Source: a phage. From it: DNA of 64,000 bases. Shown here piece after piece: positions 1 through 64,000 of this stretch. The translations under genes were made by a program, and so were the position numbers. Location of the stretch: assembly GCA_011939005.1 (NCBI GenBank), contig GCA_011939005.1_4858.1, one strand, 5' to 3'. Numbering within the stretch: position 1 is the first letter of the stretch; each line of letters starts with the position of its first letter. The notes under the pieces are model-generated. The model was not told the DNA's origin. It saw only the letters and a list, made by a program, of their open reading frames with translations, and did no database searches.

Positions 1-891
1 GGTTTATCATACCTCACGCAGAATCTGTAAATTTTAATCAGCCAGGTACTGGCGTTTCACAACGGGAGTACCCACCCCTCTCGTCTGTTCCGAGCCGTCA
101 AGATCCGATCACCCCACTTTGGAGTTATCCCCCAAGTCTGCGGTTCTACACGCAGACCCCTTTTCGACGCAACGCCGAATTCGAATCAGTTTTGGCCCGA
201 CGCCAGAGCGGAATCAGCGATAACTATCGGAGGTAAGTTCAACGACGTCTCTCCGCTGCCCAGTCCTCTGGCGCTGCCACGGTCAACTCGGATTTTGTCA
301 TGGGTGCGCAGTCGACTTTCTCGACACTCTCGCAAACCGAACTACGCCCGACGTAGCACCGTCGGCAGGTCGGTTATTTACCGAGTACCTGAATGGGTGG
401 TGATTGTCGGAATCCCCGCCGACGCTCACCGGTTCTGTTCCACGGCGAAAGTTTTCCAGAACATAATAAATCACGCAGTGTTAGATTGCGCTTTGTCGAA
501 GACACCACGGTAGGTATTTTCGAAAAAGCGTCCTGGGTATCAGTCCCAGGACTTGGAGCCCTAGTGTGCAGGGTTTAAAAAGTGATTGGACCATTGGCGC
601 GGTCAATCGCTATTCGCATATAACAACAAACTCACGTAATCAAAAAATTACCGGCTCGAGGCGTAGGCGTCCAGGAGCCGGTGAGTCACACAGCAGTGAG
701 TCCCTCTGCGGGGATTTTCGTGGAGCTTGTCGTTGGAATAAAAATCCGTCCCCGGACGGGTTGGTGTTGTGGGTCGACTTGTCAGAGTCTACCTACCAGG
801 GAGGCGACCACCAAAGCTATGGGTTTTTGGACATCGAGTGGTGGTCTGAACACACGATAGGGAAACCACGTAAAAAATACACAGGGTACCC

Positions 892-1135
892 GATCTCGGT
901 CTTCCGTCCGATCACGATCTCTTAATAAGGATCACGCGCGCGCCCGCACGCGTTTTAAGATCTTAATATATTAATATATTTATTTATATAAATAATTATA
1001 ATAATTAAATATAATACCTAAAGGTATTATTATATTTAATATTATTATATATTTTAAAAGATCCTGGAGGATACGGGTGCGCGCACGCGCACGCGTATAA
1101 GGAAAGGGTCTTCGACCCGATCCACAGGATCGATC
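892..1135. promoter_or_regulatory. Candidate cis-acting element (replication-origin-like): A+T core 953-1059 with central palindrome 1011-1030, flanked by alternating Pu/Py GC tracts 933-952 and 1077-1096, 9 GATC sites
   Basis: Direct reading: GATC at 892, 910, 916, 930, 959, 1060, 1119, 1128, 1132; core has only 6 G/C in 107 nt; function is inference. Confidence 0.3.
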
Positions 1136-1686
1136 TAAAAAACAATCTAAGTGATTGTTTTAAAAAGAAATTTTGAGAATTAGATTAAATTATCCCCTAA
1201 GGGGGATTTTAGAGTGAGTTAAACAACCCAAAGAACTCGTAAGTAACCGACAGTGTGTGTCGGTTACAGAACGATCCAGTTTTCACCCAGACATGGCACG
1301 AAGTGCTACCCAACGTGTGATCGTCGCGGCGACCGGCGACCGTCGTCCCGGAACCGAAACGGGAATGGCTCTCTCGCGCTCTCAGCGGCCCGCTGGCGCG
1401 ATTTTCCGGTAGGGGGAACCCAAGTGTACTGGGTCAGTTATAAATCTCGTTCTAGCGCTTTCTAGAGCGTTTTTAATAACCGGTTAAAAAACATACAATC
1501 CTGAATCCCCATTCCCCGTATTTCCTCGCCCCGACAAAAATAAATTCACCGACTCGATGCAAGACCCCCTCTAAAACGCACGTAATTGACCCTAGAAAAC
1601 GATAAACTATCAAAAATGAGCTACCCTACATCCAGACCACTTAATCGTTTTCTGGTGTTTCCTAGACCTCTTTAATCGGATGGTTA

Positions 1687-1734
1687 AAAAAACAAAAAAA
1701 ATAAGATTGGCGTACTCCCCGAAGAGAGTACGCC
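1687..1734 (-). terminator. Intrinsic terminator (stem 1709-1717/1726-1734, UUCG-type loop on minus RNA, U-tract from plus A-run 1686-1704)
   Basis: 9-bp GC-rich stem directly 3' of minus-strand gene ending at 1742, followed on minus strand by long U-run. Confidence 0.7.
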
Positions 1735-1741
1735 TAGTGAC

Positions 1742-2251
1742 TTAACACTTGATGGTGTAGCCATCAAGGCCAAGGTGTACTGGTTTTATCCATAACCCTG
1801 GCTCCCCGAAAATATTCAGGTCGTAAGTTTGGTAATGCATGATCTTTGCAGGAACATGCACACCCATGCGTTGCAGAAATTCCCAGACGGCGACGTAGCG
1901 TTCACGAGTGATGAACATTAGCCCGGAGTCGAACCCGGAACCGATGTCTAGGAAATTACCAAGAGAACTGTCAAAACTTGACACCCCATCTTGAGTAAGT
2001 GCGACCAACCCTTTAGTTAAATCTCTGTGGTTGTCAATGAAGTTACAGAGATCTACGATGGTTATTTGACCGTAAATACGACGGAGGACGGCAGCAACAG
2101 CCAAAATCTCGCTGGTATTTCCGTAGTCACCTAAAGGGTTATGGTCCATCATCGCAGTAATTATGCTTGTGTCGCAGAGGTCGATTAACCGCTGGTCGTG
2201 TACCACCAGGTTAAGACCTTGCTCCACCTGCACGGTTGGCGCAGTAAACAT
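1742..2251 (-). CDS. Hypothetical protein (about 169 aa; ORF extends to 2296 but internal ATG at 2251 follows SD ggag and avoids overlap)
   Basis: Six-frame ORF; SD ggagcctcct immediately before ATG at 2251 and just after stop of upstream gene. Confidence 0.5.
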   Translation of the reverse strand: MFTAPTVQVEQGLNLVVHDQRLIDLCDTSIITAMMDHNPLGDYGNTSEILAVAAVLRRIYGQITIVDLCNFIDNHRDLTKGLVALTQDGVSSFDSSLGNFLDIGSGFDSGLMFITRERYVAVWEFLQRMGVHVPAKIMHYQTYDLNIFGEPGLWIKPVHLGLDGYTIKC

Positions 2252-2261
2252 AGGAGGCTCC

Positions 2262-3395
2262 TTACGTTTTGACTGACTGTGAAGGTAATCTGGCATCGTA
2301 CATTAAAAAGATTTCCAGCAGGTTCATACCCGTCGCGTAAAAGATTTGGTCTGTGATGACACTCACTAACGCATCTGGGTCAATCGCATCTACTGCGAAA
2401 TCGCTGTCGAACTGCCAGAACTCGACGTCATCCCCCTTTTCAAACGTCGCGGCATACAATCCAGGTTTCACACCACGCCGGAACGAAAAGAGTTTTGCGT
2501 CAGACTCAGTGTCCTTACCATAAATTTCCCCGTCGGTCAGTGTGATCGCTGCGCGTTTACACCGAGTTACCGTAAGGAGCGCACGGTTTGCAGATGCTTG
2601 CGATTTAAACGGATAGGGGCCATCGTATGTCGGGACATTCTGGTCGCCTAAGGCATCAAGTGCCTTACTCCGATAGACTACCGGAGACTTAAAATTACAC
2701 AGTCGATTCCCTTCGGTAAACATTGTGTATTCGACCTTAACGTCGGTACCGACGAGGTCAGCAGGGGACACTTTGTAGTGTGCTAACTGTCCCTGCACGC
2801 GGCGAGAGAGCATCGATGCCAGGAACGTGTGGTTGCCCTGTGTACGCAAGACATACCCAAACTCTGTGCAGTCGACGATACGAGCGTCCATACGCCGTAC
2901 AGGCTCCAGCCGGTAAGTCACATCATTCGCTTCGATAAGAAACTGACTGATGCTAACATCGCGAGATCGATGTTTGATTGCTTCAAACACTTCACCCGCT
3001 TCCAGAATAGCTGGTTCAATTACATTGACCTGGAATGGGAGGGGTTTCGTCGGCCGTTGACCCATTGTTGTCACTGTCATCGAACGTAGCCACGGGTCGT
3101 CCTCGCTAGGGTCATTGGAGAGCCAATGCGTTAACCAGCGAGAAAGATTCTGGGGAATCGTTGCGGTTGAATATAAAATCACGGTACCCATTATGCCTGC
3201 ATCGGCCAGCAAGCGCGCGAGTACCGTGTTCATCGAATCGTATTTGCCATTTCGAAGAATAGGTAATCCCCCGACCTGGACCATTTCGCAGATGACGCCG
3301 TGCGGCAGCACCCACATCTTCACTTGTTGGGCAGAATGTATCTGCCCCGTGCGTAGCTTTTCTTGCCACGCGTGCTTACGTTCATAGTTCATCAT
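2262..3395 (-). CDS. Hypothetical protein, 377 aa
   Basis: Long ORF, SD aggag upstream, followed by terminator at 1709-1734 after next gene. Confidence 0.6.
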   Translation of the reverse strand: MMNYERKHAWQEKLRTGQIHSAQQVKMWVLPHGVICEMVQVGGLPILRNGKYDSMNTVLARLLADAGIMGTVILYSTATIPQNLSRWLTHWLSNDPSEDDPWLRSMTVTTMGQRPTKPLPFQVNVIEPAILEAGEVFEAIKHRSRDVSISQFLIEANDVTYRLEPVRRMDARIVDCTEFGYVLRTQGNHTFLASMLSRRVQGQLAHYKVSPADLVGTDVKVEYTMFTEGNRLCNFKSPVVYRSKALDALGDQNVPTYDGPYPFKSQASANRALLTVTRCKRAAITLTDGEIYGKDTESDAKLFSFRRGVKPGLYAATFEKGDDVEFWQFDSDFAVDAIDPDALVSVITDQIFYATGMNLLEIFLMYDARLPSQSVKT

Positions 3396-3467
3396 TGGGT
3401 AAAATCTCCTTCAGGTATACTCTCAGTATGATAACATATATCCGTAAATTTTTAGAGGTTTAGCGCC

Positions 3468-4844
3468 ATGTCTGAATTGGTTTATGATTTCAGTGCCGGT
3501 TGTTATCGTGATACCGGAGTGAAGGTTGCCGTCGAATCATTCGGACGTGACCCATTCTTCGACGATGACACGTATTCTACGGGCTTGTATTACGACTACG
3601 GTTTTGGCGGCTACGTTCCGATGGGACTGGTGGTTGCTGCAGAAGCCATGAAGAATGACCGATTACGTAAAGTGTTTGACGAATGTTTTAAACATGTCGT
3701 TATCGATCGTCGTTTTGCAAAGCAAATTCAACTTCACGTGGATAACATTCTTAAACGTGAAGGCAATGTGGAGTGGCTAGGGTCTAATCTATTAGGCGTC
3801 CACACCATTCGTTTCTACGATTCTGACCGTAACCGCTTTTTTGAAGATGTCTTGAAAGTGGATGAAGATTATCTGTTCGAGATGATTAAAGAATCGGGTA
3901 CGATTAACACCGACTGGGCAGTGGCGGGTGATCCGTATAACCTCTCTACGGTGTATACTCTACATCGAATGATGTCGAAATTCGCCGATCGTGAAATCCA
4001 CGCCGCGGCGGTATCGTTAGTAACGCTTCTGCAATTCAAATTCTACTCCAGTATATATTATCACTTCTTCCCCAAGCCGGTCGACATGGCCGCTGCCGAC
4101 GCCGCATACTCGATGTTGTCGTTAAAGTTCGATATCCGTCGTTTAGGCAACTGGGGTCTGCACATGCAGGAGCGTTCAGAATACTTCTGTTCTCCGGAGT
4201 ACCCAAACTACGACGCGGTTAAACGTTTTGATACGCCAGACCTGGTATTGCGTTTTATCACCGACCTGAACACCCGTACCAAACAAACTGTGAAGGACTA
4301 TTACGCGGTATTGGACAAAGTGCGTCGTGATAACAGTCGTGTAATTACGCAGTCAACCCGAATTGAGTTAGACGGTGAATCGATTATCCGTGACAAAGTG
4401 GGTGCGCTGGATATCGCTAAGCAGAATTTGTTCGATGCGTCTTACGACATCAACAATCTCTACAAAGAGCAATTGGCAAAAGTGGTATTGGAGCTAGTAC
4501 CCAAAGCATCTCCCGCGGCACTGAAAACTTTGCTGGCGTATATTGCAAGTCTACCGCTTGGCAAAAAGCGCGATGAGATTAACGCTATCATGGAGGACAC
4601 GCTATCGCACGCGTTCGACGAAATTGTTACCTCTCGTCTGAACTTTAACGATGCGAGCACGGTTCTACTGCGTATGCGTTCGTTGTACCAGGCTTCGAAG
4701 TCCCCTAACCCATACGTGTTATCGTTGCGTGAACGGATTGAGAAACTGGCCGCACGGGAAACACACATCCGCCATGAAGCCGCGTTGGCCGCTTTGCGTA
4801 ATGCGTTACTGTTGTACTTCTTGATCCGCTCTTTGCAGAAATAA
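3468..4844 (+). CDS. Hypothetical protein, 458 aa
   Basis: Long ORF with SD gagg upstream and strong terminator downstream. Confidence 0.7.
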   Translation: MSELVYDFSAGCYRDTGVKVAVESFGRDPFFDDDTYSTGLYYDYGFGGYVPMGLVVAAEAMKNDRLRKVFDECFKHVVIDRRFAKQIQLHVDNILKREGNVEWLGSNLLGVHTIRFYDSDRNRFFEDVLKVDEDYLFEMIKESGTINTDWAVAGDPYNLSTVYTLHRMMSKFADREIHAAAVSLVTLLQFKFYSSIYYHFFPKPVDMAAADAAYSMLSLKFDIRRLGNWGLHMQERSEYFCSPEYPNYDAVKRFDTPDLVLRFITDLNTRTKQTVKDYYAVLDKVRRDNSRVITQSTRIELDGESIIRDKVGALDIAKQNLFDASYDINNLYKEQLAKVVLELVPKASPAALKTLLAYIASLPLGKKRDEINAIMEDTLSHAFDEIVTSRLNFNDASTVLLRMRSLYQASKSPNPYVLSLRERIEKLAARETHIRHEAALAALRNALLLYFLIRSLQK

Positions 4845-4895
4845 AATAAAATGCCACCTCTCCAGTTTCGGAGAGGTGGCTACGTCGTATTTTTT
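4841..4895. terminator. Bidirectional intrinsic terminator between convergent genes (hairpin 4853-4880, 11-bp stem)
   Basis: Perfect 11-bp stem gccacctctcc/ggagaggtggc, T-run 4889-4895 on plus, A-run 4841-4850 giving U-run for minus. Confidence 0.75.
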
Positions 4896-4910
4896 CGAGT
4901 TAAAGTTGAT

Positions 4911-5153
4911 TCAGGCGAGTGCTCCCGATACGGCAACTTGATGTAGGGTATACACAACGTGTAGCCCCGCGGTCGATAGTCCACCGATAAGCAATACGCC
5001 AAAGCTACAGATAATCTGTCCGAGCCGCATTGTGCGTGTGCAGACATCGTGGCTTTGTGCGTGTATGCGTATTACTTCGATGGTGTGGCGTAAGCCAAAG
5101 TACAGGCAAATCCACATTACCAGCACGATTGCATAGTAGAGTTGAGTCATCAC
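4911..5153 (-). CDS. Small membrane protein with two predicted TM helices (holin-like candidate)
   Basis: 80 aa, two hydrophobic stretches (LYYAIVLVMWICLYFGL and IICSFGVLLIGGLSTAGLHVV); start overlaps terminase stop by 4 nt. Confidence 0.45.
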   Translation of the reverse strand: MMTQLYYAIVLVMWICLYFGLRHTIEVIRIHAQSHDVCTRTMRLGQIICSFGVLLIGGLSTAGLHVVYTLHQVAVSGALA

Positions 5154-7261
5154 TTCATCCTCTGTCGTTGGATTAGCTCTTTCAAGCTTTCCATCGATGC
5201 GACGTTACGAACGTCAGTGTTGAGTTGAGAGACGAGCGCTTGAATACGATTCTTGTACATGAGCTGTTGTACCGGGTCGGCTACAACTTGACTCTGTCTA
5301 ATCATCGTTTCAATTTGCCCCATCAGTTGTTGTTGCTTTTCTTCTTCCTCGACTGCAGCCTCTTCATCGAATTCACCTGCCATGCCCCCAAGCATATTGC
5401 GGTTGCGCATCATCAGTCGGCTGTTACTTATACCGTAGTGGCCTAAGTTGTTGCCGAACAGAAGTAACCACATTGCCAGAAGCCAGGATATTACCAGGTC
5501 ATCGTGACCGGATGCACGGTGGTCTATGCGCCCGTTTCGTTCGACGAGACCGAGGATTTGGTCGATCAATTCGCCTGACCGCAGTAAGTCCGCAGAAAGA
5601 CGCAACGCCGTGGTAAATACTTCACCATACAACTTACGGCGTTTATCCTGGTCGGTTGAGAAACCGATGTATTTACGGAATTTGTCCCAGAAGCGCTCTG
5701 GACTGCCCACAGGGCCACGATGGAACTCTTTGTAAAGTTCATCGTTCCTTGAGTAATCCTGGGTCACTTTCACGTACAAACGACGATGCAAATCGCGAAC
5801 CTTAGATTGCAGCTGCAGTATAATGGCATCTGCTACCGAGGAGCCGGTAGACCGTCGTTCCAGAATGAGTACCGTGTTCGGATATTCGATCATGAAGTCT
5901 GCTAAGTGAATCGCAAACCCGATGACGTTTGTTTCGTTCACGGTGAGCTTGCCGGCATATTCGGCAGTGACAGAGTTGACGATTGACATGGCAATGGCGT
6001 CACGTCCAACGGCTTCGGAAGTATCCAAACCGATGATGTGGCGGTCTTGCATTTTAACCAGCATCTGCTCTTCAGTGTAATACCAATCCGTTACGTAGTT
6101 GGATGCAGAGATAATTTTCTGCGCCGCACGAACACGCGAGTCGTTCATACGTCTTGCATCATCGCCTGAGAACGGTTTGTTGTAACCACCGGTTGTCCAT
6201 TCACCACCGAAGTCACGGCGGATTTGGTCTAGTGTACCTGGGGCGTTCGCAATCATATCTGCGAGTTCTTCGTCCGTGGTACCGAGTTGGCGGTGGTTGT
6301 ATTTCACGTAGAACATGATACGTGGAATCTTCGCAGTAGAGCCTTTGCGAATCATGTCAATCAGTTGTGCACGAGTCGGAATGTCGATATACCGTTCATC
6401 CCACGAAATCCCCGACGTCATCAGGCTGTACATGTACTCGCCTTCTTCTGTCGCCAAATCCCCAGGCGTTGTTGCGAAGACGTTGCCGTATGGAACACCT
6501 TCGGCTTCGTTAATACGACGCGCCGCGGTACCCGATGCTAGTGCAGCAGGGAGGATATGGTGGATGTTGTTGGTAAACGGTCCTTCATCCGAGAACAGGC
6601 GTCCGGCTGTGAGTCCACGGCCTACCCCGTTCGCAGCTTCCTTATCGTTTTGACCGATGCCGGTGATAAGTTTGTTACCCTGTGCTAGACAAGCAAATGT
6701 CTCACGGTTATCAGGATCGTCCGGATGATGAGGCCAGAGATAATCCGGTAACGCGTTACGCAGTTGTTTCATTTTGTTGATAGTTTCTTCACGCAGGGCA
6801 GGACCCTTCGTGATAAGAATCGTACGTGAGTTCTCCAGGAAGCGCATCAGCCACAATAGCAATGCGGACATCCCGACGGTCTTACCATGCTGACGGAGAA
6901 ACTCGATAGCGGCGTCGATGTTGTTGAAGAAAATCCAATACATCGAAAAGTTACCGCGGTCTAGACGAAACGGCATCCCGTTCTTTACACCATCCGCAGG
7001 GACCCGGACACACTCACGGAAGAAGTACCATGGGTTTTCCGCACACTCCGTAACAATCATCGCTTTTTGTTCGAGTGTTAAATCCGGGCTAAACGGATCA
7101 ACACCACGGAGTTCGGGATTGTGTAATGCCAGGTGGACGTACCAATGCTGGACACCTAATCCTTGTAGTGTTGTGGCGAATTGAAGGAAGTGCACGTTTG
7201 GTGTGACATCGTCAACAATCGCCCCCGGATAGTGTCGCCAATCGTTTTTTCGCAGTATCAT
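5150..7261 (-). CDS. terL: Terminase large subunit (T4 gp17-like)
   Basis: 703 aa; LRQHGKTVGMSALL resembles T4 gp17 Walker A SRQLGKTTVVAIF; C-terminal GHDDLVISWLLAMWLL resembles gp17 nuclease motif GYHDDLVMSLVIFGWL (both from memory); SD ggag. Confidence 0.9.
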   Translation of the reverse strand: MILRKNDWRHYPGAIVDDVTPNVHFLQFATTLQGLGVQHWYVHLALHNPELRGVDPFSPDLTLEQKAMIVTECAENPWYFFRECVRVPADGVKNGMPFRLDRGNFSMYWIFFNNIDAAIEFLRQHGKTVGMSALLLWLMRFLENSRTILITKGPALREETINKMKQLRNALPDYLWPHHPDDPDNRETFACLAQGNKLITGIGQNDKEAANGVGRGLTAGRLFSDEGPFTNNIHHILPAALASGTAARRINEAEGVPYGNVFATTPGDLATEEGEYMYSLMTSGISWDERYIDIPTRAQLIDMIRKGSTAKIPRIMFYVKYNHRQLGTTDEELADMIANAPGTLDQIRRDFGGEWTTGGYNKPFSGDDARRMNDSRVRAAQKIISASNYVTDWYYTEEQMLVKMQDRHIIGLDTSEAVGRDAIAMSIVNSVTAEYAGKLTVNETNVIGFAIHLADFMIEYPNTVLILERRSTGSSVADAIILQLQSKVRDLHRRLYVKVTQDYSRNDELYKEFHRGPVGSPERFWDKFRKYIGFSTDQDKRRKLYGEVFTTALRLSADLLRSGELIDQILGLVERNGRIDHRASGHDDLVISWLLAMWLLLFGNNLGHYGISNSRLMMRNRNMLGGMAGEFDEEAAVEEEEKQQQLMGQIETMIRQSQVVADPVQQLMYKNRIQALVSQLNTDVRNVASMESLKELIQRQRMK

Positions 7262-7305
7262 ACAATCTCCATACCTCCACCCCCGAAGGGGTGGAGGAAG
7301 GTTTG

Positions 7306-8949
7306 TTACTCGATGTGGTGCGCCAGCATTGGCGTAGCCGCGAGGTTAAGCGTATCCGTAGGAGTGCGACGAATCCAGCGAATAACTAACGAATCGTCCA
7401 GAGCGATACGATAATCTACCGTTTGCTCATTTAACCACTCATCGATGCTGTGGGTGTAAACCTTACCACCGACATGCACCTCAAAGTGTGTAGGCTCGGG
7501 AGCCTCAGATTCATTACGACGATCGTAGAGCGGATAAATCGGCTCGTACAACGCTTTAAGCCACTCGGCTTTAGAGGCACAACCACAACGAAGGTTCAGC
7601 GTGGAGTAGTTGACATTGGAGTATTTGAACTCTGCCCAAATTTCATTACCGTAGACCAGCCCATCAGGCAGGTATTCGATAAGGAAGTTGGTATTCAACT
7701 CGTTACCTGGGTTCACTAACGTGATGGCGAAAGACTGCGCCTGGATGAATGCGCGGAATTGTGGATTTACTTTGCTGATATCCACCTGCACGTTCAGACG
7801 CTGTTTCACACCCATCAATAGTGGGTCGAATGTAGTCCCTGTGGTGTACTGGATGTTTGCGGTCGCGTCGTAGACTTGGCCGCGTGTCAGGTTGTACAGC
7901 AGGAACGACAGACGATAGCCACGGTTCGCATCCAACCAACGCGGAACCACAAACAGCTTCATGGAATAAGCACCATCGACTGTTTCGGTTACAGCGGTGT
8001 AGTCTTTGACAATTGTATCTTTAACAATGTCAGTACCACCGTAGGTTTCACCGCGAGCCAACTGATAGCTTAACTGGCAAGGTAACTCATTACCGGCGTT
8101 TGAAGCGATGTAAAACGTGTCATGTGCACCAGAGTTACGCAGACCGTTAAACTTCACACGCGAACCATCGATAGGTAGGCGTTTGGTTCCGTCGCTGTAC
8201 TGGATGTCACACCACAGCGGAATAGATTCCAGCGGGATGTTAATCGGCAGCGTCAGCGTAGTACCATTGTCGTCTACCAGGAACGGTGAAACCAGTTTAA
8301 TACCTAGCACAGTGCGAGACGGAGTCTCTTGCGCCATCACCAGATTGGTCTTGATGATGTGACCGTGGGCGATCTGAACAACGTTACCGGTGTCAGAGTA
8401 AACCAGGAAAGTACACTCTTCACCGTTACTGACTTCAGCCAGACAGCTCCCAGGAATCGCTTGTTTCACCACAGTTTCTGCGTCAGCCGCACTGATAGTC
8501 TGCACCGGCAGATAGTTCTTTTTCAGAACCCCGTCTTTGTAATACCCAGACAGGATTTCTGCAGCATCGTTTACAGATGAGCCACGCAGGATACGCACAC
8601 CATCGATATCAGGACCGTTGAAAGTGACGGCATCATCGATAACCATCGTCGGTGGAAGTTTGGTGCTGTCCACGTAGACGCGATATCTGTCAGAGCGTAG
8701 TGGGTAGTGACCATTAAGACGCCCGTCTTGGTTTGCCACACCAACGCCACCGAACGGTTCTGTTTCCCACGACGGTACCGAATAGTTTACGCTAACCACG
8801 CGGTCAAAGCCGGAGGTCATGTCGTTCACGATAAGGTCACGTGGGTTAGGTACGTAACCTGTTGGTTTGTTTGGTTCGTACAATTCACTCGGGTCCCAGA
8901 CTTCGAACCCGCGATCCTTGTCGATTAATTTGGACGCAATCTTCGCCAT
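7306..8949 (-). CDS. Hypothetical protein, 547 aa (probable virion/structural by context)
   Basis: Long ORF in terminase operon; function not recognisable. Confidence 0.6.
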   Translation of the reverse strand: MAKIASKLIDKDRGFEVWDPSELYEPNKPTGYVPNPRDLIVNDMTSGFDRVVSVNYSVPSWETEPFGGVGVANQDGRLNGHYPLRSDRYRVYVDSTKLPPTMVIDDAVTFNGPDIDGVRILRGSSVNDAAEILSGYYKDGVLKKNYLPVQTISAADAETVVKQAIPGSCLAEVSNGEECTFLVYSDTGNVVQIAHGHIIKTNLVMAQETPSRTVLGIKLVSPFLVDDNGTTLTLPINIPLESIPLWCDIQYSDGTKRLPIDGSRVKFNGLRNSGAHDTFYIASNAGNELPCQLSYQLARGETYGGTDIVKDTIVKDYTAVTETVDGAYSMKLFVVPRWLDANRGYRLSFLLYNLTRGQVYDATANIQYTTGTTFDPLLMGVKQRLNVQVDISKVNPQFRAFIQAQSFAITLVNPGNELNTNFLIEYLPDGLVYGNEIWAEFKYSNVNYSTLNLRCGCASKAEWLKALYEPIYPLYDRRNESEAPEPTHFEVHVGGKVYTHSIDEWLNEQTVDYRIALDDSLVIRWIRRTPTDTLNLAATPMLAHHIE

Positions 8950-8951
8950 GA

Positions 8952-11465
8952 TTAACCCTTGATTATCAGATACTGATTAAGCTGCACTTCGCCATTCAGA
9001 TAACGTTCATTGACGCGGTCTAAGAAAGCAAAGCCAAGTTCGTTGATTTCTACCGTTTCGTACTTCACATGCGGATGCAGTTTCACAAACGCTTTATCGT
9101 AACCGATATAGGCCGGGTCAAACGGCAGGAGGTCTTTATAACGCTCCATGATGTCATCCAGCTGTGACGTCGAGATACGATACTCCGGATCGTCTTCCCG
9201 CAGAATCAGAATACCTTGCAAGTAGTCCCACAAGATTTTGTTCAGGGTTGGCGAATAGAGGTGATACAGATACGGCAACGGTACCGGGTTAACCGGCGGA
9301 GGTGTCGGGAACCAGTTAGACAGGTAAGCCTCGACGCGTGTGTCCAAATCACGGGCAGTGTCGCGCAAGTCGTACGTATCGCCGCTTACCAACGTCCGCA
9401 ACGGAATAGTTGGATCGTCGACCGAGTATGGGAACCCGTCTTGTACGATGTCGACACCTACAGTGTTGTCTTCACGGAACACGACTTCGTCACGCAATAG
9501 CAGTGAACCACCACCCACGACACGAATCACTTTGTCGTCACGGCAATCAAACTGGCTGTTATTAGACAGCAGTCCGTTTGACACGAAACCATGTTTAGGA
9601 ATACGGAGTTCACCGGTCACGCCACGACAACGCACTGAGACTTTATTTGTATCCCCGTCCGCCATCCACGCTTTACAAACCACCACAATTTCCGGCCAGC
9701 GGGTGTGGTAATCGATACCGTGCACCAGTGGGTGGTTGTTCAACCACACTTCGACCGTTTCCATTGGTAACCACAGCGTGCGCTGCTGCCCGTCTTGGTT
9801 GCGTGCTACAATCGGAATACGTATCTGACCTTCCGACACCTTAACATCCACTTCGAAGAACAGATGGAAGTCGTCGTAAATCACTGTCGGGTGACGTCGT
9901 GTCCGATCTACGGTCCAGGTGATTTTATTTCCGTCGCGAGTATAATCCGTTCCTTCCTCGGCTTTGTAGTAGTCGTTGGTTGGAACTTCCCCGATGACCA
10001 TTCGAATCCACAACCCAACGTTTGAACCTGGCTCAATTTCAAAGTCGGGAGCGTTGTCAACAATCTTCACCGCATCCGAGACTTCACCCGCAATAGCCTC
10101 GATGATTCGTGCTTCTGGATTGCGAGGGATGTAAACATCGTAGCCTGCATTACGGTGATGTTCTAACAGCAACCCATCGGCATCGTACTCGTATACAGTT
10201 GACAGCGTTGCCAGTAAGTCGGGCAAAGTACCGCGATAGCCACCGGATGTAAGTTCCAGACGCTGTGGAGTGTCGGCACTGTAACGTGCGGCGGCATTGT
10301 AGCCGTACGCATCAGTGCAGAGATCGCGTGTGATGTTCCGGAGTTTGGCTGCCGCTAACCGATTCGCTGCCGATTCCTCGAGCGCTGCTGCGGTCCACTC
10401 TGGTACGTTGGAGTTTGCCCCCACCATCGCACCGATGATCTGCTCGTCACTAAGACGATAGAGGTCGTGCGTGTGGGTGGAGTTATACAGTGGCTTCAGG
10501 TCAAGGAAATCGTCACGTATCAATAAACGAATCGTTAGTTCGTCGATATCATTCATTGGGTTAGTGAAAGCGGTGCGGTATTTCGAAATCCGCATCGACG
10601 GAATCGATAGATCGTTCCACGTCAATTGTCGTACGGCCATATGGCGGTGACGATGGTAGTAACGTCCCTCACCTTTCCACAACAACTGAATTTCACAGTC
10701 GTTGTTGAAAATCCAAATGCCGTCCCCTTTTGGAATGTGCAGCAGGTATTTTCGTGTTTGATCAAGCGTTGAGTAGAACGTTTGCAAATCCCCACAACGG
10801 TATTCAATCACACGACGAATACGTCCATCGACACGAATTTCAACATCATCCCATGCTTTGATATCCGCGGGCTTAGGATTAGCAATCATCTTTCCGTTTA
10901 CCCAGAAATCGACATAGCCGATTTTCTGGCCTTTCAACAGATTATAACGGTCTAAGACGATCTGGATCTGTTGTGGGTTCGGCGGATTATACGGTTCGAT
11001 GAATGTCGGTTTAACAACAGGAGCGTTTTCGCCGCCATCATTACCAGCATAAATGCGTAGATAACATGGTGTGTCGTCTAACCACTTGTAGCGTTCCGTT
11101 TGTGGAATCGCCATGTAAATCTGACCAGAGAGTGTCCGCCAGAAATACACAGAGTTCGACGGGATAATTGTCCCATCTTCGTTGTACACCTGCATCCACG
11201 CATGGAAGTTATTTACACACGTAGTAAGTTTCTTCCAGCGCTCAGGAGGGATACTCAAGTTGCCGTAGTTGAGGTGGAGCTTGTCAATTACAAACGCGTG
11301 CCACCACCCCTCGCCCGGTAAAGGAATCGGATTACGCCCGTGCTTGAAAAACCCGATCGCTCCGGTCTTTTCAGTTAATCGAAAAGGCGCAATGTTCAAC
11401 ACCCCATCGAGGTACGGACGCTGCCACGCATTTTTAACGGCGTGAGCGACCAGCCAGTTCTCCAT
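8952..11465 (-). CDS. Hypothetical protein, 837 aa (probable virion/structural by context)
   Basis: Long ORF, SD aagagg 6 nt upstream. Confidence 0.6.
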   Translation of the reverse strand: MENWLVAHAVKNAWQRPYLDGVLNIAPFRLTEKTGAIGFFKHGRNPIPLPGEGWWHAFVIDKLHLNYGNLSIPPERWKKLTTCVNNFHAWMQVYNEDGTIIPSNSVYFWRTLSGQIYMAIPQTERYKWLDDTPCYLRIYAGNDGGENAPVVKPTFIEPYNPPNPQQIQIVLDRYNLLKGQKIGYVDFWVNGKMIANPKPADIKAWDDVEIRVDGRIRRVIEYRCGDLQTFYSTLDQTRKYLLHIPKGDGIWIFNNDCEIQLLWKGEGRYYHRHRHMAVRQLTWNDLSIPSMRISKYRTAFTNPMNDIDELTIRLLIRDDFLDLKPLYNSTHTHDLYRLSDEQIIGAMVGANSNVPEWTAAALEESAANRLAAAKLRNITRDLCTDAYGYNAAARYSADTPQRLELTSGGYRGTLPDLLATLSTVYEYDADGLLLEHHRNAGYDVYIPRNPEARIIEAIAGEVSDAVKIVDNAPDFEIEPGSNVGLWIRMVIGEVPTNDYYKAEEGTDYTRDGNKITWTVDRTRRHPTVIYDDFHLFFEVDVKVSEGQIRIPIVARNQDGQQRTLWLPMETVEVWLNNHPLVHGIDYHTRWPEIVVVCKAWMADGDTNKVSVRCRGVTGELRIPKHGFVSNGLLSNNSQFDCRDDKVIRVVGGGSLLLRDEVVFREDNTVGVDIVQDGFPYSVDDPTIPLRTLVSGDTYDLRDTARDLDTRVEAYLSNWFPTPPPVNPVPLPYLYHLYSPTLNKILWDYLQGILILREDDPEYRISTSQLDDIMERYKDLLPFDPAYIGYDKAFVKLHPHVKYETVEINELGFAFLDRVNERYLNGEVQLNQYLIIKG

Positions 11466-11475
11466 AGTGGGCCTC

Positions 11476-12381
11476 TTACTTGATGTTCAGTGGTTTGGTG
11501 TTTTGATTCATCAGAAGGTTGTATGTGAATTCAAACTTATCGCGTTTCTTAGCGGTGTCTGACTTCTTCACAATCCCACCTAACCGACTGCGGTTAAACA
11601 TGTTATTATCCAGACAAGCCTTAATCATAACGAAGAGACTAGGCGGATATTCGATGGCGCTGGTAGCGAGTTGTTTTTCATAACTCACCCCGAAGAAGCT
11701 GGTATTCAACATCTGCTGCAGAGACAGAATGCTCAGGTCACGCACCCGCGGAGTGATATCTGCAGCCTGCACCATTTCGACGAATTCTGCGATATTACGC
11801 GGGAAAAGATATTCTGTGTGGCCTGTCACTGATTCAAACAGTTCCGCAGGTAAGCCTAATTGTTGCTCCAGCATCTGCTGCAAACGTAAAGCTTTCACAT
11901 CATCTTCGACGTGATTATAGAACTGTCCCACAGAGAACAATGCAGCCAACGCTTTGATTTGCCCACTTTGATATGGAGCAAGTGCAAACGTGTGGGTAAT
12001 CGCATCCGACACCCATTTGCTGAAAATCTCATGGTGGTAGGGCATCTGTGCCATCAGTGCAGCAAGCTTACCATTACTCCGTTTCCACACCAATTCCCAG
12101 CGAGCCTGGTCGAGACGCAATGCGTGTTCGACTGGGTTTCGTATTTTTAGCTCGTTGGTCTTATCCAGCGTGGTAAACGTGGCTGCGTATACATAAACGT
12201 CGTCGCCGATAACAATCGGCAAAGGAAACGGTTTTACATCAGCGGTCTCAACAACGTAATGAACTTCATCGGACTGTGAGACAGTTTGGTTAAGTTTACG
12301 GGCTAATTCCAGGTCTGCCTTGGTGCGAGTAAGGTCAAGTGCATTAAAGGGATTACCGCTGTAAGCGTTTTCGAGTGCCAT
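11476..12381 (-). CDS. Hypothetical protein (about 301 aa; start taken at ATG 12381 rather than 12543)
   Basis: ATG at 12381 preceded by SD taagga; the longer ORF to 12543 would overlap the divergent gene by 105 nt and has a non-protein-like N-terminus. Confidence 0.5.
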   Translation of the reverse strand: MALENAYSGNPFNALDLTRTKADLELARKLNQTVSQSDEVHYVVETADVKPFPLPIVIGDDVYVYAATFTTLDKTNELKIRNPVEHALRLDQARWELVWKRSNGKLAALMAQMPYHHEIFSKWVSDAITHTFALAPYQSGQIKALAALFSVGQFYNHVEDDVKALRLQQMLEQQLGLPAELFESVTGHTEYLFPRNIAEFVEMVQAADITPRVRDLSILSLQQMLNTSFFGVSYEKQLATSAIEYPPSLFVMIKACLDNNMFNRSRLGGIVKKSDTAKKRDKFEFTYNLLMNQNTKPLNIK

Positions 12382-12438
12382 GAGTATGATCCTTAGTATG
12401 ACCATCAGGTCTTTAAGACGAATATATGGAGACGTTCC

Positions 12439-14484
12439 ATGACTTTTATTCCACGAAACGGCGCGCCGTTGAATAACAAGCAAGGTTGGCAGGATAACTC
12501 TGTCCCCGAGCTTGTGCGTACCCCTACGGGTGACGCAATTCATAAGCCGCTGATCTTCACCTTTGCCGCGCGCGGGGTAGACAACGAGGCGTTCCCGTTA
12601 ACCGGGGATAATGCACTGTCTCTGCTTGGTCGCAATGTCTTTGACTTGCGAGGCCCCTACGCGACGTTCAACACGCCCTATCAGGCGATGTTCAACGCTA
12701 ACGCAAACGAGTGTATGTATCAGCGCTTGATCCCTGAAGATGCGAAAACCGCAAGTGTTCGCGTATTCGCCGACGTACTCGAAACGAAAGTTCCGTCCTA
12801 CGAACGCGACAGCAACGGGATCGTTCAGTACGACAACTCGGGCAAGCCCAAGATCAAAGAACAAGTTGACGGTTTGGTAATCGTCTTCCGTTCTGTCGTA
12901 ATCGACGAAACTACCCCGGCCATCGGCGCAGGTGTGGTTATCGAGGGGACGATGACTGGCGAAGGCGGCACGAAATCGAAGCTGTATCCGTTGTTCGATA
13001 TCGCAGGCCCGTATGCGGGTGCTGACGTCAACGGTTTCGGTTTCAAACTGATCCCACTCAGCGAGAAATCCAGCCCGGCTCTGACCTCCTCCTATCAAAA
13101 TGAAGTCGGTGGTCGTGTTTACACCCTGCAATGGTTCGAAACCCTGGCAGGTGTGACTTCTCCGGTAGTGTGGAAAACTCTCACTGGCATGAGTAGCATC
13201 AATTTTAGCTTTAAGCCCGATGCATACTATCAGCCGATGAGAACGCAACTCGACTTCGAAGTTGTTGTTGCGGATGCATATCGTCAGACGATGCCTGACA
13301 TTGGCGAGCTGCCAGATTATGGTCCTTTCGAGCAGTTCTATCTGTATCGCGAGAACCTGGAAACTGTACTGGGCTTGGCTCAGGCCGCTATCACAACTGA
13401 TGCGCCTGCTGACCCGTATATGGTTGACATCTTTGGCGGCTATGATTTACTGGGCCAGCCTTACGATGGTCTTCAGGTAAACCCGGCTACTGAAACCGGT
13501 AAAGTTGTGTTCTCCGCATCCAACATCCACTACCTGCAAGGTGGTAGCGATGGTACCATGAACAACGACGTTTACGACGAACTCGTTCGCCGTGAAATGC
13601 TGCTGTTCCCGGATGGCGGTAAAGTCCGTTACGACAACGAGCTGAAATACTCGCTGGGTTGTTTCTGGGACTCTGGCTTTAGCTTCGATACTAAAGCTGC
13701 GCTCGTGAACTTCATCGGTCGTTCACGTAACACCTTCTTGACGCTGGCGACTCACGTTTACAGCCAAGGCCGTAACGATGAGCAGACAGAAGAAAGTGCA
13801 AAAATCGCCCTGATCGAATTGATCACAGCGGTACCGGAATCTGCCTATTACGGCACTCCGGCTGCACGTGGTATGGTCACCGGCCAATCGGCGTTCATCA
13901 AGAACTCTTCCTACAAGAAGCCTGTTCCGATGAACTACTCCCTGGCGAACTTCTTCTCGAAGTACCTGGGTGCAGGCGACGGTCGTGCAAAACCGGCTTA
14001 TCGTTTCAGCCGTGGCGAACTGACGATTATCGAAGATCTGACTGACCTGAGTATGCCGTGGAAAGGCAACGAAGTGTATGCGTCTGACTGGGATGTGTCG
14101 CTGATCACTGCCCGTTCCTACGACTACTATCGCTTGTTCATTCCGGCGATTCAGTCAATCTACAGCGAAGATCGTTCTGTACTGAACAACGCCCTGTTCA
14201 ACTTCATGATGACCTACGTCTATCGTGTTTCCGACCGTGTATGGGCGGACATGTCTGGCGAAGCGGCCATGACAGATGATGAACGTGCGAAGATGATTGA
14301 GAACAAAATTATCGAACGTCTGGAAGGCCGTCTCGATAACGTTGCTGTCGTCACTCCGAAGGCGTACTTCACTGCAGACGATAAATCCAATGGTTACTCT
14401 GTGACGCTGGACCTGATCGCTGAAGGCGGTGTGCTGCTCACCCAGTTCAACACCACTATCAAAGTTTACCGTCGGGAGAGCTAA
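12439..14484 (+). CDS. Major virion protein, tail sheath-like candidate (681 aa)
   Basis: Strong SD ggaga; size and pairing with a following ~32-kDa gene match the sheath/tube arrangement of phiKZ-type myophages (size analogy only). Confidence 0.4.
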   Translation: MTFIPRNGAPLNNKQGWQDNSVPELVRTPTGDAIHKPLIFTFAARGVDNEAFPLTGDNALSLLGRNVFDLRGPYATFNTPYQAMFNANANECMYQRLIPEDAKTASVRVFADVLETKVPSYERDSNGIVQYDNSGKPKIKEQVDGLVIVFRSVVIDETTPAIGAGVVIEGTMTGEGGTKSKLYPLFDIAGPYAGADVNGFGFKLIPLSEKSSPALTSSYQNEVGGRVYTLQWFETLAGVTSPVVWKTLTGMSSINFSFKPDAYYQPMRTQLDFEVVVADAYRQTMPDIGELPDYGPFEQFYLYRENLETVLGLAQAAITTDAPADPYMVDIFGGYDLLGQPYDGLQVNPATETGKVVFSASNIHYLQGGSDGTMNNDVYDELVRREMLLFPDGGKVRYDNELKYSLGCFWDSGFSFDTKAALVNFIGRSRNTFLTLATHVYSQGRNDEQTEESAKIALIELITAVPESAYYGTPAARGMVTGQSAFIKNSSYKKPVPMNYSLANFFSKYLGAGDGRAKPAYRFSRGELTIIEDLTDLSMPWKGNEVYASDWDVSLITARSYDYYRLFIPAIQSIYSEDRSVLNNALFNFMMTYVYRVSDRVWADMSGEAAMTDDERAKMIENKIIERLEGRLDNVAVVTPKAYFTADDKSNGYSVTLDLIAEGGVLLTQFNTTIKVYRRES

Positions 14485-14487
14485 TAG

Positions 14488-15363
14488 ATGGCAATCAAAG
14501 ATCGTCTCATTTTGCCTGATCAGGGTCTGCACGTCGACGGCGGCCAGTACGATATGGTCAACGCGTTCTCCTCGGGCCAAAACGGCCCGGTTGGACAGGT
14601 TGGCAAGTTCGTTACTAACGCCTCTCGTCTGCGTCGTAACGTCATTGCGCGCGTCATGGAATTCCCTCGTTGGGTGGATTACATGCCGAACCCACAGATG
14701 TGGCGTCAGGCTATCAAGTCCTTTATCGAGGTTCACTCCGAGATTACTGGCCTGGATAAAACCCTGAGCCATGCGGCTGTTGAAACTCAGCAGGGTCGTA
14801 ACAACCGTACCCAGTATGAAGCTGGTCTGGTAACGGAAGCACTGTCCTCTGTTACCTTCACCACCCCGGATAAACTCGGGAAGGTGTACCAAAACATGCT
14901 GTGGGCGTGGCTGGTTTACGGTGTTTGTGATCCCCAGACTGGTCACCCGGGCCTGGCCGCAATCAACCCGAACGTTCCTGACCACCTGCCGGATATGTAC
15001 AGCATGACCGTGCTGTTCATCGAGCCAGATGCGTATCAGCGTAAACCGCAGAATGCGTGGTGGTTAACGAACATGATTCCGGAAACCGCTGGCCAGGATA
15101 TCGGTGAGCGTGAAACCAACACCGGTCCGCAGATTAACGAACTGTCAATCGCCTTTACCTCCCAGCAATGGACAGGTTGGGGTCCGATGCAGGCCGCTGC
15201 GAAAGAGCTGGATCGTATGAAGCTGTACGGTCTGCGTCCTTACGAACGCAAACTGTGGCTTACTCCGTCTCAGCAGACCGACGGTATCAACCCGGACGTC
15301 AACGCAACCCCAGGTGGTTACAACTCTGTCTCCGACGAGCAGATGGCCAACCAGATGCGCTAA
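14488..15363 (+). CDS. Tail tube-like candidate (291 aa)
   Basis: Strong SD gggagag, 3 nt after upstream stop, followed by strong terminator; identity by size/context only. Confidence 0.35.
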   Translation: MAIKDRLILPDQGLHVDGGQYDMVNAFSSGQNGPVGQVGKFVTNASRLRRNVIARVMEFPRWVDYMPNPQMWRQAIKSFIEVHSEITGLDKTLSHAAVETQQGRNNRTQYEAGLVTEALSSVTFTTPDKLGKVYQNMLWAWLVYGVCDPQTGHPGLAAINPNVPDHLPDMYSMTVLFIEPDAYQRKPQNAWWLTNMIPETAGQDIGERETNTGPQINELSIAFTSQQWTGWGPMQAAAKELDRMKLYGLRPYERKLWLTPSQQTDGINPDVNATPGGYNSVSDEQMANQMR

Positions 15364-15365
15364 GA

Positions 15366-15421
15366 CAAAAAAAAACAAGCGTTACCTCTCTCCATTTGGA
15401 GAGAGGTACGTTTTATTTTTT
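15366..15421. terminator. Bidirectional intrinsic terminator (hairpin 15380-15410) after sheath/tube-like gene pair
   Basis: 13-bp stem with one bulge, A9 run upstream and T-rich run 15411-15421 downstream. Confidence 0.75.
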
Positions 15422-15955
15422 CGGTTGGCTAGCATCAATTTCACGCTGCGCATTAGCACGAATTAATAGGTTCTTAATTTGCAGCAGTAACAGATAAGTT
15501 ACGAGCACATCGAACTCAGACGGTGGTTGAACGTCACCTAGGTCAGGATGGGCAATCTTCCAGAGAGACATCCCGTCTTTATAACCTTGCCCCGATTCGG
15601 CCGCGAGAATGTCGTTGGCAGACATGCTAATGAGTTCGTGTTCCAGCCGACGGAGTACCTCGTCACCCAGCTCTACTTGCAACAAGCACTTAAAGCGGAT
15701 GATAAAGCCCGCGATAATACGCCCGCTACTACCTTTGGTGATCGTGTCGAGAAAACGCTGGTAGCCGTTGATGGTGTGCGGAATAATCTCAACCGGATAT
15801 TCGGCAATGGTTTCGAATGCGTCTTCCAGTATAGCTTTCATGGACAACGTAAACACGTCACCGATTTGATTGATGTGTCGAATGATGTCTTCACGTTTCA
15901 TATCAGACGGGATCGGTTTGATATCGTCCTGACCGAGAGTATTGAGTTGTTTCAT
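15413..15955 (-). CDS. Hypothetical protein, 180 aa
   Basis: ORF with SD ggag 5 nt upstream. Confidence 0.6.
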   Translation of the reverse strand: MKQLNTLGQDDIKPIPSDMKREDIIRHINQIGDVFTLSMKAILEDAFETIAEYPVEIIPHTINGYQRFLDTITKGSSGRIIAGFIIRFKCLLQVELGDEVLRRLEHELISMSANDILAAESGQGYKDGMSLWKIAHPDLGDVQPPSEFDVLVTYLLLLQIKNLLIRANAQREIDASQPKK

Positions 15956-15970
15956 TGTAGCTCCAAAATC

Positions 15971-16003
15971 AAAAAAAATAGGGCAGTCATAAGACCACCC
16001 TAA
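15971..16003 (-). terminator. Weak terminator-like hairpin plus U-tract immediately upstream of SD of gene 15413-15955
   Basis: Imperfect stem taggg..cccta with A8 run on plus strand; weak. Confidence 0.3.
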
Positions 16004-16011
16004 TGTTTTCT

Positions 16012-16374
16012 TTAGAGGAAGCCTTTTTCTTTCAAGGCTTCTTCAATGATTTCTGCAATGTGCGCAGCACGTGTTTCACCGCCGTCGGCATCAGGCCCGA
16101 ACTCTTCCGGGTCAAAATCCTGCAAGGCGTCTACGATAACTTGTTTCGCGTTTTCTGACTGTGACATGGTGTATTCCTCTCGATAAAATTTAGGATTAGC
16201 AGCAAGCGCAATAGGCGCAGGCATAGGTTTAGGGAAGGTGACGGTGAGACCGATTTCCTCGTGTGACGCAATGGTGCCATCCCAACGTAACCCAGTAGCA
16301 GGATTCACATTAGGATGGCATTCCACTTTAGCCCCGAGTAGCTCAGCGAGTTCCTTTGGGCTGGACGGAATCAT
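16012..16374 (-). CDS. Hypothetical protein, 120 aa
   Basis: ORF in operon context. Confidence 0.5.
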   Translation of the reverse strand: MIPSSPKELAELLGAKVECHPNVNPATGLRWDGTIASHEEIGLTVTFPKPMPAPIALAANPKFYREEYTMSQSENAKQVIVDALQDFDPEEFGPDADGGETRAAHIAEIIEEALKEKGFL

Positions 16375-16862
16375 TATTCGTCGTCTTCGTCTTCTTCATC
16401 AGTTGCCATCATGGACTTGGCAAACTCTTTACGCAGCTTGCCTTCCAACGCTTTAGACTTCGGAGAACCGAAACCGTAAGAGATGGACGCTGCCCATTCT
16501 TTCTGAGTTGGGTTTTCAGTAACCGGGCGAGAGAACACGGTAGAGAATGCTGCGTTACCGATATCCAGCGTTAAGTCCAGTGCACCGATATCGCTATCCG
16601 CTTTCGCACGGTCAGCAATCAGACCACCGGCAATGCCACCGAACAGTTCAGTGAAGTTTGCGTCGTGCTGTCGCAGAGCGTCCGCGTCTTCCAGTGTGAA
16701 GCGATAGTCCACATCCCCAACTTTCGTTACGGGGAGTGTTTCTTCGTAAATCTTAACCAGCGGGTCGGCGTTCAGCGCCAGGTCTTCGGACAGGGTTGCT
16801 GCCGGCGTGTCCAGTTCAGCGATCAGTTTGTGCAGTGCTTTCATTGAAGTTACTTCAGCCAT
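16374..16862 (-). CDS. Hypothetical acidic protein, 162 aa (C-terminal DEEDEDDE tail)
   Basis: ORF; acidic tail. Confidence 0.55.
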   Translation of the reverse strand: MAEVTSMKALHKLIAELDTPAATLSEDLALNADPLVKIYEETLPVTKVGDVDYRFTLEDADALRQHDANFTELFGGIAGGLIADRAKADSDIGALDLTLDIGNAAFSTVFSRPVTENPTQKEWAASISYGFGSPKSKALEGKLRKEFAKSMMATDEEDEDDE

Positions 16863-16888
16863 CTTAATATTCCTTAAGGTCAGTGTGA

Positions 16889-17560
16889 TTAATCGTGTGA
16901 AAGACGAGCTTCGAGGTCGTCGATAATGGTATCTGTGAAATAGCTAATATCTAGCTGCTCCACGAAATCCCTGCGTTCCAGAATGCGCTCTGCGAAGAGC
17001 GTACCGTACCAACTAGGGATATTACTAATACCGTTGCGTCCGAACTTCTGTTGGACGTGACCAACGGCATGGAATTTTGCATCGCCTTTACTTTTACCCT
17101 GTTCACGGGCAAACAGATAAGAACGGTGCATGTAATTGCTCACGTCATCTACAGACGGTATACCACGGTCAGCTGCGGCAACTATCTCAGAGACAATCCC
17201 GTTGTAGTTCCCTTTGTGAGAACTGCGGTGTTCTAAGACTGCATGGGCAATCGTCAAACATTCATCATCGGTAAGTTTATACTTACGTTTGAGCACTGGC
17301 TTGTTATCCAGTATCCAGCTATACCCTTTGATGTGGTGCGACGCACGGTCTTCTTTGGTAGAGAAGATATCGTGAGCTGCCACCGCAATCAGTATCAGCT
17401 TCAGGTGTTCGGTTTGCCCAAGCATATACGCGATACGAATCGCATTTGATTTAACTGAGTTGATGTGATCCATGCGATGCGCACTATCGGTATAACGATA
17501 GAAGTCGCGGAATTGACGAACCAGTTTTTCCCAAAGTTTGTTGAGTTCAGTGCCCTGCAT
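16889..17560 (-). CDS. HD-domain phosphohydrolase
   Basis: Ordered motifs H (AHRMDH), HD (AVAAHDIF), H (HHIKG), H (EHRSSHKG), D (AAADRG). Confidence 0.7.
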   Translation of the reverse strand: MQGTELNKLWEKLVRQFRDFYRYTDSAHRMDHINSVKSNAIRIAYMLGQTEHLKLILIAVAAHDIFSTKEDRASHHIKGYSWILDNKPVLKRKYKLTDDECLTIAHAVLEHRSSHKGNYNGIVSEIVAAADRGIPSVDDVSNYMHRSYLFAREQGKSKGDAKFHAVGHVQQKFGRNGISNIPSWYGTLFAERILERRDFVEQLDISYFTDTIIDDLEARLSHD

Positions 17561-17594
17561 GTAAATATTCCTTACGGTAATGGTCGATTAACTA

Positions 17595-17984
17595 CTAAGA
17601 AAATGTGTGGTAACAACGTGTCAGTGTAACCTTCACGTTATCAGAATGGTCTTCGTTGGTATACAACACCGGCCAGATAATGTTATCAGACGAAAGCGCC
17701 TTTGATAACCCTTCAATCAATTCCTTCATTGAGGTTCCCTTCAGCCGATGGGTCGTACGCCACCTGTGTGACGTCATACGGCTATAAACCACCATATCTG
17801 GTGTAAGGGTACTACTTTCCTCTTTAATCTCCTCTAAACGCTTCTCCTCGCTTTCTACGAAGCTTAGTAAAGCATCTGGATTTCGAACAAACTCACCGAA
17901 ACGATCGTCTCGGCGCAAGCCACAAAGAACCCACAGCGTGAATGGGTCTCTGCACGCATCTACTAACCCTTCTGCGATTTTCAT
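17595..17984 (-). CDS. Hypothetical protein, 129 aa
   Basis: ORF in operon context. Confidence 0.5.
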   Translation of the reverse strand: MKIAEGLVDACRDPFTLWVLCGLRRDDRFGEFVRNPDALLSFVESEEKRLEEIKEESSTLTPDMVVYSRMTSHRWRTTHRLKGTSMKELIEGLSKALSSDNIIWPVLYTNEDHSDNVKVTLTRCYHTFS

Positions 17985-18038
17985 TTTATTCCTTCCTACA
18001 CAGTCAAAGGATTTGTACGATTCGTGATTTTTGAGAGA

Positions 18039-18437
18039 TCAGATTAGCTGCTCAGCGCGCAAACGTCGCAAAGTGTTCGTTGCTGTAACCAGAACGTCCT
18101 GCAGCTCTTGCATCGCTTCACCAGTAAAGAACGCTTTAAGGTGCTGGTCGCTAGTGATGAGTCCGCCGTATTTGTACGGTAGGTCTGTAATATCACAGAC
18201 GATGGGATTTTTTGCTCGCCACGTTTCATCAGCAACAAGAATAAGAAACTTCCAGGCGTCTTGATTGCCGAGCGATTCACCGGTTTCTGGCTTGTAGAGT
18301 TCTTTTAAACGTTTATCGCGCTCGGAGATAAGGTATTCGTCATCAGTCAACAGACGAATTAAATCGGCTTCATTGCTCTCGGCTTTAGCACAAAGCATCA
18401 TGGCAACAAACGGGTCTTGGCGTAGTTGGTTAGTCAT
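18039..18437 (-). CDS. Hypothetical protein, 132 aa
   Basis: ORF with SD aaggag. Confidence 0.55.
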   Translation of the reverse strand: MTNQLRQDPFVAMMLCAKAESNEADLIRLLTDDEYLISERDKRLKELYKPETGESLGNQDAWKFLILVADETWRAKNPIVCDITDLPYKYGGLITSDQHLKAFFTGEAMQELQDVLVTATNTLRRLRAEQLI

Positions 18438-18530
18438 TGTAAATACTCCTTCTGGGTAATAGTCGATTAAAGCGTTAACGTGTAACGCTCACCTAAGTAA
18501 TATATATCTCAGTTCTTTTTGAATGCAATT

Positions 18531-18574
18531 AATAAAATAAAAAGGCTCACCCGTATCCGAAGATAGGATGAGCC
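18531..18574 (-). terminator. Intrinsic terminator (imperfect hairpin 18544-18574 with UUCG loop on minus RNA)
   Basis: Stem with internal bulge, loop cgaa on plus = UUCG on minus RNA, A-rich run 18531-18543 on plus. Confidence 0.55.
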
Positions 18575-18583
18575 TAGTGGAGC

Positions 18584-19132
18584 TTAGACTTGCAGTAGTG
18601 TCCCCGAGTGAGTAATCGGGTCATTGTAGAACGCTTCACACTGGAGGCAAATGCCATCAATGTTCGGTTCTTCAGTTCGCGACCATATTGCCGCGCCACC
18701 TTGCAAAATCCATTCTCGACAGTTACGACCATAATCGTCGACAAGCAAATTACCTCGCGAGGCGTAAGCTTTCTTCTGCCCTGAACTTTCGGTGACGATG
18801 ACTTTGTCAGCTGGCACCCCAAAGTGCTTCATGAACCATCGTTGTTTTGAATCCACAACCAATTGGTGGTCGTAGTGATCTTCTGACCCAGAGGTGAGTA
18901 TTGCCCAACTGTCGCAAAGTCTATCTACCGTTTCCAGGATTCGCTCTACACCCTCAATTGGTTCGAGTTTGTAAAACAAGTCAGGATCGTTCTGATACAT
19001 CGAACGAACCAAACTACGACGGCGGAGTTCAGGTAATGCGTTAAACTCTTTAATCGTCATTCCGGGAAAATGTGTGGATAAAACGTATTTACGCCAGCGT
19101 GCAAAAACGCCATCGCTATCCAGATAAAACAT
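18584..19132 (-). CDS. HAD-superfamily 5'(3')-deoxyribonucleotidase-like protein (start at ATG 19132)
   Basis: N-terminal MFYLDSDGV (DxDGV motif I) and LLVDDYGRN (motif IV DD); SD aagga before ATG 19132; ORF-track start 19177 lacks SD. Confidence 0.55.
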   Translation of the reverse strand: MFYLDSDGVFARWRKYVLSTHFPGMTIKEFNALPELRRRSLVRSMYQNDPDLFYKLEPIEGVERILETVDRLCDSWAILTSGSEDHYDHQLVVDSKQRWFMKHFGVPADKVIVTESSGQKKAYASRGNLLVDDYGRNCREWILQGGAAIWSRTEEPNIDGICLQCEAFYNDPITHSGTLLQV

Positions 19133-19185
19133 CTTCTTGTCCTTATTTTGTTCCCCAACACATGAAACCAACGTCATGTAAAAAA

Positions 19186-19485
19186 TTACATCTGCTTTAT
19201 TGCCATATTCGAACGATACGGCTCAGTGAGTAGAAAGTAAGTACGGCGATAGTCGATTGTCACTCCAGCCTCTTTAATGTCGCAATAGAGTGCCATGATA
19301 TCTAGCGACGCGATTCCGGAGATGATGTTATTAATCTTGCGTTTTGTATCAAAACGTTCCGATAAGATTTCGGCAAGCACTTCTTTACCAGCCTTTCCTT
19401 GGATAGCGTAGATCGCTAACGCTTTCAGTTCTTCCGGCGTCAAACAACGAAGGGTCGGAGGTATTGCGATGTTAACGACCTTCAT
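19186..19485 (-). CDS. Hypothetical protein (about 100 aa; ATG 19485 preferred over GTG 19530)
   Basis: SD aggggg before ATG 19485. Confidence 0.45.
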   Translation of the reverse strand: MKVVNIAIPPTLRCLTPEELKALAIYAIQGKAGKEVLAEILSERFDTKRKINNIISGIASLDIMALYCDIKEAGVTIDYRRTYFLLTEPYRSNMAIKQM

Positions 19486-19540
19486 GCGTCCCCCTACTGT
19501 AGTGGTTTTTAGTTGTGATTTGCAGACCACGAACTAGGCA

Positions 19541-20170
19541 CTACGGTGAAACGACGTATTCGTTCAGTGCGTTATCAAAAGCAGTACGCGCAGTGGCGAC
19601 CGCCTCCGAGACCTTAACTTCACTGCGCTCCCAGTTGACGCTGATAATCAGTCGATAAAATTCGCCGGCTTTCAGCAGTTGACTGGTAGACAGGCGTACA
19701 TCTTGTCCGAAACTTAAGTGATAGACAAAAACATGGCCGCCGTTGCGAAGTTCTGACAACCGCATCTCGCCCAGGTAAATCGGTTTGATATCCCAGTTCG
19801 ACATGCGGTGTGGTACAATCCATACTTCACCCGCCCGATTCGGTTCCTGTGTCAGGTTGACCGAAGGCTGCGCTACATCACGTTCATCAAAACCGTAAAG
19901 ATACAATCGTGTGGGTATTTCGATTGCAGAGAAGTTGTGACGTGCACCCTTAATCGCTCGCTCTAAATCTACCGAGCAGCAAATCCTGGGCACGGTCTTG
20001 TCTTCATCTGGCGCGCACGAAAGTGGGATACGCGGCGAAAACGTCGGTATCTTACACTTGCTTAAATGCAGCGGCTGTTCAGTCAGTTTACGCAACGTCA
20101 ACTTTTTGGCGACGTGCGGCATCTGGCGTTCACACCACCGCTCTAATGACGGGTCGACATGTTCTGCCAT
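19541..20170 (-). CDS. Hypothetical protein, 209 aa
   Basis: ORF in operon context. Confidence 0.55.
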   Translation of the reverse strand: MAEHVDPSLERWCERQMPHVAKKLTLRKLTEQPLHLSKCKIPTFSPRIPLSCAPDEDKTVPRICCSVDLERAIKGARHNFSAIEIPTRLYLYGFDERDVAQPSVNLTQEPNRAGEVWIVPHRMSNWDIKPIYLGEMRLSELRNGGHVFVYHLSFGQDVRLSTSQLLKAGEFYRLIISVNWERSEVKVSEAVATARTAFDNALNEYVVSP

Positions 20171-20172
20171 TT

Positions 20173-20976
20173 TTACCAGCTCCTTACACCCATGCCCATT
20201 ACCCGCAGATTGGACACTTTCGGAGCCAGCTGCAGGTATTCCTGCGCGAGTTGCTGGAGAGCACCACGACGGGACTCAGTGGCAACAGCGCTGGTCGTTG
20301 TCGGATTGTACAGAATGTCTTCCAACACTTGACGACTGATAGGGCGGTCGACGTAAGTGCGAGTAGATTCCTGTGCCACTTTACTACCGCGTTGAATCGC
20401 AGAGTATTTGTTACAGATTTGCAGGCCATCTTCAATAACCCAGTCAAAGGTGACCAGTTTATCGATGCGGCGTACGATAGTCGTACCCAGACGACCTTCA
20501 CGAACGATAGCACGCAGTGAGAAACACACGTTCTGATGTGGGTTCTCTAGTGCTTCCGCTAGAAGCGGACCACGTTCACGGTTAGGTTTAATCCAACCCC
20601 AGATTTCCATTACCGGCAGACCGTTACACATCTGGTCGGTCGGCTTCACTTCTACTTCGCGGATGTGCATACACACGTTACGCGTTTCGATCCATTCGTT
20701 ACGTTCGATCCACTGGGCTTCGCTCATGCCTTGTTCGTATTGCGGATGGTCTTCTTCACCGAAGAGATTCCCCGCCAAAACTTTACGCATGAAAACGTTA
20801 GAGCGCTCGAAGACATGTTTTGACTCGTTATAGGCGTAGTAAATATTCTCAGAGTTGAAAATATTCAGTGCACCTAACAGGACGTAGTAATATCCGTCCG
20901 CATCTTTCTTTAGCGTTGCCCCTTTATTGACCCCAGCGAGTGCCACGCAGTTATAACGTAGTGACAAGTTTTCCAT
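20173..20976 (-). CDS. Hypothetical protein, 267 aa (position consistent with a prohead-protease slot in phiKZ-like gene order; not supported by motifs)
   Basis: ORF; synteny inference only. Confidence 0.5.
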   Translation of the reverse strand: MENLSLRYNCVALAGVNKGATLKKDADGYYYVLLGALNIFNSENIYYAYNESKHVFERSNVFMRKVLAGNLFGEEDHPQYEQGMSEAQWIERNEWIETRNVCMHIREVEVKPTDQMCNGLPVMEIWGWIKPNRERGPLLAEALENPHQNVCFSLRAIVREGRLGTTIVRRIDKLVTFDWVIEDGLQICNKYSAIQRGSKVAQESTRTYVDRPISRQVLEDILYNPTTTSAVATESRRGALQQLAQEYLQLAPKVSNLRVMGMGVRSW

Positions 20977-21038
20977 TGGTTTCCCCAGTTGTTATTACCG
21001 AAGCGGGTTATTGGGGACGTACAATAACCCTACCTCAG

Positions 21039-21767
21039 TTACCTCATATACAAATCCTCGAGTGGCTCTGCACGTACCGGATCGACCTGGAGTGCAGAAC
21101 GGATACCCTGTTTCAGTTCCACATCTGCAATCTTGGCCAACCGGGAAGTTTTGTTCAATGAACCTGAACGCAGCGGAATAAACTGCACCCGATTCATCAA
21201 ATCGCTGTCTTTTTTCAGGGTGTAGCGGAAATACGTCCGCGGGTCGCCAACCTTACGCTGTGTGTGGGCAGCATAACAGTCAGCGGTGATCTGGTCGTTA
21301 AAGACCGTAAAGCCGTTCCACGTCTTAGTGTCAGACAATAGCTCAGCGTCATCTACTGCGGTGTACCAGAAAGGCCGGTTTCCGAAGTCGTAGATGTACG
21401 AAGCGATGTTGTAGACTGGCGAGGAGAGCACTTGCAGCATTCGGTTGGGGAACACCACCGTGCCGGGGTCAAAACGGAACTCGTAATACGGCACACCCTG
21501 AACGTCAATTTCCTCAAACGCCGACGGGGTAATTTCAATGAACGTCGTGACGTTCGATACCCCGTAGGTTTTGCGGTCAGTGGAGATAGCGAAAATACCG
21601 ACGATTTCGACTTGCGAAGAAATTACCGCCAGCTCTTTAGCCACGAAGCCAACAGGGATGTAAATGTAACATCCCCCTTTGGTGATGGTGGCCGTGCCTT
21701 GGTCCACTAAATCTGCATGAATTTTCGTCGCGTCACGACGTGCTGTTTCAATGGCGCTCACGACCAC
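21039..21767 (-). CDS. Hypothetical protein, 242 aa
   Basis: ORF in operon context. Confidence 0.55.
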   Translation of the reverse strand: MVVSAIETARRDATKIHADLVDQGTATITKGGCYIYIPVGFVAKELAVISSQVEIVGIFAISTDRKTYGVSNVTTFIEITPSAFEEIDVQGVPYYEFRFDPGTVVFPNRMLQVLSSPVYNIASYIYDFGNRPFWYTAVDDAELLSDTKTWNGFTVFNDQITADCYAAHTQRKVGDPRTYFRYTLKKDSDLMNRVQFIPLRSGSLNKTSRLAKIADVELKQGIRSALQVDPVRAEPLEDLYMR

Positions 21768-21776
21768 CTCTCTTTA

Positions 21777-23252
21777 TTAAACTTTGCTCGGTACAGAAAT
21801 AACCACACCGCCACAAATCCAATCCAGGACGTAGTTAATCATCCAGTCGGTTGCCACCTCGTCAGGTTGACGGTTAGCAATCATACCACGATGAATATCC
21901 AGCATCAGCTTGGACAGTTCGTATTCGCCGAAGACCTCAGTCGCGGAGACTTTGATAACGAACTCAGTGATGTCTGTGGTGTCGGTTGTGAAGAACGAAT
22001 CGATGAAGCTTGCCGTTGATTTCTTAACGAACTCCGGCGTTGCTACCTGACCGTCCTGTCCACGCCAGAACAGTTCAGGATCGGTCGCATCGATAGCCAC
22101 GTTAAACGCTTGTTTCAGTGACTGGCGATTACGTGTTACCCAATTGCTGTCGAGTTTAGCACGCTGAATCGCAGAACGGTGCCCCCAGGCAGCGATGTAG
22201 TCTTTCTGTTTTTCCAACAATGAAGCTACACGCGTGGAGACATTGGTGTCACCTTCGTCCAGCTGGTAAATAGCACCCAGTAACGCTTCAACGCTACCGC
22301 CTTTTTCCAGATAGTCGTCCATCACTTCCTGACAGATATACACTTTCTTCTCAACGTTGTCGTATCCGAAGACAATGTTACCGGTCTTGATGCGGGTAAC
22401 GATGTTCTGGGTGTAGGCGTAAACCCAACCGATATAGCTGTAATGTAATGGCAGCATCTGTGCTTTCCACTGCCCGCTATTCAGACCAGAGTCTTTCCAC
22501 GGCATTTCCAGGTAGTAGCCAGAAAGCAGCATAAACAGAATGTTGCGTTTCAGGTTGTGTGGTGCCTGGTCGCTTACCGGAGAGAGCATGTTCCCTTCGA
22601 GCATGTTGCGAACGGCTTCGTTGATATTCCAACCCAGCGCATTCAACAGTTCTTTAACCAGATCGTCGTATGCTTTGCTGCCGGTTTCTGGCAGTTCGAT
22701 ATCGGCAGGGACGTTAGCTTTAACCGCAGGGTGTGTGGTACCGTTACCCAGCGGGTTTTCTACCGAATCAATTAATGCCTGTACCACCGGGGAGTTCAGC
22801 GCCGGGTCCATACCTGCAGGCACAAGTGCCCATTCTTCGCTAACTGCCTGGTTTTCAATACCCTGGTTGTTTTGGATAACCAGCTGAACAAACGGCTGAA
22901 TAACGTTACGAGCAAAGTCAAGCATACCCTGACAACGCTGGATAGCCATACGCTTCAGTTCAAACAGCGTTGGTTCGTGGTCTTCGACGTTCAGCGTTTC
23001 TGGACCCGCTGCCGTGTCCGCGATTACGGACGCTTCGCCTGTACCGGCCTGCGGCGTTTTCAGTGCAGTGATATCCGGCAGAGACTGGAAGAACTCTTCG
23101 TCGGTTATCTGCGTATCGAAAACGCTCTGCTGCGTAGTCGCTTTTGTCAGTAGACCAACAGGACTGTCAACGTCAGCTTCCAAACGAACCTGGTGTTGTT
23201 TCGCCAGTTTCATTGCGTTGGTGACAGCATTAAGTGAATATAAGTTGATCAT
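21777..23252 (-). CDS. Hypothetical protein, 491 aa
   Basis: Long ORF. Confidence 0.6.
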   Translation of the reverse strand: MINLYSLNAVTNAMKLAKQHQVRLEADVDSPVGLLTKATTQQSVFDTQITDEEFFQSLPDITALKTPQAGTGEASVIADTAAGPETLNVEDHEPTLFELKRMAIQRCQGMLDFARNVIQPFVQLVIQNNQGIENQAVSEEWALVPAGMDPALNSPVVQALIDSVENPLGNGTTHPAVKANVPADIELPETGSKAYDDLVKELLNALGWNINEAVRNMLEGNMLSPVSDQAPHNLKRNILFMLLSGYYLEMPWKDSGLNSGQWKAQMLPLHYSYIGWVYAYTQNIVTRIKTGNIVFGYDNVEKKVYICQEVMDDYLEKGGSVEALLGAIYQLDEGDTNVSTRVASLLEKQKDYIAAWGHRSAIQRAKLDSNWVTRNRQSLKQAFNVAIDATDPELFWRGQDGQVATPEFVKKSTASFIDSFFTTDTTDITEFVIKVSATEVFGEYELSKLMLDIHRGMIANRQPDEVATDWMINYVLDWICGGVVISVPSKV

Positions 23253-23542
23253 GCCTGACCCCCGTTTTTGGTGCTGATGGAATCCTGGATGCGACCAGTA
23301 ATACGCGCACCCACCATATCAGCGATGTCTCGTTTCAGCAAACGCTGATCGCCCATGCGGTCAGACAGGCCATTGCTGCCCTTCAGCAGTCCGTGAATAA
23401 TTTCGGTGGCCAATTCAACCGCATTGCCCAGAACAACAAAGTTCATGCGTTGCTGTGGGGAATAACCTTCCGTTTCCGGATTCGTGCTATTACGGCCCAC
23501 CGGAATCCCATGCTGCTGCTTGAGCGTATCTAAAATTCCCAT
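23249..23542 (-). CDS. Hypothetical protein, 97 aa
   Basis: ORF with SD ggag 7 nt upstream; GC hairpin 23567-23585 just upstream. Confidence 0.5.
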   Translation of the reverse strand: MGILDTLKQQHGIPVGRNSTNPETEGYSPQQRMNFVVLGNAVELATEIIHGLLKGSNGLSDRMGDQRLLKRDIADMVGARITGRIQDSISTKNGGQA

Positions 23543-23589
23543 TATTAACTCCGGAGTTTATTTACCGGGCGGGAGCGACCCGCCCTACA

Positions 23590-26500
23590 TTAGTTGATTT
23601 TAGCCGGCAAGGCTGGGACGTCTTCACCATCTAAGATGCGTCCGATATTCTCCCCACCACGATACCCGACAGCGTTGGTGGTTCCGATGCGCATGATAGA
23701 ACCTACGATACGTGCGTCGACGGAATCACGACCAAAGATAATGTCGAGTTCCTGCCCGTCTTCCGTTTTGTTGGTTCCATACATCACTTCCTGAACCGTC
23801 GTTTTCAGCTGGTTAGCAATAACCATCTTATCCGCTGCTGCCATCTCTACCCGGTGTGTGATGTAGAATCGGACACACAGGCTATTGTACGCTAACGGCA
23901 CCCCCTCAACACGAAAATCACCGTTGACTCGACCGTCCTTCGGCTCGTCACGTTTGAGAGCCAGCGCAGTCTTCCGACGTATACGGTCGTATTTACGAAC
24001 CATCTCCGCCAAAGACGGGGTCATATCTTCCACCTCGCCGTGGTAAACCACTTCGATTTTGTCGATAAACCCACGAACACCAGAGCGTGGTGCAAAGGAG
24101 CTTAACTCACGCAGCGTTTCCGCTGCTTCTTTACTGAACCCGCTCATATCGCCGGTCAGGTTGTCGGTGAAGGTGCATAGAATTGAATCCACGTCTACGT
24201 GGTCCCCTTCTTTTACCATCTCCAACAGGTTCTGGGTAAACGTCATTGTGACTTCTTTGAGTTTGGTAACATCGGCTTCAGCCTTAGCAGCGAACCGCTC
24301 ACTAATGGCGTTGGAGTCCTCAATTACTTCTTCCCCTTCAATCAAAGCGACAGTTGCCAGTATCCCGTTTTTAAAACTGACCTGCGTTGGATCGTAGATG
24401 TCTGGTTCAAAGTGTTGTTCGTTGTACGTGATAACGGCACCGGCAGGGAGTTTATCTCCGCGCTTCCATTTCGTTACCAGGGTGTGTGGGTAGTAAGTCC
24501 CTTCGTGTGGACCGAACCAACGGCCCAGTGGGAAAGCTTCTTCCTCTCCGTCGTCGTATTTGATTTTAACGTGGTCGTTAAGAACCTCCACAATCTTGCC
24601 TGGTTTATCGATTACGCGTGCGTGCTTCACAGAAGTACGGTGTGCCACGAACTTTTCTTGCTCGGTACGATACGGTGTGGTGGTTGCGCCAACACAACTG
24701 GTCGCAGAACCGAATTGAATCCCAACGAAGTTCTGACGCTTAGCATCGTCCATCAGGGTATCCGGCACCAAGCCATCAATAAATGACAGTGCCTCACCTG
24801 GCTTCAGTTTATCGAGGTCCTTTTTAAAGGTCGTGCCGTCCACGGTGTCGTAACGCGGATTGTTTGTTGCAAAGGCGGTGATACCTACGTCGCCGTTATC
24901 GACCGTGTTACCGGAGATAATCCCCAGGTCGCTCGGTTGGAATTCACGGGTACTGTATACCATGGTTTTGCGGTTACGACCACCTGTACCGCCCATGGTA
25001 ACGACATCTTTTTCTTTGATGTTCTGTACCGGGTTTGCGCCAGGAGCCAGCAGAACAGACGGGTCGGAGTTAATTGCACCCCACACCATGTCCTGCGTCA
25101 ACTCAAACTTACGATTTGAGTTAGGCGCGTTGTTGTAGTTACGCATCGCCCGCACCATCGCGGTGTAGATGTGATACGAAATACGTTGGTTCCCGATGAA
25201 CATCATTTCGTCACCGTTAATTTCCGGTAACGTGTGGTCCGTCTGCAGCAGTTCGTTAGAACGCTCCAGTAAGCCGATAAAGGTTTCCGGCTCGCCCATT
25301 TTCCTGAGGATACGCGCGTGCATGTCATCAACAAATGCGGTCCGCATCAGTTTCAGCTCTTTGATGTAGCGTGGTGTTAGCCCATCTGCATCGCGTAACA
25401 GGTTCAGATAAATGTCTTCCCGGTCAACTTCCGACTCGGTATACGTGGTAAAGTGTTTGATGTAACGGTCTAAGCCGTTGACAATCATCCTCTGTTGATC
25501 GTTCTCGCAGACAATTGCAATTTTCGCATCCTGGAGACGAATAATGGAGTCGAACTGACCTTTATCGATACGTTGTCCGACAGAGAGAACCTCGTAACTG
25601 ATACCAAAGTGTTTCAACATCCCGGTTAACCCGAGATAGTACGAAAACACAAAGCCCAGCGAGATTGATTTGCCCATCAGTGACAGTTCGGTCATTTCTC
25701 GTGGAGCCTTAGAGGTGTCCACGCCAAAGACCTCGGCGAGTGTACCCAGTGGTTCGGTCTTATCCTTATCCACTCGATAAAGCTGGGAGTTTTTATCCAT
25801 ACCGACGATGACATGACTCCGCGGTTTCTTCGCCACAGGTACCAGCTCGACACGGTCCGCGTCTGCCAGTTGCCCTTCGTTAAAGAATGCCGCTTTCTGT
25901 TTAATGTCAAAGTTCCATTGGTACCCAATTGCGTTGAACGCTGCTACACGACGTGCCACCTCGGTGTACTGACGCGGCAGTTTAGACAGCGGATCGAACA
26001 CATTCGCCAGTTTTGCATCAGTGATTTCGGTGTTCTTTGGATCGACCGCGCGAGTAATAATCGCATTAGTGAGCCAACGTCCGTAATCATTGACGACTTT
26101 ATCACTGCGACGGACAAAGTTCTTCCCGTAGGCAGTGGTTAACGCTACAGTATCGTGGGACACTTTACGGATAGGAAGATCAACGCGCTGACGACGCATT
26201 GTATATTCTACACCATTCGCAACCCAAGTACCGTCTTCGGTTAATGCAGGAATTGAGAAACGTACCGTGGTTGGTTCTCCGCCAATCGGCTGAATACGCA
26301 ACGTGTGGTGTTCGATATTCCCGGTAACGGAAATCTCTTTCTCGACAGTGTGATTGTGAATCGCTAAACCAAGACGTTGGGATGACGCTACTGCCCCCAG
26401 AATATCTTTCGGGAAGATTTCCTGGTTGTACTGACGAATGATTTGGTCGGTGGTATTTTCCGCCCAGGCTTCATCCGTAACTAAGCGTTCAATCTTCTTA

Positions 26501-27795
26501 GGCTCGGCTTTAACTTCGAGTTTCTTAGGATCGATGGTCAGACCTTCGCCGTACGTCTCTTTAGGATTGTACGGGTTGGGTAAGTTTACGAAACGTTTAG
26601 AAGATTCGTTCAGGAACTGATACGCTTTGGCGGTGACGCGGCCCGCTTCTGCCAGGCGCTCAACTTCCTGTTTAATCACAGCATCGTGTGGGATGGTGCG
26701 TTCTACGACGATGGTGGTTGGTTTGACATCTTCTTTCGGCGCTTCGATGACCAGATCTTCTTTCTCATCGAACTCATGATCGTTCAATATATCGTCAACG
26801 TTGTCGCTTTGTGTTGCTTCATCGTCGACGATATCGAGGGTTTCTTCCGGTTTACTGGCAACGGCTTCAACAACATCGTCGTCCTCTCCCAGATGTACGC
26901 GTTCGTCCCCTTCCGGTGTAACGAACTCGTCATCTTCGTAGTCGGTAGACGGCGGTGTGGTCATCACAGTAGTCAGTGTACGGTAGAACATTCTGCCCAT
27001 CTGCACGTCAGTCAAACGACCGCCGGCAGACTTACGCATTCTTTCAATTACACCCATGTTCATGGATGTAAAACCACCGTTGTGCGTGAAGATAAAGTTC
27101 ACACGTGACAGCTGGTTCATGTCCATACCGTCAAACAGGGTTGCTTGCTGATCGCCGTAAGCCCAACCGAACAGTTCCAGTAACCACAGCAGGTTAAAGT
27201 CCTTAAAGCGCTCCAGTTTGGTTTTAACACGATCGTTATACGTCATTTTAAAACGATCGAAAGAAGGCAGTACGTTACCCAGTTCGATGATGTAGTAGTT
27301 CTGACGCATGTACTCACGTGAGTCAGTTTTCATCTGGTTAGTTATCAGCAGCTGAATGTTGTGCAGACGTTCGTACCAGGACATCAGAGTATCAGGGTAG
27401 AAATAATGCGGCAGCATCGGGGTGTAGTTTTCGATGAGCAGCACTTTCGGATCTGAACGCACCACACCATCTTCAATCATGCGACGAATACGACGGTTGT
27501 TACGATGGTACTGGAAGATTTGACGTTCTTGGCCAACAACAGGTTTCTTACGCGGATGGCCAATAATGCCGTCTTCAGGTAGCTGGAAGTGATGGCGAAT
27601 CATCGCCGGTTTTTCCAGCTGGCCAAAACACGGTGTAGTTAACGGCGGCGCTAAAACCACCTGGTCTAAATCGATGGTGTGGTAGATAGAACCACGTGGG
27701 AGCTGGAGCTTCTCCAGCGGGATAATACGCGGACGACCGAACTCATCGGTCTTGCGCACGGTAAAGCGCTGGTTAAACTGTTTCAGAAAAATCAT
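23590..27795 (-). CDS. Multisubunit RNA polymerase beta-like subunit (N-terminal portion through flap/NFEDS-like region), 1401 aa
   Basis: By-eye similarity to E. coli RpoB recalled from memory: N-terminus TVRKTDEFGRPRIIPLEKLQL vs RKDFGKRPQVLDVPYLL; GGTGGRNRK vs GPGGLTRER; WKRGDKLPAGAVI vs VERGDVLADG; EDSNAISERF vs EDSILVSERV. C-terminal RpoB motifs absent. Confidence 0.65.
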   Translation of the reverse strand: MIFLKQFNQRFTVRKTDEFGRPRIIPLEKLQLPRGSIYHTIDLDQVVLAPPLTTPCFGQLEKPAMIRHHFQLPEDGIIGHPRKKPVVGQERQIFQYHRNNRRIRRMIEDGVVRSDPKVLLIENYTPMLPHYFYPDTLMSWYERLHNIQLLITNQMKTDSREYMRQNYYIIELGNVLPSFDRFKMTYNDRVKTKLERFKDFNLLWLLELFGWAYGDQQATLFDGMDMNQLSRVNFIFTHNGGFTSMNMGVIERMRKSAGGRLTDVQMGRMFYRTLTTVMTTPPSTDYEDDEFVTPEGDERVHLGEDDDVVEAVASKPEETLDIVDDEATQSDNVDDILNDHEFDEKEDLVIEAPKEDVKPTTIVVERTIPHDAVIKQEVERLAEAGRVTAKAYQFLNESSKRFVNLPNPYNPKETYGEGLTIDPKKLEVKAEPKKIERLVTDEAWAENTTDQIIRQYNQEIFPKDILGAVASSQRLGLAIHNHTVEKEISVTGNIEHHTLRIQPIGGEPTTVRFSIPALTEDGTWVANGVEYTMRRQRVDLPIRKVSHDTVALTTAYGKNFVRRSDKVVNDYGRWLTNAIITRAVDPKNTEITDAKLANVFDPLSKLPRQYTEVARRVAAFNAIGYQWNFDIKQKAAFFNEGQLADADRVELVPVAKKPRSHVIVGMDKNSQLYRVDKDKTEPLGTLAEVFGVDTSKAPREMTELSLMGKSISLGFVFSYYLGLTGMLKHFGISYEVLSVGQRIDKGQFDSIIRLQDAKIAIVCENDQQRMIVNGLDRYIKHFTTYTESEVDREDIYLNLLRDADGLTPRYIKELKLMRTAFVDDMHARILRKMGEPETFIGLLERSNELLQTDHTLPEINGDEMMFIGNQRISYHIYTAMVRAMRNYNNAPNSNRKFELTQDMVWGAINSDPSVLLAPGANPVQNIKEKDVVTMGGTGGRNRKTMVYSTREFQPSDLGIISGNTVDNGDVGITAFATNNPRYDTVDGTTFKKDLDKLKPGEALSFIDGLVPDTLMDDAKRQNFVGIQFGSATSCVGATTTPYRTEQEKFVAHRTSVKHARVIDKPGKIVEVLNDHVKIKYDDGEEEAFPLGRWFGPHEGTYYPHTLVTKWKRGDKLPAGAVITYNEQHFEPDIYDPTQVSFKNGILATVALIEGEEVIEDSNAISERFAAKAEADVTKLKEVTMTFTQNLLEMVKEGDHVDVDSILCTFTDNLTGDMSGFSKEAAETLRELSSFAPRSGVRGFIDKIEVVYHGEVEDMTPSLAEMVRKYDRIRRKTALALKRDEPKDGRVNGDFRVEGVPLAYNSLCVRFYITHRVEMAAADKMVIANQLKTTVQEVMYGTNKTEDGQELDIIFGRDSVDARIVGSIMRIGTTNAVGYRGGENIGRILDGEDVPALPAKIN

Positions 27796-27813
27796 ACATG
27801 TGCCTTATGGGTA

Positions 27814-29427
27814 TCATTTCAACAGCGCAGCAGTCGTTCTTTTAATCACGTTGTTAACCGGATTGATTTTGAAACTGCCGTCTGTTGCAAACCAGTAGTT
27901 TTTCGAACTGACCCACTTCCGATTTTCCTCGAGCGCTTCGGTTGACATCGGGCAGTTTGCTGAGCCGGTGTCACCATCGTAGTCACCACCCAATCCACCT
28001 AATCGGGATGGATGTGGTGCCATGGATTCCACAAAGGTTTTCACGGTACGGTCAGGGAAACTAATTGCACCCTTCTCTTTTAACGTGACCCAATCGTCTT
28101 CCAGTTCATGCAAATAGAGGGAAGAAGTGGTGGTCTCCAATCTTATGGTCGAGGAGTAAGTCGAACCGCGTCCCGTAACCGGATAACGCGTGATGAACGA
28201 GAAGTAGTCATTCCAAATATCGTAACCTGACAAATAGAGGAGTTCTGCTAAGCTCAGTCCGCGGACAAGCTTACGGTCACGTCCTTCCGGCAGGTCTTCA
28301 ATATCGTAAAAGATTTTGAAGCTGCGTTTGTCTTGGTAGATTAATGCCACGTAATGGTCCGGATCAATCATCAGCGGTTTATGTCGAAGCTCGCGCGCTT
28401 CCATTCTGTTGATGAGTGTTTCGATGCCATCGTCGGTAGTGAAAAGGTCATACACCCGCCCGGAGACTTCCAGGAACTCACGCTTGAGTGTTTTGGTGTT
28501 AACGCCGTATAAGTTGCCGTCCCCTGCCCGGATGTTACTGAGGTAACGTTCACGGATGTGGTATTGCGCCACAGGCAGTAATGCCTTCAGGGTTTGGTAC
28601 AAACCGATACGGGTATCCGTTGGACGAATCGCATCTTCGCGACCCATGACCTTGGAACCGGTTGAGAATGAAGACAGCACGTTACGCGTACCGTTCATTA
28701 ATTTACGTGACGTCACTTTACGACGTGCAAAACCACCTTTACCGTCTTGGATGTTGAAGAAGTACATCCAGATGTCATTAAAGGTTTGTTGGAGCTTCCA
28801 GCGAACCGGGTCAGTCAGTTCCGTTCGCGTACTGCGGTCGGGGATTGCACGTGCCAGAGAAATCAGACGGCGGTAGAGTCCGCCAATCTCTTCTTCTTGG
28901 TCGCGGCCATCCTGACGAATGACCAAATCACGTAATCCTGCAGGCAGAACCAGCACATAGCGGCTGAGACTGACCGGACGGAACTTATTGAAGAAATCGA
29001 CTGTCTCGTCGCGACGCATCGACTCGTTGCGTCCCGGAGTCAGTTGTTCGTAGTAGCGTAGGAAGAAGTTGAAGCCGGTGTCTGCACCTTTATCACTGGG
29101 CAGAGCCGGCTCGAAATCTTTTTCTTTCTCATTCCAGATAGCGAATCGCTTCCCGGAACAGATTTCTTCGTACAGCTGTTTCAGCTGGAACAGTGCCAAA
29201 CAAACGGTCGGCGAAATGATATCCAGTTTGATATCAATGTACGAGAACGTTGAGTCTCGTGCCTCGCTCCCTGTGAGGCCAAATATTTCGGTTGAATACA
29301 GTCCTTCAGGGTGAAAGTTTTTCGTCAGTCCCTGAAAGGTGTCTGTTGTTGTAACTGGTTTTAAATGCGACACCAGGGACTTGTTGACGTTTAACAAGTA
29401 AAAGTCAACCCAGTTTAGCTTTCTCAC
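27814..29427 (-). CDS. Multisubunit RNA polymerase beta-prime-like subunit, N-terminal fragment (537 aa), GTG start
   Basis: RYVLVLPAGLRDLV vs RpoC ILTVLPVLPPDLRPLV; GGFARRKVTSRKLMNGTRNVLSSFSTGSKV vs [21 protein letters not shown]; catalytic-site variant GGDYDGD (nt 27969-27986) vs NADFDGD; ORF ends about 55 aa after it; SD aggag before GTG. Confidence 0.8.
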   Translation of the reverse strand: MRKLNWVDFYLLNVNKSLVSHLKPVTTTDTFQGLTKNFHPEGLYSTEIFGLTGSEARDSTFSYIDIKLDIISPTVCLALFQLKQLYEEICSGKRFAIWNEKEKDFEPALPSDKGADTGFNFFLRYYEQLTPGRNESMRRDETVDFFNKFRPVSLSRYVLVLPAGLRDLVIRQDGRDQEEEIGGLYRRLISLARAIPDRSTRTELTDPVRWKLQQTFNDIWMYFFNIQDGKGGFARRKVTSRKLMNGTRNVLSSFSTGSKVMGREDAIRPTDTRIGLYQTLKALLPVAQYHIRERYLSNIRAGDGNLYGVNTKTLKREFLEVSGRVYDLFTTDDGIETLINRMEARELRHKPLMIDPDHYVALIYQDKRSFKIFYDIEDLPEGRDRKLVRGLSLAELLYLSGYDIWNDYFSFITRYPVTGRGSTYSSTIRLETTTSSLYLHELEDDWVTLKEKGAISFPDRTVKTFVESMAPHPSRLGGLGGDYDGDTGSANCPMSTEALEENRKWVSSKNYWFATDGSFKINPVNNVIKRTTAALLK

Positions 29428-29456
29428 TTTTAAGCTCCTGAATTGGAAGAAACATT

Positions 29457-32400
29457 ATGGCAAAAAGAGGCAAAGACGGTTTCGATGATATCGATTTAGA
29501 TAGACTCGACGACTGGGATGATTTCGGTGAACCACCCCGTCCCAAAGACGAGAAAAAACGAAGCCCGATACTCAGTACCCTGAATGTTGCCAGGAAGTCG
29601 GCGTTGTCAACTATCTGGCCAGAAGGGAAACGCGACCAAGTTATCCTCAAGGGGATGCCTAAGCCGGCAGCTGATGCATACGAGGGTTATCAGTCAGCGG
29701 CAGCTGCAGCAAAGGACATTTACGCCCATACGAAAGGGGAGCTTGAGAAGACCGAGCGCACGCTGAAGATGCAAGCGCGCCAACTCGGTCCGACGATGAA
29801 GAAATACTTGCCGGATGCAGTTACTAAGCGCTTCGACAAGTGGTCAAAATCTGACCAGTTAGATTACCAGAACTACGATCCGAATCAGGCATTGATGGAT
29901 CGTGAACTGGGCGACGTATTCTCAGGTGTGCCAAAGGACGCCGACGAACAACGTCAGCTGCAGGACCGCATGGTAGAGGATAAGCTCCGCGACAGCATCA
30001 AAGAGATGCGCGCGGATGCAATGCACCAAACCATGATTGGAATGGCGAAGGACATTAACCTGTTAACCGGGTTAAGCCGTGGGGTATTCTTAAACATCGA
30101 GCGTAAGAAACTCGAATTGCAATACCGTACCCTGTTCGCCATTCAAGACATCGTGAAGATGAAGCAGTCGGAGTTCGATCGTAACACGCCTGCTTTAGAA
30201 GCCATCGTGAAGAACACGGCGCTGCCAGACTACGCGAAGGAAGATTTCTCAGAAGTCCGTTGGGCAAACGTTAAACGCCAGGCTGCGGAATGGATGAACC
30301 CATTGCGTTATGCTGACGGGTTTATGGACATGATTCGCGAAAATACCAAGAAGAAAATTTCTGGTATATTTGGCGAAGGTCGTGGTTTGTTAGAGTCTGT
30401 TCTCGGCATGGGTGTTGAAGACGATTTCGGCATGAGCGATAGCTCTTCGTTGACTGCCGAACGTCGCAAAACAAATGCTCGAGATAAAGCAACTGCATGG
30501 GGTAGCGGATTCCTTGCGAAGAAACTACTCGGCCCACAAATCGAGAAACTCCAGAAATGGACTCGTGAGGAGATGGAGAAAAATCCAGAGGTCATGAAAC
30601 GCCTGCAGAAGGGCGCGTTCACCTTTGGTAATCTTTCCTCTATCTCGAACTCAGCTATCGCAGGCGAAACGCAAGGACCGTTGGCGGATTTGTTCCGGGT
30701 ATTGAATGAACTCGGTATTGTCCAACCGTTAAACCGTGAGAAAGCCTTCCTTGACGAACGTAATGGCGAAACGTTAAGCCGTTCGGCGAAATTTGACCGT
30801 AAAGCATATCTTAGCCTGGTTGAAGTTATTCCTGCCTGGCTGGCAGAGATTAACAAATCTGTTCGTCGGGGTTATGGCGAACATGCCGACCTGGAATACG
30901 ACATCACTAGTCGTGGGTTCGTAGACCGTAAAGTGGTCGGTAACCGCGTACGCAAGGCGGTTGCAAACGATGAACAACGCCTGCGTCTCCAAAATTCCAT
31001 TAACAGCACTGTGGATTTTGTTGACCGCGGCAAAACGCTCTCGCAGAAGGATCGACAGCATCTCGCCGACTATATCGAGTCGCGAGCCTCGCAGGGCCGC
31101 GCATTCGACGTAGAAGCGATTCTGAAAGACCCGATGCATCTTCATCGGTATATGCCAGGAAACGCCGCAGAACGCATTAAGGAAGCGTTACAGGGGCATT
31201 CTGATAGCTTGGTCGGCGGTAGCAACGAATTAAGTAACGAGCTGGCCCGCAAAATCTCCACAGTGCAGTCATCTATCACCCAACGTCAGGCAATTATCGA
31301 CGAGGCGGTGAATATTTACGGTGAGCGAGCATTGCGCGATGCGGGTATCTTTAACTACGACGCGAAGAGTGACACTTTCGGCGTGGATAAAGACCTGTCC
31401 GATCCCTATACCTTGTTTAATGACTTGGCGATGGGCAAGACACGCAGCGGGCGTGCATTGACTCGTGACCAGGAGATTCAACGTAAGCTGCAAAATGGTT
31501 CGGCGTTAGGCGACTATCTGCGCCGAATGAACCAAGGGGCAAGTGGTGGTGCCGATGACACGTCGTTGCCGCCGGCTTTACGTGGCGGTGGTAAAGGCCG
31601 CGGAATGTCGCCTCGGCAGTTAGCCGCAGTTCTCTACGGTGAAACCTCGACTAACTTTGTTGAATTGTTGAGTCAACGTAACCGTGGCGAAGAAGCACCA
31701 CGGAATAACTTTGACGGTATCATCGAAGCGATTCGGGGTAATAACAACAGTGACACCCTCCAGAAAATTCTGGAACACGTCAGAAGTATGGACGAAGAAG
31801 GGGTTCTCCTGGCTTCGTTAGCAGGGGGTGCTGGTTCTGGTGACGAAGAGATGGGACCACCTCGTCCTGGTGGTGGTAGCGGTGGCGGTAAACGCCGCCG
31901 TATTATCATCGGTGAGGATGGGCTTATTCGTCGTTGGGGCGGTGTGTTGTTCGACACTGCAGCAGGAATCGGTGGCTTTGCAAAACGTGGTGTTAAAGGT
32001 GCCTGGAATAAACTGAATCAGTTCGGTGGCTGGGCGCGCGGTAAAATCGCGGGGATGGGCGGCGGAGAAGGTCCTGGTTTCTTAACCCGGATGCGTGGCC
32101 TTATCAGCGGTAGTGTCCGTGGGGGCTTTGAAGCGGTAAGCTCTTTCGGTAAAGGATTGCTGGGTATCCGCGACGTTTACGATGACCACGGTAATGTTGT
32201 ACTGCAAGGTGCACGTCTGGAAGCTGGAGAATACTATCAGGTCATTGATGGTAAAATGGTTCAGCTGAAAACGCTGGACGACATCAAACTGGGGAGTGAT
32301 ATTGTTGACTCCGCAGGTAATCTGGTATTAGCAGCCGCTGACTTAGCCGCTGCGGGTAAACTCCGCTACTATAAAGGCGGGAAAATCCAAGCACTGACCC

Positions 32401-35400
32401 AAGGTCTGGCCAGTAAGATTGGCTTAGGCTTTAATAAGGTGGCTAAGCTACCGAAACGGTTCCTGGATTTCCTGTCACCGAAAGCGGGCAGCATCGTTGG
32501 TAAGATTAAGGACTGGCTGAACGAGATTCCGGAAGGCGAAGAAAAGACACGTCTCCAGAAAGCGTTCAACCGCGTAACGAGCTTACCGGGTAAAGTGCTC
32601 GGTTTTGCGAAACGTGGTGTCGACCGTCTGAAAGACATGATTACCGACAACCCACTGACGCGTTGGTGGAAAGGCCGTAAAGATGGTGGGGGTGGTGGTT
32701 TCAGTCTCTTCTCATCAACCGGCAAGAAAACCAACCACATCCTTATCCGTATCTATAAACTGTTGAACCAACGTTTACCGGGCGATCCGGAAGACGAAAG
32801 TTGGACAGAAGAAATGGAGAAGGGTGTCGGTGGCGGTGGTAGTACGATCGGCCGTGCAGTTCGCGGGGCGTATAATCGTGCGAAATCGTCGTTGTCTGAA
32901 CGTTTTGGTGGACGTTGGTCAAGAACAAAAGCGTTCTTTGGTCGTGGACGTGACCGCCTGCGTGGTTGGTTCAGTGGTTTCCGAGGCCGGGCTGGGGATA
33001 TGCTCGATGGATATCGTGGAGCACGACACGACATTGCTACACGTTACGAAGTTGAACGTCGGTTGGCTGGACGCGATGACGATGTTGCTGAGTTTTATCG
33101 CAGCCATTTGAACGCGAAAGGTGGTCTTTCTGGCCGTAAAGTCTACGGTGACGCGAAGGACGACCTTGAGACCGCGCGCGATGCAGCAGGTCGGGTTATC
33201 AACAAAGGGAAGAATGCTGCCAAGTCTGCAGGTGCAAGGTTATTCGAACGCTTGGACCGAATGATCGGCTTGCAAGAGATGTCATGGTTTAACACCATGC
33301 GCGAATCAGTATCCCGTGCAGGTGGTGACGATGGCATTATTCGTACCATGTTTGCGAAGTTCGGTAAACGTAACAAGCCACCTGAAAGTGATGAAAAACG
33401 CGACTACCTTAACTTCTTCAAACGTTGGCGTGAGAAACGTAAGGAGAAGAAAGAGAAAGCGCAGGGCTCCAAAGGGAAATCTGGCGGTCTGTGGGATATG
33501 GTGAAAGGCTTACCTATCATCGGTCCCATCGTCAGTATCTTGGGAACTGTGGGTAATATACTCGGTTCTATCACGAAATGGGGTGTGTTAAAACCAGTAG
33601 GTCTTTTAGGTAAGGCTGCGTGGAATGTCGGTAAGTTCGCAGTAACCCGTTTGGCGGCACCCGCGGTGTCCGCTGTGGCAACTGCGGCATCTGCCGTCGT
33701 GACAGCAGTGGGCTGGCCGGCAATTCTTATCGGTGGTGCGATCGCCGCGGCTGGTTACGCCGCGTACAGGATTGCAACGACTACCTATACCCAGTACCTG
33801 GATAAGATGCGTTTAGCTCAGTACGGTTTCCGTGATTACGATAAGTGGTCGTCGGACGACGGGGCGAAAGCGCGTTACTTAGAAGACGCATTGCGTGAGT
33901 ATGTGTCTTACGCGGAAGATGGCCAAGCCAGTCTCCGTGGGCTAAGTGGAAAAGACGTTCAGAAGTTAGCTGAAGGGTTCGGTATTAACGTTGAGGAAAA
34001 AGGCGAGATGTTGGCCTTCCAAGCGTTTATGCTTCAGCGCTTTATTCCGATTTATCTCCGCTGGATTACGGCACTGAAGTCAATGCCGAACAGTATCCAG
34101 TTGGCTGACGTCGGCGATGCGAAGAAAGTATCGAAAGAGGACATGCTGACTCTCTTCAACAAAATGAAGATGACTAAGGATGCAAAAGCGTTCTCTTCGT
34201 TAACAGACCCACGCAAAGTCAACCAAGGTTTCTTCTCGAAAGCTTGGGACGTTGTAACCTTTACACCGAAGGAGTTCTTGAGCGGTGAAGAGGTTATGGA
34301 AGTGCAGAATGAAGTCGAGCGTGCAATCAAGTCCAGAATGGACGATAAGAAAGCACGTAAGTACGGAATGGCACCGGCCGTGGAGGGGATTAAGTCCGCG
34401 GGCGTTGATGAAGCTATCAACAAACTTGGACAGTTGGATAACGAACGTAATAAAAATCTGGCGAAGGTAGAAGGTTGGGAAGACGGAACAGAGCAGGTTC
34501 AGATTCAGGTAGACTGGAATGCGGTGCTCGACCAGAAAGACATGAATGCGATGGAATCGGTGCGTTGGAAGACTTACGGCTTTACCACCATCGATAACGC
34601 CACCCGCACTTTGATCACGGTATTCGAGAAGAACGTCATCAAAGACATTGACGTGAAAACCGCAAGCTACAAAGGAGATTGGAAGAAAGCCATCGCCACG
34701 ATGGTTCCAGACGCTATCGGTACACCGAAAGAAGATCGTTTGAAACGGTGGTTCTTTGACCGTTTCTTACCGGTATTCATGACGTATTTGGTTGGGGTGA
34801 AGCGTTACCTGCCAACAGCCGATCCGCTGAACTTGAAACTGACCGGCGGCTACCTGTACGAAATCAGTCTGATGATGTCAACTGCCTACAGCCTGAAAGG
34901 TGGTATAAGACAGTCGGTGTGGGAAGTGAATATCAACCCATTAGGGGGTGAGGCTAACACGAACCCATCATCCATCAAAGCCGAACTGGAAACGCTGAAG
35001 CTGCTGTCAAAAGAAGCTGACCTTGCCGTGCGTAACATGATTAAAGCCATTAGAAATAATGGCAAGCGTGCGCGCTGGAAGGATCGTAACAAGAACCGCA
35101 GTTCTCTGGAAGTTACCGGTGAGGATGAAGAAGACTCGAACATCAGTTCGGGAGATTCTTTGTCATCTGACGGTGCTCGCGCCTCAGGCTACATTCCATC
35201 GGGTACGAGTGGTGGTGTGCCGGGTAACTTGGGTCAAGTCGTCGATGCGGTTGGTGGTGTGCGGAACTACGCTGCAATGACCACTGGTTCGTCTTCGATT
35301 AACCTGAGTGATGTGAAAGACGGTGATTATAAGTCACTGGCTGAAAAATACCCGATAGAAATGTTGGGTAGAAAGGGTGCGTTGAACGTTCCGAATATCA

Positions 35401-36578
35401 AAGCATTGATTACCGATGCGGCGAACATGATGGGCGTGCCACCTGCAGTGGCGTTAGCAATGGCTAAGGCGGAGTCCGGATTTAACTACACCGCTAAAAA
35501 CCCGTATGCTTCGGCGTCTGGGCTGTTCCAGTTCATTGACGGCACGTGGAACGGGATGATGAAGGGGTATTCGCGGAAGTTTGGTATTCCGCGTGTTAAC
35601 CAAATGGACCCGTGGGCGAATGCTATATTGGGTGTACAGTTCATTCGTGACAACATCCAACAAGCACAGCGTGACCTGGGTGGTAAAGCACCACCTCCAG
35701 CCGTGGCTTATCTGTACCACTTCTTGGGTGCAGGCGGCGGTAAGAAGTTCTTGGAAGCATGGAAGCGTAATCCGAATATGGCGGCATCGAGTGCTCCTGG
35801 GATTACATCTGCAATACTGAGAGGGAATGCCAACGTCTTCTACAGCAACGGTCGTATACGTAGCGTAGACGGGGTTATTCAGGAACTGAACCGCCGTATG
35901 GGCGCAATTTCCGCCAACGAAGTCGCTGCCGATCCGAGTAAGACGAAGGATATGGTTGCAGGCTTGTCGCCTAATTCACCAACCAACCCGGCAGCAGCAA
36001 TGGGTGCACCGGCCGCTAATGATCCGAGTCTGTCGCCAGCAGATAACCTGCCAGCAGATAATGCTAATCGTCGTGATGACGCATTGACGCAGAAAGGGGC
36101 CATGGCGGCACAAGATGCAATGGCTACCGCCGCAGGTAATGTAGGACCAGCAGCACCTACACCAACCACAGGCGGTACCGGAACATCCGATGCCTCAACA
36201 ACGGCCGAAACCGTAGCGTCGCAAGCTGCAGCAGAAGGATTGTCTGCGACGGATGTTGCTAAAGTGAAAGCAGGCGCGGAAGCGCAGGTTAACGCAGCAG
36301 CTCGTCCAGTTGCCGCTCCAACTTCTGATGCTACAGCATCGACGCCAACGCTGAATGGTGACCCGATGGATGTTCAGCAGCTCAAGGTACTGATTCAGTC
36401 TCGCGATTACTTGAAAGAGATTCGTGATATTTTGAAATCAAATCCGAGAGCAGCAAACGACACGCGTGGTGGTAGTATCCAGCAAGCGGCAAATGTGGCT
36501 CCTCCGGGCTCAGCTGCACGTAGGCAGGAAATAACCCAACCGACACCGTCGTTAAACGTAAGTCGGAAAGCAAGCTAA
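29457..36578 (+). CDS. Giant virion protein (2373 aa) with C-terminal lytic transglycosylase (SLT) domain; tape-measure/ejection-protein candidate
   Basis: Uninterrupted 7.1-kb ORF; SLT motifs AMAKAESGFN (catalytic ES), SASGLFQF, AYLYHFLGAGG at about nt 35430-35770; Gly-rich repeats; long hydrophobic segment (PIIGPIVSILGTVGNILGSI ... AILIGGAIAAAGYAAY). Confidence 0.85.
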   Translation: MAKRGKDGFDDIDLDRLDDWDDFGEPPRPKDEKKRSPILSTLNVARKSALSTIWPEGKRDQVILKGMPKPAADAYEGYQSAAAAAKDIYAHTKGELEKTERTLKMQARQLGPTMKKYLPDAVTKRFDKWSKSDQLDYQNYDPNQALMDRELGDVFSGVPKDADEQRQLQDRMVEDKLRDSIKEMRADAMHQTMIGMAKDINLLTGLSRGVFLNIERKKLELQYRTLFAIQDIVKMKQSEFDRNTPALEAIVKNTALPDYAKEDFSEVRWANVKRQAAEWMNPLRYADGFMDMIRENTKKKISGIFGEGRGLLESVLGMGVEDDFGMSDSSSLTAERRKTNARDKATAWGSGFLAKKLLGPQIEKLQKWTREEMEKNPEVMKRLQKGAFTFGNLSSISNSAIAGETQGPLADLFRVLNELGIVQPLNREKAFLDERNGETLSRSAKFDRKAYLSLVEVIPAWLAEINKSVRRGYGEHADLEYDITSRGFVDRKVVGNRVRKAVANDEQRLRLQNSINSTVDFVDRGKTLSQKDRQHLADYIESRASQGRAFDVEAILKDPMHLHRYMPGNAAERIKEALQGHSDSLVGGSNELSNELARKISTVQSSITQRQAIIDEAVNIYGERALRDAGIFNYDAKSDTFGVDKDLSDPYTLFNDLAMGKTRSGRALTRDQEIQRKLQNGSALGDYLRRMNQGASGGADDTSLPPALRGGGKGRGMSPRQLAAVLYGETSTNFVELLSQRNRGEEAPRNNFDGIIEAIRGNNNSDTLQKILEHVRSMDEEGVLLASLAGGAGSGDEEMGPPRPGGGSGGGKRRRIIIGEDGLIRRWGGVLFDTAAGIGGFAKRGVKGAWNKLNQFGGWARGKIAGMGGGEGPGFLTRMRGLISGSVRGGFEAVSSFGKGLLGIRDVYDDHGNVVLQGARLEAGEYYQVIDGKMVQLKTLDDIKLGSDIVDSAGNLVLAAADLAAAGKLRYYKGGKIQALTQGLASKIGLGFNKVAKLPKRFLDFLSPKAGSIVGKIKDWLNEIPEGEEKTRLQKAFNRVTSLPGKVLGFAKRGVDRLKDMITDNPLTRWWKGRKDGGGGGFSLFSSTGKKTNHILIRIYKLLNQRLPGDPEDESWTEEMEKGVGGGGSTIGRAVRGAYNRAKSSLSERFGGRWSRTKAFFGRGRDRLRGWFSGFRGRAGDMLDGYRGARHDIATRYEVERRLAGRDDDVAEFYRSHLNAKGGLSGRKVYGDAKDDLETARDAAGRVINKGKNAAKSAGARLFERLDRMIGLQEMSWFNTMRESVSRAGGDDGIIRTMFAKFGKRNKPPESDEKRDYLNFFKRWREKRKEKKEKAQGSKGKSGGLWDMVKGLPIIGPIVSILGTVGNILGSITKWGVLKPVGLLGKAAWNVGKFAVTRLAAPAVSAVATAASAVVTAVGWPAILIGGAIAAAGYAAYRIATTTYTQYLDKMRLAQYGFRDYDKWSSDDGAKARYLEDALREYVSYAEDGQASLRGLSGKDVQKLAEGFGINVEEKGEMLAFQAFMLQRFIPIYLRWITALKSMPNSIQLADVGDAKKVSKEDMLTLFNKMKMTKDAKAFSSLTDPRKVNQGFFSKAWDVVTFTPKEFLSGEEVMEVQNEVERAIKSRMDDKKARKYGMAPAVEGIKSAGVDEAINKLGQLDNERNKNLAKVEGWEDGTEQVQIQVDWNAVLDQKDMNAMESVRWKTYGFTTIDNATRTLITVFEKNVIKDIDVKTASYKGDWKKAIATMVPDAIGTPKEDRLKRWFFDRFLPVFMTYLVGVKRYLPTADPLNLKLTGGYLYEISLMMSTAYSLKGGIRQSVWEVNINPLGGEANTNPSSIKAELETLKLLSKEADLAVRNMIKAIRNNGKRARWKDRNKNRSSLEVTGEDEEDSNISSGDSLSSDGARASGYIPSGTSGGVPGNLGQVVDAVGGVRNYAAMTTGSSSINLSDVKDGDYKSLAEKYPIEMLGRKGALNVPNIKALITDAANMMGVPPAVALAMAKAESGFNYTAKNPYASASGLFQFIDGTWNGMMKGYSRKFGIPRVNQMDPWANAILGVQFIRDNIQQAQRDLGGKAPPPAVAYLYHFLGAGGGKKFLEAWKRNPNMAASSAPGITSAILRGNANVFYSNGRIRSVDGVIQELNRRMGAISANEVAADPSKTKDMVAGLSPNSPTNPAAAMGAPAANDPSLSPADNLPADNANRRDDALTQKGAMAAQDAMATAAGNVGPAAPTPTTGGTGTSDASTTAETVASQAAAEGLSATDVAKVKAGAEAQVNAAARPVAAPTSDATASTPTLNGDPMDVQQLKVLIQSRDYLKEIRDILKSNPRAANDTRGGSIQQAANVAPPGSAARRQEITQPTPSLNVSRKAS

Positions 36579-36626
36579 TCGTAGGGGGTGGCAACACCCC
36601 CTAATCATCTTACAGAGAGGTTTTAC

Positions 36627-38849
36627 GTGGAAGCAAGACAACTAAAAGATTCAGGATGGGTAACCGGCCTGTTTGGCGGTACAACCGCACAGCGCGATGA
36701 GCGCTTCCTGGGTTTGCGTCGTTACTCTAACGCGATGCTCTCGTTTGAAGATACCACGATGGGTGGTTCGCAAGCGTTAAATGCGCCGCCGCAGTTTACG
36801 ATGTTTGCTGATCCGAGTTCAACAGGTGCTTTTGCACAACCTGATGCAGGTCGTGGCTCGTACTCAAAGTACGTTAAAGGTCAAGACCAACGTGGTTCCT
36901 ATCGTTTAGGGACTTTCTATTACGAAGCTATTAACCAAAACAGTTTTTATCTTCATTGTCGTTTCGGTAAACCTCGATATATCGGGGTAGCTGCATTCTT
37001 CGCGAATATGTACGATTCCAACCTAGCGTATCTGGCACGCACAGGTGACTACCCAGGTATGTTACGTGCGATGGGGACGTATGTTGCCGCCGCAGCAATA
37101 TGGGCCGCAGTAGGTACGGTTGCCTTTGCGGTTATTCTAATTACACCACGTATGTTGAAGATGGTGCTGAACAAGCAGACTTCTCGCTACTACTACGTGA
37201 AACCGACAATGCACTTGTATCTGCGCGCTGTGCAGAATATGGTCAACACCCAGTTAGTTTATCGCCGATTGGTACCAACGGGTGTGTTAGGGACTTTCCA
37301 GCTTGCTAATGCTGTAGATGGGTCTGAGAAAGGCGGTACTGCTAATAAGTACAACGGCGACCGTAAAGAGTGGTACTCCATGCTGCCAGAAATCTGGACA
37401 GCTGATGGTGAGTTCGATATCTATCGAATGATTAACCGCTACCAAACATTAGCCAACTACCAGGCGAAAACCATCGATAAAATTCGTAAAGAGTCGAGTA
37501 ACGAAGAGGACATGGCTCGTCGTTTGCGAAACTTCTATCTGGAAGCGACGTACTCAACAACCCATTTGGAGAAAGCTGCGCAGTACGAGGTTTCTTTACG
37601 TAACCTTGAACATGTAGCCAAAGCTGGTAAAGGGTACGATGCTGGTTTTGAAAACGTCGACAACAAAGAAGACGAACTGGTAGCAGGGATGAACGGCAGC
37701 ATTCAGGATGCTCAGTCACAAGGGGGTAAGGCTGAAAACTTCGAAAACGAAGGTGATGCGCAACGTAAAGAGCTTGCCGAGCGTATGGCACAGGTTGAAA
37801 AGAACCAGGCACAGGTTGCTAAAAGTCAGACCGAAGCAAACTCAATGGATGAGAATAATCTCGACATTGGGAAGATTGAAAACTGGATGGACCAAGGCCA
37901 GAAAGAATCTGTCGGTAGCGTCTTCAAAGACTATATCGATATTTTAGAAGGCGCTATGGATGGGTTAACTTCGAACATCGCTTCGGAGATACGCAATGGT
38001 TCGCAGTGGATTACTTGGCGTGTTGATGGACGTGATACCGTAGGGCGTTCGTTCTCCAACACCACCAAAGAACCTGAAATCTCTGGCACGGTTAACTCCG
38101 CCACACAGAAAGCACGTTCTTTGGAAGTAAACCTCTCTGGTGGTAAGACTGGTTTCGACGCAGTCGATGGTCTCATTACTGGGTTGAAGTCCGCCTTTAC
38201 AGGCGCACTCGATTTCTTACATTTATCAGGGATTATGTCACTGTACAACTCGTCGGTGATTGACTTCCCGGAAGTGTGGGACTCCTCAGACACCTCAGGT
38301 GACGATATCTCGCTAAGTATTCCCCTTCGCTGTTGGTCGGGTAATGACTTAGATGTGTTTCAGGATCTGATTGTCCCGTTGTCGTTCTGGTTAGCGGCAG
38401 TTTGTCCGTTAGCAACCGGTAAACAATCGTTTACACACCCGTTCTATCTGGAGTGCTATTCTCGCGGTCGTTATTCCATGCGTAATGCCATGGTAACTAA
38501 CTTGAGTCTCCAGTTTGGTACAGGTGGGTTAGGGTGGCGTGCTGACGGTCTGCCGTTGTCGTGTGATATACAGGTAACTATTCGTGACCTGTCACGCGTT
38601 ATGTACATGCCGATTGTAACCGATATTGGTGTGTTTGATGATGATAACAAGTTCAGTGAATTTATGTCTGTGTTGGGTGCTGCCACGCTTTACGAGCGTA
38701 CCAACGGTATCGCGCAGGCTAAAATCAACGCGTCTATCTGGGCGCAGAACTGGGCAAGTGCCTGGTCACAGGGCAGCATCGTCAACGCCGCATTAGATAT
38801 CATACCGGCACGACAAATCGCGAACATTTTCCTACCACAAGCGCGATAG
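36627..38849 (+). CDS. Hypothetical protein (about 740 aa), probable structural; GTG start at 36627 preferred over 36588
   Basis: SD agagagg 6 nt before GTG 36627; the listed start at 36588 is a GTG inside a hairpin right after the upstream stop. Confidence 0.6.
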   Translation: MEARQLKDSGWVTGLFGGTTAQRDERFLGLRRYSNAMLSFEDTTMGGSQALNAPPQFTMFADPSSTGAFAQPDAGRGSYSKYVKGQDQRGSYRLGTFYYEAINQNSFYLHCRFGKPRYIGVAAFFANMYDSNLAYLARTGDYPGMLRAMGTYVAAAAIWAAVGTVAFAVILITPRMLKMVLNKQTSRYYYVKPTMHLYLRAVQNMVNTQLVYRRLVPTGVLGTFQLANAVDGSEKGGTANKYNGDRKEWYSMLPEIWTADGEFDIYRMINRYQTLANYQAKTIDKIRKESSNEEDMARRLRNFYLEATYSTTHLEKAAQYEVSLRNLEHVAKAGKGYDAGFENVDNKEDELVAGMNGSIQDAQSQGGKAENFENEGDAQRKELAERMAQVEKNQAQVAKSQTEANSMDENNLDIGKIENWMDQGQKESVGSVFKDYIDILEGAMDGLTSNIASEIRNGSQWITWRVDGRDTVGRSFSNTTKEPEISGTVNSATQKARSLEVNLSGGKTGFDAVDGLITGLKSAFTGALDFLHLSGIMSLYNSSVIDFPEVWDSSDTSGDDISLSIPLRCWSGNDLDVFQDLIVPLSFWLAAVCPLATGKQSFTHPFYLECYSRGRYSMRNAMVTNLSLQFGTGGLGWRADGLPLSCDIQVTIRDLSRVMYMPIVTDIGVFDDDNKFSEFMSVLGAATLYERTNGIAQAKINASIWAQNWASAWSQGSIVNAALDIIPARQIANIFLPQAR

Positions 38850-38871
38850 TACACCACAGAGGTAGCGCATT

Positions 38872-39411
38872 ATGAGTTTATTTGGAAAGACCGCAAAAGA
38901 GTTGGTTTACGATCTTATCGTGTCCCAGAATCCCGGACTGGCTGGTAAGGGCGTGACCATCGATAAATTGTCGTTCGGTAACCCGTCGCACATCACCGCA
39001 GCCGATCCTGACCCAGAACAGTACACCAGACTGAACACCAGTCTCGATGTTTCTGGTATCGTTGAGAAAGGTACGTTTGGTAAGATGGGTCTTACTTACC
39101 GTCGACTGGACGTAGCCCACCTGTTTGAAAACGTGGTGCTGTCTGTAGATGGTAGTAGCGCATCCACTGCTGCTGATCTTGTCCCGTTATTGCAGGCTAA
39201 GTATAACTGGATGATTGACACATCGGAGATCTATGCAAACGAGTCAATGACATCTTCCACGAAACACAATTTGCGTTTCAATGGCAAGTCTTTGGCTTGG
39301 ACTGGCACGGTTGAAGTTTATCTAACCGAAGTTCCAAGTGATGGCGTCGATATCAGTAAACTGATCACTGTTACTGAGCTGAATGGCTTGGTTTATGAAG
39401 TCTCGATATGA
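38872..39411 (+). CDS. Hypothetical protein, 179 aa
   Basis: SD gaggt; followed by bidirectional terminator. Confidence 0.6.
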   Translation: MSLFGKTAKELVYDLIVSQNPGLAGKGVTIDKLSFGNPSHITAADPDPEQYTRLNTSLDVSGIVEKGTFGKMGLTYRRLDVAHLFENVVLSVDGSSASTAADLVPLLQAKYNWMIDTSEIYANESMTSSTKHNLRFNGKSLAWTGTVEVYLTEVPSDGVDISKLITVTELNGLVYEVSI

Positions 39412-39420
39412 CGCAGGCGT

Positions 39421-39476
39421 AACAAAAAATAAGTATTACGAGTACCCCGTCGGGGTACTCGTTTGCTTTATTTTTT
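39421..39476. terminator. Bidirectional intrinsic terminator (hairpin 39439-39461)
   Basis: 10-bp stem cgagtacccc/ggggtactcg; A-run before and T-run after; lies between convergent genes ending 39411 and 39475. Confidence 0.75.
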
Positions 39477-39912
39477 AGCGTTCAATAATCACTCTTACGA
39501 TATCTTCTACCGGAGGGTAATACCACAGAACCACGCTGTTTCGTCCCAAGTCTTTTGGAAACGTTTGACAGTACGCAATGTCGGTGCCGAAGCGCTCAGA
39601 GAGCTTTAAAACGTTCTCTGGGAATTGACAGCCTCCTCGCCAATCATGCGTATAGAGTACCTGCTGTAGTAACTTCACATTAGCATCGAAGAAGTACAGA
39701 TTTTCCACTGGCGCAATATGTGGTACCGGAATTGGCGTGTCTGTAAGTACGAACTCCAAACCACCACATTGTTCTGAACGCTCCGCTAGGAGTTTCAGAT
39801 GCCATGGCATTAGACCGTGGTCTTCCCAGACGATATTGTTGACCAGTAAACGATCAACGTATTCATCGTAATCAACCGTGAACAGTTTCTTCGCCATCGG
39901 TAAACGCCTCAT
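39475..39912 (-). CDS. Hypothetical protein, 145 aa
   Basis: ORF; start region overlaps upstream gene. Confidence 0.5.
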   Translation of the reverse strand: MRRLPMAKKLFTVDYDEYVDRLLVNNIVWEDHGLMPWHLKLLAERSEQCGGLEFVLTDTPIPVPHIAPVENLYFFDANVKLLQQVLYTHDWRGGCQFPENVLKLSERFGTDIAYCQTFPKDLGRNSVVLWYYPPVEDIVRVIIER

Positions 39913-40813
39913 CTTTTACAGTAAGGGAACCGTTTACTTCGATTTCAGCGGCGGTCATGTCTGCTTCTTTAACGAATATACCGTCCGCGTTCAGGAAACC
40001 CTTACGGTCTTTGATTTCATCCCACGCCAGAGAGAAACACTGTTCCAGAGTCATATCGTACGCATTAGCCAGCGCATTGGCGTATTCGACCATCTGCGCG
40101 AAGTGACATTCGATCATTACCGCGTCGCTGTTCTCGAAGTGTTTATATTCGAGTTGCTTAGCTGAGTCGATGCCGGCTTGATCCCAGATGTAATCAACAG
40201 CTGCTGTGAGATGGAAACGCATTTTGTGGAACAAGTAATGACTGTTCCCGGCGTGTGGTTTCTTTGAACGTGCGTCGTTGACGTATGTGCTGATATCGGT
40301 TGAGTCAAACTTAATGAGTTCCATCAAGTTAACCAACACGACCAGAGCATCACCGATACCGTCCATGATGTAACGACGTTTGTTTTTACTGATACCGGTT
40401 GCCGCTTCACCGTCTTCTTCGTAGAGTTTGGTGGCTTGGCTATACCAGACGCCGTTATCCAGAATACCACGCGCTTTAGACCAACCCATAACGTTAGTAA
40501 TACATTGTGGGATGGTGTACAAAGGTACGTAACGCGGACGATCAACCGTACCACGATACTCGACACCTTCCAACGTCCACGGCATTTCGAAATCATTTAT
40601 TTCCAAACGATGGTCGCCTGTGAAGACTTTACCTTCGACGTAAGTGTGACCGGTTTCACTGTTCACGCACAGGGTGTACAGTTTCTCAAAGGACCACGGT
40701 TTAACAAACTGACGTTGGCAGAATCCAGCCAGAAGCTCATTAATCTGTGCCAGGTACTGGTTAGGTTCAACAATAACGTTATACGGAATCTGGATAGTGA
40801 AACGATCGCCCAT
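39872..40813 (-). CDS. Hypothetical protein, 313 aa (C-terminal half weakly reminiscent of all-alpha NTP pyrophosphohydrolase; unverified)
   Basis: Strong SD aaggag; functional guess is low confidence. Confidence 0.55.
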   Translation of the reverse strand: MGDRFTIQIPYNVIVEPNQYLAQINELLAGFCQRQFVKPWSFEKLYTLCVNSETGHTYVEGKVFTGDHRLEINDFEMPWTLEGVEYRGTVDRPRYVPLYTIPQCITNVMGWSKARGILDNGVWYSQATKLYEEDGEAATGISKNKRRYIMDGIGDALVVLVNLMELIKFDSTDISTYVNDARSKKPHAGNSHYLFHKMRFHLTAAVDYIWDQAGIDSAKQLEYKHFENSDAVMIECHFAQMVEYANALANAYDMTLEQCFSLAWDEIKDRKGFLNADGIFVKEADMTAAEIEVNGSLTVKDEAFTDGEETVHG

Positions 40814-40825
40814 TTTGATAGCTCC

Positions 40826-40866
40826 TTAAACAAAAAAATAACTAGGGTGTCCATATGGACACCCTA
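40826..40866 (-). terminator. Terminator-like hairpin 40843-40866 with U-tract abutting SD of gene 39872-40813
   Basis: 10-bp stem tagggtgtcc/ggacacccta; plus A-run 40831-40839; SD aaggag immediately downstream on minus strand. Confidence 0.55.
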
Positions 40867-40875
40867 ATACGTATT

Positions 40876-41064
40876 TTAAATCTTGCACGCACCACCGGTG
40901 CAGTTGTCGTCGTCTTTCGACGGGTCAACGCCACCTTCCACACCTGCATCCGGGTCAAGTCCAGGGATAACCATCTCGTCATCCGGAGACATGTTTACAT
41001 CCGCACTTAACCCATCACGATACATGAACGTTGTGGCTTGCCCACGACCGAGTTCTCCAGCCAT
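40876..41064 (-). CDS. Small acidic hypothetical protein, 62 aa
   Basis: SD gagg 5 nt upstream; fits between flanking genes. Confidence 0.35.
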   Translation of the reverse strand: MAGELGRGQATTFMYRDGLSADVNMSPDDEMVIPGLDPDAGVEGGVDPSKDDDNCTGGACKI

Positions 41065-41076
41065 ATTTTCCTCTAC

Positions 41077-41556
41077 TTAATTAATCAGGTGTATCACAAC
41101 GTCTGTCGTTACTACGTCGACCAGACTGCGATAGATTTTATCGTAACTGAACTTGTTGAAGAAGAAACCCGCTTCGTCGACAATAACCAAGCCGAATTTC
41201 TCGTAGCCGGATATACCAGCACCCGTCGCGCGTTTCCAACCCTCGGGCAAGTAGTTACAGTGTACGGTCAACCAACCGTTCCCGGCAGCCTTTTCATGGA
41301 ACTTCTCCACTACTTCGTTTCGTAACGATTCATTGTGGACCAGATACAGAACGCTGCCGTGGAACTTTGCTGACATATCAACGGCGTGTGTTGTAACGCC
41401 CTTCTGACGACCGGCACCGTAACGGATGGTACGGAACTCACTCAGTGCAATATGCGGTAAAAAGCCACAGCTGCGGGCTTCATCGGAGTCCAGTTCGATA
41501 AGACCTTTGGACAGTTCTTTTACCACGGCACGATAATCGATCCGAGTTATAGACAT
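41077..41556 (-). CDS. Hypothetical protein, 159 aa
   Basis: ORF in operon. Confidence 0.5.
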   Translation of the reverse strand: MSITRIDYRAVVKELSKGLIELDSDEARSCGFLPHIALSEFRTIRYGAGRQKGVTTHAVDMSAKFHGSVLYLVHNESLRNEVVEKFHEKAAGNGWLTVHCNYLPEGWKRATGAGISGYEKFGLVIVDEAGFFFNKFSYDKIYRSLVDVVTTDVVIHLIN

Positions 41557-41567
41557 CTGTTTTCACC

Positions 41568-42335
41568 TTATTTGTAGTTAACCATATACGGCGCGCCCTG
41601 CTTAGTAAAGCCAACCGTCAGCTTGCTCGCCTCTTCTTTTACCCATGCGGGTAATTCTTCACGGAATGCCGGATTCAGGAACCAAATCTGCTCATAGCGC
41701 CCGTCAATCTTTTCAACAACACGTTCCCAACCTTCGACGTACGTCAACGAGAACCATTTAGAACGCGCCTGGCGTGCCCAGTAGTGGTATTCGATGGTTC
41801 GACCGACGTGAGTCAAGACATCAATCAGAACTTGGTAGAAGCTCGGCTTTCCGATGACATGGCTATACTCGAAGATAACAGACTCTTCGCCAGGGACGAA
41901 GTTATCTTCAAAATTCTTCTCCCCTGTTAACGGTACCATTATCGTGTCGTCGTTGATACATAACAACCAGTGCTTATTCGAAAATGTCGGCGTGTCGCCT
42001 GAGAAACGAGCCCAGCGATAATTTTCAATCGCGACGCCAATCTGTGGCCGTAGTGTATCGACCACCTTCGCTATCGCTGCAGGGTCTATCGGCTCATAAA
42101 CCAGACAAATCGCTTGCGCTTGCTCTCTTTCCTGCTCAGGTTCCGCAGGTCGTGGTCGCCGCCCCAGCATCAAAATACCACTAAGATTAGTTTCCCCAAT
42201 CTCAATGATTTCTATTTCGCTAGTGGGAAGCTGCCGTTTAGCGTCCTCCATGTCGACGGCCCCTAATAACCCGTATTCGTAGTCGTCAAATTCCACTGTG
42301 TAGAATTCATCGGAGAACGCAAAGAGTTTCATCAT
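41568..42335 (-). CDS. Hypothetical protein, 255 aa
   Basis: ORF in operon. Confidence 0.55.
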   Translation of the reverse strand: MMKLFAFSDEFYTVEFDDYEYGLLGAVDMEDAKRQLPTSEIEIIEIGETNLSGILMLGRRPRPAEPEQEREQAQAICLVYEPIDPAAIAKVVDTLRPQIGVAIENYRWARFSGDTPTFSNKHWLLCINDDTIMVPLTGEKNFEDNFVPGEESVIFEYSHVIGKPSFYQVLIDVLTHVGRTIEYHYWARQARSKWFSLTYVEGWERVVEKIDGRYEQIWFLNPAFREELPAWVKEEASKLTVGFTKQGAPYMVNYK

Positions 42336-42336
42336 C

Positions 42337-42600
42337 TTATTTCTCCATTGTTTTAAAGAGAACGTCTACGCTGTTACGGAGCATATTCAATTCTTCTTCT
42401 TTCTTACGCAGCAGCATTTCAGGAGCGTTCTTTGCAAACTCTTTCAATGCCATTTGGACGACATGCGAATCGGTTTCGTCCGGGAACAGGGCCTTTAATG
42501 CAACCCATTCTTCCGCCGTGAAAACATCGCCTTTGCGAACATTACGCTGTTGTGGTAGTCGAATTGTTTTACTGAGTCGGTCAGTCATAGCTCCACCCAA
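42337..42600 (-). CDS. Hypothetical protein, 87 aa
   Basis: ORF in operon. Confidence 0.45.
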   Translation of the reverse strand: MGGAMTDRLSKTIRLPQQRNVRKGDVFTAEEWVALKALFPDETDSHVVQMALKEFAKNAPEMLLRKKEEELNMLRNSVDVLFKTMEK

Positions 42601-43121
42601 ATCAGTTTAAAGGTATCACCTTCTAAGCCAGTCGGATGAATAATCATCGCTTCGGTATAGATAGGCTCTTCTTCTGCAATGCGGTGTTCAGCTGCTAAGC
42701 CTGAAAGGTGCATGTAGAGGTCTTCATCCATATCCCCGTTAAAAGATGAGGTCAGGATGAAAGGTGTGGATTCTGCGATTTGCAAAAGCGTTTCTTTGCT
42801 AATCTGCATCTCCATTGTCCGACGTCGTTCCATCCAACTGCCTTGTTCGTGGATATACGGGTCGGTATTAATGCGAACGACAGGTTCCGTAGACACACCC
42901 AGACCACGCGACATCATCTGGATAGCCAGAAGCGTCCACCATTCTTGTTCAGCTATCGGGAAACCGATAGCTTTCATCGTCCCGTCCGGTTGTGGAACGT
43001 GCAGTTGTCCACGATGTTCGTCTGGAAATTCGATGATCTTCTGACCATTGACAGGAATAAACGGCGGTTCGTCCGTAGCAACCACCACTTTAGGTTTGAA
43101 TGGAACGACGTTGTCAACCAT
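42585..43121 (-). CDS. Hypothetical protein, 178 aa
   Basis: ORF in operon. Confidence 0.5.
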   Translation of the reverse strand: MVDNVVPFKPKVVVATDEPPFIPVNGQKIIEFPDEHRGQLHVPQPDGTMKAIGFPIAEQEWWTLLAIQMMSRGLGVSTEPVVRINTDPYIHEQGSWMERRRTMEMQISKETLLQIAESTPFILTSSFNGDMDEDLYMHLSGLAAEHRIAEEEPIYTEAMIIHPTGLEGDTFKLIWVEL

Positions 43122-43133
43122 AAACGCTCCTAA

Positions 43134-44171
43134 TTAGATAGCGACAGGCGCAGATATTTTTTCATGGGACTGATACCCGACGATTTCGAAATCTTCGAAC
43201 TTATAATCGAAGATAGAATCCGGTTTACGCTTGATGACCAGTTTCGGTAAAGGTAAAGGTTCGCGCGTCAGCTGCAATTTAGCCTGTTCCAGATGGTTGG
43301 AGTACAGATGTACGTCACCACCACTCCAAACGAAATCGCCTGGAACCATGTTAACTTGCTGAGCTACCATGTGTACGAGTAATGCGTAAGACGCGATGTT
43401 GAACGGTGTTCCCAGGAAGAAGTCTTGGGAACGTGCATACAGCTGACATGAAAGAATGCGGCGAGGTATTTCAAGTGCGTCCATCTCAACGTGGAACACT
43501 GCGTCGTCTGCAACAGCTTCATTACTAAAGCGGGAATCGTTAAATTGATCTGGAAGGTTCTTTTCAAACCAATCAAGACGCTCGTCGATAGACAGCTCAC
43601 GAGTGTAGAACTGAAAGAACGCATGACACGGAGCTAACGCCATTTGATCCAACTCACCCACATTCCATGCGCTGACAATAATACGGCGACTGTCAGGATC
43701 GTTACGCAGTTGGTCAATCACCTTAGAGATTTGGTCGTGTAGTTTCAGAAGTACACGCGCATCGAACATTTGTGAACCGTCGTCCGCGTCGCCATAATCC
43801 ACGTATCCTGCATCTTGCAGTTTCTCGAGTAAAGCTGCATTTTTCTTAGGCACCAGTTTCACATCTTTCCAACGTCTCCACTGTTCCCCATACAGGGGGC
43901 CAAGGTTCCCATTTTCATCTTGCCACTCCCGCCAAATGGTAACGCCGTTATCTTCCAGATATTTGGTGTTGGTATCGCCACTAAGGAACCACAGCAGTTC
44001 GTGAATAATAGAACGCAGGTGGAGTTTTTTAGTCGTGACTAGTGGGAAACCTTTGCGCAAATCAAAACGCATTTGGCGACCAAAGACGGAGAGCGTCCCT
44101 GTTCCAGTACGGTCGCCTTTAACATGCCCTTCATCCAGAATATTCTGCATCGTTTCAAGGTATTGCTTCAT
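43134..44171 (-). CDS. thyA: Thymidylate synthase (ThyA family) with two in-frame insertions
   Basis: Near-colinear match to E. coli ThyA recalled from memory: [125 protein letters not shown]; catalytic Cys in PCH present. Confidence 0.95.
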
Positions 44172-45031
44172 TAGATACTATCCCTCTTTAAGCTTTCAAA
44201 TAAGTAAAGTAGATCATCATTCATCACCACATTCACACCGCCATCTGTGTAGGCTGCGGTTATTTCAGGTACACGTTCGAACAGGATACGATTCCAGCGC
44301 ACTGAGTCACGAACATATTTGTCCAGCAGTTCGTTTAACGTAGTTGCGAGTGCAGCATTGATTGTCGGCAACTCGTCGCGTTTAAACGGCCGGTGGCAAT
44401 AGGGCGCAAGGTGCGTAGCGACACAACTGTCCAGGACAGTCTGGAACATCAGACAGATGGCTGGCCCAGCCATCTGTCTAGAACCAGGCAATTTATCGCC
44501 AGTAAAATCATCAGACGCGGGAACAAACAACCCGATGCCGTTCATTTCACCTTTCGTGTTGATTAGCACACGATGTCCGTTGTATATTACACGGCCGAAT
44601 TCCAGGCCGCAGATACGCGCCAACATTCGGTATTGTCGCGCCAAACTATGCAGCTCGGTAACGTAGCTGTGGGGCTCGTGCTCATCTTGCAATATGAGTC
44701 CAACCACTTCGGTGGCAACAACAAAAAGGTTATGAAGACGGAACTCTTTGGTGTTTCCCGTGGTGCGGTCTTTTATAGCTGCATCCAGTGGAATAACGAA
44801 ATCTCCCACGTTCGTGTGCTTGCCGAAGTGCAACAGACCAACGAACGCCCAAAGAGAGCGACCCATGGCCGCCGCCACTTTCAAGTTGTCCATCTTCTGC
44901 ACACCTTCAGCGACGTCGCCTAATGTGCGATAGAACTTGGCTAGCTGCTGCTCGCGTGTCCCGTATTGGTAAATCTTCGCTTGCCGGTACCAATCATCAA
45001 CCGCCTGAGTCTGCTGAATAATACTAAGCAT
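44171..45031 (-). CDS. Hypothetical protein (about 286 aa; start at ATG 45031)
   Basis: SD aggagg 7 nt before ATG 45031; longer ORF to 45097 would overlap upstream gene. Confidence 0.55.
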
Positions 45032-45443
45032 ACTCTTCCTCCTGATACGCGTAGCAGATTGCAAAGTTAAGCTGGCCGGTTGCGCGAGAAACGACAACGG
45101 CGATAGTCTGGTCTTCTACACCCGACATCGGTGTGCCCTGGTTAACCATTTGACCTGCGGCTTTACTTACCGGACCCAGCAAACGCCAGCTGTACAGACG
45201 GCTACGTAACGCGGCGTTTTGTAAGAAAGCGGAGCCGCAATCATAGTCGATGTTAAACGCCGCAAACATTGGACCACAGTTTGCCATCGTGCCGTTTAAC
45301 GGCAGCTCGCTCGTTACCACAATCTTCACAGGCTTGTCTTTGAGACGTTGTGCTAACGCTTCCCAGTTAGCGTTATTAGTGCCAGCGACGATGGTGTTGT
45401 TCAGAAGTAAGCCAACGCCTTTTTCAAACGCGATATTGTTCAT
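45024..45443 (-). CDS. Hypothetical protein, 139 aa
   Basis: SD aggaga. Confidence 0.5.
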   Translation of the reverse strand: MNNIAFEKGVGLLLNNTIVAGTNNANWEALAQRLKDKPVKIVVTSELPLNGTMANCGPMFAAFNIDYDCGSAFLQNAALRSRLYSWRLLGPVSKAAGQMVNQGTPMSGVEDQTIAVVVSRATGQLNFAICYAYQEEEYA

Positions 45444-45491
45444 TATAGTTCTCCTTGAGGTCTTTTACATACGTACAGCCGTGGCCGTAAA

Positions 45492-45854
45492 TTATCGAAG
45501 AATAAGAATTTGACTACTGTCGTGCACATTGTACGTATTCATCCTGGGCTTGCTAGGCGGGTTGAATCCCATCAATAATTCGCACAATACACGACCAGGC
45601 TGCCCACTGAAGATAACCAGATGCGTGGTGTCTTCGCCGTCTCCAAGTCGGGAGAAAGCCACGCGTGGTGATGCAGCTTGCGTGTAGAGCTGCAGCAGTT
45701 GAAACTTACCTTCTGCGAAGGGAGCAAGTTTCTCTTTCCACTCGACCATAGATGATTCGTCGAGTTCTAACGTGCGTACACGTCTCCCGGCGCTATCCGC
45801 AACTCCACAAACAAACACGATTCCGTGACGATTAAAGAAGAAGCCGATTTGCAT
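45492..45854 (-). CDS. Hypothetical protein, 120 aa
   Basis: SD aaggag immediately after terminator U-tract. Confidence 0.5.
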   Translation of the reverse strand: MQIGFFFNRHGIVFVCGVADSAGRRVRTLELDESSMVEWKEKLAPFAEGKFQLLQLYTQAASPRVAFSRLGDGEDTTHLVIFSGQPGRVLCELLMGFNPPSKPRMNTYNVHDSSQILILR

Positions 45855-45869
45855 TTACATACTCCTTAA

Positions 45870-45908
45870 GATAAAAAATGAAGATACCCTCTCCCGAAGG
45901 AGAGGGTA
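45870..45908 (-). terminator. Intrinsic terminator (hairpin 45885-45908, C(UUCG)G loop) abutting SD of gene 45492-45854
   Basis: 10-bp stem taccctctcc/ggagagggta, loop cgaa on plus; A-run 45872-45877 on plus. Confidence 0.7.
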
Positions 45909-45912
45909 CGAC

Positions 45913-46575
45913 TTAGATGCGGGTTTCATTATCCCAGTAGTTCCGAATGACTTCCTGGGCTTCAGCATCCGACGGGTTGCCTGGAATAGCGTCTTCTACT
46001 GCAAACGGCAATACGTCCTTGATAGACGTCAGCTCAAATCGCTCAACTTCCAGTTCGACTTTTACCCACTCGCCGAATGTCGTGGAGTCGCGCAGTTCGT
46101 TGACAAGGTCTTCGAAACCTGCCTGCGATTCGATAACTGGGTGACCTGCCAGTTTAAAGAACAAGTCGATATCCCAATGCTTCGCACCTTGCTCTGCCAG
46201 TTCACCTGGTTCGAGTTTGATACGACGCACGAGATGTGCAAGATTGCCATCTTCGTAGAAGGTCAGACCCGAAGCAAACCCGATATCCGAGTTCTCTTCG
46301 ATACGACCATCAGATGCTTGTCGTTTTAACGTTAAGACTGCGGTTTTATCGGTGGACAACCGCACGCGACGTTTGCCGTTAACGACCGGCATAATGACAT
46401 CCAGGAACGTTTCACCTGTCTGACCAAACAGCCATTGCCAACCTTCTTCAGTGGGTTTAACCCACATGCAATACTCACGTTCCTTCTCCGTAGAGATGGA
46501 CTCACGCGCAACAGTAATGACTTCTTTTTCCTGCTGCTCGTCTAAGTTTTTGAGAATATCAAATAGTCCCATCAT
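45913..46575 (-). CDS. Hypothetical protein, 220 aa
   Basis: ORF followed by strong terminator. Confidence 0.55.
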   Translation of the reverse strand: MMGLFDILKNLDEQQEKEVITVARESISTEKEREYCMWVKPTEEGWQWLFGQTGETFLDVIMPVVNGKRRVRLSTDKTAVLTLKRQASDGRIEENSDIGFASGLTFYEDGNLAHLVRRIKLEPGELAEQGAKHWDIDLFFKLAGHPVIESQAGFEDLVNELRDSTTFGEWVKVELEVERFELTSIKDVLPFAVEDAIPGNPSDAEAQEVIRNYWDNETRI

Positions 46576-47410
46576 CGATTCCTAGTTTCTTCAAAAGTTC
46601 GGTTCGATCAAACGTACTGTCCTCAGGATCGATATGTTCAGCTATCATCTCAATCAGATTTGGTAGCCAGTCCCAGTGTGCTGGGAATATCTTACGCCCT
46701 TGCATCATGTAATAATGCTTAAGCGGGATACGTGCTCGCAGAATCTCTGCAAATACATTACCTAACGATGTCCCGTCGACCGACAGTATAAAGAGTTTAT
46801 TTACCAGCGCATGGATAAAACGGCTTTCTGTAACCGGGGTAAATGAACCGGGCTTATAGCTGGTTCCTCCGTAGATTTCCGCTTTCAGATTACGACCTAA
46901 CCGGATACAGTCGGTGCCATCCAGTGCACGCAACTTCTCAATATCAGGCCAGGTGTTCACTGCCTGTCGCATGATATCAAATTCCATCACCAAAGTGCGG
47001 TTATCAATTTCACGCATTAAGTAATCCAGAATACGCAGGTAATGATAATAACCTTCGAGCGTCCGGAAAGGTCCGTGGGGGGTAACAAAATACTCACCAG
47101 GGCGAGCATAGAAGTTACTCGCCATCCGACCTATCTCAGTTCGCCCCTGCGAATAGATGTTGAAGTGATTCAGACCGTCTGTAGACGGCGTGATATCCAC
47201 CAAGGTACTCTGGTAACCCATACGCAGTAAATAGCGTACAAAGGCTTCCTTTTCTTCTGGTGGTAGGATGGGACGTAAAACAGGATATGTGGCTTCTACC
47301 GAGGCGGGCAACGTAAACCCAAAAGCAGCCGCCAAAGCATCCACCGATGCACCATCGACACGTAGACGTTCCAACGCACTACGCAAAAACTTACCTTCAT
47401 CTTTCGACAT
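46559..47410 (-). CDS. Hypothetical protein, 283 aa
   Basis: ORF in operon. Confidence 0.55.
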   Translation of the reverse strand: MSKDEGKFLRSALERLRVDGASVDALAAAFGFTLPASVEATYPVLRPILPPEEKEAFVRYLLRMGYQSTLVDITPSTDGLNHFNIYSQGRTEIGRMASNFYARPGEYFVTPHGPFRTLEGYYHYLRILDYLMREIDNRTLVMEFDIMRQAVNTWPDIEKLRALDGTDCIRLGRNLKAEIYGGTSYKPGSFTPVTESRFIHALVNKLFILSVDGTSLGNVFAEILRARIPLKHYYMMQGRKIFPAHWDWLPNLIEMIAEHIDPEDSTFDRTELLKKLGIDDGTI

Positions 47411-47419
47411 AGAGGTACC

Positions 47420-48694
47420 TTACAAGGCGAAATAGCTCTGCACCAGCGTACTGGCAGACTGATATTGGACACTACCACCGGCGATAACGTACGGACGTTT
47501 CTCGGTGGTCAGGAGTGCTTGAATCGCATTACTGTTGGCGTAAGTGTAAAGTTTAAGCTCAACCATTCCAGGATTCGTTTTAGAGATATCCCAGTTTGGA
47601 TTAAGCGCATTAAACAACGTCAACAGTCGCTGACCGTAGGTGCTGTAACCCACACCCGGCTCAACGTTAAGGTTCATCAGAAGATTCTGAATAACAGTAT
47701 CTGCAATCTCAGCACCTTGACCTGGCTGTAGTTTAGGCAAGTAATACTCAACAGAATTGAGATTGCCCGCAGCCGCAGCCTGTATCATCAGTTCGCCGTA
47801 CAACGCTTGTTGTGCAATAGGATCGGTGATAGCCTGAATCATCGGATCGATGCGATTCGGCAGACCGTATTGATTGAGCTTCGTGGACATACCGTATATC
47901 AACGCGGACGAGGTGTTGATATCCAGCGAGGAGAAATTCCCACTCCCGCCCGTAAAGCTATCAATGATCCCGTCGATAGACAAGAAGTCGTCCAGGTCCT
48001 TAAAGCTATCAAACGTGTGCGTAACGTCGTCAATCAGTGCGGTGACTTGCCACTTGGCGCTATTGGCCATATCGACGTAGTTACCGATTTCACGCTGTAC
48101 CTCACCAGGCAGTTTGGCAAGCTGTCCCGCGATGTTCATCGTGGACTCCAGGCGAGCTTTCACTGACGCATAATCTGTCCCGACCGCGCTTAAAGCGCTA
48201 TCGCGAAGATCAGTCAGTGTATCCCATCCCTTACTTAACAGACTACCTGCGCCGCCCGGTGAGAGATAGCTCAGTGCAGTTTTCCCTTCCTGGTTTACCT
48301 TCTGAAAGGGTTCGGACACATCGCGCTTCTGTGGATCGATAACTGGCAGCGCTTCTTTCGTGTTGGAAGCAAAAGTAGGCACACGTTGTGGCGGCGATAC
48401 TCCGGAAGCCGCTGAACCTGCTGCCTTTTTACCACCTACCGTGACTTGGTCGCCACCCCCGAACACGTTACCAAATTTTTCACTTATCGTGTTGCCAATG
48501 TTGGAGATCTTGTCGAAAGTTTCCCCTGCTTTGGCGGTTACGTTATTGTACAAATTTTGAGCACTTTCAATACCGCGCTCGGCATTACCGATCGTTGACT
48601 GGACACGGTTTTGAACATCGTTAACTTTGTTCTCTATTGCGCCCGTTGTGTTGCTTATCTGGTTGGTAATCCCATCAAGGTTGTTCAGTTTCAT
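47420..48694 (-). CDS. Hypothetical protein, 424 aa (N-terminal coiled-coil-like, Gly/Ser-rich linker)
   Basis: ORF; SD ggag. Confidence 0.55.
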   Translation of the reverse strand: MKLNNLDGITNQISNTTGAIENKVNDVQNRVQSTIGNAERGIESAQNLYNNVTAKAGETFDKISNIGNTISEKFGNVFGGGDQVTVGGKKAAGSAASGVSPPQRVPTFASNTKEALPVIDPQKRDVSEPFQKVNQEGKTALSYLSPGGAGSLLSKGWDTLTDLRDSALSAVGTDYASVKARLESTMNIAGQLAKLPGEVQREIGNYVDMANSAKWQVTALIDDVTHTFDSFKDLDDFLSIDGIIDSFTGGSGNFSSLDINTSSALIYGMSTKLNQYGLPNRIDPMIQAITDPIAQQALYGELMIQAAAAGNLNSVEYYLPKLQPGQGAEIADTVIQNLLMNLNVEPGVGYSTYGQRLLTLFNALNPNWDISKTNPGMVELKLYTYANSNAIQALLTTEKRPYVIAGGSVQYQSASTLVQSYFAL

Positions 48695-49553
48695 TGGAAC
48701 TCCAGAATCTATACGTCGCTAACGGAACGTTGTCGCTGACCTCATATTCTCTACCACTACGATGGCGAACTTTGAAAGTGATTTCGAACTCACGTACGTC
48801 CAGCGCTTGTAAGATTATTAGAAACCAACGCCAGGTGATTGCCTCGGTGTGACGCATCGCCTGTTTCATGTTGTTTCGTCTGTCCCCACGTTTGGATGAT
48901 GTGCCTGGGCACAACTTAGGGTTGTTGACGTAGTTCGTCGTCCACCGTTCCAGTTTATCACCATCGATTTTATACCCACGAATAATTTTGTAGATTAAAC
49001 GCAGGAGAATATGCTTCATCACATGTTCGATGGTGTGATCGATGTTCGCGATATACTCGTTAACGTCGTGAGATGCAGGATGCTCGAAACGCTCTTTACG
49101 TTTCTTCCTGTTCTCATTACGTAAGTTCTTAATGAAGTCCTCACGCACAAACGTACTGTCGAATACAAAACACTTCGTGTCAAAGCTTCCCCGCTTAGTC
49201 AGCATGGTGACTGTTAGCGTTTGCATCTCCAGGATAACTAATCCCTCGATGAAACGTTTCCACGTAAAATCGACTGTCAGGTTACGTACCGAACCACCCG
49301 TAAGTGAGGTGTTCAGCCGGTTAACGCGGTCGGTCATCGTGGTCAGTTTGCTGTCACGAAACTGTTTCAGATACTCCGGGTCGTTGACATGTTGACGGAT
49401 AAGGTCTTTCCATATCCCGTCGCTAATACCCATCAACTTAACCAGATTCCAATAAGCATTCCTTAACGGGTAGCTGGAATCCGACGCTGGTGGCGTACCG
49501 TGCCAAATTTGCTCGCGTGTGCTATTCAGCGGCGGCTTTTTCTCATCATCCAT
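48675..49553 (-). CDS. Hypothetical protein, 292 aa
   Basis: ORF in operon. Confidence 0.55.
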   Translation of the reverse strand: MDDEKKPPLNSTREQIWHGTPPASDSSYPLRNAYWNLVKLMGISDGIWKDLIRQHVNDPEYLKQFRDSKLTTMTDRVNRLNTSLTGGSVRNLTVDFTWKRFIEGLVILEMQTLTVTMLTKRGSFDTKCFVFDSTFVREDFIKNLRNENRKKRKERFEHPASHDVNEYIANIDHTIEHVMKHILLRLIYKIIRGYKIDGDKLERWTTNYVNNPKLCPGTSSKRGDRRNNMKQAMRHTEAITWRWFLIILQALDVREFEITFKVRHRSGREYEVSDNVPLATYRFWSSNETEQP

Positions 49554-49586
49554 ACATCACCTTGTTACAAGGGAATAGATTAAAAG

Positions 49587-50117
49587 TTAGAGATAGTGTT
49601 CCACTATCACTTCTAACTCGCGGAAGATATGTGCGGTTTGATTAAACAGCGTATCCTGTTCGGGTGTTTGTTTATCAAATGCACGCTGATACAGTTCTAA
49701 CATAGCGAAGACTGTGCGCAGTTTATCACGCGCGACTTCAGGATCGGATGCACCGAAATAATGATCAAGCCATCGTGGTTCTGAACTCTCTCCTTTTCTA
49801 TCGATTGCCTCAGGCAACTCTAACCAACGCTGATTGGGAATGTTGCTACTGGATACACGGTTATACTCAGAAATGAAGAATTCCAATCGCTCCACCAACG
49901 TGTCAAAATCTCGAATACGTAATTCGAGTTGTCCACGCAATGAAAAAGGAAGGTATTCTTTCCCATTATATTCCAGAGGCTCTGTAATGAGTTCTAAGCC
50001 CACCATCACTCTGTGCAGGGTGTTATGGGTATTCTTATGAAACTCAGCCTCCAAAGAGCGTCTGCGAGCTTCTACAGCCTTACGACGCAGGAGTGTTGAA
50101 AGCCATTTAAAAAGCAT
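49587..50117 (-). CDS. Hypothetical protein, 176 aa
   Basis: ORF. Confidence 0.5.
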   Translation of the reverse strand: MLFKWLSTLLRRKAVEARRRSLEAEFHKNTHNTLHRVMVGLELITEPLEYNGKEYLPFSLRGQLELRIRDFDTLVERLEFFISEYNRVSSSNIPNQRWLELPEAIDRKGESSEPRWLDHYFGASDPEVARDKLRTVFAMLELYQRAFDKQTPEQDTLFNQTAHIFRELEVIVEHYL

Positions 50118-50193
50118 AGGTGTTATCCTATTATGAGATGTTGTCTCGGATAGATAATATCTGTCTGAGTTCTTTTTGAGATGAGGTTATCCC

Positions 50194-50664
50194 ATGAGCG
50201 AAGAAGTGAAATACCAAGCGTTCGACGGAGATGTGGACAACGAAGATTCGCTTCTCCGCCAAACACAACAGCTACGCGTTAAGCTCGTCACAGATATGGT
50301 GAACGACGGTGAAGTACACAAAGACTTAAAAGCCGTCGACCGAATCGAACGCCTAATCAACGGCATCGACAAACAGGTCATGACGAAGCGGAAAATTAAA
50401 GCTGCTGAGAAAGGCGCTGAGGCGACTCAAGATTTGGCCAACAGTTTAAACGGCTTCTTAATGACCCGTGCTGGCGTTGGTATCAAACGTCACGACGATG
50501 AAGAAGATTTAAATAACGGATACCAACCCACCGTCCCACAGATTGCCGCAGTACGGCCTCCGAAAGAAGGTGAGTTGGCACCAGTAGGCGAAAAGATTGA
50601 CGTTGACCAGATCATGGCGTCTGCGTTTGCGAGTCGTCGTCCTGCTGATGACGACGAAGACTAA
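50194..50664 (+). CDS. Acidic hypothetical protein, 156 aa, plus-strand gene inside a minus-strand block
   Basis: SD gaggt 8 nt upstream; Asp/Glu-rich with DDDED C-terminus. Confidence 0.55.
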   Translation: MSEEVKYQAFDGDVDNEDSLLRQTQQLRVKLVTDMVNDGEVHKDLKAVDRIERLINGIDKQVMTKRKIKAAEKGAEATQDLANSLNGFLMTRAGVGIKRHDDEEDLNNGYQPTVPQIAAVRPPKEGELAPVGEKIDVDQIMASAFASRRPADDDED

Positions 50665-51340
50665 ACAGCGCAGTGTCCTTTACGTCAGTACCGACGTATT
50701 GAGCAAGAAAACGGGTGGACTCCTTAAAGGGGTTCACCTTATCTCTTTTTATTTGCGCGATTGCTTCTTCCGTTAATTCGCTGGTCAGCATACTCGGTCG
50801 GGTAATCGTAAAATCCGGAATCGGTTTCTGGAAATGGCTCGCGTGTTGTTCTATCCACGGATACCAATCGTACATTATCCAACCATCCCATGCAGAAGCA
50901 AGTCGTCCTGGTGTAAGATCGCTGTGAGGAATAACAACGACGTCTACTTGCACTTCGTTGTAGTAGTAGCGCAGTTCTTCCAAAAACGCATGACGTTCTT
51001 CATCATCGAGATCAGCGTATGGCCACAGGTTAAACGTTAAGACAGGTCGCTCGATAGGAGCGTGCATCTGTATCGTCATTAACATTGCCTGTACTTCGTT
51101 CTTTAGCGTAAGCAACATTTCTGTTGGCTGCGCGTTCTGCAACGCGCGTTTATCACGCTCCGCGAACTTTTTATTCCAGTCCTGAATTCCTACCACTTCG
51201 GCCCACGCATCCGTGAACCGCATCCGATACACTTCTAAATCAAGCTTCTCTAATACATCAGGCTGCAACACTTTCGCCCAACCAATTCGTGTATCGAAGA
51301 TTGTGTCGATATCGACTAAGAAACGGCGTCCTAATCTCAT
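50612..51340 (-). CDS. Hypothetical protein, 242 aa
   Basis: ORF; 3' end overlaps convergent gene. Confidence 0.5.
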   Translation of the reverse strand: MRLGRRFLVDIDTIFDTRIGWAKVLQPDVLEKLDLEVYRMRFTDAWAEVVGIQDWNKKFAERDKRALQNAQPTEMLLTLKNEVQAMLMTIQMHAPIERPVLTFNLWPYADLDDEERHAFLEELRYYYNEVQVDVVVIPHSDLTPGRLASAWDGWIMYDWYPWIEQHASHFQKPIPDFTITRPSMLTSELTEEAIAQIKRDKVNPFKESTRFLAQYVGTDVKDTALFSLRRHQQDDDSQTQTP

Positions 51341-52005
51341 TCCGGGCGTCCTAAGTTGTTACCGATGTGCATTGCTTTAAAGTACGAAGACCATGTACGC
51401 GGCGCTTTTGAACTGGTACGCTCAGCCCCTTCCAGGTTGATGCGACCTTTACCGGTTTGCCGTAGCGATTGATAGAACGCACGTTGTAACGTATCGTTAC
51501 CACCACGCGCCCACAGGAACTCCTGGAGCGTTGAGTCGTGTCCATCCGAGTACATGATGTACGCTTCTGGAAACGAAACACCCGAAGCTTTGGAAGGCCC
51601 TACTACCTGACCTGAGAGTTTATCGCGGACTTTATCGTTCTTCGCCACCGCCATTTTCTTCTCATGCATCTGCGTCTGGCGACGTGCAGGCAGGCGGAAG
51701 ACTAAATGGGGGTAACGGGTACGCTGTAGGATACCGGTTTTCGGTTCCGTGAGCCACAGGCGCTGACACAAGCTCAGTCCCATCGCTTCGCAAATTTTAA
51801 TATTGCGCATATGGTCAATTTTGACCTTGCCACCAGTTGGGTTGTAAACAGGCAACCCTTCGCGCAGACGATTGAACTCTTCGTCAGACATTCGCGAGAA
51901 AGCGCGCTTGGCAGCTTCCGCGTTAATCCCGGTCGGGTCAACTAAGTTCAGTAACTGTAAAGCATAAGCTTCTGCTTTTTTTCGCCGTGCCGGGTCTAAT
52001 CTCAT
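51337..52005 (-). CDS. Hypothetical protein, 222 aa
   Basis: ORF. Confidence 0.5.
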   Translation of the reverse strand: MRLDPARRKKAEAYALQLLNLVDPTGINAEAAKRAFSRMSDEEFNRLREGLPVYNPTGGKVKIDHMRNIKICEAMGLSLCQRLWLTEPKTGILQRTRYPHLVFRLPARRQTQMHEKKMAVAKNDKVRDKLSGQVVGPSKASGVSFPEAYIMYSDGHDSTLQEFLWARGGNDTLQRAFYQSLRQTGKGRINLEGAERTSSKAPRTWSSYFKAMHIGNNLGRPE

Positions 52006-52277
52006 TTTTTCATCCTCTCGCGGAGCACTGGAAGAACCACACGTTCCAGGTCTTCAATCCAGTACGGGATATCTTCATTGTGTTCAGGCACACCGACCGC
52101 ATCAACCTTCGGTTTATCATTAATCAGGTTGCCGTAATGGGCATTTACCTGATGACTAAATTCAGACAGTGCATGTCGCGGTGCTGAGAACTCGTTATGG
52201 AACGCGGTGCTAAGTTCCTGGCTAATACCAGCGAGACCCAGACACAGACGCTCTACAATATCTTTCTGATAACGCAT
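52002..52277 (-). CDS. Hypothetical protein, 91 aa
   Basis: ORF. Confidence 0.4.
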   Translation of the reverse strand: MRYQKDIVERLCLGLAGISQELSTAFHNEFSAPRHALSEFSHQVNAHYGNLINDKPKVDAVGVPEHNEDIPYWIEDLERVVLPVLRERMKK

Positions 52278-52322
52278 CGCTAATCCTCAGGGGGGAAAAC
52301 AGGCGGGTTGCCCCGCCCATGC

Positions 52323-53816
52323 TTATTTCTTCTTAGTCAAGAACTTAGGTTCCAGACCATCCACGGCCATCGCCAGTAATGACATTGCTGTTAAGCAACG
52401 CTTACCACCTTTGACTTCCTGATCCTTGAACATCCAGTATTCCACTGTATTGTCCAGAATTTCATTCCAGTCCCACTTTTCGTCGATAACTTTATAAAGC
52501 TCCGCCGGTGAGAGATGGTACTTCATTTCCAGTCGGTGGTAGTTATTCTGCATGTACGCTAATGCGGCGGTGATTTCCAACGCACGGCGCAAACGCGGGT
52601 TGCTGTCACACATGTCGCGAATCGTGGTACGCATGAAAGATGTACCAGGTAGCAAATCGAGGGTATAGTTAGCACCACTACGTTTGTAGCCCCATTCATC
52701 TTTCAGTGTGTCGCTCAGGTAATGCCACAGAGAGAGGTGATAAAGCAGACCCATCTCCTGCGAGAAGACCATTTTGAACTTAACGCCTGTGTGACCACCC
52801 TTCGCACGGTACTGCGTGAAAACAATTTCTTTCAGGTCGTTCACCGAAGCATTCATTGCTTTCGAACGCGCAGTCGGGTATTTCTCTTCGTTTACACCGG
52901 TCTTCGCGTTGTAAGTCTGATCCTGCTTCAACTCACCAGACTTGGTTGCAACCAGCAGGGAGTTAGTTAAGAACGACAACTGACGGCGCGGGATACCCGC
53001 AAACTTCAGATCATCGCCTGCATCGTCCAACAGTTTACCGTTCGCCTTCGGTCCACCACGGCCACCTGCCGCCATTGCTTTACCCGCATCGTCGGCCAAC
53101 TGAGCAACGAAGCCCATATAGAAACCACCACGCGCAAACGCAGACGGCCAACGGCTCATCATATTCGATTTCTGCAGGGCATCGTGGGCGTTCAGGATGT
53201 TCTGTTCAGAATCACCGACTTCCGATTTGGCATGTTTCTCTTCCAGAGAAGAGGTGTGCCATTCGGACAGGGAGTCAATCGAGTACAACCACGGGTCGAG
53301 AATCTTTTTCGCAGAGCGACGGATTGGGTCAGGGAATGGTGTTTCGCGTGCCTTACCAGCCATATACTCTTTGAAACGTTTTTCGACTTCGTCACGGATA
53401 TAAGCAGAGTAATACTCCTCACCCGCCATGATATCCGAGCCAACCATGTTGTAACGACCTTCGTGGATCAGGTCCAGCACGCCGCCCGTTGGTGATACTT
53501 CTAATCCGTTTGCTTTCGCTGCGGAAATGTACCCCGTTTCCAGACGACTTAATGCTGCCGTAACTTCGGTATCGTATTTCGATCCCCAGGCTGCATTATA
53601 ACGTTGCAGAATCATGAAAATGCAGAAGTCTAATAAGGTAGACTTAAAGGTGTTCCCACGACCTGCGAAGCCCATGATGTGGGCAAAACCACCGTTGAGG
53701 TAGTACAAACCATCTTCCCCGCGCTCGTAGTTACCGAGAGCGTGGTCCATGATGGTATATACGTTAAAACGAGGGCGAATTACTTCACCCATGACTTGTT
53801 TAGCTGGACCTGCCAT
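52323..53816 (-). CDS. UvsX/RecA-family recombinase-like ATPase candidate (497 aa)
   Basis: MGFAGRGNTFKSTLL resembles the atypical T4 UvsX Walker A LAGPSKSFKSNFGL (F-K-S in place of G-K-T), recalled from memory; rest of protein not verified. Confidence 0.4.
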   Translation of the reverse strand: MAGPAKQVMGEVIRPRFNVYTIMDHALGNYERGEDGLYYLNGGFAHIMGFAGRGNTFKSTLLDFCIFMILQRYNAAWGSKYDTEVTAALSRLETGYISAAKANGLEVSPTGGVLDLIHEGRYNMVGSDIMAGEEYYSAYIRDEVEKRFKEYMAGKARETPFPDPIRRSAKKILDPWLYSIDSLSEWHTSSLEEKHAKSEVGDSEQNILNAHDALQKSNMMSRWPSAFARGGFYMGFVAQLADDAGKAMAAGGRGGPKANGKLLDDAGDDLKFAGIPRRQLSFLTNSLLVATKSGELKQDQTYNAKTGVNEEKYPTARSKAMNASVNDLKEIVFTQYRAKGGHTGVKFKMVFSQEMGLLYHLSLWHYLSDTLKDEWGYKRSGANYTLDLLPGTSFMRTTIRDMCDSNPRLRRALEITAALAYMQNNYHRLEMKYHLSPAELYKVIDEKWDWNEILDNTVEYWMFKDQEVKGGKRCLTAMSLLAMAVDGLEPKFLTKKK

Positions 53817-53831
53817 TTAGCGCTCCGTCAA

Positions 53832-54131
53832 TTAGCGTTTTTTCAGTGGGAGTAACAGACGACGTTTATGCCAAACTTCGAAATGCATTTCTGCCCACTC
53901 GGTGACTTGACTGTCATCTTTAGGGTTGATATTAGAAATGCCCTTGAAGCGGTTACGGTTACGTTCGTCGATTTCGATTTCCAGAACGCGCTGACCATCA
54001 GCACGAGTGGTCACGTTCAGGATTTTACCAACCACGATCGGACTACCATCGGTATTCTTCTTCGTCGGGGTGGTGTAAATCTCAGGTTCGATACGAGAGG
54101 TTAAAGCGCGAGTCAGTAATTTGATTCTCAT
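53832..54131 (-). CDS. Hypothetical protein, 99 aa
   Basis: ORF. Confidence 0.45.
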   Translation of the reverse strand: MRIKLLTRALTSRIEPEIYTTPTKKNTDGSPIVVGKILNVTTRADGQRVLEIEIDERNRNRFKGISNINPKDDSQVTEWAEMHFEVWHKRRLLLPLKKR

Positions 54132-54229
54132 CAGGTGTTACCTTTTTGCAGTTCTCGTACATAAGGTTTGGGTGATACGTAAAAGACTTACTATGTAGCC
54201 CAATCCCTTATATATTCGAGGTTGATAGA

Positions 54230-54985
54230 ATGAATGTTAATCCACTTGCAGCGTTGTCGGGCTTTGTTGCCAAAGCATCCACGATTCTGCCTAAAGCCTT
54301 TAGCGGCTCTCAACAGGAACTCGCGCTGACCACCTATGACGACATGTCTGATGTGTCCAAGTGGATGCAGCAAGAGAAGTTTTTAAACTTTACCGGAATG
54401 CTTGTACCCGTACCTCCGGGCTTCAACACGTATGTGATGGACCACATAGAACGGTTGGAATCTGTATGGGCTGTGCTCCAGAAGATTCAGGAAGGGGTTT
54501 TAACACCCATCGACAAACGTTTCGGTGCGATGACCCACGACCTGGGCATGTTAACTCTGCCGATTGGGTTTAAGTTCAAAGACCTGAACTACCCACTGAA
54601 AAACATTAACCCGAAAGACCTGGTTGAGAAACTGGCGAAGTCGTACACCAACAATGTGATCGACCAGCGTGCGATTGAAAAGACCTACCACAGTGCAGGT
54701 GAGATTGACGTTGCGTTTAATCGTGCCAAAGCGCTGAACCTGGAAGTGACTAAGAAACTTCAGAAAGGTATTGATCGTACAGTTGAAAGCATCAATGTCT
54801 CTGTAGACATTATCTCTAATTCACAAGTCCATCCTAATGTGGCGGCAGAGTTAGTGAAAATGGCTGACATGGGTGCTGACTGGGTTGAGCTGTTCGGACT
54901 GTTTATGAAACAGATTAATGAACTGACAGAATGCCTGAACGTAACCGGTGATCGCCTCAAGACCCTGAAAGCAAACAAAAAATAA
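54230..54985 (+). CDS. Hypothetical protein, 251 aa, monocistronic plus-strand gene
   Basis: SD gagg; own terminator directly downstream. Confidence 0.6.
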   Translation: MNVNPLAALSGFVAKASTILPKAFSGSQQELALTTYDDMSDVSKWMQQEKFLNFTGMLVPVPPGFNTYVMDHIERLESVWAVLQKIQEGVLTPIDKRFGAMTHDLGMLTLPIGFKFKDLNYPLKNINPKDLVEKLAKSYTNNVIDQRAIEKTYHSAGEIDVAFNRAKALNLEVTKKLQKGIDRTVESINVSVDIISNSQVHPNVAAELVKMADMGADWVELFGLFMKQINELTECLNVTGDRLKTLKANKK

Positions 54986-55039
54986 AAAGTAAGCAGTACC
55001 CACTCCCCTTACGGGAGTGGGTAGGCTTTATTTTATTTG
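54975..55039. terminator. Bidirectional intrinsic terminator between convergent genes (hairpin 54997-55023)
   Basis: 11-bp stem tacccactccc/gggagtgggta, T-rich run 55027-55037, A-rich run 54975-54988. Confidence 0.75.
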
Positions 55040-55956
55040 CATTTAGAACCGTTGACAAATGTCGGCGGTATCCATTTCAAAATCTTTGTCCGATTCCCGT
55101 CACGTGGACCGAGCCAGTAAGTACACCAGTGTGCACGACGCATATGCGCACATCTGCTACCTTGTGTTCTTTTCTCCGTATCAGTATCAAATTCTTCAAG
55201 ATACTCGCTTTGTGCTTTTACGGTGGAGAGGACAGTCGGTTTAGATTTTGGTTCAATGTGGTAATTGGCGATACGTTTCTTTCCAGTTAATTGTCTCAGT
55301 TTGACGGGTGTAGGGTTGTGCGGGATCAGTGAGAATGTAAACATGGTAGCGCCGACAATGCGTAACGTTTTCTCATTGGCCGGCGTACCAGTTTCCGCCA
55401 CACGCAAGGATACAAAGCCGTCACCCACGTCCACGATTTCAAAGGTTTCCCCCTCGATACGTTTTCCAAAAATCATCATTGTTAAACAATCTTTCCCTTT
55501 AAACATTCGCCGACCGAAAACGTAAGTCTTTTCTTGGATACCGATATCTTTAGCGCGATAGCACACTGAAAAGGAGACGGCCCAACCGGGAATCTTGTCT
55601 ATCCAGCTGCGTGGTATCTCAGTGAGAACGTCGCCAAGTAGAACTTGTTCAAAAATATTAAGATCAAATTCCATTTGGATACCCCCGTATCGCCAGCCGT
55701 AGGCAAGAGACAGGAAGTCTGCGGTGCATTCTTCGGCGAAGCAGTTCTTTAGGAACGCCTCAATCGGTATAAAGTGCTGGCCTATCTCGCCACAATGGGC
55801 TATTGCGTATTGCTCGATGATGGCGGGATCTCCACTTCTGGATTTCACACGTTCGTCGATTTTAGTAAGACCGTTTAAGAAATTACTCGGGGATTCGCGC
55901 ATACCGATTACATCTACATTTACCGATTCTGCCAAATCAAAAAGAAAGCTGTCCAT
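55033..55956 (-). CDS. Hypothetical protein, 307 aa, monocistronic (terminators on both sides)
   Basis: SD aaggag 7 nt upstream; C-terminal Cys/His cluster RCAHMRRAHWC. Confidence 0.6.
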   Translation of the reverse strand: MDSFLFDLAESVNVDVIGMRESPSNFLNGLTKIDERVKSRSGDPAIIEQYAIAHCGEIGQHFIPIEAFLKNCFAEECTADFLSLAYGWRYGGIQMEFDLNIFEQVLLGDVLTEIPRSWIDKIPGWAVSFSVCYRAKDIGIQEKTYVFGRRMFKGKDCLTMMIFGKRIEGETFEIVDVGDGFVSLRVAETGTPANEKTLRIVGATMFTFSLIPHNPTPVKLRQLTGKKRIANYHIEPKSKPTVLSTVKAQSEYLEEFDTDTEKRTQGSRCAHMRRAHWCTYWLGPRDGNRTKILKWIPPTFVNGSKCK

Positions 55957-55983
55957 TTAATACTCCTTTAGATTAATGGTCGA

Positions 55984-56019
55984 TTAAAATAAAACTACGG
56001 ACACCCCGAAGAGTGTCCG
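55984..56019 (-). terminator. Intrinsic terminator (hairpin 55998-56019, UUCG loop on minus RNA)
   Basis: 7-bp stem cggacac/gtgtccg directly after stop at 56025, A-rich plus run upstream. Confidence 0.6.
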
Positions 56020-56024
56020 TTTAA

Positions 56025-56567
56025 CTAGAAATTGCCAATAGTGATGGGCTGCGTTGGCTCGACCACAATCAGTATTTCTTTCAGACGTGAAACGATATGC
56101 TCCCAGATCTGTGCTTCGAGGTGACGTAGCATAGTGGTGAACTCCTCCATATACATCTTTTTATACTCGTCGCGGTTGAGATGTTCCCACGCTTCTTTCA
56201 ATGGGCCTGCTTCCGGTCCAGACATCTTAATCATCATTTCGATGTCCTTCATTTCATCAAACGCTTTACCGACCTTATCAATAACCTCATCGGTCTTGAG
56301 TTCGAGTGAGAAGCGACCCATCTTAGACTGCAGGAAGCCGTCTTCAATGTCTTCGTCGTTGTATTCGAAACACGCAATACGTTGCGCGAGTTGATGAACT
56401 TCATTTACCGCGATATTGACGTACGCCGCAGAGATAAGTCCAGCGAGGTGTTGACGATCGATATTCTTCGGTATCAGATAGTCTTCACACTTACGCTTAA
56501 ACTCGAACAACGCCGCTGGAAATATTTCACGAAATTCGTCATCGAGTAAATCAATGAATATTTTCAT
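56025..56567 (-). CDS. Hypothetical protein, 180 aa (tandem paralog of next gene)
   Basis: ORF; shares N-terminal M-x-I-x-IDxx and internal RF-x-L...TD...DKVG segment with 56564-57103. Confidence 0.55.
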   Translation of the reverse strand: MKIFIDLLDDEFREIFPAALFEFKRKCEDYLIPKNIDRQHLAGLISAAYVNIAVNEVHQLAQRIACFEYNDEDIEDGFLQSKMGRFSLELKTDEVIDKVGKAFDEMKDIEMMIKMSGPEAGPLKEAWEHLNRDEYKKMYMEEFTTMLRHLEAQIWEHIVSRLKEILIVVEPTQPITIGNF

Positions 56568-57103
56568 TCAACAGGTTTCCCATATTTCTCGCCGAGATAC
56601 AGCAGTTCGCGACGACAGATAGCCAGCACCTTCATCTCCGCCTCACGATACAGCTTGGTGATTTTGTCAATGATTGGCTGGTCAACGATATCGGACCATG
56701 TTACCGTATCCGTAACGTTCGACGTTTGCCCGTTAATGACCACAGCAACATATGTCTCGCCCAGGTTCTCTTGATGTAACCCCGCCAGAGATTCACCAAC
56801 CTTATCAAAGGCTTCACTCAATAAGTCGGTGATTTGGTCCGTCCCTTCTACCAGTTCAAAACGATGGGGATAGTTCAGAATGTTACGCAGCCGCGTGAAC
56901 ATACGCTCAATAAGCTGATTTACCATATCCCCAGTGTCACAGATAGTCACATCTACACCCGAACCTATTTCGTCAGACAAACGATTTTCGTGGACGGCCA
57001 ACGCATCGTGAAGTTCAAATTCCACGTCACGTTTTAATCCTAACAGAATTTCATCTAGCTGACGTCTCGACTCCGACAGAGCGAAGTCAATTACGATTTG
57101 CAT
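56564..57103 (-). CDS. Hypothetical protein, 179 aa (tandem paralog)
   Basis: ORF; see previous. Confidence 0.55.
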   Translation of the reverse strand: MQIVIDFALSESRRQLDEILLGLKRDVEFELHDALAVHENRLSDEIGSGVDVTICDTGDMVNQLIERMFTRLRNILNYPHRFELVEGTDQITDLLSEAFDKVGESLAGLHQENLGETYVAVVINGQTSNVTDTVTWSDIVDQPIIDKITKLYREAEMKVLAICRRELLYLGEKYGKPVE

Positions 57104-57113
57104 CTAATGCTCC

Positions 57114-57521
57114 TTAAAAGTTACTTAACTCGGGCTGCGTATACCAGTATCTGCACGCTACGAGATCCACAACGTTATATTTCAGTTGTCCACCGTGCTG
57201 TGACGTGTCTGCCAATTCATGCGCAAGCTTGTACGCCAAGTCTTCACGGTTGTCGAGGATAAGCAACACAACACGCTGCACCTCATTAAAGATATCCGGT
57301 TCACGTAAACAACTGTAGCGCTCGCTAAGATGCTTAATAACGCCTTTATAAACATCTTCTGGTACAGCAGTGCCATTTTCTGCTACGTGGAATGAAACAA
57401 GCACGATTTTAATTAAAATCTCGACAACCATGGAGTATATCATTCCACGGTTGCCGTTAATTTCCACATGCTTTAGATACTCTTGCAAGTCCATCAATGA
57501 CTCGCTATACACCTTTAACAT
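57114..57521 (-). CDS. Hypothetical protein (about 136 aa; start at ATG 57521)
   Basis: SD agaggtgg before ATG 57521, 11 nt after upstream stop. Confidence 0.45.
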   Translation of the reverse strand: MLKVYSESLMDLQEYLKHVEINGNRGMIYSMVVEILIKIVLVSFHVAENGTAVPEDVYKGVIKHLSERYSCLREPDIFNEVQRVVLLILDNREDLAYKLAHELADTSQHGGQLKYNVVDLVACRYWYTQPELSNF

Positions 57522-57532
57522 AGCGACCACCT

Positions 57533-57904
57533 CTAGTTGGTTGCCGGCCACACCCCTGGCGATGGGATTGCATCGTATCCACGCCATTTCTTAATGGCAA
57601 CAAGGCTAGTGCCTGGGGAGCCGTCTAAATCGAAACCGACGGTTGCAACCACATCAACTTCGGTTTCTAAGTTAGAGTGGCCGATCGGAGAGAGGTGGGA
57701 GAAGCTGACGACTTTACCGCCCTGGATGGCGGTATCTCGAACTATACGAGCCATCTGTCTTATTTCTTGAGAAACTGGGCCGCGTAGGGTGGTTACCCGC
57801 GACGATAACGTCAACCAGTTTTCGCTCTCGGGTGCGACTATGTACAGAATAGTCCCTTCTTTAAAGTATTGTTTAACCAGTGTTTCAAATTCGTCTTGCG
57901 TCAT
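57533..57904 (-). CDS. Hypothetical protein, 123 aa
   Basis: ORF. Confidence 0.45.
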   Translation of the reverse strand: MTQDEFETLVKQYFKEGTILYIVAPESENWLTLSSRVTTLRGPVSQEIRQMARIVRDTAIQGGKVVSFSHLSPIGHSNLETEVDVVATVGFDLDGSPGTSLVAIKKWRGYDAIPSPGVWPATN

Positions 57905-57917
57905 GTTAAATACTCCT

Positions 57918-58652
57918 TCAGTAGTTTAGTTTCTCAGCGACTTCTTTACGGATGCGACACATCACCACCATCGCACCATTCGGAATTTGGCTCACGCAGT
58001 TATCCGTGTAAAACTTACCTTCACAGAGATAAAAGTCCAGACACATGGCATCGGTCAGTTCGTGCCACAGTGTGCCGAAACCATACTGCCAAGGGCCGGA
58101 ATGAACGACATCGTAATCGCCATCAGTTATGCCAAATGCGGCAGTAGCGGAAGACCACAGTGTTGAGGAGGTGGTATAAGTGTCATACCAGTAACCGAGC
58201 AGTCGATGGTTACGACGTATCTCAGCTAACCGCTCGTACATTGGGATGAATACGTCCTCCACTTGCGTGACAAAATCAGCCAGCATCAACTTTTCCGTGA
58301 ACCACTCGATCCACGCAAAGATTTGTTCTTCAACGTCTTGTTGGCTTAACCCCGTGGCAGTAATGCCTTCTTCGTAGGTGTAACCTTCGTAGACGTCAAC
58401 AACATTAATCTCTACATGCTCTAGCGTGAACAACCGTTCGGTGTTGATGCAGTCGTACATCTCTTGTAACCACGCAGTGAAGACTTCTATACAGACGTTG
58501 ATGGCTGTATACTTGAATTCATCGCGCAGAGGATACCACTGTGGGTTATCCTTTAGTTCGTTCTTCGCGAACGCGGGCCAATGCTTTTCGAACAACGCTT
58601 CAAAGAACTGGGGCGTGAGGTTTAAAAGCACCGGCACTTCGACTTTAAGCAT
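57918..58652 (-). CDS. Hypothetical protein, 244 aa
   Basis: ORF. Confidence 0.55.
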   Translation of the reverse strand: MLKVEVPVLLNLTPQFFEALFEKHWPAFAKNELKDNPQWYPLRDEFKYTAINVCIEVFTAWLQEMYDCINTERLFTLEHVEINVVDVYEGYTYEEGITATGLSQQDVEEQIFAWIEWFTEKLMLADFVTQVEDVFIPMYERLAEIRRNHRLLGYWYDTYTTSSTLWSSATAAFGITDGDYDVVHSGPWQYGFGTLWHELTDAMCLDFYLCEGKFYTDNCVSQIPNGAMVVMCRIRKEVAEKLNY

Positions 58653-58705
58653 CGTGAATAAATTCTCCTTAAGGTTACGTCCCTGTAGATAATATCTATC
58701 TCAGA

Positions 58706-59446
58706 TTACTTTAAGAGATGCAAGAAGCGTGCTGCCTGTTCTGTAAAGTGAAAATACTCGATGGTATCAGGTTCGTCCGAGTGAATGTCGTCCGGGTCCA
58801 GCAGGTAGCCCGAGATATCATCCGTTAAAACCCAAGCGTCCCCTTGCAGGAAAATACCCATCGGTTTTTCTACCACGGGCATCACTAAGTCCGAATAAGA
58901 GTTACCTTCTGCTACCCTTACAATGTCTTCGCACGGGTCAACAATATACAGGTTGCAGAGACTGCGATCTTTAAGACTGCGATGAAACATCGCTCGATCG
59001 TACCAAATAACCTGAGAACAATTATCTTCGTCACCCGCCACATCGACCAACTCTGTCCAGAAACGATGTAAGAACCAGTTCAACGCACCGGTTATTAGCT
59101 CGTTCGGTTTCAGCATTCTAACGTGTTCGTCGTACAACTCTTCCATTGTCCAGATTCGACATTGCTCACGATCGATTGTCGGTAGCGGAGGTATTTGCGG
59201 CGGGACTTGTTTAGGCATCGGCTCATCACATCTTGCATTGTAACGCGCAATTGTTTCGGTAACCAGCTCTGCCACAACATCACAAGCCGCTTCAAATCCC
59301 CACTTGTACAACACGTCGTAATCTTCCATGGGCGCAGCACCGAACTCACGGTTCGTTGCCATCCACGACATCCATCCGTATTGCTCCACACAGTTAATCA
59401 GACTTTGTGTGTGGAGCGTGAGCGATTCACTCACGACTCGCAACAT
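58706..59446 (-). CDS. Hypothetical protein (about 247 aa; start at ATG 59446)
   Basis: SD gaggtg; ATG overlaps stop of upstream gene (ATG at 59444-59446, TAA at 59448-59450). Confidence 0.5.
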   Translation of the reverse strand: MLRVVSESLTLHTQSLINCVEQYGWMSWMATNREFGAAPMEDYDVLYKWGFEAACDVVAELVTETIARYNARCDEPMPKQVPPQIPPLPTIDREQCRIWTMEELYDEHVRMLKPNELITGALNWFLHRFWTELVDVAGDEDNCSQVIWYDRAMFHRSLKDRSLCNLYIVDPCEDIVRVAEGNSYSDLVMPVVEKPMGIFLQGDAWVLTDDISGYLLDPDDIHSDEPDTIEYFHFTEQAARFLHLLK

Positions 59447-59447
59447 G

Positions 59448-60962
59448 TTACACCTCTTCTTCTCGCAGTATGCGACGGTTTGCGTAATACGCACACCACA
59501 ACCCATGATACTCTTTACCGATATAGATTAAGAAGTAACGGATGTAGTATTTTTCAGGACGACACACCGCGATGTAATAACGGCCTTCCGGTTCTTTAAT
59601 ACGGTTGATTTCCGTACGCGATGGAATATCGATACCGCGAGTCAAAATAACCGAGACAGGTCGTTTACCCATCGGAAAGTCGATCTTTAACGTTATTGAC
59701 TTATCGACGCTACGGTAGTATTCCTTGACAGGTTTACCTTTGTCGTCGAATAGCAAGTCGGTAATGTCGTTTAAGACATAACCCTTTTCCTGATGCAGAA
59801 CATCTCTCAACGTTGTAGCGAGTTCGTCACGAATATCCAGCGCACGGTACGACAATAAGGGCGGGCGAAGCATTCTGGAGATGGCCAGGTCTTCAAAGAA
59901 CCAGACATTAGAATCCTCCCCACTGAAATGCATCTTGTCTGCCGGCAATCCGTCGCCTGCCACATCAACGAATTTCTTACGCTTAACGAACTCATTGTTA
60001 ACAACGCCAATTGGATCATACTGCCGCATCTTCGGTGTATCTTTCCATGCCAGGGCGGCGTGGTTGTTTACAATCGTGTAGATGTTATCCCACGGTTGTT
60101 TAGTGAACATTACGGAAAAGTGTGCATCGGGAATCATTTTCCCAATAAACACCAAGTCGTCCTTGTTCTTTGCATGGTTGCCACCAAACATGTAATAGAA
60201 AGTTTCATCTTTCACTTTTACAGTAGGATGGTCTTCGTTCACCAACGGATAGCAATATTTAACCGTACAAATCGGCGGATATGCCGCAAGGTTCATCCCA
60301 GCGGCGATGGGCTCGGGTTCCGCGGATGCAGGCAACTCATCCTTCGACCAGTACGGCTGATATGGAACACCGTCGTTGGTCGCGGTGATAGCTGAACCTT
60401 TTCTAGCCAATTCGTCCGCCCGGTCGTTACCGTAGTGGCCGGAGTGTCCTTTGATTTTGATAACCTTAACACCCCGTCCTTCTTTTTTCATCTGCTGTTT
60501 GATTTCCCAGATACGAACAATAAGTTCTTTGTTCGCCAGCGGAGTACCATCAGCACGAACCCAACCACGTTTATGCCAGCCGTCTATCCACTCGTTAAAA
60601 GTGTTTACAACGTAACTGGCATCCACGTAGATGATATAGTTCTTCGCACGGAATGGCGCATTCTCAAACAACGTGATGAAGGCGATTAACTCGCCCACAT
60701 CTGAGTAGAACTCTTTCGGAACGGGAATAACGGCGTCGACAAATTGAACGGTGTCCGGCAACTCCGGACACTTCACATCCTGCGGCACTTTTTTGTATCC
60801 AACAGTGGTAATCCGTTCTGAAACACCCGGATGGCTATAAGCCTGACTGTCTTCCAAATCTCCGTTGTTGAATAAATAACCATGAATACCAGCCCCCGAA
60901 CCTTTCGGGGACTCAGTATGACTACCATCGGTATAAATAACCGCTACGTCGACGTCTTTCAT
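59448..60962 (-). CDS. RNase HI-domain protein with about 300-aa C-terminal extension of unknown function
   Basis: N-terminal domain matches E. coli RNase HI at all five catalytic positions: VAVIYTDGS (D10), GELIAF (E48), YVDASY (D70), KGHSGH (H124), NDRADELA (D134). Confidence 0.85.
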   Translation of the reverse strand: MKDVDVAVIYTDGSHTESPKGSGAGIHGYLFNNGDLEDSQAYSHPGVSERITTVGYKKVPQDVKCPELPDTVQFVDAVIPVPKEFYSDVGELIAFITLFENAPFRAKNYIIYVDASYVVNTFNEWIDGWHKRGWVRADGTPLANKELIVRIWEIKQQMKKEGRGVKVIKIKGHSGHYGNDRADELARKGSAITATNDGVPYQPYWSKDELPASAEPEPIAAGMNLAAYPPICTVKYCYPLVNEDHPTVKVKDETFYYMFGGNHAKNKDDLVFIGKMIPDAHFSVMFTKQPWDNIYTIVNNHAALAWKDTPKMRQYDPIGVVNNEFVKRKKFVDVAGDGLPADKMHFSGEDSNVWFFEDLAISRMLRPPLLSYRALDIRDELATTLRDVLHQEKGYVLNDITDLLFDDKGKPVKEYYRSVDKSITLKIDFPMGKRPVSVILTRGIDIPSRTEINRIKEPEGRYYIAVCRPEKYYIRYFLIYIGKEYHGLWCAYYANRRILREEEV

Positions 60963-61681
60963 TATTCTCCTCGCAACTGCGGTGGAATGTATTCACCTGT
61001 GCACATTTCGCGGTGAGCTTCTAACATGCGTTCGAAGCCGTACGTACGCGCGACCAGGGCCAAATGATAGATGCGTGCCGTAGAATACGCTTCCTTCGCA
61101 GCATCAAAGTTAGCGTTATGCTCGTACGCTTCTTTGCCGCGGGTCCAATGGTGCGCTTCTGCGTGCCAGTTCGGTTCCAGGCCAAACGCATATGCAATAC
61201 GTTCTGCAGTCCGGTCAGAGTCCAATATAGAAAACTTGCGGTACTTGCCCGGCGGGATATCGCACTGCGCGAATGCGTTCATCAGAATTGGAGCATCGAA
61301 ATCGGGACCACGCATGGTGATAACCATTTTCACGTTGCCCAGATCATCCAACCATTTTTTGGCCGCCCACAGCGCTTCTGGCAGTGGAGTGGTCCCAGAA
61401 AACGCTTCAATACGTGCTTTCTCGCTCGGTGCGTATTCGGGGTCGCCTTTACCTTCCCAATAACCGACCGTTTGTGGATCGATGTAGAAGATTTCTTTTG
61501 CTTTTGCATCATTGGGGTCGATTTTGTGGTAACATGAACCGATCATTTTCATTGTCGGAACATCGAATGCCACGTTTGCCAACGTTAAGATGTAGGCATC
61601 TGGACGTAAAGCCAGGGTCTCTAAGTCCGTCCCAACAACAACGGTGGGCGTTAAAACAGGCAGAATTTTAGGATATGTCAT
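60962..61681 (-). CDS. DEDDh-family 3'-5' exonuclease
   Basis: Exo I GTDLET, Exo II PDFDAPIL, Exo III HNANFD in order. Confidence 0.6.
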   Translation of the reverse strand: MTYPKILPVLTPTVVVGTDLETLALRPDAYILTLANVAFDVPTMKMIGSCYHKIDPNDAKAKEIFYIDPQTVGYWEGKGDPEYAPSEKARIEAFSGTTPLPEALWAAKKWLDDLGNVKMVITMRGPDFDAPILMNAFAQCDIPPGKYRKFSILDSDRTAERIAYAFGLEPNWHAEAHHWTRGKEAYEHNANFDAAKEAYSTARIYHLALVARTYGFERMLEAHREMCTGEYIPPQLRGE

Positions 61682-61725
61682 TTCAACTCTCCACGAGATT
61701 ATATATCACACTATTGACTATTAAC

Positions 61726-61764
61726 GTAAAAAAGGAAATCCCCTCTTACCCGAAGGTAAGAGGG
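61726..61764 (-). terminator. Intrinsic terminator (hairpin 61741-61764, C(UUCG)G loop)
   Basis: 10-bp stem ccctcttacc/ggtaagaggg, loop cgaa on plus, A6 run 61728-61733. Confidence 0.7.
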
Positions 61765-61769
61765 AGTTT

Positions 61770-62249
61770 TCATTGCACAAGGCAACTACTTTTGTGCCGT
61801 TCGTAGGCACGATTAAAAGACTCTCTGTCTTCGCGATAGCCGCGAATGAGAGACTTAATCTGTCGTGACAAATCACGACTAATGTCTTGAGGGCTACGAG
61901 AACCAGGGTCGAGATATATCCCGGAGGGTATACCATGAAGAGTGGGGCGAATAAACTCTTCACAAAGCGGTGCGGTCATCGGGGTGTGCCACCCTTTAGC
62001 TTCTGCATAGTTGTTTACTGACTTAGCGTACAGATAAACGTAATAAGCATAAGCGTTCACATCCGCAACAAACATTTTCCCTGCCAGCTTTTTCGCCTCA
62101 GGACTGTTCCCACCGTTATATACTGGTGGGTGTTCTAAAGGACGAAAAGGCCAATCTCCGGTTGAGGAGTAATCTGGGTCTACGTGACGGATGACCCCAG
62201 GGCATCCTGTCAACAATAGCACCAGTATCGCCACCAAAAATAACTTCAT
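61770..62249 (-). CDS. Lipoprotein (o-spanin-like candidate)
   Basis: Signal peptide with lipobox MKLFLVAILVLLLTGC; directly downstream of a type-II membrane protein gene. Confidence 0.5.
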   Translation of the reverse strand: MKLFLVAILVLLLTGCPGVIRHVDPDYSSTGDWPFRPLEHPPVYNGGNSPEAKKLAGKMFVADVNAYAYYVYLYAKSVNNYAEAKGWHTPMTAPLCEEFIRPTLHGIPSGIYLDPGSRSPQDISRDLSRQIKSLIRGYREDRESFNRAYERHKSSCLVQ

Positions 62250-62258
62250 GTATGCTCC

Positions 62259-62768
62259 TCATGGATTATTAAGCGTCTTGATAATCTCCTGTCGGAAATC
62301 GTTTGCCGCCTGCGACCCCACTGGGCGAGAAGCCGCCTGGTGTTTCTTGGCAGGCGGGCTAGACGGATTTAACGGTGCCTGTGGTGTTACCGGCTTGAGT
62401 TCTTCAGGCGGAACCGCGGCCCCAGTGCCTGTCCCTGTTGGAGATTTGGTACCATCATATGGCGATCGAGAACCCAGGCATGTGAAGAGACGATCGTACA
62501 GCTTATTGTTCTCCACTTCGCCATGATCGGACTTCTCTTTTAGCTCCTTATAGGATATCTCCAGATACTGAGTACGCGATTGGACGCTAACCAGTGTGTG
62601 GTATTGAACAATATAGGCATATGAGACAAATGCAGAGAACGCGACCAGTGCCACTATCACTAGTGTCACTATCTTCCCGGCTCGTGTTACTTTCTCCCCC
62701 TCGCCCGGTTTAAATGCTTCCCACAGCATCTGTAAGAATGGAAGCAGTTTGAAAACTGATGCTATCAT
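62259..62768 (-). CDS. Membrane protein with single N-proximal TM helix and Pro-rich C-terminal region (i-spanin-like candidate); ATG at 62768
   Basis: TM segment IVTLVIVALVAFSAFVSYAYIV; SD gaggtg 4-5 nt before ATG 62768 (ORF track begins at GTG 62774). Confidence 0.45.
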   Translation of the reverse strand: MIASVFKLLPFLQMLWEAFKPGEGEKVTRAGKIVTLVIVALVAFSAFVSYAYIVQYHTLVSVQSRTQYLEISYKELKEKSDHGEVENNKLYDRLFTCLGSRSPYDGTKSPTGTGTGAAVPPEELKPVTPQAPLNPSSPPAKKHQAASRPVGSQAANDFRQEIIKTLNNP

Positions 62769-62792
62769 GCTCACCTCGGAGAGTTTTTAATT

Positions 62793-64000
62793 ATGTATGA
62801 TTTACAAGGCTTTATTCAAATAGCGGCTCTGATTGATAATGGCCCTGGCAACACCGCTCCGGTAGGTGAGTTGTCTGAGCTGTCATATTCGTTCGCTAAA
62901 AGCAAGCAGTATTTTACTAAAGAAAATCTGCAGGTGGAACTGGTTGCTTTTACTTCTAAACGTGACGAGTTGCCTATTAAGACCCCGGCCGTCTTTAGCG
63001 ACCACGTTCTTACTGTTTCCCAATGGATCTACCAACAGTCTATCCTGGGCAACTTAAGAAACGACGAAGTTGAATTCCAGCGTTTGCTGTTGGGGCAATT
63101 TAATAGTGTCATCAGCGGTGTTCAGTCTGGCGCGATGATTCAGACTAACAGTAACTGGTTCCCACGTTGGGTCAGTTGGAAACTTGAAACCACAGCAGAT
63201 AAAGTCGAAGACCCATCTGATGTGAATAACCAGATTATTCTCTGGTTTGCTGATGAAGATTTCAATCAGGACTATACCGGATTTGAAATTGAAGTCCAAA
63301 TGCCGATATTACCGGTTGATACTTTCTTGGCTGTGAAATCTGTAGTCGAAAAGGCAATGGAAGGGTTCAACCTTCCGGATCACCATAATAAGATTAACGA
63401 ATTAGCTGACGGTTATCCGTACACTAGCCTGATTACTAACATCTATACTTGGCACGACCAGGAAGACTTTGATTCCACCTTACCGATACCGATGTCGGTT
63501 ATCATCTACGGCCGCGCAGGTCGTAACCCGAGCAGGATTAAACAAGCGTTACGTGATTACATTTTGGCAAACTCCAGTTTTACTGTGGCGTTGGGTGTCA
63601 AGGTGTTCCCAGAAATCTTTACGACCACCAAGTTCACAATTGTTCCCGGTTGGTCAATTCGTGGGATTCCAAATGAGGAAGATGTTGCGGCATTATACTC
63701 GCCGATTCTCCCATATGATTTCTGGGTCAAAGCAATCTCCCGATTTGGGGAGTGGACTGTTCAAACCATTACGGAAAAAAATAGTGGAGCGATCTCGATT
63801 CCAACTACCGATGTAACGGATTTACCGTCCATCTATAAATCGTTGAACGCCGTGGTTATCGCTGGCCCTGAAAACGATTCACGCAAAACGACCCTGCATG
63901 ACACAATTCCTGACTACGCATTAATCGGCACTAATAATGCGGATATTGCGAGAATGTCGAAGAAAACCACCGAGTGGTTGGATCTGTTCTTCCAGGCGTT
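62793..64000 (+). CDS. Hypothetical protein, 3'-truncated at window end (at least 402 aa)
   Basis: Frame open from ATG 62793 to the end of the window (my own translation; absent from the ORF track because no stop is reached); SD ggagag. Confidence 0.6.
   Translation, partial: MYDLQGFIQIAALIDNGPGNTAPVGELSELSYSFAKSKQYFTKENLQVELVAFTSKRDELPIKTPAVFSDHVLTVSQWIYQQSILGNLRNDEVEFQRLLLGQFNSVISGVQSGAMIQTNSNWFPRWVSWKLETTADKVEDPSDVNNQIILWFADEDFNQDYTGFEIEVQMPILPVDTFLAVKSVVEKAMEGFNLPDHHNKINELADGYPYTSLITNIYTWHDQEDFDSTLPIPMSVIIYGRAGRNPSRIKQALRDYILANSSFTVALGVKVFPEIFTTTKFTIVPGWSIRGIPNEEDVAALYSPILPYDFWVKAISRFGEWTVQTITEKNSGAISIPTTDVTDLPSIYKSLNAVVIAGPENDSRKTTLHDTIPDYALIGTNNADIARMSKKTTEWLDLFFQA

Follow-up and report, generated by a model that had tools for sequence, protein, structure and literature searches.

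Evidence for a conserved minus-strand structured RNA in a gene-free gap of SPN3US-like jumbo phages

What does a phage keep in a part of its genome that holds no gene? The window analysed here, a stretch of phage DNA of 64,000 nucleotides (GenBank assembly GCA_011939005.1, contig GCA_011939005.1_4858.1), raises this question at its very beginning. The first-pass annotation described positions 1-920 as a GC-rich, hairpin-dense and non-coding stretch that could encode structured RNA or a set of protein-binding sites. Our analysis places the window in an SPN3US-like jumbo phage and indicates that these positions probably form the left arm of a locus for a conserved non-coding RNA. From sequence comparison, the RNA appears to be previously undescribed, with compensating mutations that keep its fold in every related giant phage examined; a literature search returned no description of the 1-920 region.

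The gene-free gap and its neighbourhood

Identity and synteny place the window phage among the SPN3US-like jumbo phages (Seoulvirus, Chimalliviridae), with Salmonella as its host. The region proved to be gene-free as proposed, but its true extent is larger. The gap covers positions 1-1741 (1.74 kb), so that 1-920 is only its left part, and the left-hand neighbour gene begins 18 nt before window position 1. The position of the gap is kept in at least six related lineages, with examples in Seoulvirus, Erskinevirus, Machinavirus, Wellingtonvirus, two metagenomic lineages and a group of 222-kb replicons. The flanking genes and a tRNA cluster are encoded on the minus strand, and the RNA locus lies upstream of an HslV-like gene and of this cluster. 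A tRNA-Trp gene is found approximately 630 nt downstream of the RNA on the same strand; the genomes of relatives likewise carry tRNA-Trp, tRNA-Asn and as many as eight annotated tRNAs on the downstream side, in the same orientation. All lineages keep an AT-rich palindrome (955-1065) with alternating CG/CA tracts on its flanks, and many database records begin within it. The terminase gene is located about 3.5 kb from the arm.

The non-coding nature of the stretch was upheld. Each ORF of at least 34 aa in 1-925 is frameshifted or stopped in relatives, including one relative that is 96% identical. Since no homolog carries an intact ORF, the objection that the region is a decayed pseudogene does not apply; a coding or pseudogene origin was excluded because no ORF is conserved. 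Remnants of tRNA or tmRNA were also excluded, as ARAGORN found neither in the window.

All six hairpins listed by the first-pass annotation are present in the sequence, at 136-157 (7 bp), 311-325 (5 bp), 348-365 (6 bp), 531-551 (7 bp, or 8 bp if taken as 530-552), 650-682 (8 bp around a 17-nt loop) and 746-759 (5-6 bp, with an A-run before it on the plus strand). Their density, however, is not above chance: there are five stems of at least 6 bp compared with 2.8 ± 1.7 in dinucleotide shuffles (P = 0.14), and 32% of the same phage's coding windows have at least the observed count of perfect stems of this size. Perfect stems of at least 7 bp numbered three versus 0.8 ± 0.9 (P about 0.05). The description as GC-rich holds weakly for the stretch, with 0.508 for positions 1-1000 compared with approximately 0.49 for the whole window, whereas the RNA core alone reaches 0.55. 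Folding energies gave a similarly divided picture, with MFE z-scores that are strongly negative only at 451-750 and unremarkable in the rest of 1-920; the strongest z-scores lie at 976-1275, outside this region. Hairpin counts and single-sequence MFE z-scores were dropped as evidence, being non-significant for most of 1-920.

A structured core and its 5′ module

Homolog alignment and covariation bore out the proposal of a structured RNA and gave a conserved minus-strand RNA at 27-296, reaching to about 522-552. The core (27-296, minus strand), which is the span of our covariance model R1, consists of ten helices (H1-H10) with 63 pairs and includes a GNRA-capped 3′ hairpin and the invariant 3′ core AUCUUGGCGGCUCGGAAAGACGAGAGGGG. 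R1 matched the window with 265.5 bits, as a single copy in 64 kb. In alignment A4, 89.4% of cells were paired under the curated structure compared with 36-47% when the partners were slid, and double compensatory changes were seen in 27 pairs compared with 4-9. None of 500 shuffles matched the curated structure, RNAalifold scored 19 of 52 pairs as compensatory, and the covariation figures held up when 22 distinct sequences were realigned to the model. Folded as a single sequence, the core shows no unusual stability (z = -1.4), and its nucleotide identity equals that of the neighbouring genes. The core helices contain 124 G:U cells and only 6 A:C cells. This tolerance of G:U but not A:C fixes the minus strand and is the mark of RNA rather than of DNA in duplex or cruciform form; for the core, it also points away from the set of protein-binding sites that had been suggested. 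The alignments indicate that selection acts at the level of a minus-strand RNA, and on neither DNA nor protein. That the locus encodes a genuine minus-strand structured RNA is, in our judgement, very likely.

H1 (5′ strand 279-282, 3′ strand 95-98) closes a junction carrying the domains H2-H5, H6, H7 and H8, and the invariant H9 segment and the 3′ hairpin H10 follow. H2 pairs 276-278 with 194-196 and H3 pairs 267-274 with 200-207; within this stretch (194-282) lies an internal domain with H4 and H5, the loop of H5 being GAACUUACC at 232-240. H2 changes from C:G to U:A in seven sequences, H3 is 96% paired with 3-6 covarying pairs, and H5 has four covarying pairs. H6 (164-180; UUCGGCG-UUG-CGUCGAA) is paired in 97% of cells and shows G:U to G:C and G:C to U:G changes in the Huxley group. 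H7 (136-159) is the hairpin at 136-157 with one additional G:U pair; five of its eight pairs show double changes, and the stem of the Huxley group is wholly different in sequence, representing complete covariation between lineages. The invariant segment AUCUUG-ACGG-CUCGGAACAGACGAG (80-104), which contains the 3′ strand of H1 and hairpin H9 (80-83 with 91-94), is unchanged in all 22 distinct sequences and served as the pattern for our database scans. H10 (40-77) has an apical GNRA loop and an internal loop, with an invariant GCUG after it. The apical loop is GUGA in the window and GAGA, GCGA or GGGA in relatives (alignment A4), 97% of H10 cells are paired, and double compensatory changes occur in 9 of its 14 pairs.

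A universally conserved 5′ module, also on the minus strand, is formed by the element T1, its U-run, hairpin Hx, a series of motifs and helix P0. T1 (523-552) is a GC-rich hairpin (530-552) followed by GCUUUUU and was called by our terminator scan. Each of the 17 lineages has T1; the stems are unrelated in sequence, but the tail, CUUUUUCGA, is invariant. A change in SPAsTU yields G:U on the minus strand only. Hx (497-522) starts directly after the U-run. It is paired in 89.8% of cells compared with 27-58% when slid, has double changes in four of eight pairs, and folds better in the minus sense in 16 of 17 lineages (summed energies -152 versus -101 kcal/mol). The conserved region at 386-496 holds motifs that occur in the same order across 15-17 lineages: GACAAAGC (489-496), UCUAACAC (478-485), UUUAUUAUGUUC, which contains TATG (462-465), a hairpin at 400-432, and UUCAGGU (386-392), which is present in all lineages. 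P0 pairs ACUCGG (379-384) with CCGAGU (286-291), and compensatory changes were read from the sequences of SNUABM29 (ACUCAGU/ACUGAGU) and Asesino (AUCUGGC/GCCGGGU). It encloses a hypervariable insert (292-378) that contains the hairpins at 311-325 and 348-365; even SPFM4, a close relative, has another sequence in its place. Over approximately 500 nt, at least 13 helices are supported or conserved, and we think it probable that the structured RNA extends this far; the structured transcript would then be about 500 nt here, about 400 nt in Machinavirus and roughly 400-525 nt overall.

The ends and the expression of the RNA are predictions from sequence. T1 could be terminator-like, or it could be an internal hairpin with a U-rich linker. 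In all lineages it is directly followed by an invariant CGA(G/A) and the covarying Hx, a pattern that ordinary terminators of this genome lack, which suggests that T1 may be an internal element or processing site of a long RNA. In form, T1 resembles a strong intrinsic terminator placed ahead of the large RNA. Either the large RNA starts just after T1 without a recognisable promoter, or polymerase reads through T1. Seoulvirus, Erskinevirus, Machinavirus and the 222-kb group all keep the TATG at 462-465, but the Huxley and Wellington types lack it. Across the genome this tetranucleotide is depleted, and it stands upstream of 14 of 59 genes compared with 8.9% expected. The phiKZ-type late promoter is TATG, with transcription starting at the G, and is recognised by the non-virion RNA polymerase (PMC7598289). 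We predict that TATG 462-465 may serve as a transcription start site. Sigma-70 promoters were also considered. Five candidates were found in 1-2400, which is no more than in shuffles; only one, a weak one, lies in 1-920 (60 to 31), and the others are in the AT-rich palindrome or a flanking gene. A W-TTTTTTAC promoter motif was rejected as well, with two matches versus 1.6 expected in the window and no enrichment, and the U-runs are better read as terminator tails.

Searches with R1 found one copy per genome in every relative, and divergent lineages scored 104-148 bits over the full length of the model. Both blastn (phages, plasmids and E. coli genomes) and pattern scans (IMG/VR, JGI metagenomes and GTDB genomes) returned only SPN3US-like replicons and no wider family. 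In phages Kwan and Wellington, an HNH homing-endonuclease cassette of 634 nt is inserted inside the RNA gene. The cassette has homed into this gene, which marks it as a highly conserved target, and the viability of both phages implies that an uninterrupted RNA is not essential for plaque formation. The Wellingtonvirus version also has a shorter segment in place of the H6 and H7 hairpins. These variants are natural material for dissecting the RNA.

The remainder of the arm

Beyond T1, positions 553-938 hold two conserved units and two further hairpin-plus-U-run elements, with the minus strand as the candidate strand. Unit B (553-640), a candidate small RNA whose strand is taken from terminator direction only, contains a hairpin (559-573) and the near-invariant GAGUUUGUUGUUAUAUGCGAAUAGCGAUUGACCGCGCC. 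It is invariant across five Seoulvirus sequences of 67-96% overall identity, is partly present in phiEaH2, and has MFE z-scores of -4.2 to -4.9. T3 (641-682) is the 8-bp hairpin at 650-682 with its 17-nt loop, followed by AAUUUUUUG; a U:A to C:G change keeps the stem in SPAsTU and SNUABM29. Our terminator scan did not call T3 because its loop limit is 8 nt. T2 (737-759) is the hairpin at 746-759 followed by AUUUUUAUU, and is kept in SPAsTU and weak in SNUABM29. This hairpin had been predicted to be a minus-strand terminator, and a U-run does follow on that strand and the terminator scan did call it. Unit A (760-938) contains a helix (806-813 with 839-846), AUUUUUUACGUGG (866-878) and the 20-mer CTCTTAATAAGGATCACGCG (919-938). 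The 20-mer lies at the edge of the AT-rich palindrome and is largely conserved in every lineage read, but invariant only among the five Seoulvirus sequences; the Huxley group, UViG11741 and the 222-kb replicon carry it, in minus sense CGCGUGAUCCUUAUUA-GAG, with one or a few bases substituted.

Terminator-like sites are numerous in 1-2400 (11 versus 2.5 ± 1.8 expected) and mostly on the minus strand. On this strand a U-run follows each of the hairpins at 530-552, 650-682 and 746-759, the first two of which are kept by compensatory changes. T1, T2 and T3 all have the form of intrinsic terminators, with a GC-rich stem and then 5-6 U on the minus strand, and the genes of the window end in similar signals. 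The strand comparison of 290-925 and of the right arm covers five sequences only, and in these the alifold energies for 553-920 are alike on both strands. We propose that transcription would run leftward from the AT-rich palindrome region, or from internal starts such as TATG 462-465, and that the elements at 746-759, 650-682 and 530-552 may terminate transcripts or act as processing sites. In that case, they would split the arm into two or three short RNAs and the large one.

Possible roles of the RNA

We tentatively favour a stable, trans-acting role for the large RNA over a purely cis-acting one. Our best guess is a processed and stable RNA, which would accumulate in its folded form either as a stand-alone transcript or after cleavage from the 5′ end of the HslV-like/tRNA operon transcript. 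Its invariant loops and GNRA tetraloop may bind a protein or RNA partner through tertiary structure, and by analogy with what is suspected for GOLLD and ROOL, it is perhaps tied to the adjacent phage tRNA genes.

The main rival, which we regard as rather unlikely, is that the RNA works in cis as a leader, be it a riboswitch-like sensor, a leader that binds protein or an element for processive antitermination. It would then control how the downstream operon of the X gene, a small gene, the HslV-like peptidase and the tRNAs is transcribed or translated. The RNA always lies directly upstream of a coding gene in the same orientation, and its size and complexity are like those of large leaders. However, this first gene comes from three families across lineages (an HslV-like peptidase, a 105-246-aa family or a 57-75-aa protein), and such differences between genera argue against a gene-specific switch. 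In SPAsTU, SNUABM29, SNUABM4/9 and Huxley, the spacer between RNA and start codon is only 26-30 nt and holds only the Shine-Dalgarno sequence, so that the RNA must there belong to the leader of that mRNA, which fits a cis role equally well. Where no gene abuts, a U6 run after the RNA suggests that it has an end of its own. The operon includes hairpin-rich tRNA genes, and crossing these would call for a modified polymerase. Neither a terminator nor an RBS-sequestering platform is evident between the core/H10 and the start codon, and no Rfam riboswitch or leader was matched, even at E <= 10. Finally, CCGAG (287-291) has two possible partners, ACUCGG in P0 and the invariant GCUCGG in the 3′ core. 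As the MFE fold of the single sequence picks the latter, a conformational switch is conceivable, but this pairing is without covariation support because its partner is invariant.

Much less probable is that the conserved blocks are DNA signals that act with the palindrome at 955-1065, for example as a replication origin, a packaging site or arrays of promoters or protein-binding sites. The arm does adjoin the palindrome, which has the strongest fold z-scores and is conserved in all lineages, the terminase gene is near, and 553-920 has no demonstrable strand asymmetry. Long invariant single-stranded blocks (596-640 and 919-938) could also be protein-binding sites. Against this, the helices of 27-552, Hx included, follow the G:U over A:C asymmetry described for the core, and stems that change their sequence wholly yet stay paired are unlike sequence-specific DNA sites. 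The many records that start in the palindrome could equally be explained by assembly breaks in AT-rich sequence. That the region has no function and consists of chance hairpins in decaying or spacer DNA is barely credible: the numbers of hairpins and the single-sequence energies do lie within or close to what chance would give, but the region is as conserved as the neighbouring genes and retained in every lineage, with extensive covariation and no trace of a common ORF, and an alignment artefact is unlikely given the independent metagenomic contigs.

With regard to known RNAs, no Rfam family was matched in 1-920. An E-value-mode cmscan of window positions 1-2000 against Rfam 15 (E <= 10) returned nothing there and chance-level matches elsewhere, and seven homologous loci (E <= 1) gave tRNAs only; the families covered include GOLLD, ROOL, RNase P, tmRNA, 6S, group I/II introns, riboswitches and T-box. 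GOLLD and ROOL, large 'ornate' RNAs of phages and prophages, are themselves phage-encoded and found near tRNA islands; pseudoknots and self-assembly into homo-oligomeric cages are further traits of this type (PMC12286853). Similar to these RNAs, the RNA described here is phage-encoded, non-coding, several hundred nucleotides long and near a tRNA island, with many covarying helices, an invariant 3′ core and variable 5′ and central domains. In contrast, its core of about 270 nt and total of about 400-525 nt are smaller than the approximately 580 and more than 800 nt of those RNAs, it has no Rfam match, and its host range is that of jumbo phages of Enterobacterales. With large cis leaders (riboswitches, T-box and HK022 put) it shares a position 5′ of an operon on the same strand, a high degree of structure, invariant loops and one segment with a possible alternative pairing; it differs in having no family match, an inconstant downstream gene and no recognisable expression platform. 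The put RNAs are two-hairpin elements of about 70 nt, far simpler than this RNA. phiKZ, which belongs to the same family (Chimalliviridae), expresses non-coding RNAs whose role is unknown according to a review (PMC13282480), but blastn and pattern searches show no sequence relation to it and find only SPN3US-like genomes.

Several other resemblances were rejected. The HNH insertion and R/S-like words on the plus strand (GGUAAGUUCAACGAC and AAGAUAUGGACC) prompted consideration of a group I intron; there is no Rfam intron match, the functional strand is the minus strand, and the flanking genes are complete and unrelated. Words of RNase P RNA (ACAGAACCGG, UCAGGUA and CCGUGGCA), group II domain V (GAGCCG...CGGUUC), the B12 box, the T-box sequence GGUACCGCG and the start of SAM-I were likewise set aside, because these short words are not collinear with the real families, lie partly on the wrong strand and match no Rfam model. 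Three tertiary or long-range contacts were also discarded. The partner of the T1 tail in the core, UCGAAAAG, is unconserved; for a closing helix of the UUUGUUUAGUAUG segment with the 3′ tail, cognate partners pair no better than non-cognate ones; and an 11-nt tetraloop receptor (CCUAAC...UAUGG) has no helix in between.

The RNA could conceivably define a new class, that of large structured RNAs specific to SPN3US-like nucleus-forming jumbo phages, and be a tRNA-island-associated analogue of GOLLD and ROOL that works as a machine of RNA alone or as an RNP, although we consider this unlikely. In that case, such an RNA might handle phage tRNAs or translation during infection, and be conserved enough to serve as a homing-endonuclease target. 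The locus itself adds a case from Gram-negative jumbo phages to the few large phage RNAs known beside tRNA islands. Nucleus-forming jumbo phages are a current focus of research, and their non-coding RNAs are almost uncharted. Here, a strongly covarying structured RNA of about 0.3-0.5 kb occurs once per genome in every relative of SPN3US, itself a genetically tractable model phage with amber-mutant collections. Several GenBank records annotate short 'hypothetical proteins' across the RNA, and our analysis corrects these annotations.

Covariation and strand of the core RNA

The best-supported account of this region is that it encodes a structured phage RNA of a new family, its core about 270 nt long. 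In alignments of the relatives, long invariant blocks alternate with freely changing segments, and in Asesino and phiEaH2 the C:A mismatches of the plus strand read as G:U pairs on the minus strand, which was the first pointer to a minus-strand RNA. RNAalifold predicted 52 pairs from 15 minus-sense sequences, 19 of them with double compensatory changes. The curated structure comprises ten helices with 63 pairs in a 16-sequence alignment covering window positions 294 to 27. In these helices 89.4% of cells were paired, versus 36-47% in controls in which the 3′ partners were slid by 1-3 columns, and 27 pairs were changed on both sides, compared with 4-9 in the slid controls. None of 500 shuffles reached the observed pairing or covariation score. 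The well-supported helices contain 124 G:U cells against 6 A:C cells; this fixes the strand as minus and indicates selection on RNA, not on DNA hairpins. The first-pass annotation had proposed one or more structured RNAs within 1-920, and covariation bears this out for the minus strand.

In minus sense, H1 (279-282 with 95-98) closes the junction, followed by H2 (276-278 with 194-196) and H3 (267-274 with 200-207). The internal domain H4/H5 (226-246) carries the invariant loop GAACUUACC at 232-240. H6 lies at 164-180 and H8 at 113-125; H7 (136-159), the first hairpin noticed in the first pass, is replaced by a wholly different stem in the Huxley group. The hairpin H9 (80-94) is invariant, and H10 (40-77) bears a GNRA apical loop (GUGA, GAGA, GCGA or GGGA) in all sequences. 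The core string AUCUUGGCGGCUCGGAA-AGACGAGAGGGG is essentially invariant.

R1, a covariance model built from the curated 16-sequence alignment, found a single copy in the 64-kb window (27-296, minus strand, 265 bits) and one copy in each relative, without exception. Full-length matches of 104-113 bits were obtained in the Wellingtonvirus-type and UViG_3300011741 lineages, where sequence is alignable in the 3′ third only. The pairing and covariation statistics persist when 22 distinct sequences are realigned to the model. The core is as similar to its counterparts in relatives as the neighboring protein genes are to theirs, with 71-78% nucleotide identity versus 74-85% for genes within Seoulvirus relatives, and 62-64% versus 62% for the gene to Machinavirus. 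A search of Rfam 15, a check prompted by the first pass, gave no family match in the window (scanned over 1-2000) or in seven homologous loci, and no tRNA was found in the window either.

The gene-free gap and its hairpins

By blastn, 63 phage records match window 1-1750. SPN3US-type phages of Salmonella, Escherichia and Proteus share 91-99.5% identity with it, and Erwinia jumbo phages are more distant matches. Seoulvirus has been placed in Chimalliviridae, the family of jumbo phages that form a nucleus. MET_P1, a complete relative, has a minus-strand gene whose start lies 18 nt outside the left edge of the window (position 1), with tRNA-Trp and tRNA-Asn farther left on the same strand, and the right-hand neighbor ends at 1742. 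The stretch first described as gene-free over 1-920 is therefore indeed gene-free, but spans 1-1741, with a leftward-reading gene on either side. A gap of 1.3-2.1 kb also persists at the equivalent position in Seoulvirus (SPAsTU, pEa_SNUABM_29), Erskinevirus (Asesino, phiEaH2), Machinavirus (Huxley, ChrisDB, SNUABM_4, SNUABM_9), Wellingtonvirus (Kwan, SNUABM_11) and metagenomic contigs.

Every ORF in 1-925 is broken by frameshifts or stops in relatives, even in one that is 96% identical, so the region is truly non-coding, as the first pass had held. Several GenBank records (among L004, L005, L008, L009 and L002) annotate short hypothetical proteins across the RNA, including Huxley gp278, Asesino gp288 and gp289, two phiEaH2 CDSs of 120-129 nt and pEa_SNUABM_29 gene 00166. 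None is kept as an ORF between lineages, and the short CDSs annotated across 1-925 are probably spurious. Elsewhere in the window, 11466-12438 (~970 nt) is nearly empty in a crude tiling of ORFs of at least 80 aa; it looks coding, and genes overlooked by the tiling are a likelier explanation than a second non-coding gap.

All six hairpins reported in 1-920 (136-157, 311-325, 348-365, 531-551, 650-682 and 746-759) were found in place, and they exceed chance only in part. A density above chance was not borne out by shuffles and coding windows: there are 5 perfect stems of at least 6 bp versus 2.8 ± 1.7 in dinucleotide shuffles, and one third of coding windows of equal length from the same phage reach as many. 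For stems of at least 7 bp, 3 were observed versus 0.8 ± 0.9 in the shuffles. Within 1-920, sliding 150-nt folds single out 451-750 (z -3.4 to -4.9) and none of the remainder; the strongest z-scores lie beyond, at 976-1275. GC content is 0.508, compared with ~0.49 for the whole window.

Upstream elements and probable transcript length

A series of elements 5′ of the core is common to 15 to 17 lineages, in the same order. On the minus strand it begins with T1 (530-552), a GC-rich hairpin whose stem sequences are unrelated between lineages, followed by an invariant (G/C)CUUUUUCGA(G/A), at whose CGA the second hairpin, Hx (497-522), begins. After Hx come GACAAAGC, CCUAACAC, UUUGUUUAGUAUGUUC (four lineages), UUCAGGU and the helix P0 (379-384 with 286-291), which encloses a hypervariable insert. 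Hx is 89.8% paired versus 27-58% when slid, four of its eight pairs have changed on both sides, and minus sense gives the better fold in 16 of 17 lineages. In P0, SNUABM29 carries compensatory changes, as do Asesino and phiEaH2. Two of the first-pass hairpins, 311-325 and 348-365, fall inside the insert and are not kept even in SPFM4. The shared series and the covariation of Hx and P0 point to a structured transcript of about 500 nt that covers, as a minimum, 522 to 27; its total length is probably close to this value, and the structured span in Machinavirus is ~400 nt. T1 would either terminate a unit that precedes this RNA or be a hairpin within it.

Farther upstream on the minus strand, hairpins at 650-682 (followed by AAUUUUUUG) and 746-759 (followed by AUUUUUAUU) each precede a U-run, and in the former a U:A pair has become C:G with the stem intact. 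Machinavirus likewise has three hairpin-plus-U-run modules in tandem. Between these hairpins, blocks such as 596-640 do not vary across Seoulvirus genomes that are 67-96% identical. In 553-920, where five sequences could be aligned, U-run orientation and one G:U-only substitution in T1 suggest that this part, too, may be read on the minus strand. A terminator scan of 1-2400 gave 11 sites against an expectation of 2.5 ± 1.8; most of the 11 are on the minus strand.

TATG-type motifs mark phiKZ late promoters (PMC7598289), and the TATG pattern of the window recalls them. The motif is rare across the window (0.00185 per position versus 0.0039 expected for a random 4-mer) and moderately enriched upstream of genes, within 60 nt of 14 of 59 versus ~9% expected. 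TATGGAG-N7-ATG occurs twice, e.g., ahead of 12439 and of the gene that ends at 7261. The TATG at 462-465 lacks a counterpart in two lineages and is only a candidate transcription start.

Gene context, distribution and the palindrome

Two or three hairpin-plus-U-run units would precede the RNA, which would head an HslV-like/tRNA gene cluster. A stable, processed or stand-alone RNA is slightly likelier than a purely cis-acting leader. In four lineages only 26-30 nt, containing a Shine-Dalgarno sequence, separate the RNA from a start codon, so there it must belong to that gene's leader. An RNA with no gene directly next to it is followed by a U6 run; tRNA genes lie downstream on the RNA's strand. 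The gene directly downstream encodes an HslV-family peptidase in the window phage, MET_P1 and phiEaH2, and one or two unrelated small genes intervene in other lineages, which makes a gene-specific riboswitch less likely.

The RNA gene of Kwan and Wellington is interrupted, immediately upstream of the invariant core, by a 634-nt HNH endonuclease cassette (L007 1172-1805 in Erwinia phage Kwan; also L023 and L015), with its ORF (L007 1205-1714) on the RNA strand. A metagenomic contig without the cassette, L024, is 100% identical on both flanks. A homing endonuclease thus seems to have invaded a highly conserved target, and an uninterrupted RNA is dispensable for viability. The cassette's 5′ leader gives a weak int-alpA-like match (31 bits, under the gathering score).

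A literature search found no description of this region. By context its nearest analogues are GOLLD and ROOL, large phage RNAs of unknown function often found by tRNA islands, GOLLD having a conserved 3′ and a variable 5′ region (PMC12286853). The RNA fails their sequence and structure models, and the link is therefore resemblance, not membership. Beyond SPN3US-like replicons, no matches were found by pattern scans of IMG/VR, JGI metagenomes and GTDB genomes or by blastn against phages, plasmids and E. coli genomes. The matches include two circular ~222-kb records annotated as plasmids, from E. coli 98232 (L045, NZ_CP173450.1) and Enterobacter ludwigii (L046, NZ_CP134650.1), clinical or wild-bird isolates. 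Both have SPN3US-like gene order at the locus, a 148-bit R1 match and a 2-kb gene-free gap holding palindrome and RNA; they resemble jumbo-phage genomes that bacterial isolates carried or that were co-assembled with them.

For 27-552, where the G:U substitutions favor RNA, a role at the DNA level is improbable, but one may apply to the AT-rich palindrome to its right (955-1065), a candidate divergent promoter hub or replication origin. It has a small hairpin at its center and alternating CG/CA tracts at 933-953 and 1075-1097, and fold z-scores in the region are strongest around it (-6 to -7.5). Beside it, the 20-mer CTCTTAATAAGGATCACGCG (919-938) recurs, slightly changed, in every lineage read. 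Several independent GenBank records start inside the palindrome (~968, ~1030), which points to either breaks in assembly or a genuine end. Further conserved blocks lie in the gap's right arm (1100-1741): a hairpin at 1243-1267 in which SNUABM29 has a compensatory swap of A:T for T:A, a terminator-like plus-strand hairpin at 1448-1469 with TTTTT after it, and the hairpin ACCCAAGTGTACTGGGT (1418-1433), kept in all genera and resembling 559-573 and 1770-1783. These blocks may represent a second RNA, possibly on the plus strand.

Follow-up and report, generated by a model that had tools for sequence, protein, structure and literature searches.

Why does a giant phage keep nine GATC sites around a short and extremely A+T-rich core, in a part of its genome that carries no genes? 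The locus lies near one end of a stretch of 64,000 nucleotides, called the window here. The window was found to be an SPN3US-like genome (Seoulvirus, Chimalliviridae) from the group of giant Salmonella and E. coli phages. Window positions 1-1800 share 92-99.5% identity with about 35 SPN3US-like jumbo phages (Seoulvirus), the large terminase (5150-7261, minus strand) is 100% identical to the terminase of Escherichia phage EC001, and the membership list of Chimalliviridae includes SPN3US. The window is oriented opposite to the SPN3US reference record; SPN3US base 1 falls at window position 1167, and the first gene of SPN3US, which codes for an HslV-like peptidase, begins 17 nt past window base 1. 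The 1.7 kb that hold the locus had been called gene-free in the first-pass annotation, and this is correct: only short ORFs occur there, none with a PHROG match, and the relatives have no annotated CDS in the region 1-1741. An Rfam 15 scan of positions 1-2000 returned three sub-threshold chance matches, none at the gathering score, and a tRNA search of the gene-free region found none. The proteins neighbouring the element have no recognisable Pfam domain, and the label "DNA ligase" given to one of them in some records was dropped as unsupported. The right edge of the gap is formed by the end of an operon:

1709-1734, minus strand: intrinsic terminator, which closes the upstream operon and marks the right edge of the gene-free region
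1742-2296 and 2262-3395: genes of the upstream operon, driven by a promoter-like site at 3418-3457

The element sits at a seam of the genome, from which nearly all genes run away in one direction. Since the cumulative GC skew tracks gene orientation and has no turning point, it is uninformative, and origin prediction by skew was dropped. In every relative, the large terminase gene lies about 4 kb from the element. The parts of the element and its flanks, none of which is assigned to a strand, are as follows:

864 to 883: upstream conserved block AACCACGTAAAAAATACACA (containing the motif TGTAAAAAA), aligned in Seoulvirus, Erskinevirus and Wellingtonvirus; single copy in SPN3US
892, 910, 916, 930, 959, 1060, 1119, 1128 and 1132: starts of the GATC sites, nine in 244 bp
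892 to 933: left GATC cluster (sites 892, 910, 916 and 930), which includes the block CCGATCACGATCTCTTAATAAGGATCACGCG
908-938: cross-genus block CCGATCACGATCTCTTAATAAGGATCACGCG, single copy in the genome
934 to 953: left GC-rich imperfect palindrome ACGCGCGCGCCCGCACGCGT, whose alternating purine/pyrimidine tract is interrupted
953 to 1059: A+T-rich core, a candidate DNA-unwinding element, 107 bp with 6 G/C (94% A+T)
955-966: palindrome TTAAGA/TCTTAA, which opens the core and carries GATC 959
1011 to 1030: core palindrome B, ATAATACCT-AA-AGGTATTAT, with perfect 9-bp arms
1052 to 1076: right conserved block TTTTAAAAGATCCTGGAGGATACGG, which carries GATC 1060; the best-conserved non-coding block of the region, single copy
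1077 to 1099: right GC palindrome, 23 nt of perfectly alternating purine/pyrimidine, Z-DNA-prone
1091 to 1107: conserved block ACGCGTATAAGGAAAGG, found across genera as CGCGTATAA(T/G)GAAAG; single copy
1106 to 1135: right part, in which the small hairpin GGGTCTTCGACCC is followed by the right GATC cluster (1119, 1128 and 1132)
1156 to 1306: conserved right flank, with the A+T-rich block TGTTTTAAAAAGAAATTTTGAGAATTAG (1156-1183) and three hairpins
1192-1207, 1243-1267 and 1296-1306: the right-flank hairpins, whose pairing is kept despite sequence change

Are nine GATC sites in 244 bp exceptional in this genome? About one by chance had been expected in the first-pass annotation, and all nine sites are present at their coordinates. 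The window has 164 GATC sites (2.56 per kb), so that a 244-bp stretch should have about 0.6 by local density or about 1 by base composition, and no other 244-bp stretch of the window approaches nine. A genome-wide count had been proposed as a check. It was run on the complete SPN3US genome (240 kb) and confirmed the local enrichment: GATC occurs 489 times there with an observed/expected ratio of 0.40, which makes it the most depleted 4-bp palindrome, and the element is the sole locus with at least 5 GATC per 250 bp. The nine sites stand in the contexts CGATC (five), GGATC (two) and AGATC (two). They are laid out on either side of the core, at 892-959 and at 1060-1132, which gives four or five on the left and four on the right.

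The core itself is present as first described, about 107 bp at 953-1059 with 6 G/C, and nowhere in the window is the A+T content higher. In the 240-kb SPN3US genome, no other place reaches 75% A+T per 100 bp, the 99.9th percentile of the genome being 71%. The nearest-neighbour duplex free energy of the core is -87.9 kcal/mol against -140 +/- 6 for the SPN3US genome (z = 8.6), and it is the least stable 100 bp both in the window and in SPN3US (z = 8.5-8.6); the runner-up locus in SPN3US has z = 4.6. The core contains 31 TA steps and no phased A-tracts. It had been said to be centred on a perfect 8-bp inverted repeat at 1011-1030. The palindrome is indeed perfect (P = 0.001 versus composition-preserving shuffles), but its arms are 9 bp long and it lies to the right of the core midpoint.

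Two alternating GC tracts had also been proposed to bracket the core. The right one (1077-1099) is perfect over 23 nt, longer than any other alternating purine/pyrimidine run of the window or of the SPN3US genome (next 16-17 nt), whereas the left one (933-952) is broken by CCC. The hairpin free energy of the right GC palindrome is -9.9 kcal/mol. Direct repeats in the element are two-copy and imperfect (936-960 with 1079-1103, and 898-913 with 1107-1122), and every conserved block occurs once per genome (SPN3US). In summary, four independent measures, namely GATC density, A+T content, duplex stability and the alternating purine/pyrimidine run, pick out the same 250 bp.

Is this common among the relatives of SPN3US? 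Comparison with the syntenic regions of related jumbo phages, another check proposed at the outset, recovered the element at the same position and with the same architecture in at least four genera and in three metagenome-assembled genomes. The terminase, a 377-aa protein and a 170-aa protein are encoded upstream of it. The carriers include SPAsTU, pEa_SNUABM_29 and MET_P1 of Seoulvirus; Asesino, phiEaH2 and Stratton of Erskinevirus; Huxley, Caitlin and pEa_SNUABM_4 of Machinavirus; and Kwan and pEa_SNUABM_11 of Wellingtonvirus. Since the neighbouring 377-aa protein is only 48-60% identical between carrier genera, neutral DNA would be expected to be scrambled over the same distance. In the alignment, three blocks are nearly unchanged between genera: GATCTC(G/T)TAATAAGGATCACGCG on the left, TTTTAAAAGATCCTG(G/T)AGGA(A/T)A(C/T)GG at the right edge of the core, and the block already given for 1091 to 1107 after the right GC tract. 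The right block TTTTAAAAGATCCTGGAGGATACGG in particular is all but identical between genera that share only about 50% identity in the neighbouring protein. Between the blocks the sequence is free; the core varies from 60 to 107 bp across lineages and is always extremely A+T-rich. Within Seoulvirus the element sequence is nearly invariant, and one relative has a 17-bp insertion inside the core.

Two perfect palindromes lie at fixed distances from the right block, and their sequence varies by lineage, the arms being ATAATACCT/AGGTATTAT, TAATATCT/AGATATTA, TATATCCC/GGGATATA, ATACTACTAC/GTAGTAGTAT or AAACCC/GGGTTT. A counterpart of palindrome B, with another sequence at the same distance from the right anchor, was found in 7 of the 9 other genomes tested. 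Its shuffle P is <=0.003 in SPAsTU, SNU29, Asesino and phiEaH2 (five genomes in all reach this level) and 0.024-0.058 in Huxley, Caitlin and SNU4; none was found in the two Wellingtonvirus genomes tested. The GC tracts behave in a similar way. Alternating runs of 21-25 nt with a different sequence occur in six other lineages, each of them also a GC palindrome by reading, and GC palindromes of different sequence, as read from the alignments, stand in the relatives at the place of the left one. In the right flank, the hairpin at 1243-1267 has z = -5.8.

The single strand 925-1105 folds far better than shuffles (z = -4.6), and no strand asymmetry was found in the folding energy of the element. 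Its palindromes consist of perfect Watson-Crick pairs without wobble pairs. Because the palindromes keep their position and not their sequence, fold this well, show no strand preference and lack wobble pairs, the comparison points to selection that would act on DNA shape and on protein-recognised blocks, and not on RNA.

Of 14 lineages, 12 are significantly enriched in GATC (P between 1e-3 and 1e-7), with individual sites gained and lost; the right-hand sites are present in most relatives at varying positions. In the Caitlin/SNU4 lineage the cluster has decayed to 2-3 sites. The cluster is absent from the sister group (Derbicus, Phobos and CR5), where another region, about 80% A+T and with one GATC, fills the syntenic gap. 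No comparable element was found near the terminase gene of Moabite, Deimos-Minion and RTH11, a weak negative based on 14-26 kb per genome, and the sampled regions of more distant enterobacterial chimalliviruses show no GATC depletion. A pattern scan of IMG/VR with AAAAGATCCTGNAGGA was discarded; it gave almost only chance matches and one Asesino-like contig.

Which enzyme may methylate these sites? SPN3US encodes a D12-class adenine methyltransferase (Pfam PF02086, E = 2.5e-52) with the motifs FVEPFVGAGSVFLN, YNGLCRYN...FNVP and DPPY. Over its full length this enzyme aligns with E. coli Dam (PDB 2g1p, E = 1.4e-54) and also with DpnM, which acts on GATC. The gene of this Dam homologue is syntenic in every element-bearing genus, and the Caitlin/SNU4 lineage has retained it. 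In Derbicus, the one genome of the sister group searched, no Dam homologue was found in the syntenic 50 kb, and GATC is even rarer in that stretch (observed/expected 0.19). This link between Dam and the cluster amounts to a single evolutionary contrast and is suggestive only.

It had been proposed that the element uses host Dam and SeqA as oriC does. This part of the proposal is not supported. The phages of this clade have a close homologue of E. coli Dam of their own, and the element lacks a DnaA box at up to one mismatch and a 13-mer match at fewer than three mismatches. In addition, genome replication of Goslar, another member of Chimalliviridae, does not start until the DNA is inside the protein-walled phage nucleus (bioRxiv 10.1101/2023.09.20.558163). 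The phage nucleus is reported to keep out host nucleases and to let in selected proteins, so that host proteins are probably shut out of it. Since replication takes place inside the phage nucleus, dependence on host Dam/SeqA is unlikely.

As far as its sequence can tell, the element is at present the best candidate for the place at which replication, or else packaging, of the phage genome begins. I give a probability of roughly 40% to the reading that it is a single replication-initiation region under the control of phage Dam methylation. The initial description as an origin-like cis element holds for the melting-prone core, the GC clamps and the clustered Dam sites, which occur once per genome and are kept across genera; the sequence hallmarks of oriC are missing. 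Replication would begin as follows. Inside the phage nucleus, a phage-encoded initiator would recognise the arm blocks GATCTCTTAATAAGGATCAC and AAGATCCTGGAGGATACGG. The core would then melt under negative superhelical stress, and the small palindromes would extrude as hairpins, which could be helicase or primase loading signals. The GC tracts would confine the bubble. The GATC sites would be methylated by phage Dam, and their full or hemimethylated state may mark the copies that have just fired or may time initiation. Such a role would parallel that of Dam at oriC and at the P1 plasmid origin, with no need for host SeqA or DnaA.

Several observations favour the origin. The dominant feature of the element is the duplex instability of a TA-step-rich, non-bent core between GC clamps. 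Hairpin-forming palindromes, which are typical loading signals in unwinding regions, lie within the part that would unwind. Nearly all genes run in one direction away from the element, and its conserved blocks have more words in common with E. coli oriC than expected from GATC-preserving shuffles. On the other side, the Derbicusvirus relatives must replicate too and do so without the element, and Caitlin/SNU4 keep Dam but have lost most GATC sites. Moreover, a terminase gene about 4 kb away and two GATC clusters around a centre are the layout of the P1 pac site as well.

A pac site is the main rival and the strongest alternative to the origin, and I regard it as somewhat unlikely. In a P1-type pac site, the terminase or another recognition subunit would bind the GATC arms, the first cut would be made in the A+T core, methylation by phage Dam would select the concatemer copies to be cut, and later headfuls would be measured without sequence specificity. 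The four to five GATC sites on the left and four on the right of the central region, the phage Dam, the constant distance to the large terminase gene and the single-copy nature of the element would all agree with this. But the P1 hexamer occurs at just one of the nine sites, an IHF consensus is missing, and the element is intergenic, not inside a terminase gene. A 94% A+T core of maximal instability is not a known requirement of pac, either. Papers on this phage family assume or report headful packaging with no defined signal; the assumption is drawn from terminase homology. In other giant phages of the family, PhageTerm detected no termini. The breakpoints of public assemblies scatter (968, 1016-1032, 1024, 1030/1066 and 1167) and are uninformative as to virion ends, and metagenomes read through the core. 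Spread over 100 bp and accompanied by small sequence losses, they look like low coverage of 94% A+T DNA and not like a defined end. The start positions of database records were also considered as physical ends and rejected, because base 1 of the Erwinia phages was chosen by alignment to the phage family and the core breakpoints scatter. Hairpin ends were considered as well, from the word ACGCGCGTATAATG, shared by the element and N15 telO. This protelomerase-site idea was abandoned: the arms are direct repeats and not mirror-symmetric, and hairpin ends are not known for this genome.

Could the element control transcription instead? It might be a one-off insulator, or a switch that responds to methylation, set between the gp1-tRNA operon, whose start is just left of the window, and the operon that ends at 1709-1734; or it might be the promoter or terminator of a small RNA in the right flank. 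The element does lie between a terminator and a next operon that has no common promoter, and both arms have -10-like words, TAATAAGGA and TATAAGGA. Hairpin-plus-T-run sites are enriched in the gap (11 versus 2.5 expected), and the right-flank hairpins keep their pairing, with the minus strand folding slightly better in 8 of 10 genomes. Dam-controlled promoters are established in enterobacteria and phage Mu. Against this, the arm blocks occur once per genome and so do not form a promoter class, there is no Rfam match above threshold, and the perfect Watson-Crick palindromes without strand bias indicate DNA and not RNA. A 107-bp core of 94% A+T with GC clamps and a Z-DNA-prone run also goes far beyond what a promoter needs. 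A promoter class was likewise rejected on the absence from the region of a 40-nt promoter-like motif that was derived here and has 24 copies in SPN3US, and a known RNA or tRNA was rejected because none was found and the strands fold alike. I consider control of transcription improbable.

A programmed break site or recombination hot spot seems quite improbable. Cruciforms would be cut by an SbcCD-like nuclease or a resolvase, and the resulting ends would be used for priming recombination-dependent replication or for resolving concatemers. Several perfect palindromes that lie in easily unwound DNA, the SbcD-like and SMC/SbcC-like proteins annotated for the phage, and the 17-bp insertion in the core of one relative would suit such a site. 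However, arms of 6-11 bp are marginal for a stable cruciform, neither the GATC cluster nor Dam has a link to such a mechanism, and the near-invariance within Seoulvirus is unlike a fragile site. That the element has no function, being a compositional oddity, the remnant of a mobile element or an assembly artefact, is hardly credible: extreme A+T tracts are indeed a source of sequencing trouble, and several public assemblies are broken at this point, but the conservation data contradict this reading, in that the architecture recurs in metagenomes and in genomes of at least four genera that were sequenced independently, the blocks persist where neutral DNA would be saturated, and the GATC density is kept despite site turnover.

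If the replication-origin reading is true, what would it mean? No defined replication origin or pac site for nucleus-forming jumbo phages was found in the literature searched, in agreement with the initial statement that no origin is defined for this kind of phage. It is a tentative and rather doubtful further step that the element would be the first cis-acting origin for Chimalliviridae, a single and methylation-gated one. It would combine phage Dam and a phage initiator with an unwinding core, positionally conserved hairpins, Z-DNA-prone clamps and arms that echo, and may have been captured from or may mimic, enterobacterial oriC modules. A true origin would make it possible to build replicons and reporters that live inside the phage nucleus, would help to identify the initiator, and would explain the genome-wide GATC avoidance of the clade together with the retained Dam gene. 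If the element is a pac site, the assumption of packaging without a signal would be overturned, which is relevant to transduction and phage engineering. In either case, the target is testable: about 250 bp, once per genome, across genera, with a regulatory partner, phage Dam, in the same genomes. The element also explains why many public assemblies are broken or opened at this point.

How does the element compare with known systems? E. coli oriC, the only oriC sequence used in this comparison, has 11 GATC sites in 232 bp against 9 in 244 bp here, and GATC clustering of the oriC type was found at this one place in 240 kb. Both have an A+T-rich unwinding region, whose edges begin with GATCT reading inward, and the word GATCTCTTAATAAGGATC of the element resembles the R 13-mer region GATCTCTTATTAGGATC of oriC. 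The best local match to the R 13-mer is at 916-933 (16 of 18 positions with one gap), which is not significant alone. The two sequences share 39 7-mers, compared with 23.8 +/- 5.9 for GATC-preserving shuffles (P = 0.009). The shared words of 7 to 9 nt exceed the shuffles, fall in the conserved blocks and include GATCTCTTA, GATCCTGGA and CGTATAAG. Homology to oriC was rejected all the same, since the best local alignment is reached by 26 of 300 shuffles and is not significant; the modestly significant word count is a lead and not membership. Between 850 and 1200, no DnaA box TTATNCACA was found at up to one mismatch. Sites with two mismatches do occur, such as CGATCCACA at 1118 and TTATACGCG at 1092 (minus strand), but their number is not above expectation, and the one at 1118 is not conserved in relatives. 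The best matches to the 13-mers GATCTnTTnTTTT have three mismatches (916, 973 and 1051, minus strand). The element differs from oriC in having no array of DnaA boxes, no IHF site and one 107-bp core with internal palindromes in place of three 13-mers. It is also flanked by GC palindromes and a Z-DNA-prone tract, and it would work in the phage nucleus with phage Dam and not with host factors.

P1 encodes its own Dam. The P1 pac site is 161 bp long; of its seven GATC-containing hexamers, four lie on one side and three on the other of a central cleavage region, and Dam methylation is the proposed control of cleavage (PMC10028697). The element resembles it in the two Dam-site clusters around a centre, the size of 160-250 bp, the terminase gene nearby and the phage's own Dam-family methylase. 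The P1 hexamer TGATCA/G was found at only one of the nine sites (TGATCG, minus strand, 909), and the IHF site WATCAANNNNTTR has no exact match, only matches with one mismatch, which are trivial in A+T-rich DNA. Unlike the intergenic element, P1 pac sits inside pacA and has neither a 94% A+T core nor GC clamps.

The P1 origin oriR and other Dam-dependent plasmid origins consist of short GATC repeats, a G+C-rich stretch and an A+T-rich region, and their function needs adenine methylation. The element likewise has GATC sites beside a G+C-rich stretch and an A+T-rich region, but it lacks the 19-bp initiator iterons and DnaA boxes of oriR, and its phage is strictly lytic with a 240-kb genome. A search for at least three direct repeats of 17-22 bp, as in the iteron-type origins of lambda, P1 oriR and RK2, found none. 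As for origins of the T4 oriF/oriG or T7 type, with a promoter and an unwinding element, the 24-copy motif has no score above 0 in window 1-1800, a result that applies to that promoter class only; the conserved blocks, being single-copy, are not a promoter class themselves. Herpes simplex virus oriS and oriL and the SV40 core origin have a meltable A+T segment between palindromic GC-containing arms, and hairpins accompany their unwinding. Long palindromic origins are known to trouble cloning and sequencing. These viruses and their initiators are unrelated to the phage, there is no sequence similarity, and methylation is not known to have a role in those origins. Since each of the known classes had at least one defining sequence feature that was looked for and is missing here, the element falls outside the oriC-type, P1 pac, iteron and promoter-plus-unwinding classes, yet appears to work like them.

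The arms of the GATC-rich element (window 892-1135) evolve by turnover of sites. It was found that MET_P1, a close relative, has lost two GATC sites of the element, and that its core is lengthened by a 17-bp A+T insertion (L001 ~6960-6980, against window 966). The GATC at window 892 was found just in the window's own phage. Thus, turnover occurs even inside a species-level group.

Is the flagged 244 bp the only functional part of the gap? The entire 1.7-kb gene-free region looks functional. Window 1-1741 contains 11 sites consisting of a hairpin plus a T-run where 2.5 are expected, a fourfold enrichment; most of them lie on the minus strand. Several blocks to the left of the element (window ~830-890) are conserved across genera. 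The right flank has the following composition:

window 1156-1306: conserved A+T-rich block beginning TGTTTTAAAAAGAAATTTT, then three hairpins

The pairing of these three hairpins is kept while their sequence differs between genera. One of them has a GAA triloop, which in Asesino takes the very stable GCGAAGC form. The hairpins may represent a small RNA or terminators, or else serve as signals for single-strand initiation.

SPN3US contains 24 copies of a clear-cut promoter-like motif of 40 nt, CTCTAAAAAATTTCAGATAGATATTATCTAAGTGAGAGTT. In every case, it lies upstream of genes on the gene-sense strand. The copies in the window are as follows:

window 3418-3457, minus strand: 40-nt promoter-like motif
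window 18484-18523, minus strand: 40-nt promoter-like motif
window 50141-50180, minus strand: 40-nt promoter-like motif
window 58676-58715, minus strand: 40-nt promoter-like motif

The motif probably serves as the early promoter of the SPN3US-like group, the one read by the virion RNA polymerase; no published promoter consensus for SPN3US was found in the literature. On the minus strand, window 20-60 reads TTAAAATTTACAGATTCTGCGTGAGG; this stretch lies immediately upstream of gp1, which is off-window. It resembles the common motif minus its central octamer AGATATTA and may serve the HslV-like/tRNA operon as a promoter that is degenerate or regulated in another way. Some GenBank records give homologues of the 377-aa protein (window 2262-3395, minus strand) the name "putative DNA ligase". 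The protein itself matches no Pfam family, and its sole PHROG is one of unknown function.

Public assemblies for many related phages are opened or broken inside the A+T core. Window 955-1167 was compared with the record ends of EC001, JN03, Lh1B, SEGD1, SPFM2/16/17, Proteus phage 7, and SPN3US, and breakpoints in the core were located at window 968/969, 1016-1032, 1024, and 1030/1066 (with loss of 35 bp). At the end junction of the SPN3US record, window 1168-1222 (~55 bp) is missing. Most likely, all this stems from the effect of 94% A+T DNA on coverage or assembly, and public records are probably slightly incomplete at the core and at the SPN3US end junction.

GATC is strongly avoided throughout the SPN3US-like clade: observed/expected is 0.40 for the whole SPN3US genome and 0.19 for Derbicus (L141, 70-120 kb). 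Among more distant chimalliviruses, the regions sampled from Moabite, Deimos-Minion, and RTH11 (L142-L144) show no avoidance (~1.0).

The syntenic gap of the sister group, Derbicus (L129 6300-6850), CR5 (L131 6251-6700), and Phobos (L130), holds a differing element of ~80% A+T. It has a lone GATC between two direct AAGGGGGGAT repeats, two copies of the DnaA-box-like TTATCCAT (7/9), and an inverted pair of GTTGTAAAAAA. This suggests that, in the sister group as in the SPN3US-like phages, the syntenic site acts in cis.

Follow-up and report, generated by a model that had tools for sequence, protein, structure and literature searches.

A conserved, single-copy hairpin array beside an AT-only core in SPN3US-like jumbo phages: probably an unannotated structured RNA or origin-associated element

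What purpose is served by the short inverted repeats that crowd beside an extremely AT-rich stretch in the genome of a jumbo phage? The question is raised by positions 1141-1478 of a stretch of phage DNA of 64,000 nucleotides, hereafter called the window (contig GCA_011939005.1_4858.1). An earlier note had read these repeats as likely operators or other protein-binding sites and had suggested divergent small transcripts on the two sides of the AT core, as in transcription-activated origins. Sequence matches identified the window as part of a ~240-kb SPN3US-like jumbo phage (Seoulvirus). Its first 1800 bases are 92-99% identical to those of SPN3US-type phages of Salmonella, Escherichia and Proteus, and ~70% identical to the corresponding regions of SPAsTU and the Erwinia phage pEa_SNUABM_29. 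In annotated relatives, the equivalent of positions 1-1741 is a gap without genes between two minus-strand genes, and the inverted repeats make up the right arm (~1100-1500) of this gene-free, single-copy locus of 1.7 kb. The locus was found in the genera Seoulvirus, Erskinevirus, Machinavirus and Wellingtonvirus. The flanking ORF at 1742-2296 and its neighbour at 2262-3395 have relatives in the latter three genera, where a gap of 1.1-1.7 kb occupies the same place beside the relatives of the flanking ORF. The neighbouring ORF has relatives in Derbicusvirus too; the syntenic gap of this genus (CR5, Phobos) is devoid of the hairpin array, and the covariance model described below gave no match there. 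The gene for the large terminase is located at 5150-7261, and it is the only one for which the neighbouring proteins yielded an informative family.

The comparison of these phages revealed that the repeats belong together in a single-copy module (~1100-1500) that is conserved and non-coding and consists of at least five hairpins, in which the pairing and not the sequence is under selection. As to its nature, the array probably represents either a structured RNA that has escaped annotation or an element associated with an origin. Aligning the gap of 14 phages, and then of 20 sequences with metagenomic relatives among them, brought out a shared architecture in all four genera. From left to right, it begins with an AT-only core, the motif AAAGATCCTGNAGGA, a GC clamp, a TATAAT-like box and the G+C-rich hairpin A. 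These elements are followed by the motif TAAGT-N5-TTTTAAAA with an A/T palindrome, hairpin C, hairpin D and the mini-hairpin E. The last part consists of a conserved GATCG with hairpin G1, a variable G+C-rich stretch, element F (ACCCnnnnGTACnnGGT) and motif P (GGTTAAAAAGTGTACAA). Among eight SPN3US-type phages, positions 1090-1325 are nearly invariant, with four variable columns, and the substitutions concentrate in a hot spot at 1326-1360. The left arm of the locus is conserved at least as strongly as the right arm. Scanning viral contigs with patterns of 17-18 bases retrieved a few true relatives, while a pattern of 14 bases gave chance matches only.

The core (963-1056), described here as being ~100 bp long, is almost pure A+T (94%) and contains a central palindrome at 1011-1030, the place of which is occupied by a related palindrome in the relatives aligned. 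Folded as single-stranded DNA, the core region reaches a z of -4.6. Clamps of alternating CG/CA lie on its left (934-953) and on its right (1078-1095), and both clamps are bracketed by inverted AGGATC/GATCCT repeats. Nine GATC sites lie between 892 and 1132, where 0.67 are expected in 260 bp around the core, whereas GATC is scarce in the genome overall (164 observed versus 250-356 expected). Both the AT core and the GATC cluster are conserved in the relatives. Moreover, TA-rich boxes followed by GAGAT(C) face outward just outside both clamps. In an alignment of both flanks from 14 phages, the box on the right flank is the -10-like TATAAG (1096-1101, plus strand), a candidate outward promoter element; on the left flank, it is the similar box TTATTA(A/C)GAGATC at ~915-928 on the minus strand. 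The right box reads TATAAT in Erskinevirus and in part of Machinavirus. It is poorly conserved (TATAAG, GTAAAG, CTAATA, TAGATA) and is not accompanied by a -35 element, and a promoter function of the boxes may be proposed from their sequence and position. No DnaA box with up to one mismatch was detected in 900-1700, iteron families are absent outside the AT core, and there are no relevant tandem repeats or 13-mer arrays. Neither the GC skew nor the gene orientation switches across the locus; in phages, the skew follows transcription.

The array itself starts with hairpin A (GGGTC-TTC-GACCC, 1106-1118). Its place is taken in every lineage by a strong G+C-rich hairpin of unrelated sequence that has 5-10 bp, or up to 14 bp if wobbles are counted, and a loop switching between TTC/GAA and CGGA/TCCG. 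The adjoining hairpin CGATCC-ACA-GGATCG (1118-1132) harbours two of the GATC sites. Hairpin B (aacaatc/gattgtt, 1141-1159) consists of 7 bp and the 5-nt loop TAAGT and can be lengthened to 9 bp (1139-1161). As a hairpin it is not kept; the relatives have other hairpins or none at this place. Its loop and 3' side are part of the conserved linear motif TAAGT-N5-(T)TTTAAAA (1148-1165), which occurs once in the window. The A/T-only palindrome TTTTAAAA-AGAAA-TTTTGAGA at 1158-1178 is conserved in the other genera in the form TTTAAAAA...TTTTTAAA. Hairpin C (ATCCCC-TAAG-GGGGAT) has 6 bp and the loop TAAG; the earlier note had found this repeat correctly but ended it at 1206, and it spans 1192-1207. 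Across the lineages, its stem reads ATCCCC, CCGGCC, GCCAGC or CCCGGC, and its loop is kept as T-R-R-A-G. Counted by hand in the hairpin inventory, five of the six stem positions show at least two types of Watson-Crick pairs.

Hairpin D (1237-1274) is composed of the outer helix TCGT/ACGA (1237-1240/1271-1274) and of the perfect 10-bp inner stem gtaaccgaca/tgtcggttac (1243-1252/1258-1267) with the loop GTGTG, and it is followed by the conserved GATCCAGT. Depending on the lineage, its stem is GTAACCGACA, GTATCCGACA, GTAATTCGCA, GACAAAC or GAGAGAC. The mini-hairpin E (GCAC-GAA-GTGC, 1296-1306) is represented in relatives by ACGC-GAA-GCGT, CCGC-AAA-GCGG and GCG-CAAG-CGC. The conserved GATCG and hairpin G1 (1319-1341, plus strand) come next, and G1 relies on several plus-strand G.T pairs in most lineages. 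In element F (ACCCA-AGTGTAC-TGGGT, 1418-1434), it is the sequence that is conserved in all genera; in several lineages, its fifth pair, and in pEa29 the fourth as well, is A.C on the plus strand and G.U on the minus strand. The right end of the conserved array is formed by motif P (GGTTAAAAAACATACAA, 1482-1498, with the consensus GGTTAAAAAGTGTACAA), which is always placed just downstream of the minus-strand terminator of the upstream gene and of which a second copy is present at 1682-1698. Hairpins A, C, D and E are not adjoined by a T-run on either strand and thus are not terminators.

Are these repeats more than chance would bring? An exact hairpin scan confirmed that the inverted repeats and the perfect 10-bp stem exist as described in the earlier note, and they exceed chance. 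The interval 1141-1478 contains 10 perfect stems with 5 bp or more, whereas 2.2 are expected from 2000 dinucleotide shuffles (P = 0.001), and a 10-bp stem appears in 0.6% of the shuffles of this interval. However, about ten further perfect 10-bp hairpins are scattered elsewhere in the 64-kb window. Thus, the stem at 1243-1267 is not unusual by itself, and conservation is decisive. With z = -5.1 and -4.6 for the two strands, 1100-1480 outperformed 100 of 100 shuffles in folding. Folding better than shuffles was also seen for the homologous regions of phiEaH2 (z = -3.45), pEa_SNUABM_9 (z = -3.45) and pSal-SNUABM-04 (z = -2.78). The Wellington region as a whole did not (z = -0.24), but it has kept hairpin D.

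The comparison between genera carries most weight. The pairing of the hairpins at 1106-1118, 1192-1207, 1237-1274 and 1296-1306 is kept while the sequence of the stems changes. In an alignment of five sequences from two genera, hairpins D and E show double-sided changes in 8 of 20 pairs, and 95% of the cells are paired. This result was reached by none of 500 shuffles, and partners that were slid against each other pair in only 12-37% of the cells. For hairpin D alone, compensatory changes were observed in 5 of the 10 inner and 1 of the 4 outer pairs, all cells being paired. A covariance model of the C-D-E module built from this alignment detected a single copy in the 64-kb window, and likewise one in each relative of the four genera except pEa_SNUABM_11. 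In the model-based alignment of 22 distinct sequences, which is biased towards the structure because it was fitted to it, double-sided changes rise to 15 of 20 pairs, and the compensatory changes in hairpin D to 9 of 10 inner and 4 of 4 outer pairs. Plain MAFFT alignments of the 14 phages, and also of hairpin C alone, misalign the covarying stems, and the two-genus alignment, the covariance model and a hairpin inventory were used instead. The inventory shows that, in every lineage, the syntenic positions carry stems of unrelated sequence. As the stems change and the pairing persists, it is a folded single strand that is selected and not a double-stranded operator.

This outcome decides against most of what an operator reading offers. 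According to this reading, the palindromes are double-stranded binding sites for dimeric phage proteins, which would suit their being short and perfect. Moreover, the linear motifs AAAGATCCTGNAGGA, TAAGT-N5-TTTTAAAA, F and P, which are conserved in sequence, could be protein sites. However, the stems of C and D are wholly replaced between genera with their complementarity intact, which largely refutes the operator reading for both. As to the conservation expected by the earlier note, the hairpins at 1192-1207 and 1243-1267 persist in the relatives and the repeat at 1141-1159 does not persist as a repeat. Overall, operators are a very improbable explanation of the array. Hardly any credit is left for the idea that the repeats are accidents of a neutral spacer or part of an overlooked small protein-coding gene (ORFs 1253-1465 and 1257-1412). 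The G+C-rich part does contain open frames of 50-70 codons. However, the repeats exceed the shuffles, and they are conserved over four genera with compensatory changes. As to a protein gene, open frames exist in all six frames, their boundaries are inconsistent even between close relatives and no frame stood out in tblastn searches. Both ideas were rejected for practical purposes. A covariance-model scan of 1-4000 against Rfam (E <= 1) gave only two chance-level matches (E ~0.7), and a tRNA/tmRNA scan found none.

If a single strand folds, which strand is it, and is it transcribed? Intrinsic terminators were defined as hairpins with at least 5 pairs, at least 3 of them G-C, whose loop measures 3-8 nt and whose stem is followed by 5 or more T within 8 nt. 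In the interval 1-2400, 11 terminator-like sites were counted versus 2.5 expected. On the plus strand, the hairpin CGTTCTAG-CGCTTT-CTAGAGCG (1448-1469) has 8 pairs including one G.U, 4 G-C pairs and a loop of 6, and with its tail TTTTTAATAA and the T5 at 1470-1474 it forms a terminator-like site of this kind (1448-1474). A hairpin with a T-run is kept at this place within Seoulvirus on different stems, and SPAsTU and pEa29 keep one with other stem sequences. In Machinavirus, a bidirectional terminator with T-runs on both sides, that of the upstream gene, is found further right instead, which points to incoming plus-strand transcription from the array. Wellington has only a weak plus-strand terminator, Asesino has none, and no clear one was found in Erskinevirus. 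The plus-strand terminator that the earlier note had suspected at about 1453-1477 lies at 1448-1474; as a terminator it has partial support, being kept in Seoulvirus and replaced, weak or not evident in the other genera. The minus-strand hairpin at 746-759 turned out to be a conserved intrinsic terminator. The left arm has two minus-strand intrinsic terminators, at 759-746 and at 552-530, the latter with CTTTTTCGAG, that combine a variable stem with a conserved T-run in most or all genera. All 14 phages compared have the terminator at 552-530; its stem varies, its CTTTTTCGAG tail is conserved, and it contains G.U pairs on the minus strand. The conserved terminators would fit transcripts that leave the core in both directions. 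The divergent transcripts of the earlier note thereby receive comparative support from the left arm, while on the right arm plus-strand terminators occur in some genera only.

The signals for the folded strand conflict with each other. Hairpins G1 and E and the hairpin at 1448-1469 favour the plus strand; element F, hairpin D and single variants favour the minus strand. In the scanned hairpins, the wobbles on the plus strand amount to 42 G.T versus 19 A.C, mainly in G1. The loops are purine-rich on the plus strand, and GNRA tetraloops (GAAA, GTAA, GAGA) occur in three lineages. In nearly every lineage, the minus strand gives element F and hairpin D the better fold. The pairing of F needs minus-strand G.U in SPAsTU, pEa29, phiEaH2, Asesino, pEa9 and Caitlin, two G-to-A changes at 1383-1395 of Proteus phage 7 can be read as minus-strand wobbles, and pEa_SNUABM_11 carries an internal A.C in hairpin D. 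No consistent strand bias was obtained from the minimum free energy (MFE) of the whole region, from wobbles on shared helices or from the MFE per segment. Hairpins A, C, D and E have nearly no wobble pairs on either strand in any lineage, which is unusual for RNA helices that have diverged to this extent. This could be due to folding on both strands, to folding as DNA or to strong selection.

Taking these observations together, we tentatively favour, at slightly less than an even chance, a putative structured non-coding transcript of ~370 nt on the plus strand that is mirrored by a minus-strand unit on the left, the whole being a transcription-coupled control region. The transcript would start at ~1105, just outside the right GC clamp and past the TATAAG/TATAAT box. 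As a plus-strand RNA going rightward, it would take in hairpins A, C, D, E and G1 and stop in this phage at the hairpin 1448-1469 with its T5. The mirror-image unit on the minus strand would exit the core leftward and end at the terminators 759-746 and 552-530. The AT core, the GC clamps, the GATC cluster and the two outward structured transcripts would then constitute a control region, which could serve as a replication origin or as an early regulatory hub. From sequence comparison we only infer a promoter, the ends of the transcript, the strand that folds and any role in replication. An origin function, in particular, is suggested solely by the AT core, its clamps and the GATC cluster, and the transcription-activated origin proposed in the earlier note would be a putative one, suggested by the AT core and the GATC cluster. 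A related and rather unlikely view goes one step further and regards the locus as the replication origin of SPN3US-like, nucleus-forming jumbo phages, in which the AT core unwinds between the clusters of Dam sites and the array encodes sense and antisense RNAs that act as primer and regulator as in ColE1. Such a sense/antisense pair would explain both the strict Watson-Crick stems and the conflicting strand tests.

The most serious competitor of the plus-strand transcript, although a doubtful one, is a function at the level of the DNA. The hairpins may act as single-stranded DNA or as cruciforms beside an unwinding element and, once the AT core melts, provide loading or priming signals on the displaced strand, for which no stable RNA would be needed, in a manner likened to the complementary-strand origins of G4 or M13, to plasmid ssi/sso signals and to nick-site hairpins with a conserved loop. 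As hairpins A, C, D and E pair almost exclusively by Watson-Crick rules in all lineages, they are foldable on both strands, unlike the RNA terminators of the left-arm minus strand, which do carry G.U, and neither strand is consistently favoured. Hairpin C presents a conserved loop on a freely varying stem. Hairpin E is a mini-hairpin of the C-GAA-G type, and phiEaH2 has the exact GCGAAGC; this type is very stable in DNA and is found in origins of phages with single-stranded DNA. Furthermore, the array adjoins the AT-only core with its GATC cluster, and the core region itself folds as single-stranded DNA (z = -4.6). However, initiators, iterons and DnaA boxes are missing, there is no change of GC skew or gene orientation at the locus, several pairs of G1 are G.T and would be weak in DNA, and the terminator-like ends on both arms suggest transcription. 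The hairpins might also fold in a minus-strand RNA that proceeds leftward, possibly across the core, to the minus-strand terminators. It would be either an independent non-coding RNA whose start lies near motif P (~1500) or a long leader. All genes over more than 35 kb around the locus are on the minus strand, motif P invariably sits just downstream of the minus-strand terminator of the upstream gene, and conserved minus-strand terminators await further left. In addition, F, D and the variants of Proteus phage 7 and pEa11 favour minus pairing, and a T-rich tract follows hairpin C on the minus strand in eight phages. However, G1, E and the 1448-1469 hairpin require plus-strand G.U, the loops are pyrimidine-rich on the minus strand, and no canonical minus-strand terminator is located inside the array. 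Motif P has no conserved -10 partner and is nowhere else a promoter motif. We consider such a minus-strand RNA unlikely; a minus-strand RNA that runs from P into the core could be conceived of within this scheme.

A last alternative concerns the packaging of the DNA and seems to us quite improbable. The terminase would read the GATC clusters flanking the AT stretch, as in the pac site of P1, and the hairpins would be accessory. The nine GATC sites that flank the core despite the scarcity of GATC in the rest of the genome, the gene for the large terminase at a distance of 3.4 kb and the many public records that begin in or beside the locus are in line with this idea. However, the starts of the records differ (968, 1030, 1167 and others); they fall at the locus because assemblies break in extremely AT-rich sequence and because the start convention of SPN3US was copied. 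Moreover, SPN3US-like genomes were reported to be circularly permuted (PMC6614189), the contexts of the GATC sites are varied without a repeated hexamer, and the covarying hairpins are left unexplained. In the course of the analysis, motif P and the TAAGT motif were also considered as general promoter motifs and were rejected, as both are confined to this locus. No general promoter motif emerged from k-mer enrichment in the window.

How does the locus compare with known systems? Like the transcription-activated or R-loop origins, such as oriF/oriG of T4, the primary origin of T7 and RNA II/RNA I of ColE1, it has an AT-rich, meltable stretch beside promoter-like boxes and a putative structured non-coding transcript of a few hundred nucleotides adjoining this stretch. 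Hairpins that are foldable on both strands would also suit a sense/antisense pair as in ColE1. In contrast to these origins, the putative transcripts exit the AT core and do not enter it, and neither an RNase H-type processing site nor an initiator was identified in the locus. Priming of the T4 oriF/oriG or ColE1 type would need a transcript that a promoter sends into the unwinding element and that persists there as a hybrid; at this locus, the terminator-like end at 1448-1474 on the plus strand faces away from the core, and the conserved minus-strand terminators of the left arm are situated leftward of it. With sites controlled by Dam and SeqA (oriC, P1 oriR and P1 pac), the locus shares the nine GATC sites in 260 bp around an AT stretch, and the hosts (Salmonella, Escherichia and Erwinia) are Dam-positive. 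However, an origin of the oriC or P1 oriR type would combine the AT-rich element and the clustered GATC sites with clustered DnaA boxes or iterons for an initiator, which are absent, as are 13-mer arrays, and the contexts of the GATC sites are heterogeneous.

The signals for single-strand initiation (the G4/M13 complementary-strand origins and plasmid ssi/ssoA) resemble the array by their varying stems with a conserved loop, which is T-R-R-A-G in hairpin C, and by a C-GAA-G mini-hairpin like E. However, they act on fully single-stranded genomes or intermediates and the locus belongs to a double-stranded DNA genome of 240 kb, and no sequence similarity of the array to these signals was found. 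SPN3US-like phages replicate inside a protein shell. They use their own multisubunit RNA polymerases, and the polymerases and promoters of jumbo phages have been reviewed (PMC7598289). The sites at 1448-1474 on the plus strand and at 759-746 and 552-530 on the minus strand are built like intrinsic terminators, with a G+C-rich stem and a T-run. RNA polymerases of jumbo phages use intrinsic terminators, and both functional terminators of this type and small non-coding RNAs have been documented for phiKZ and 201phi2-1 (PMC11512511, PMC8545117). The array resembles these RNAs, which are hairpin-rich units without coding function, bounded by terminators and placed between genes or in untranslated regions of nucleus-forming jumbo phages (PMC8545117, PMC11512511). 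However, the phiKZ and 201phi2-1 RNAs have a length of 100-250 nt and are mostly derived from untranslated regions, and none has been described at an AT-rich and GATC-rich core. The array showed no relation to them by sequence or in Rfam.

In the literature, we found no paper describing this locus and no RNA data for SPN3US-like phages. Likewise, our search of the full-text literature yielded no defined replication origin or initiation mechanism for jumbo phages of the phiKZ or SPN3US type, and a review of jumbo-phage biology from 2026 does not mention a replication origin. What the comparison brought to light is a new structured module, conserved and non-coding, and the locus is a concrete, testable candidate for an origin or for a new structured RNA. 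If it merely gives rise to a pair of small RNAs, it would be a modest addition to the known non-coding RNAs of phages. For SPN3US, amber-mutant genetics is available. Several reference records are cut at the locus, and 57 bp of it are apparently missing from the SPN3US reference. Thus, the locus is easily overlooked.

The AT core of the gene-free gap (window 963-1056) consists almost purely of A+T and has at its centre the palindrome ATAATACC-TAAA-GGTATTAT (1011-1030). On either side, it is flanked by GC clamps of alternating CG/CA (934-953 and 1078-1095), which are direct repeats of each other, and the entire clamped core (934-1095) is bracketed by inverted AGGATC/GATCCT repeats. In several other genera, the centre of the core is occupied by a palindrome of the TATCCC-N3-GGGATA type, while phiEaH2 and Asesino carry ATATC-TAAA-GATAT instead. 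The syntenic gap of Derbicusvirus, represented by Cronobacter phage CR5 (L134) and Erwinia phage Phobos (L136), is shorter; it contains the palindrome GGTATCC(C)...(G)GGATACC, as well as an AT-rich stretch in which words resembling CATTCATT recur. The hairpin array of the right arm is absent from the gap of both phages.

Moreover, the core lies within the densest cluster of GATC sites in the 64-kb window, with nine sites in 260 bp (892-1132) compared to 0.67 expected. Genome-wide, GATC is depleted (164 sites observed versus 250-356 expected). Similar clusters are present in most of the relatives.

Two intrinsic terminators of the minus strand lie between 530 and 759, and the one at 552-530 was found in all 14 phages that were compared; its stem varies, its tail CTTTTTCGAG is invariant and beyond it comes a conserved sequence, CGACAAAGC...CTAACACT. 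At the right end, the 184-codon gene has a strong minus-strand intrinsic terminator (1709-1734) with an 11-bp stem, including two G.T pairs, and a subsequent T-run. Thus, minus-strand transcription coming from the right would be halted ahead of the hairpin array. In the Machinavirus loci (L005, L007, L008, L010, L012 and L013), the upstream gene ends in a terminator, GGGAGC-CGAA-GCTCCC, that is situated about 500 nt to the right of the core and is flanked by T-runs on both sides; this terminator is therefore bidirectional and implies convergent transcription.

The highest conservation among the non-coding stretches of the gap was observed at 41-280 and 400-640. Both lack an annotated gene, and their identity to relatives is 70-88%, compared with an overall identity of about 70% to these relatives. 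A locus-specific motif, GGTTAAAAA(A/G)NNTACAA, is present in two plus-strand copies at the right end (1482-1498 and 1682-1698), and a similar copy in inverted orientation is located at the far left (22-39). Three copies of the motif occur in phiEaH2.

Among eight SPN3US-type phages, the region 1090-1510 is nearly invariant except for a substitution hot spot at 1326-1360, which divides these phages into two haplotype groups and holds the 7-nt tandem repeat CGGCGAC in 2.3 copies.

The locus also contains the break points of public records: that of EC001 is at 968, that of Proteus phage 7 at 1030, and the SPN3US record is cut between 1167 and 1225. From the SPN3US reference, 57 bp of the locus, including hairpin C (1192-1207), are apparently missing. 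Furthermore, 11 SPFM assemblies have their start 0-3.2 kb rightward of the locus, and their matches to it are confined to 20-29 broken pieces.

Follow-up and report, generated by a model that had tools for sequence, protein, structure and literature searches.

Hairpins in the Window

The 64-kb stretch of DNA analyzed here, referred to below as the window, is from an SPN3US-like (Seoulvirus) Salmonella jumbo phage, a relative of phiKZ. Phages of this family possess multisubunit RNA polymerases of their own, and polymerase subunit genes are annotated in SPN3US. Thirteen strong hairpins lie 0–30 nt past stop codons in the window; stems of window hairpins are 9–14 bp long, loops are 3–6 nt, and folding energies (dG) range from -15 to -25 kcal/mol. 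The principal hairpins are as follows.

1709–1734, minus strand: putative terminator hairpin with a C(UUCG)G loop; 11 bp, one of them a G.U pair; 7 nt past the stop codon of the gp002 homologue (1742–2296); followed by AAUCUUAUUUUUUUU
4853–4880, both strands: putative bidirectional terminator between convergent gp004 (plus) and gp005 (minus); 11–12 bp; loop AGUUUC (plus) or AAAC (minus); T-runs on both strands
7274–7297, minus strand: C(UUCG)G hairpin with a stem of 10 bp, separating gp007 (virion protein) from the gene for the large terminase
15380–15410, both strands: putative bidirectional terminator between convergent gp011 (plus) and gp012 (minus); loop AUUU or AAAU; A9 upstream and a T-run downstream
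15979–16002, minus strand: putative terminator hairpin with the loop UUAU; stem of 10 bp with G.U, then U8; after the ORF at 16012–16374
18544–18574, minus strand: putative terminator hairpin with a C(UUCG)G loop; 14-bp stem, one bulge; 9 nt past the stop codon of the gp018 homologue; followed by UUUUUAUUUUAUU
39438–39462, both strands: putative bidirectional terminator between convergent gp029 (plus) and gp030 (minus); 11 bp; triloop GUC or GAC
40843–40866, minus strand: putative terminator hairpin past the gp032 homologue; stem of 10–12 bp with AUAU as its loop; then GUUAUUUUUUUG
45885–45908, minus strand: putative C(UUCG)G terminator hairpin; 10–11 bp; 3–4 nt past the stop codon of the gp041 homologue; followed by CUUCAUUUUUUAU
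52299–52320, minus strand: hairpin with a GCAA (GNRA) tetraloop, past the gp050 homologue; UUUU and then a C-run come next
54997–55023, both strands: putative bidirectional terminator between convergent gp052 (plus) and a 307-aa ORF (minus); 11 bp; loop CUUAC or GUAAG
55997–56020, minus strand: putative terminator hairpin with a C(UUCG)G loop; 10 bp, one of them a U.G pair; 4 nt past the stop codon of the gp053 homologue; followed by AGUUUUAUUUUAAU
61741–61764, minus strand: putative terminator hairpin with a C(UUCG)G loop; stem of 10 bp; 5 nt past the stop codon of the gp061 homologue; followed by GAUUUCCUUUUUUAC

An earlier note on this DNA had listed 11 hairpins, all of which are present where it placed them; those at 15979–16002 and 52299–52320 were absent from its list. 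It had assigned UUCG or UUCG-like loops to seven hairpins. Six do have it, as a C(UUCG)G tetraloop read on the minus (sense) strand, but the loop at 4853–4880 is not UUCG-like. Each of the six starts 4–9 nt past the stop codon of a minus-strand gene, and the UUCG loop is closed by a C-G pair in all of them (6/6). The flanking A/T runs that had also been ascribed to these hairpins take the form of a sense-strand T-run 3' of the stem in 5/6, the exception being 7274–7297. Overall, a U-rich tract lies 3' of the stem at 1709, 18544, 45885, 55998, 61741, 15979 and 40843, and on both strands of the four convergent sites.

The hairpin at 7274–7297 is atypical. It is directly followed by UAUGGAGAUUGUAUG, which constitutes the ribosome-binding site and start codon of the terminase gene, and it has no T-run on the transcribed strand; the U-tract is missing in all four relatives as well. 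The ChrisDB orthologue has the loop GAAA, and the covariance model described below matches only the hairpin part. This element may serve in RNA stability, processing or attenuation, or may be a factor-dependent or weak terminator. Two further conserved hairpins, at 21005–21030 and 23567–23585, also lack a U-tract in any lineage and do not fit the canonical model. The hairpin at 52299–52320, with GGCGGG-GNAA-CCCGCC conserved in four relatives, is probably a weak terminator or a stability element.

Distribution and Strand Specificity

The window contains 15 perfect stems of 9 bp or longer that enclose loops of 3–8 nt, compared with 1.18 +/- 1.38 in 40 dinucleotide shuffles, and 10 stems of 10 bp or longer, compared with 0.35. 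Twelve of the 15 fall within the roughly 5% of the window that is non-coding. A chance origin of these hairpins is excluded. On the plus strand of intergenic window DNA, CCGAAG occurs seven times and CTTCGG not at all, and six of the seven CCGAAG copies are tetraloops; the loop therefore reads UUCG on the minus, sense strand. For hairpins that had been picked on the sense strand, the sense RNA folds more stably than its antisense counterpart in 10/11 cases in the window, by a mean of -2.5 kcal/mol.

At 4/4 non-overlapping convergent junctions in the window there is a strong hairpin flanked by runs on each side, and a GC-rich perfect stem is found at 0/5 divergent junctions.

Recurrence in SPN3US

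The same features recur genome-wide in SPN3US, where 23 of 53 hairpins after same-strand genes have a UUCG loop, all 23 of them closed by C-G. At least five T residues occur within the next 10 nt for 21/23 of these, and the sense strand carries 23 UUCG loops vs. one CGAA. TTCG hairpins are intergenic in 30/38 cases, in a genome of which only about 4–5% is non-coding. The most intergenic-enriched complex 8-mer of SPN3US is CCTTCGGG, with 14/15 copies intergenic. Stems begin a median of 7 nt past the stop codon. In addition, the 24-mer at 61741–61764 has identical copies at three SPN3US loci, the flanks of which are unrelated.

A covariance model was trained on 26 SPN3US terminator sites outside the region homologous to the window and used for a motif search. 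The six window UUCG sites are recovered among its seven best matches (E from 1e-6 to 7e-3), namely 61741–61764 as the top match (E=1e-6), 45885–45908 (E=2e-6), 55997–56020 (E=1.4e-4), 1709–1734 (E=7e-4) and 18544–18574 (E=2e-3), together with 7274–7297. Other terminators come next, including 15979–16002 (E=0.033), and no coding DNA in the window is matched with E<1.

TTAT occurs no more than 14 nt from the stem at 18/53 same-strand and 8/17 convergent sites in SPN3US, counts that carry no background correction. A pyrimidine-rich 5' arm with a purine-rich 3' arm is seen in about 12/15 window hairpins, stems being judged by eye; genome-wide, the pyrimidine-rich 5' arm shows no significant excess (31 vs. 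22 at same-strand sites, p=0.27; 12 vs. 5 at convergent sites, p=0.14).

Conservation Across Relatives

Orthologous gene ends in SPAsTU, Asesino and ChrisDB carry hairpins as well, with different stems, downstream of proteins that are 47–96% identical. Hairpin and position are kept across three phage genera and metagenomic relatives, while the stems vary by compensatory substitutions. At 45885, UUCG is found in 10 of 11 distinct lineages, 98.9% of cells are paired, and double (compensatory) changes occur at 5/8 pairs, with 0/500 shuffles as good; at 61741 and 1709 combined, pairing is 100% and 9/10 pairs show double changes. These figures lean towards structure, as each orthologue entered the covariation alignments with the best hairpin found past it; the family alignment A1 was chosen for pairing and leans the same way.

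The UUCG loop is retained at 1709–1734 in SPN3US, SPAsTU, Asesino and ChrisDB, with differing stems, and at 61741–61764 in four relatives with four different stems. Elsewhere, orthologous sites replace UUCG by GAAA, GUAA, CUGA, ACCC or CGGU. At 18544–18574, for example, the loop is UUCG in SPN3US and SPAsTU, ACCC in Asesino and CUCAU in ChrisDB. The hairpin at 55997–56020 heads a cassette (terminator, AATCGACCATTA motif and 307-aa ORF) that is absent from SPN3US and SPAsTU; at the same position, Asesino and ChrisDB have a hairpin with the loops CUGA and GUAA, respectively. Among sites with other loops, 4853–4880 has orthologous counterparts in SPAsTU, Asesino and ChrisDB whose stems differ, 40843–40866 is conserved in four relatives, and the ChrisDB orthologue of 15380–15410 has a UUCG loop on the gp011 strand.

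Probable Intrinsic Termination and Alternative Explanations

The hairpins are established with respect to anatomy, position, strand specificity, genome-wide recurrence and conservation with compensatory changes. Their most probable role (about 0.8 in our estimate) would be that of factor-independent, or intrinsic, transcription terminators, composed of a hairpin and a U-tract, with UUCG as a thermodynamic cap. The earlier note had likewise proposed intrinsic terminators at gene ends, and this proposal is well supported by the GC-rich hairpin with a sense-only T-run, by the contrast between convergent and divergent junctions, by the strand-specific loop, by the conservation of position and structure with compensatory changes and by mapped counterparts in phiKZ and 201phi2-1. 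In those two phages, ONT-cappable-seq mapped 133 (PMC10914365) and 132 (PMC11512511) termination sites, respectively, many of which consist of a hairpin and a U-rich stretch. No transcript-end mapping for SPN3US-like phages was found in the literature, where analogous data concern phiKZ and 201phi2-1 only; we infer termination, and 3' end formation at the window hairpins, from sequence.

In the proposed mechanism, RNA from the transcribed strand would fold into a GC-rich hairpin of 9–14 bp directly past the stop codon. With the U-rich tract coming next, a pause on the weak rU:dA hybrid and invasion of the RNA exit channel by the hairpin would lead to release of the transcript. The C(UUCG)G tetraloop would act as a thermodynamic and kinetic cap rather than a recognition signal, allowing a short stem to fold fast and stably; as this loop is orientation-specific, it would therefore mark one-way terminators. 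Between convergent genes, a single palindrome flanked by an A-run at one end and a T-run at the other would work in both directions. The released mRNA is probably also shielded from 3' exonucleases by the same 3' hairpins. In this view, the non-canonical polymerases of jumbo phages would use a bacterial-type mechanism. The enzymes stopped are likely the multisubunit RNA polymerases of the phage itself (virion and non-virion), on account of the analogy with phiKZ, the development of which is resistant to rifampicin (PMC7598289). If SPN3US behaves like phiKZ, the phage polymerases would read the window terminators in vivo.

The leading alternative, which we regard as unlikely, is that the hairpins are mainly stability or processing elements of mRNA 3' ends. 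Transcription would then read through, and the RNA would be cut and trimmed back to an exonuclease-blocking hairpin, with UUCG selected for nuclease resistance. CUUCGG hairpins do have several roles in phages, including mRNA stabilization in T4 (PMC8948821), the hairpins at 7274–7297, 21005–21030 and 23567–23585 are conserved without U-tracts, and exoribonuclease-like and ribonuclease-like proteins (gp059 and gp060 homologues) are encoded in the window. However, stability alone does not call for a 3' T-run on the sense strand only, as seen in 21/23 SPN3US and 5/6 window UUCG hairpins, and convergent sites have runs at either end. Furthermore, primary (cap-enriched) transcripts of phiKZ and 201phi2-1 end at such hairpins, and eight 201phi2-1 terminators were validated in vivo with a fluorescent reporter in uninfected P. 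chlororaphis (PMC11512511).

That last result also bears on a second alternative, a polymerase-specific terminator code in which the non-canonical phage polymerases would recognize the UUCG loop or a preferred stem sequence. This idea is close to the phage-specific signal for the phage's polymerase that the earlier note had suggested, and which is unsupported as stated; we consider such a code very unlikely. The UUCG share of loops, 25/60 here (about 40%) vs. 1/14 in a 150-kb E. coli sample (Fisher p=0.015), the sequence motif common to phiKZ terminators and the identical 24-nt hairpins at three SPN3US loci might suggest it. However, C(UUCG)G caps are generic, extra-stable and independent of proteins, and no protein that binds the UUCG loop is known (PMC4371310). 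Loops are exchangeable at orthologous sites, stems differ freely, the trend towards a pyrimidine-rich 5' arm is not significant, and the phiKZ consensus BCCYCCCCHWWDGGGRRGGBYTTAT (Putzeys 2024) is not matched anywhere in the window when up to three mismatches are allowed. In addition, T4, which relies on the host polymerase (PMC7598289), is likewise rich in CUUCGG hairpins in its intergenic regions (PMC8948821), and the eight 201phi2-1 terminators function without infection.

The idea of DNA-level palindromes with no RNA function (e.g., signals for recombination, replication or packaging, or a mobile repeat of the REP/MITE type) is barely credible and largely refuted: most stems are perfect palindromes, one 24-mer occurs three times in SPN3US and two hairpins bound a gene cassette found in only some of the lineages, but the strand asymmetry of the loop (23 vs. 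1), the G.U pairs and the T-runs, the unrelated flanks of the repeated 24-mers, the stems that differ between sites and evolve by compensatory changes, and the constant position directly past stop codons all speak against it.

Comparison With Known Systems

Intrinsic termination, the reading preferred here, can be compared with several known systems. The T4-type phages have mobile regulatory cassettes consisting of a promoter and a stem-loop (PeSL), and there are REP-like repeats. The window resembles these in that stem-loops bound an indel gene cassette (55033–56020), present or absent between lineages; however, copies of the hairpins share no flanking sequence and their stems are not conserved, and no sign of mobility was found.

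CUUCGG hairpins have been known in phage intergenic regions since 1988 (Tuerk et al., 1988, as cited in PMC8948821 and PMC4371310). Those of T4 have the same motif, (X)n-C(UUCG)G-(Y)n with G.U allowed, and are likewise mainly intergenic in a large virulent enterobacterial phage. T4 uses the host polymerase, whereas the SPN3US-like family has its own, and the functions reported for the T4 hairpins include 5' mRNA stabilization, whereas the window hairpins lie 3' of genes and are mostly linked to a U-tract.

The related phages phiKZ and 201phi2-1 share the same two-polymerase transcription strategy. The phiKZ terminator motif and motif A of 201phi2-1 include many short GC-rich hairpins followed by a U-rich stretch, often with UUAU, and several stems are similar, e.g., CCUCCACCCC/GGGGUGGAGG. 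The phiKZ loop is A/U-rich (HWWD), whereas the loop here is UUCG, and window stems are not conserved in sequence between sites.

Finally, bacterial intrinsic terminators are alike in having a GC-rich hairpin of 5–15 bp, a stable tetraloop and a U-tract past the gene (consensus, PMC5621056), and bidirectional versions occur between convergent genes, as in the window. A UUCG loop swap raised terminator efficiency in an engineered riboswitch (PMC5621056). The phage sites differ in that they lie unusually near stop codons and are presumably read by non-canonical multisubunit phage polymerases. Overall, the window hairpins are almost certainly conventional stop signals that close transcription units rather than a new kind of element, and UUCG-hairpin terminators should be helpful for annotation.

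Gene-end hairpins of the window

Intrinsic termination by a hairpin and a U-tract, in which the UUCG loop would serve as a stability and folding cap, is the best-supported reading of the hairpins found at gene ends in the window. All 11 hairpins claimed in the earlier note are present, and its reading of them as intrinsic terminators is supported, with a distribution over gene junctions that fits terminators. The shared UUCG loop that it described holds for six sites, at each of which TTCG is closed by a C-G pair on the minus strand and the stem starts 4-9 nt past the stop codon of a minus-strand gene. It fails for 4853-4880, which had been called UUUCG-like and lies outside the UUCG group, being a bidirectional terminator of the type seen at 15380, 39438 and 54997. 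The A/T runs said to flank the hairpins are incomplete at 7274-7297, where no T-run lies 3' of the hairpin. Two hairpins had been overlooked (15979-16002 and 52299-52320).

Hairpins of the window (single numbers are start coordinates)
1709, minus strand: UUCG hairpin
7274-7297, minus strand: UUCG hairpin
18544, minus strand: UUCG hairpin
45885, minus strand: UUCG hairpin
55998, minus strand: UUCG hairpin
61741-61764, minus strand: UUCG hairpin
4853-4880, between convergent genes: loop AGUUUC on the plus strand, AAAC on the minus strand
15979-16002: terminator, UUAU loop followed by U8
52299-52320: hairpin with a GCAA loop

Chance can be excluded as the origin of these hairpins: the window has 15 perfect stems of 9 bp or more vs 1.18 +/- 1.38 in dinucleotide shuffles and 10 of 10 bp or more vs 0.35, and 12 of the 15 lie in non-coding DNA, which makes up only ~5% of the window. 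On the plus strand of the intergenic DNA, CCGAAG occurs seven times and CTTCGG not once. When each intergenic region was folded on its transcribed strand, all four convergent non-overlapping junctions gave a strong hairpin between a leading A-run and a trailing T-run, and 10/13 same-strand intergenic regions of at least 40 nt gave a hairpin of -15 kcal/mol or better; a GC-rich perfect stem was found at none of the five divergent junctions of the window. Occurrence at convergent and same-strand junctions, with no such stem at divergent ones, is the pattern expected of terminators.

The longest perfect stem in the window belongs to a 13-bp hairpin, AGACAGATGGCTG-GCC-CAGCCATCTGTCT, at 44451-44479; it is outside terminator position, within the coding region of the gp038 homologue.

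Identity and layout of the window

By megablast, the window belongs to the SPN3US group (genus Seoulvirus) of Salmonella jumbo phages, with 97-98% identity over 20-25 kb. It is reversed relative to the SPN3US reference, window 1225-64000 corresponding to SPN3US 240413 down to ~178600, and its minus-strand genes are therefore SPN3US gp002-gp062. Among them are genes for terminase, tail sheath and a tail fibre of 2373 aa, and three with the annotation 'RNA polymerase beta subunit'. The phiKZ-like phages, SPN3US among them, have two multisubunit RNA polymerases, a virion one and a non-virion one. The development of phiKZ is resistant to rifampicin, that is, the host polymerase is not needed (PMC7598289).

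Rfam and tRNA scans of the whole window gave no match. About 1.7 kb at window 1-1741 is without a convincing ORF, tRNA or Rfam match, and contains an extremely AT-rich core with small hairpins at ~960-1060, bordered by GC-rich stretches on either side. Because it matches the ends of the SPN3US record, this region may be a genome terminus, an origin or a non-coding RNA region. At 16012-16374 on the minus strand lies a 120-aa ORF, vs only the 204-nt gp013 annotated there in SPN3US; the size mismatch may reflect a frameshift or an annotation difference.

Conservation across relatives

The orthologue of each gene preceding a hairpin was located in SPN3US, SPAsTU (Seoulvirus, ~81% DNA identity), Asesino (Erskinevirus, ~77%) and ChrisDB (Machinavirus, ~75%), and the best hairpin within 95 nt past the stop codon was taken. 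At every orthologous gene end that could be placed in a relative, a hairpin is present at an equal offset, usually with a different stem. For site 55998 the count covers Asesino and ChrisDB; of the relatives, these two alone have the downstream 307-aa ORF.

Retention of the UUCG loop at orthologous gene ends
1709: 4/4 relatives; other loops none
45885: 4/4 relatives
61741: 4/4 relatives; other loops none
7274: 3/4 relatives; GAAA in ChrisDB
18544: 2/4 relatives; ACCC in Asesino, CUCAU in ChrisDB
55998: 0/2 relatives; CUGA in Asesino, GUAA in ChrisDB

Such differences in the loop between orthologous sites are one reason why the suggestion of a phage-specific signal read by the phage's own polymerase is unsupported.

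Single-protein searches of viral contigs yielded few extra lineages (one for gp061 and nine for gp041), so that deep covariation was possible at site 45885 only. Among its 11 distinct aligned lineages, with the viral-contig loci added, UUCG is found in ten and CGGU in one. The pairing figures lean towards structure, since the orthologous hairpins are best local folds and the family alignment (A1) was selected for pairing: at 45885, 98.9% of cells are paired with double-sided changes in 5/8 pairs, and for sites 61741 and 1709 pooled, 100% are paired with double changes in 9/10 pairs. The covariation score at 45885 is 0.61 vs 0.20 in shuffles, 0/500 of which scored as high, and all slid registers of the alignment are much worse. 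The constant position beside the stop codon is independent of the choice of best fold.

Census of the SPN3US genome and covariance model

For a census, the SPN3US genome was put together from six pieces. It holds 38 TTCG-loop hairpins with a stem of at least 6 bp, of which 24 lie directly 3' of a same-strand gene, four are convergent, one is antisense, one falls elsewhere and eight are coding, in a genome whose non-coding share is 4-5%. Terminator-position loci comprise 53 unique ones after same-strand genes and 17 convergent ones. UUCG is the loop at 23/53 of the same-strand loci, the next commonest loops occurring twice. The closing pair is C-G in all 23, at least five T fall within the next 10 nt in 21 of them, and the stem begins a median of 7 nt past the stop codon. 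The top intergenic-enriched complex 8-mer of the genome, CCTTCGGG, has 14 of its 15 copies in intergenic DNA. With the same filter, the UUCG share is 25/60 here vs 1/14 in E. coli K-12 (Fisher p=0.015), the E. coli sample being small (150 kb, 14 terminator-like hairpins only).

Census coordinates set against the annotation place SPN3US hairpins 3' of structural genes (major head protein, tail protein, internal head protein) and also 3' of genes that neighbour those for DNA polymerase and thymidylate kinase; there is therefore no tie to one functional gene class.

The motif search with a covariance model that had been proposed as a check recovered the UUCG sites. The model was built on 26 SPN3US UUCG terminators, all from outside the region homologous to the window, and the window was scanned with filters off. 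The six UUCG hairpins fell within the seven best matches (E 1e-6 to 7e-3, all on the minus strand), 7274 through its hairpin part alone. The other matches at E<0.4 in the window are the remaining terminators, and coding DNA of the window gave none at E<1. The same model also found comparable elements in SPAsTU, Asesino and ChrisDB, in their homologous regions.

An RNA-level signal

Read on the sense strand in SPN3US, the loop is UUCG 23 times vs CGAA once. Same-strand sites have their T-run on the sense side only (mean 5.7 T after the stem vs 3.7 A before), and convergent sites average 5.7 T after and 5.5 A before. Through G.U pairs, the sense RNA is more stable than the antisense RNA in 10/11 window hairpins, by a mean of -2.5 kcal/mol, a figure subject to a selection caveat. 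A DNA-level palindrome or mobile repeat would not give such strand asymmetry in loop, T-run and G.U pairs. The mobile-repeat reading had been prompted by a 24-mer, CCCTCTTACC-TTCG-GGTAAGAGGG, that is identical at SPN3US 67345, 94154 and 180981 (loci L004, L005 and L002), the last copy being window 61741-61764; the flanks of the copies are unrelated. The threefold 24-mer suggests that terminators have been copied or gene-converted from one another, or that they have converged on a favoured stem.

[quoted passage not shown] UUCG suits one-way terminators because the opposite strand reads CGAA; at convergent sites it occurs without clear preference. By analogy with phiKZ, the polymerases stopped at these hairpins would be the phage's own. 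A second probable role of the 3' hairpins, compatible with termination, is to stabilise mRNAs once they are released.

Conserved hairpins without U-tracts

The conserved hairpins that lack a U-tract, above all 7274-7297 and 23567-23585, are a misfit to the terminator picture.

7274-7297, minus strand: between the gp007 homologue and the large terminase gene
23567-23585, minus strand: 3' of the large RNA polymerase beta-like gene (23590..27795)
21005-21030, minus strand: 9-bp stem and 8-nt loop, between the gp022 and prohead-protease homologues, without a U-tract

At 7274-7297 the U-tract is absent in the window and in all four relatives, and the hairpin is always succeeded 3' within 1-3 nt by a GGAG(A/G) ribosome-binding site and the ATG of terminase; its role may lie in processing, stability or attenuation and not in termination. 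At 23567-23585, likewise without a U-tract, four lineages have an identical loop and inner pairs (GGG-UCGCU-CCC), the outer stem covaries and a conserved AACUCCGGA comes next; judged from these sequences, it looks like a sequence-specific RNA element rather than a generic terminator. SPN3US shares the hairpin at 21005-21030, Asesino has another hairpin in its place, and SPAsTU and ChrisDB lack it.

One might suppose that UUCG hairpins right behind stop codons are an adaptation of nucleus-forming jumbo phages, and that the conserved hairpins without U-tracts (7274, 23567) form a second regulatory class. Transcription uncoupled from ribosomes and from host Rho would then call for near-total reliance on fast-folding intrinsic signals, which the non-canonical polymerases would read, and the second class would consist of, for example, attenuators, processing sites or protein-binding sites. 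As a joint proposal, this is rather improbable.

Cassette and candidate promoter motifs

Further elements of the window:

55033-56020, minus strand: ~1-kb cassette with UUCG terminator, AATCGACCATTA motif, ribosome-binding site and 307-aa ORF
17578-17589, 18457-18468 and 55974-55985, minus strand: motif AATCGACYATTA
58688-58701, 18501-18508 and 61700-61707, all minus strand: AT-rich motifs AGATAGATATTATC and GATATATA

The cassette is bounded by terminator hairpins at both ends; SPN3US and SPAsTU lack it, the Erwinia phages Asesino (gp235) and ChrisDB (gp236) have it, and its 307-aa ORF has no Pfam match. Sense-strand AATCGACYATTA precedes start codons by ~22-25 nt, is followed by a spacer, AAGGAGTATT and ATG, and often comes after a terminator; plus-strand copies in SPN3US are at 65455, 94280, 114030, 167592, 223318 and 224197. 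Candidate roles for this motif are those of a phage promoter or a 5'-leader element. AGATAGATATTATC and GATATATA are enriched in intergenic DNA, with 7/7 plus-strand copies of GATATATA in SPN3US intergenic, and may be promoters of the phage polymerases.

Significance and comparison with known terminators

The hairpins are a known kind of element, unannotated here, and no surprise to a specialist. No terminator features are annotated in the regions examined of the SPN3US, SPAsTU, Asesino and ChrisDB records, and a literature search found no published study of SPN3US-type terminators. The hairpins have practical annotation value as a ready map of transcription-unit boundaries in SPN3US-like phages, and the compact one-way and two-way terminators could be used as engineering parts. 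In addition, the same site with UUCG, GNRA or other loops across lineages is a clean natural experiment, and this variation could probe whether the multisubunit polymerases of jumbo phages use bacterial hairpin termination.

A rule of a pyrimidine-rich 5' arm and a purine-rich 3' arm (anti-Shine-Dalgarno/Shine-Dalgarno-like) was dropped, its genome-wide trend being non-significant. The tight sequence pattern YCYCCTTCGGGRGR has one match vs 0.17 expected, and the phiKZ terminator consensus has none in the window at up to three mismatches; what defines the family is therefore its structure and loop and not the sequence of the stem. In many phages, T4 above all, (X)n-CUUCGG-(Y)n hairpins are concentrated in intergenic regions, as Tuerk et al. 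(1988) are cited in PMC8948821. ONT-cappable-seq mapped 133 termination sites in phiKZ, 61 of which share BCCYCCCCHWWDGGGRRGGBYTTATKYYGT (PMC10914365), and 132 in 201phi2-1, eight of them validated with a fluorescent reporter in uninfected P. chlororaphis (PMC11512511). Overall, the window hairpins differ from those of phiKZ in the loop, which is UUCG here vs A/U-rich there, and resemble the phiKZ and 201phi2-1 terminators in architecture.
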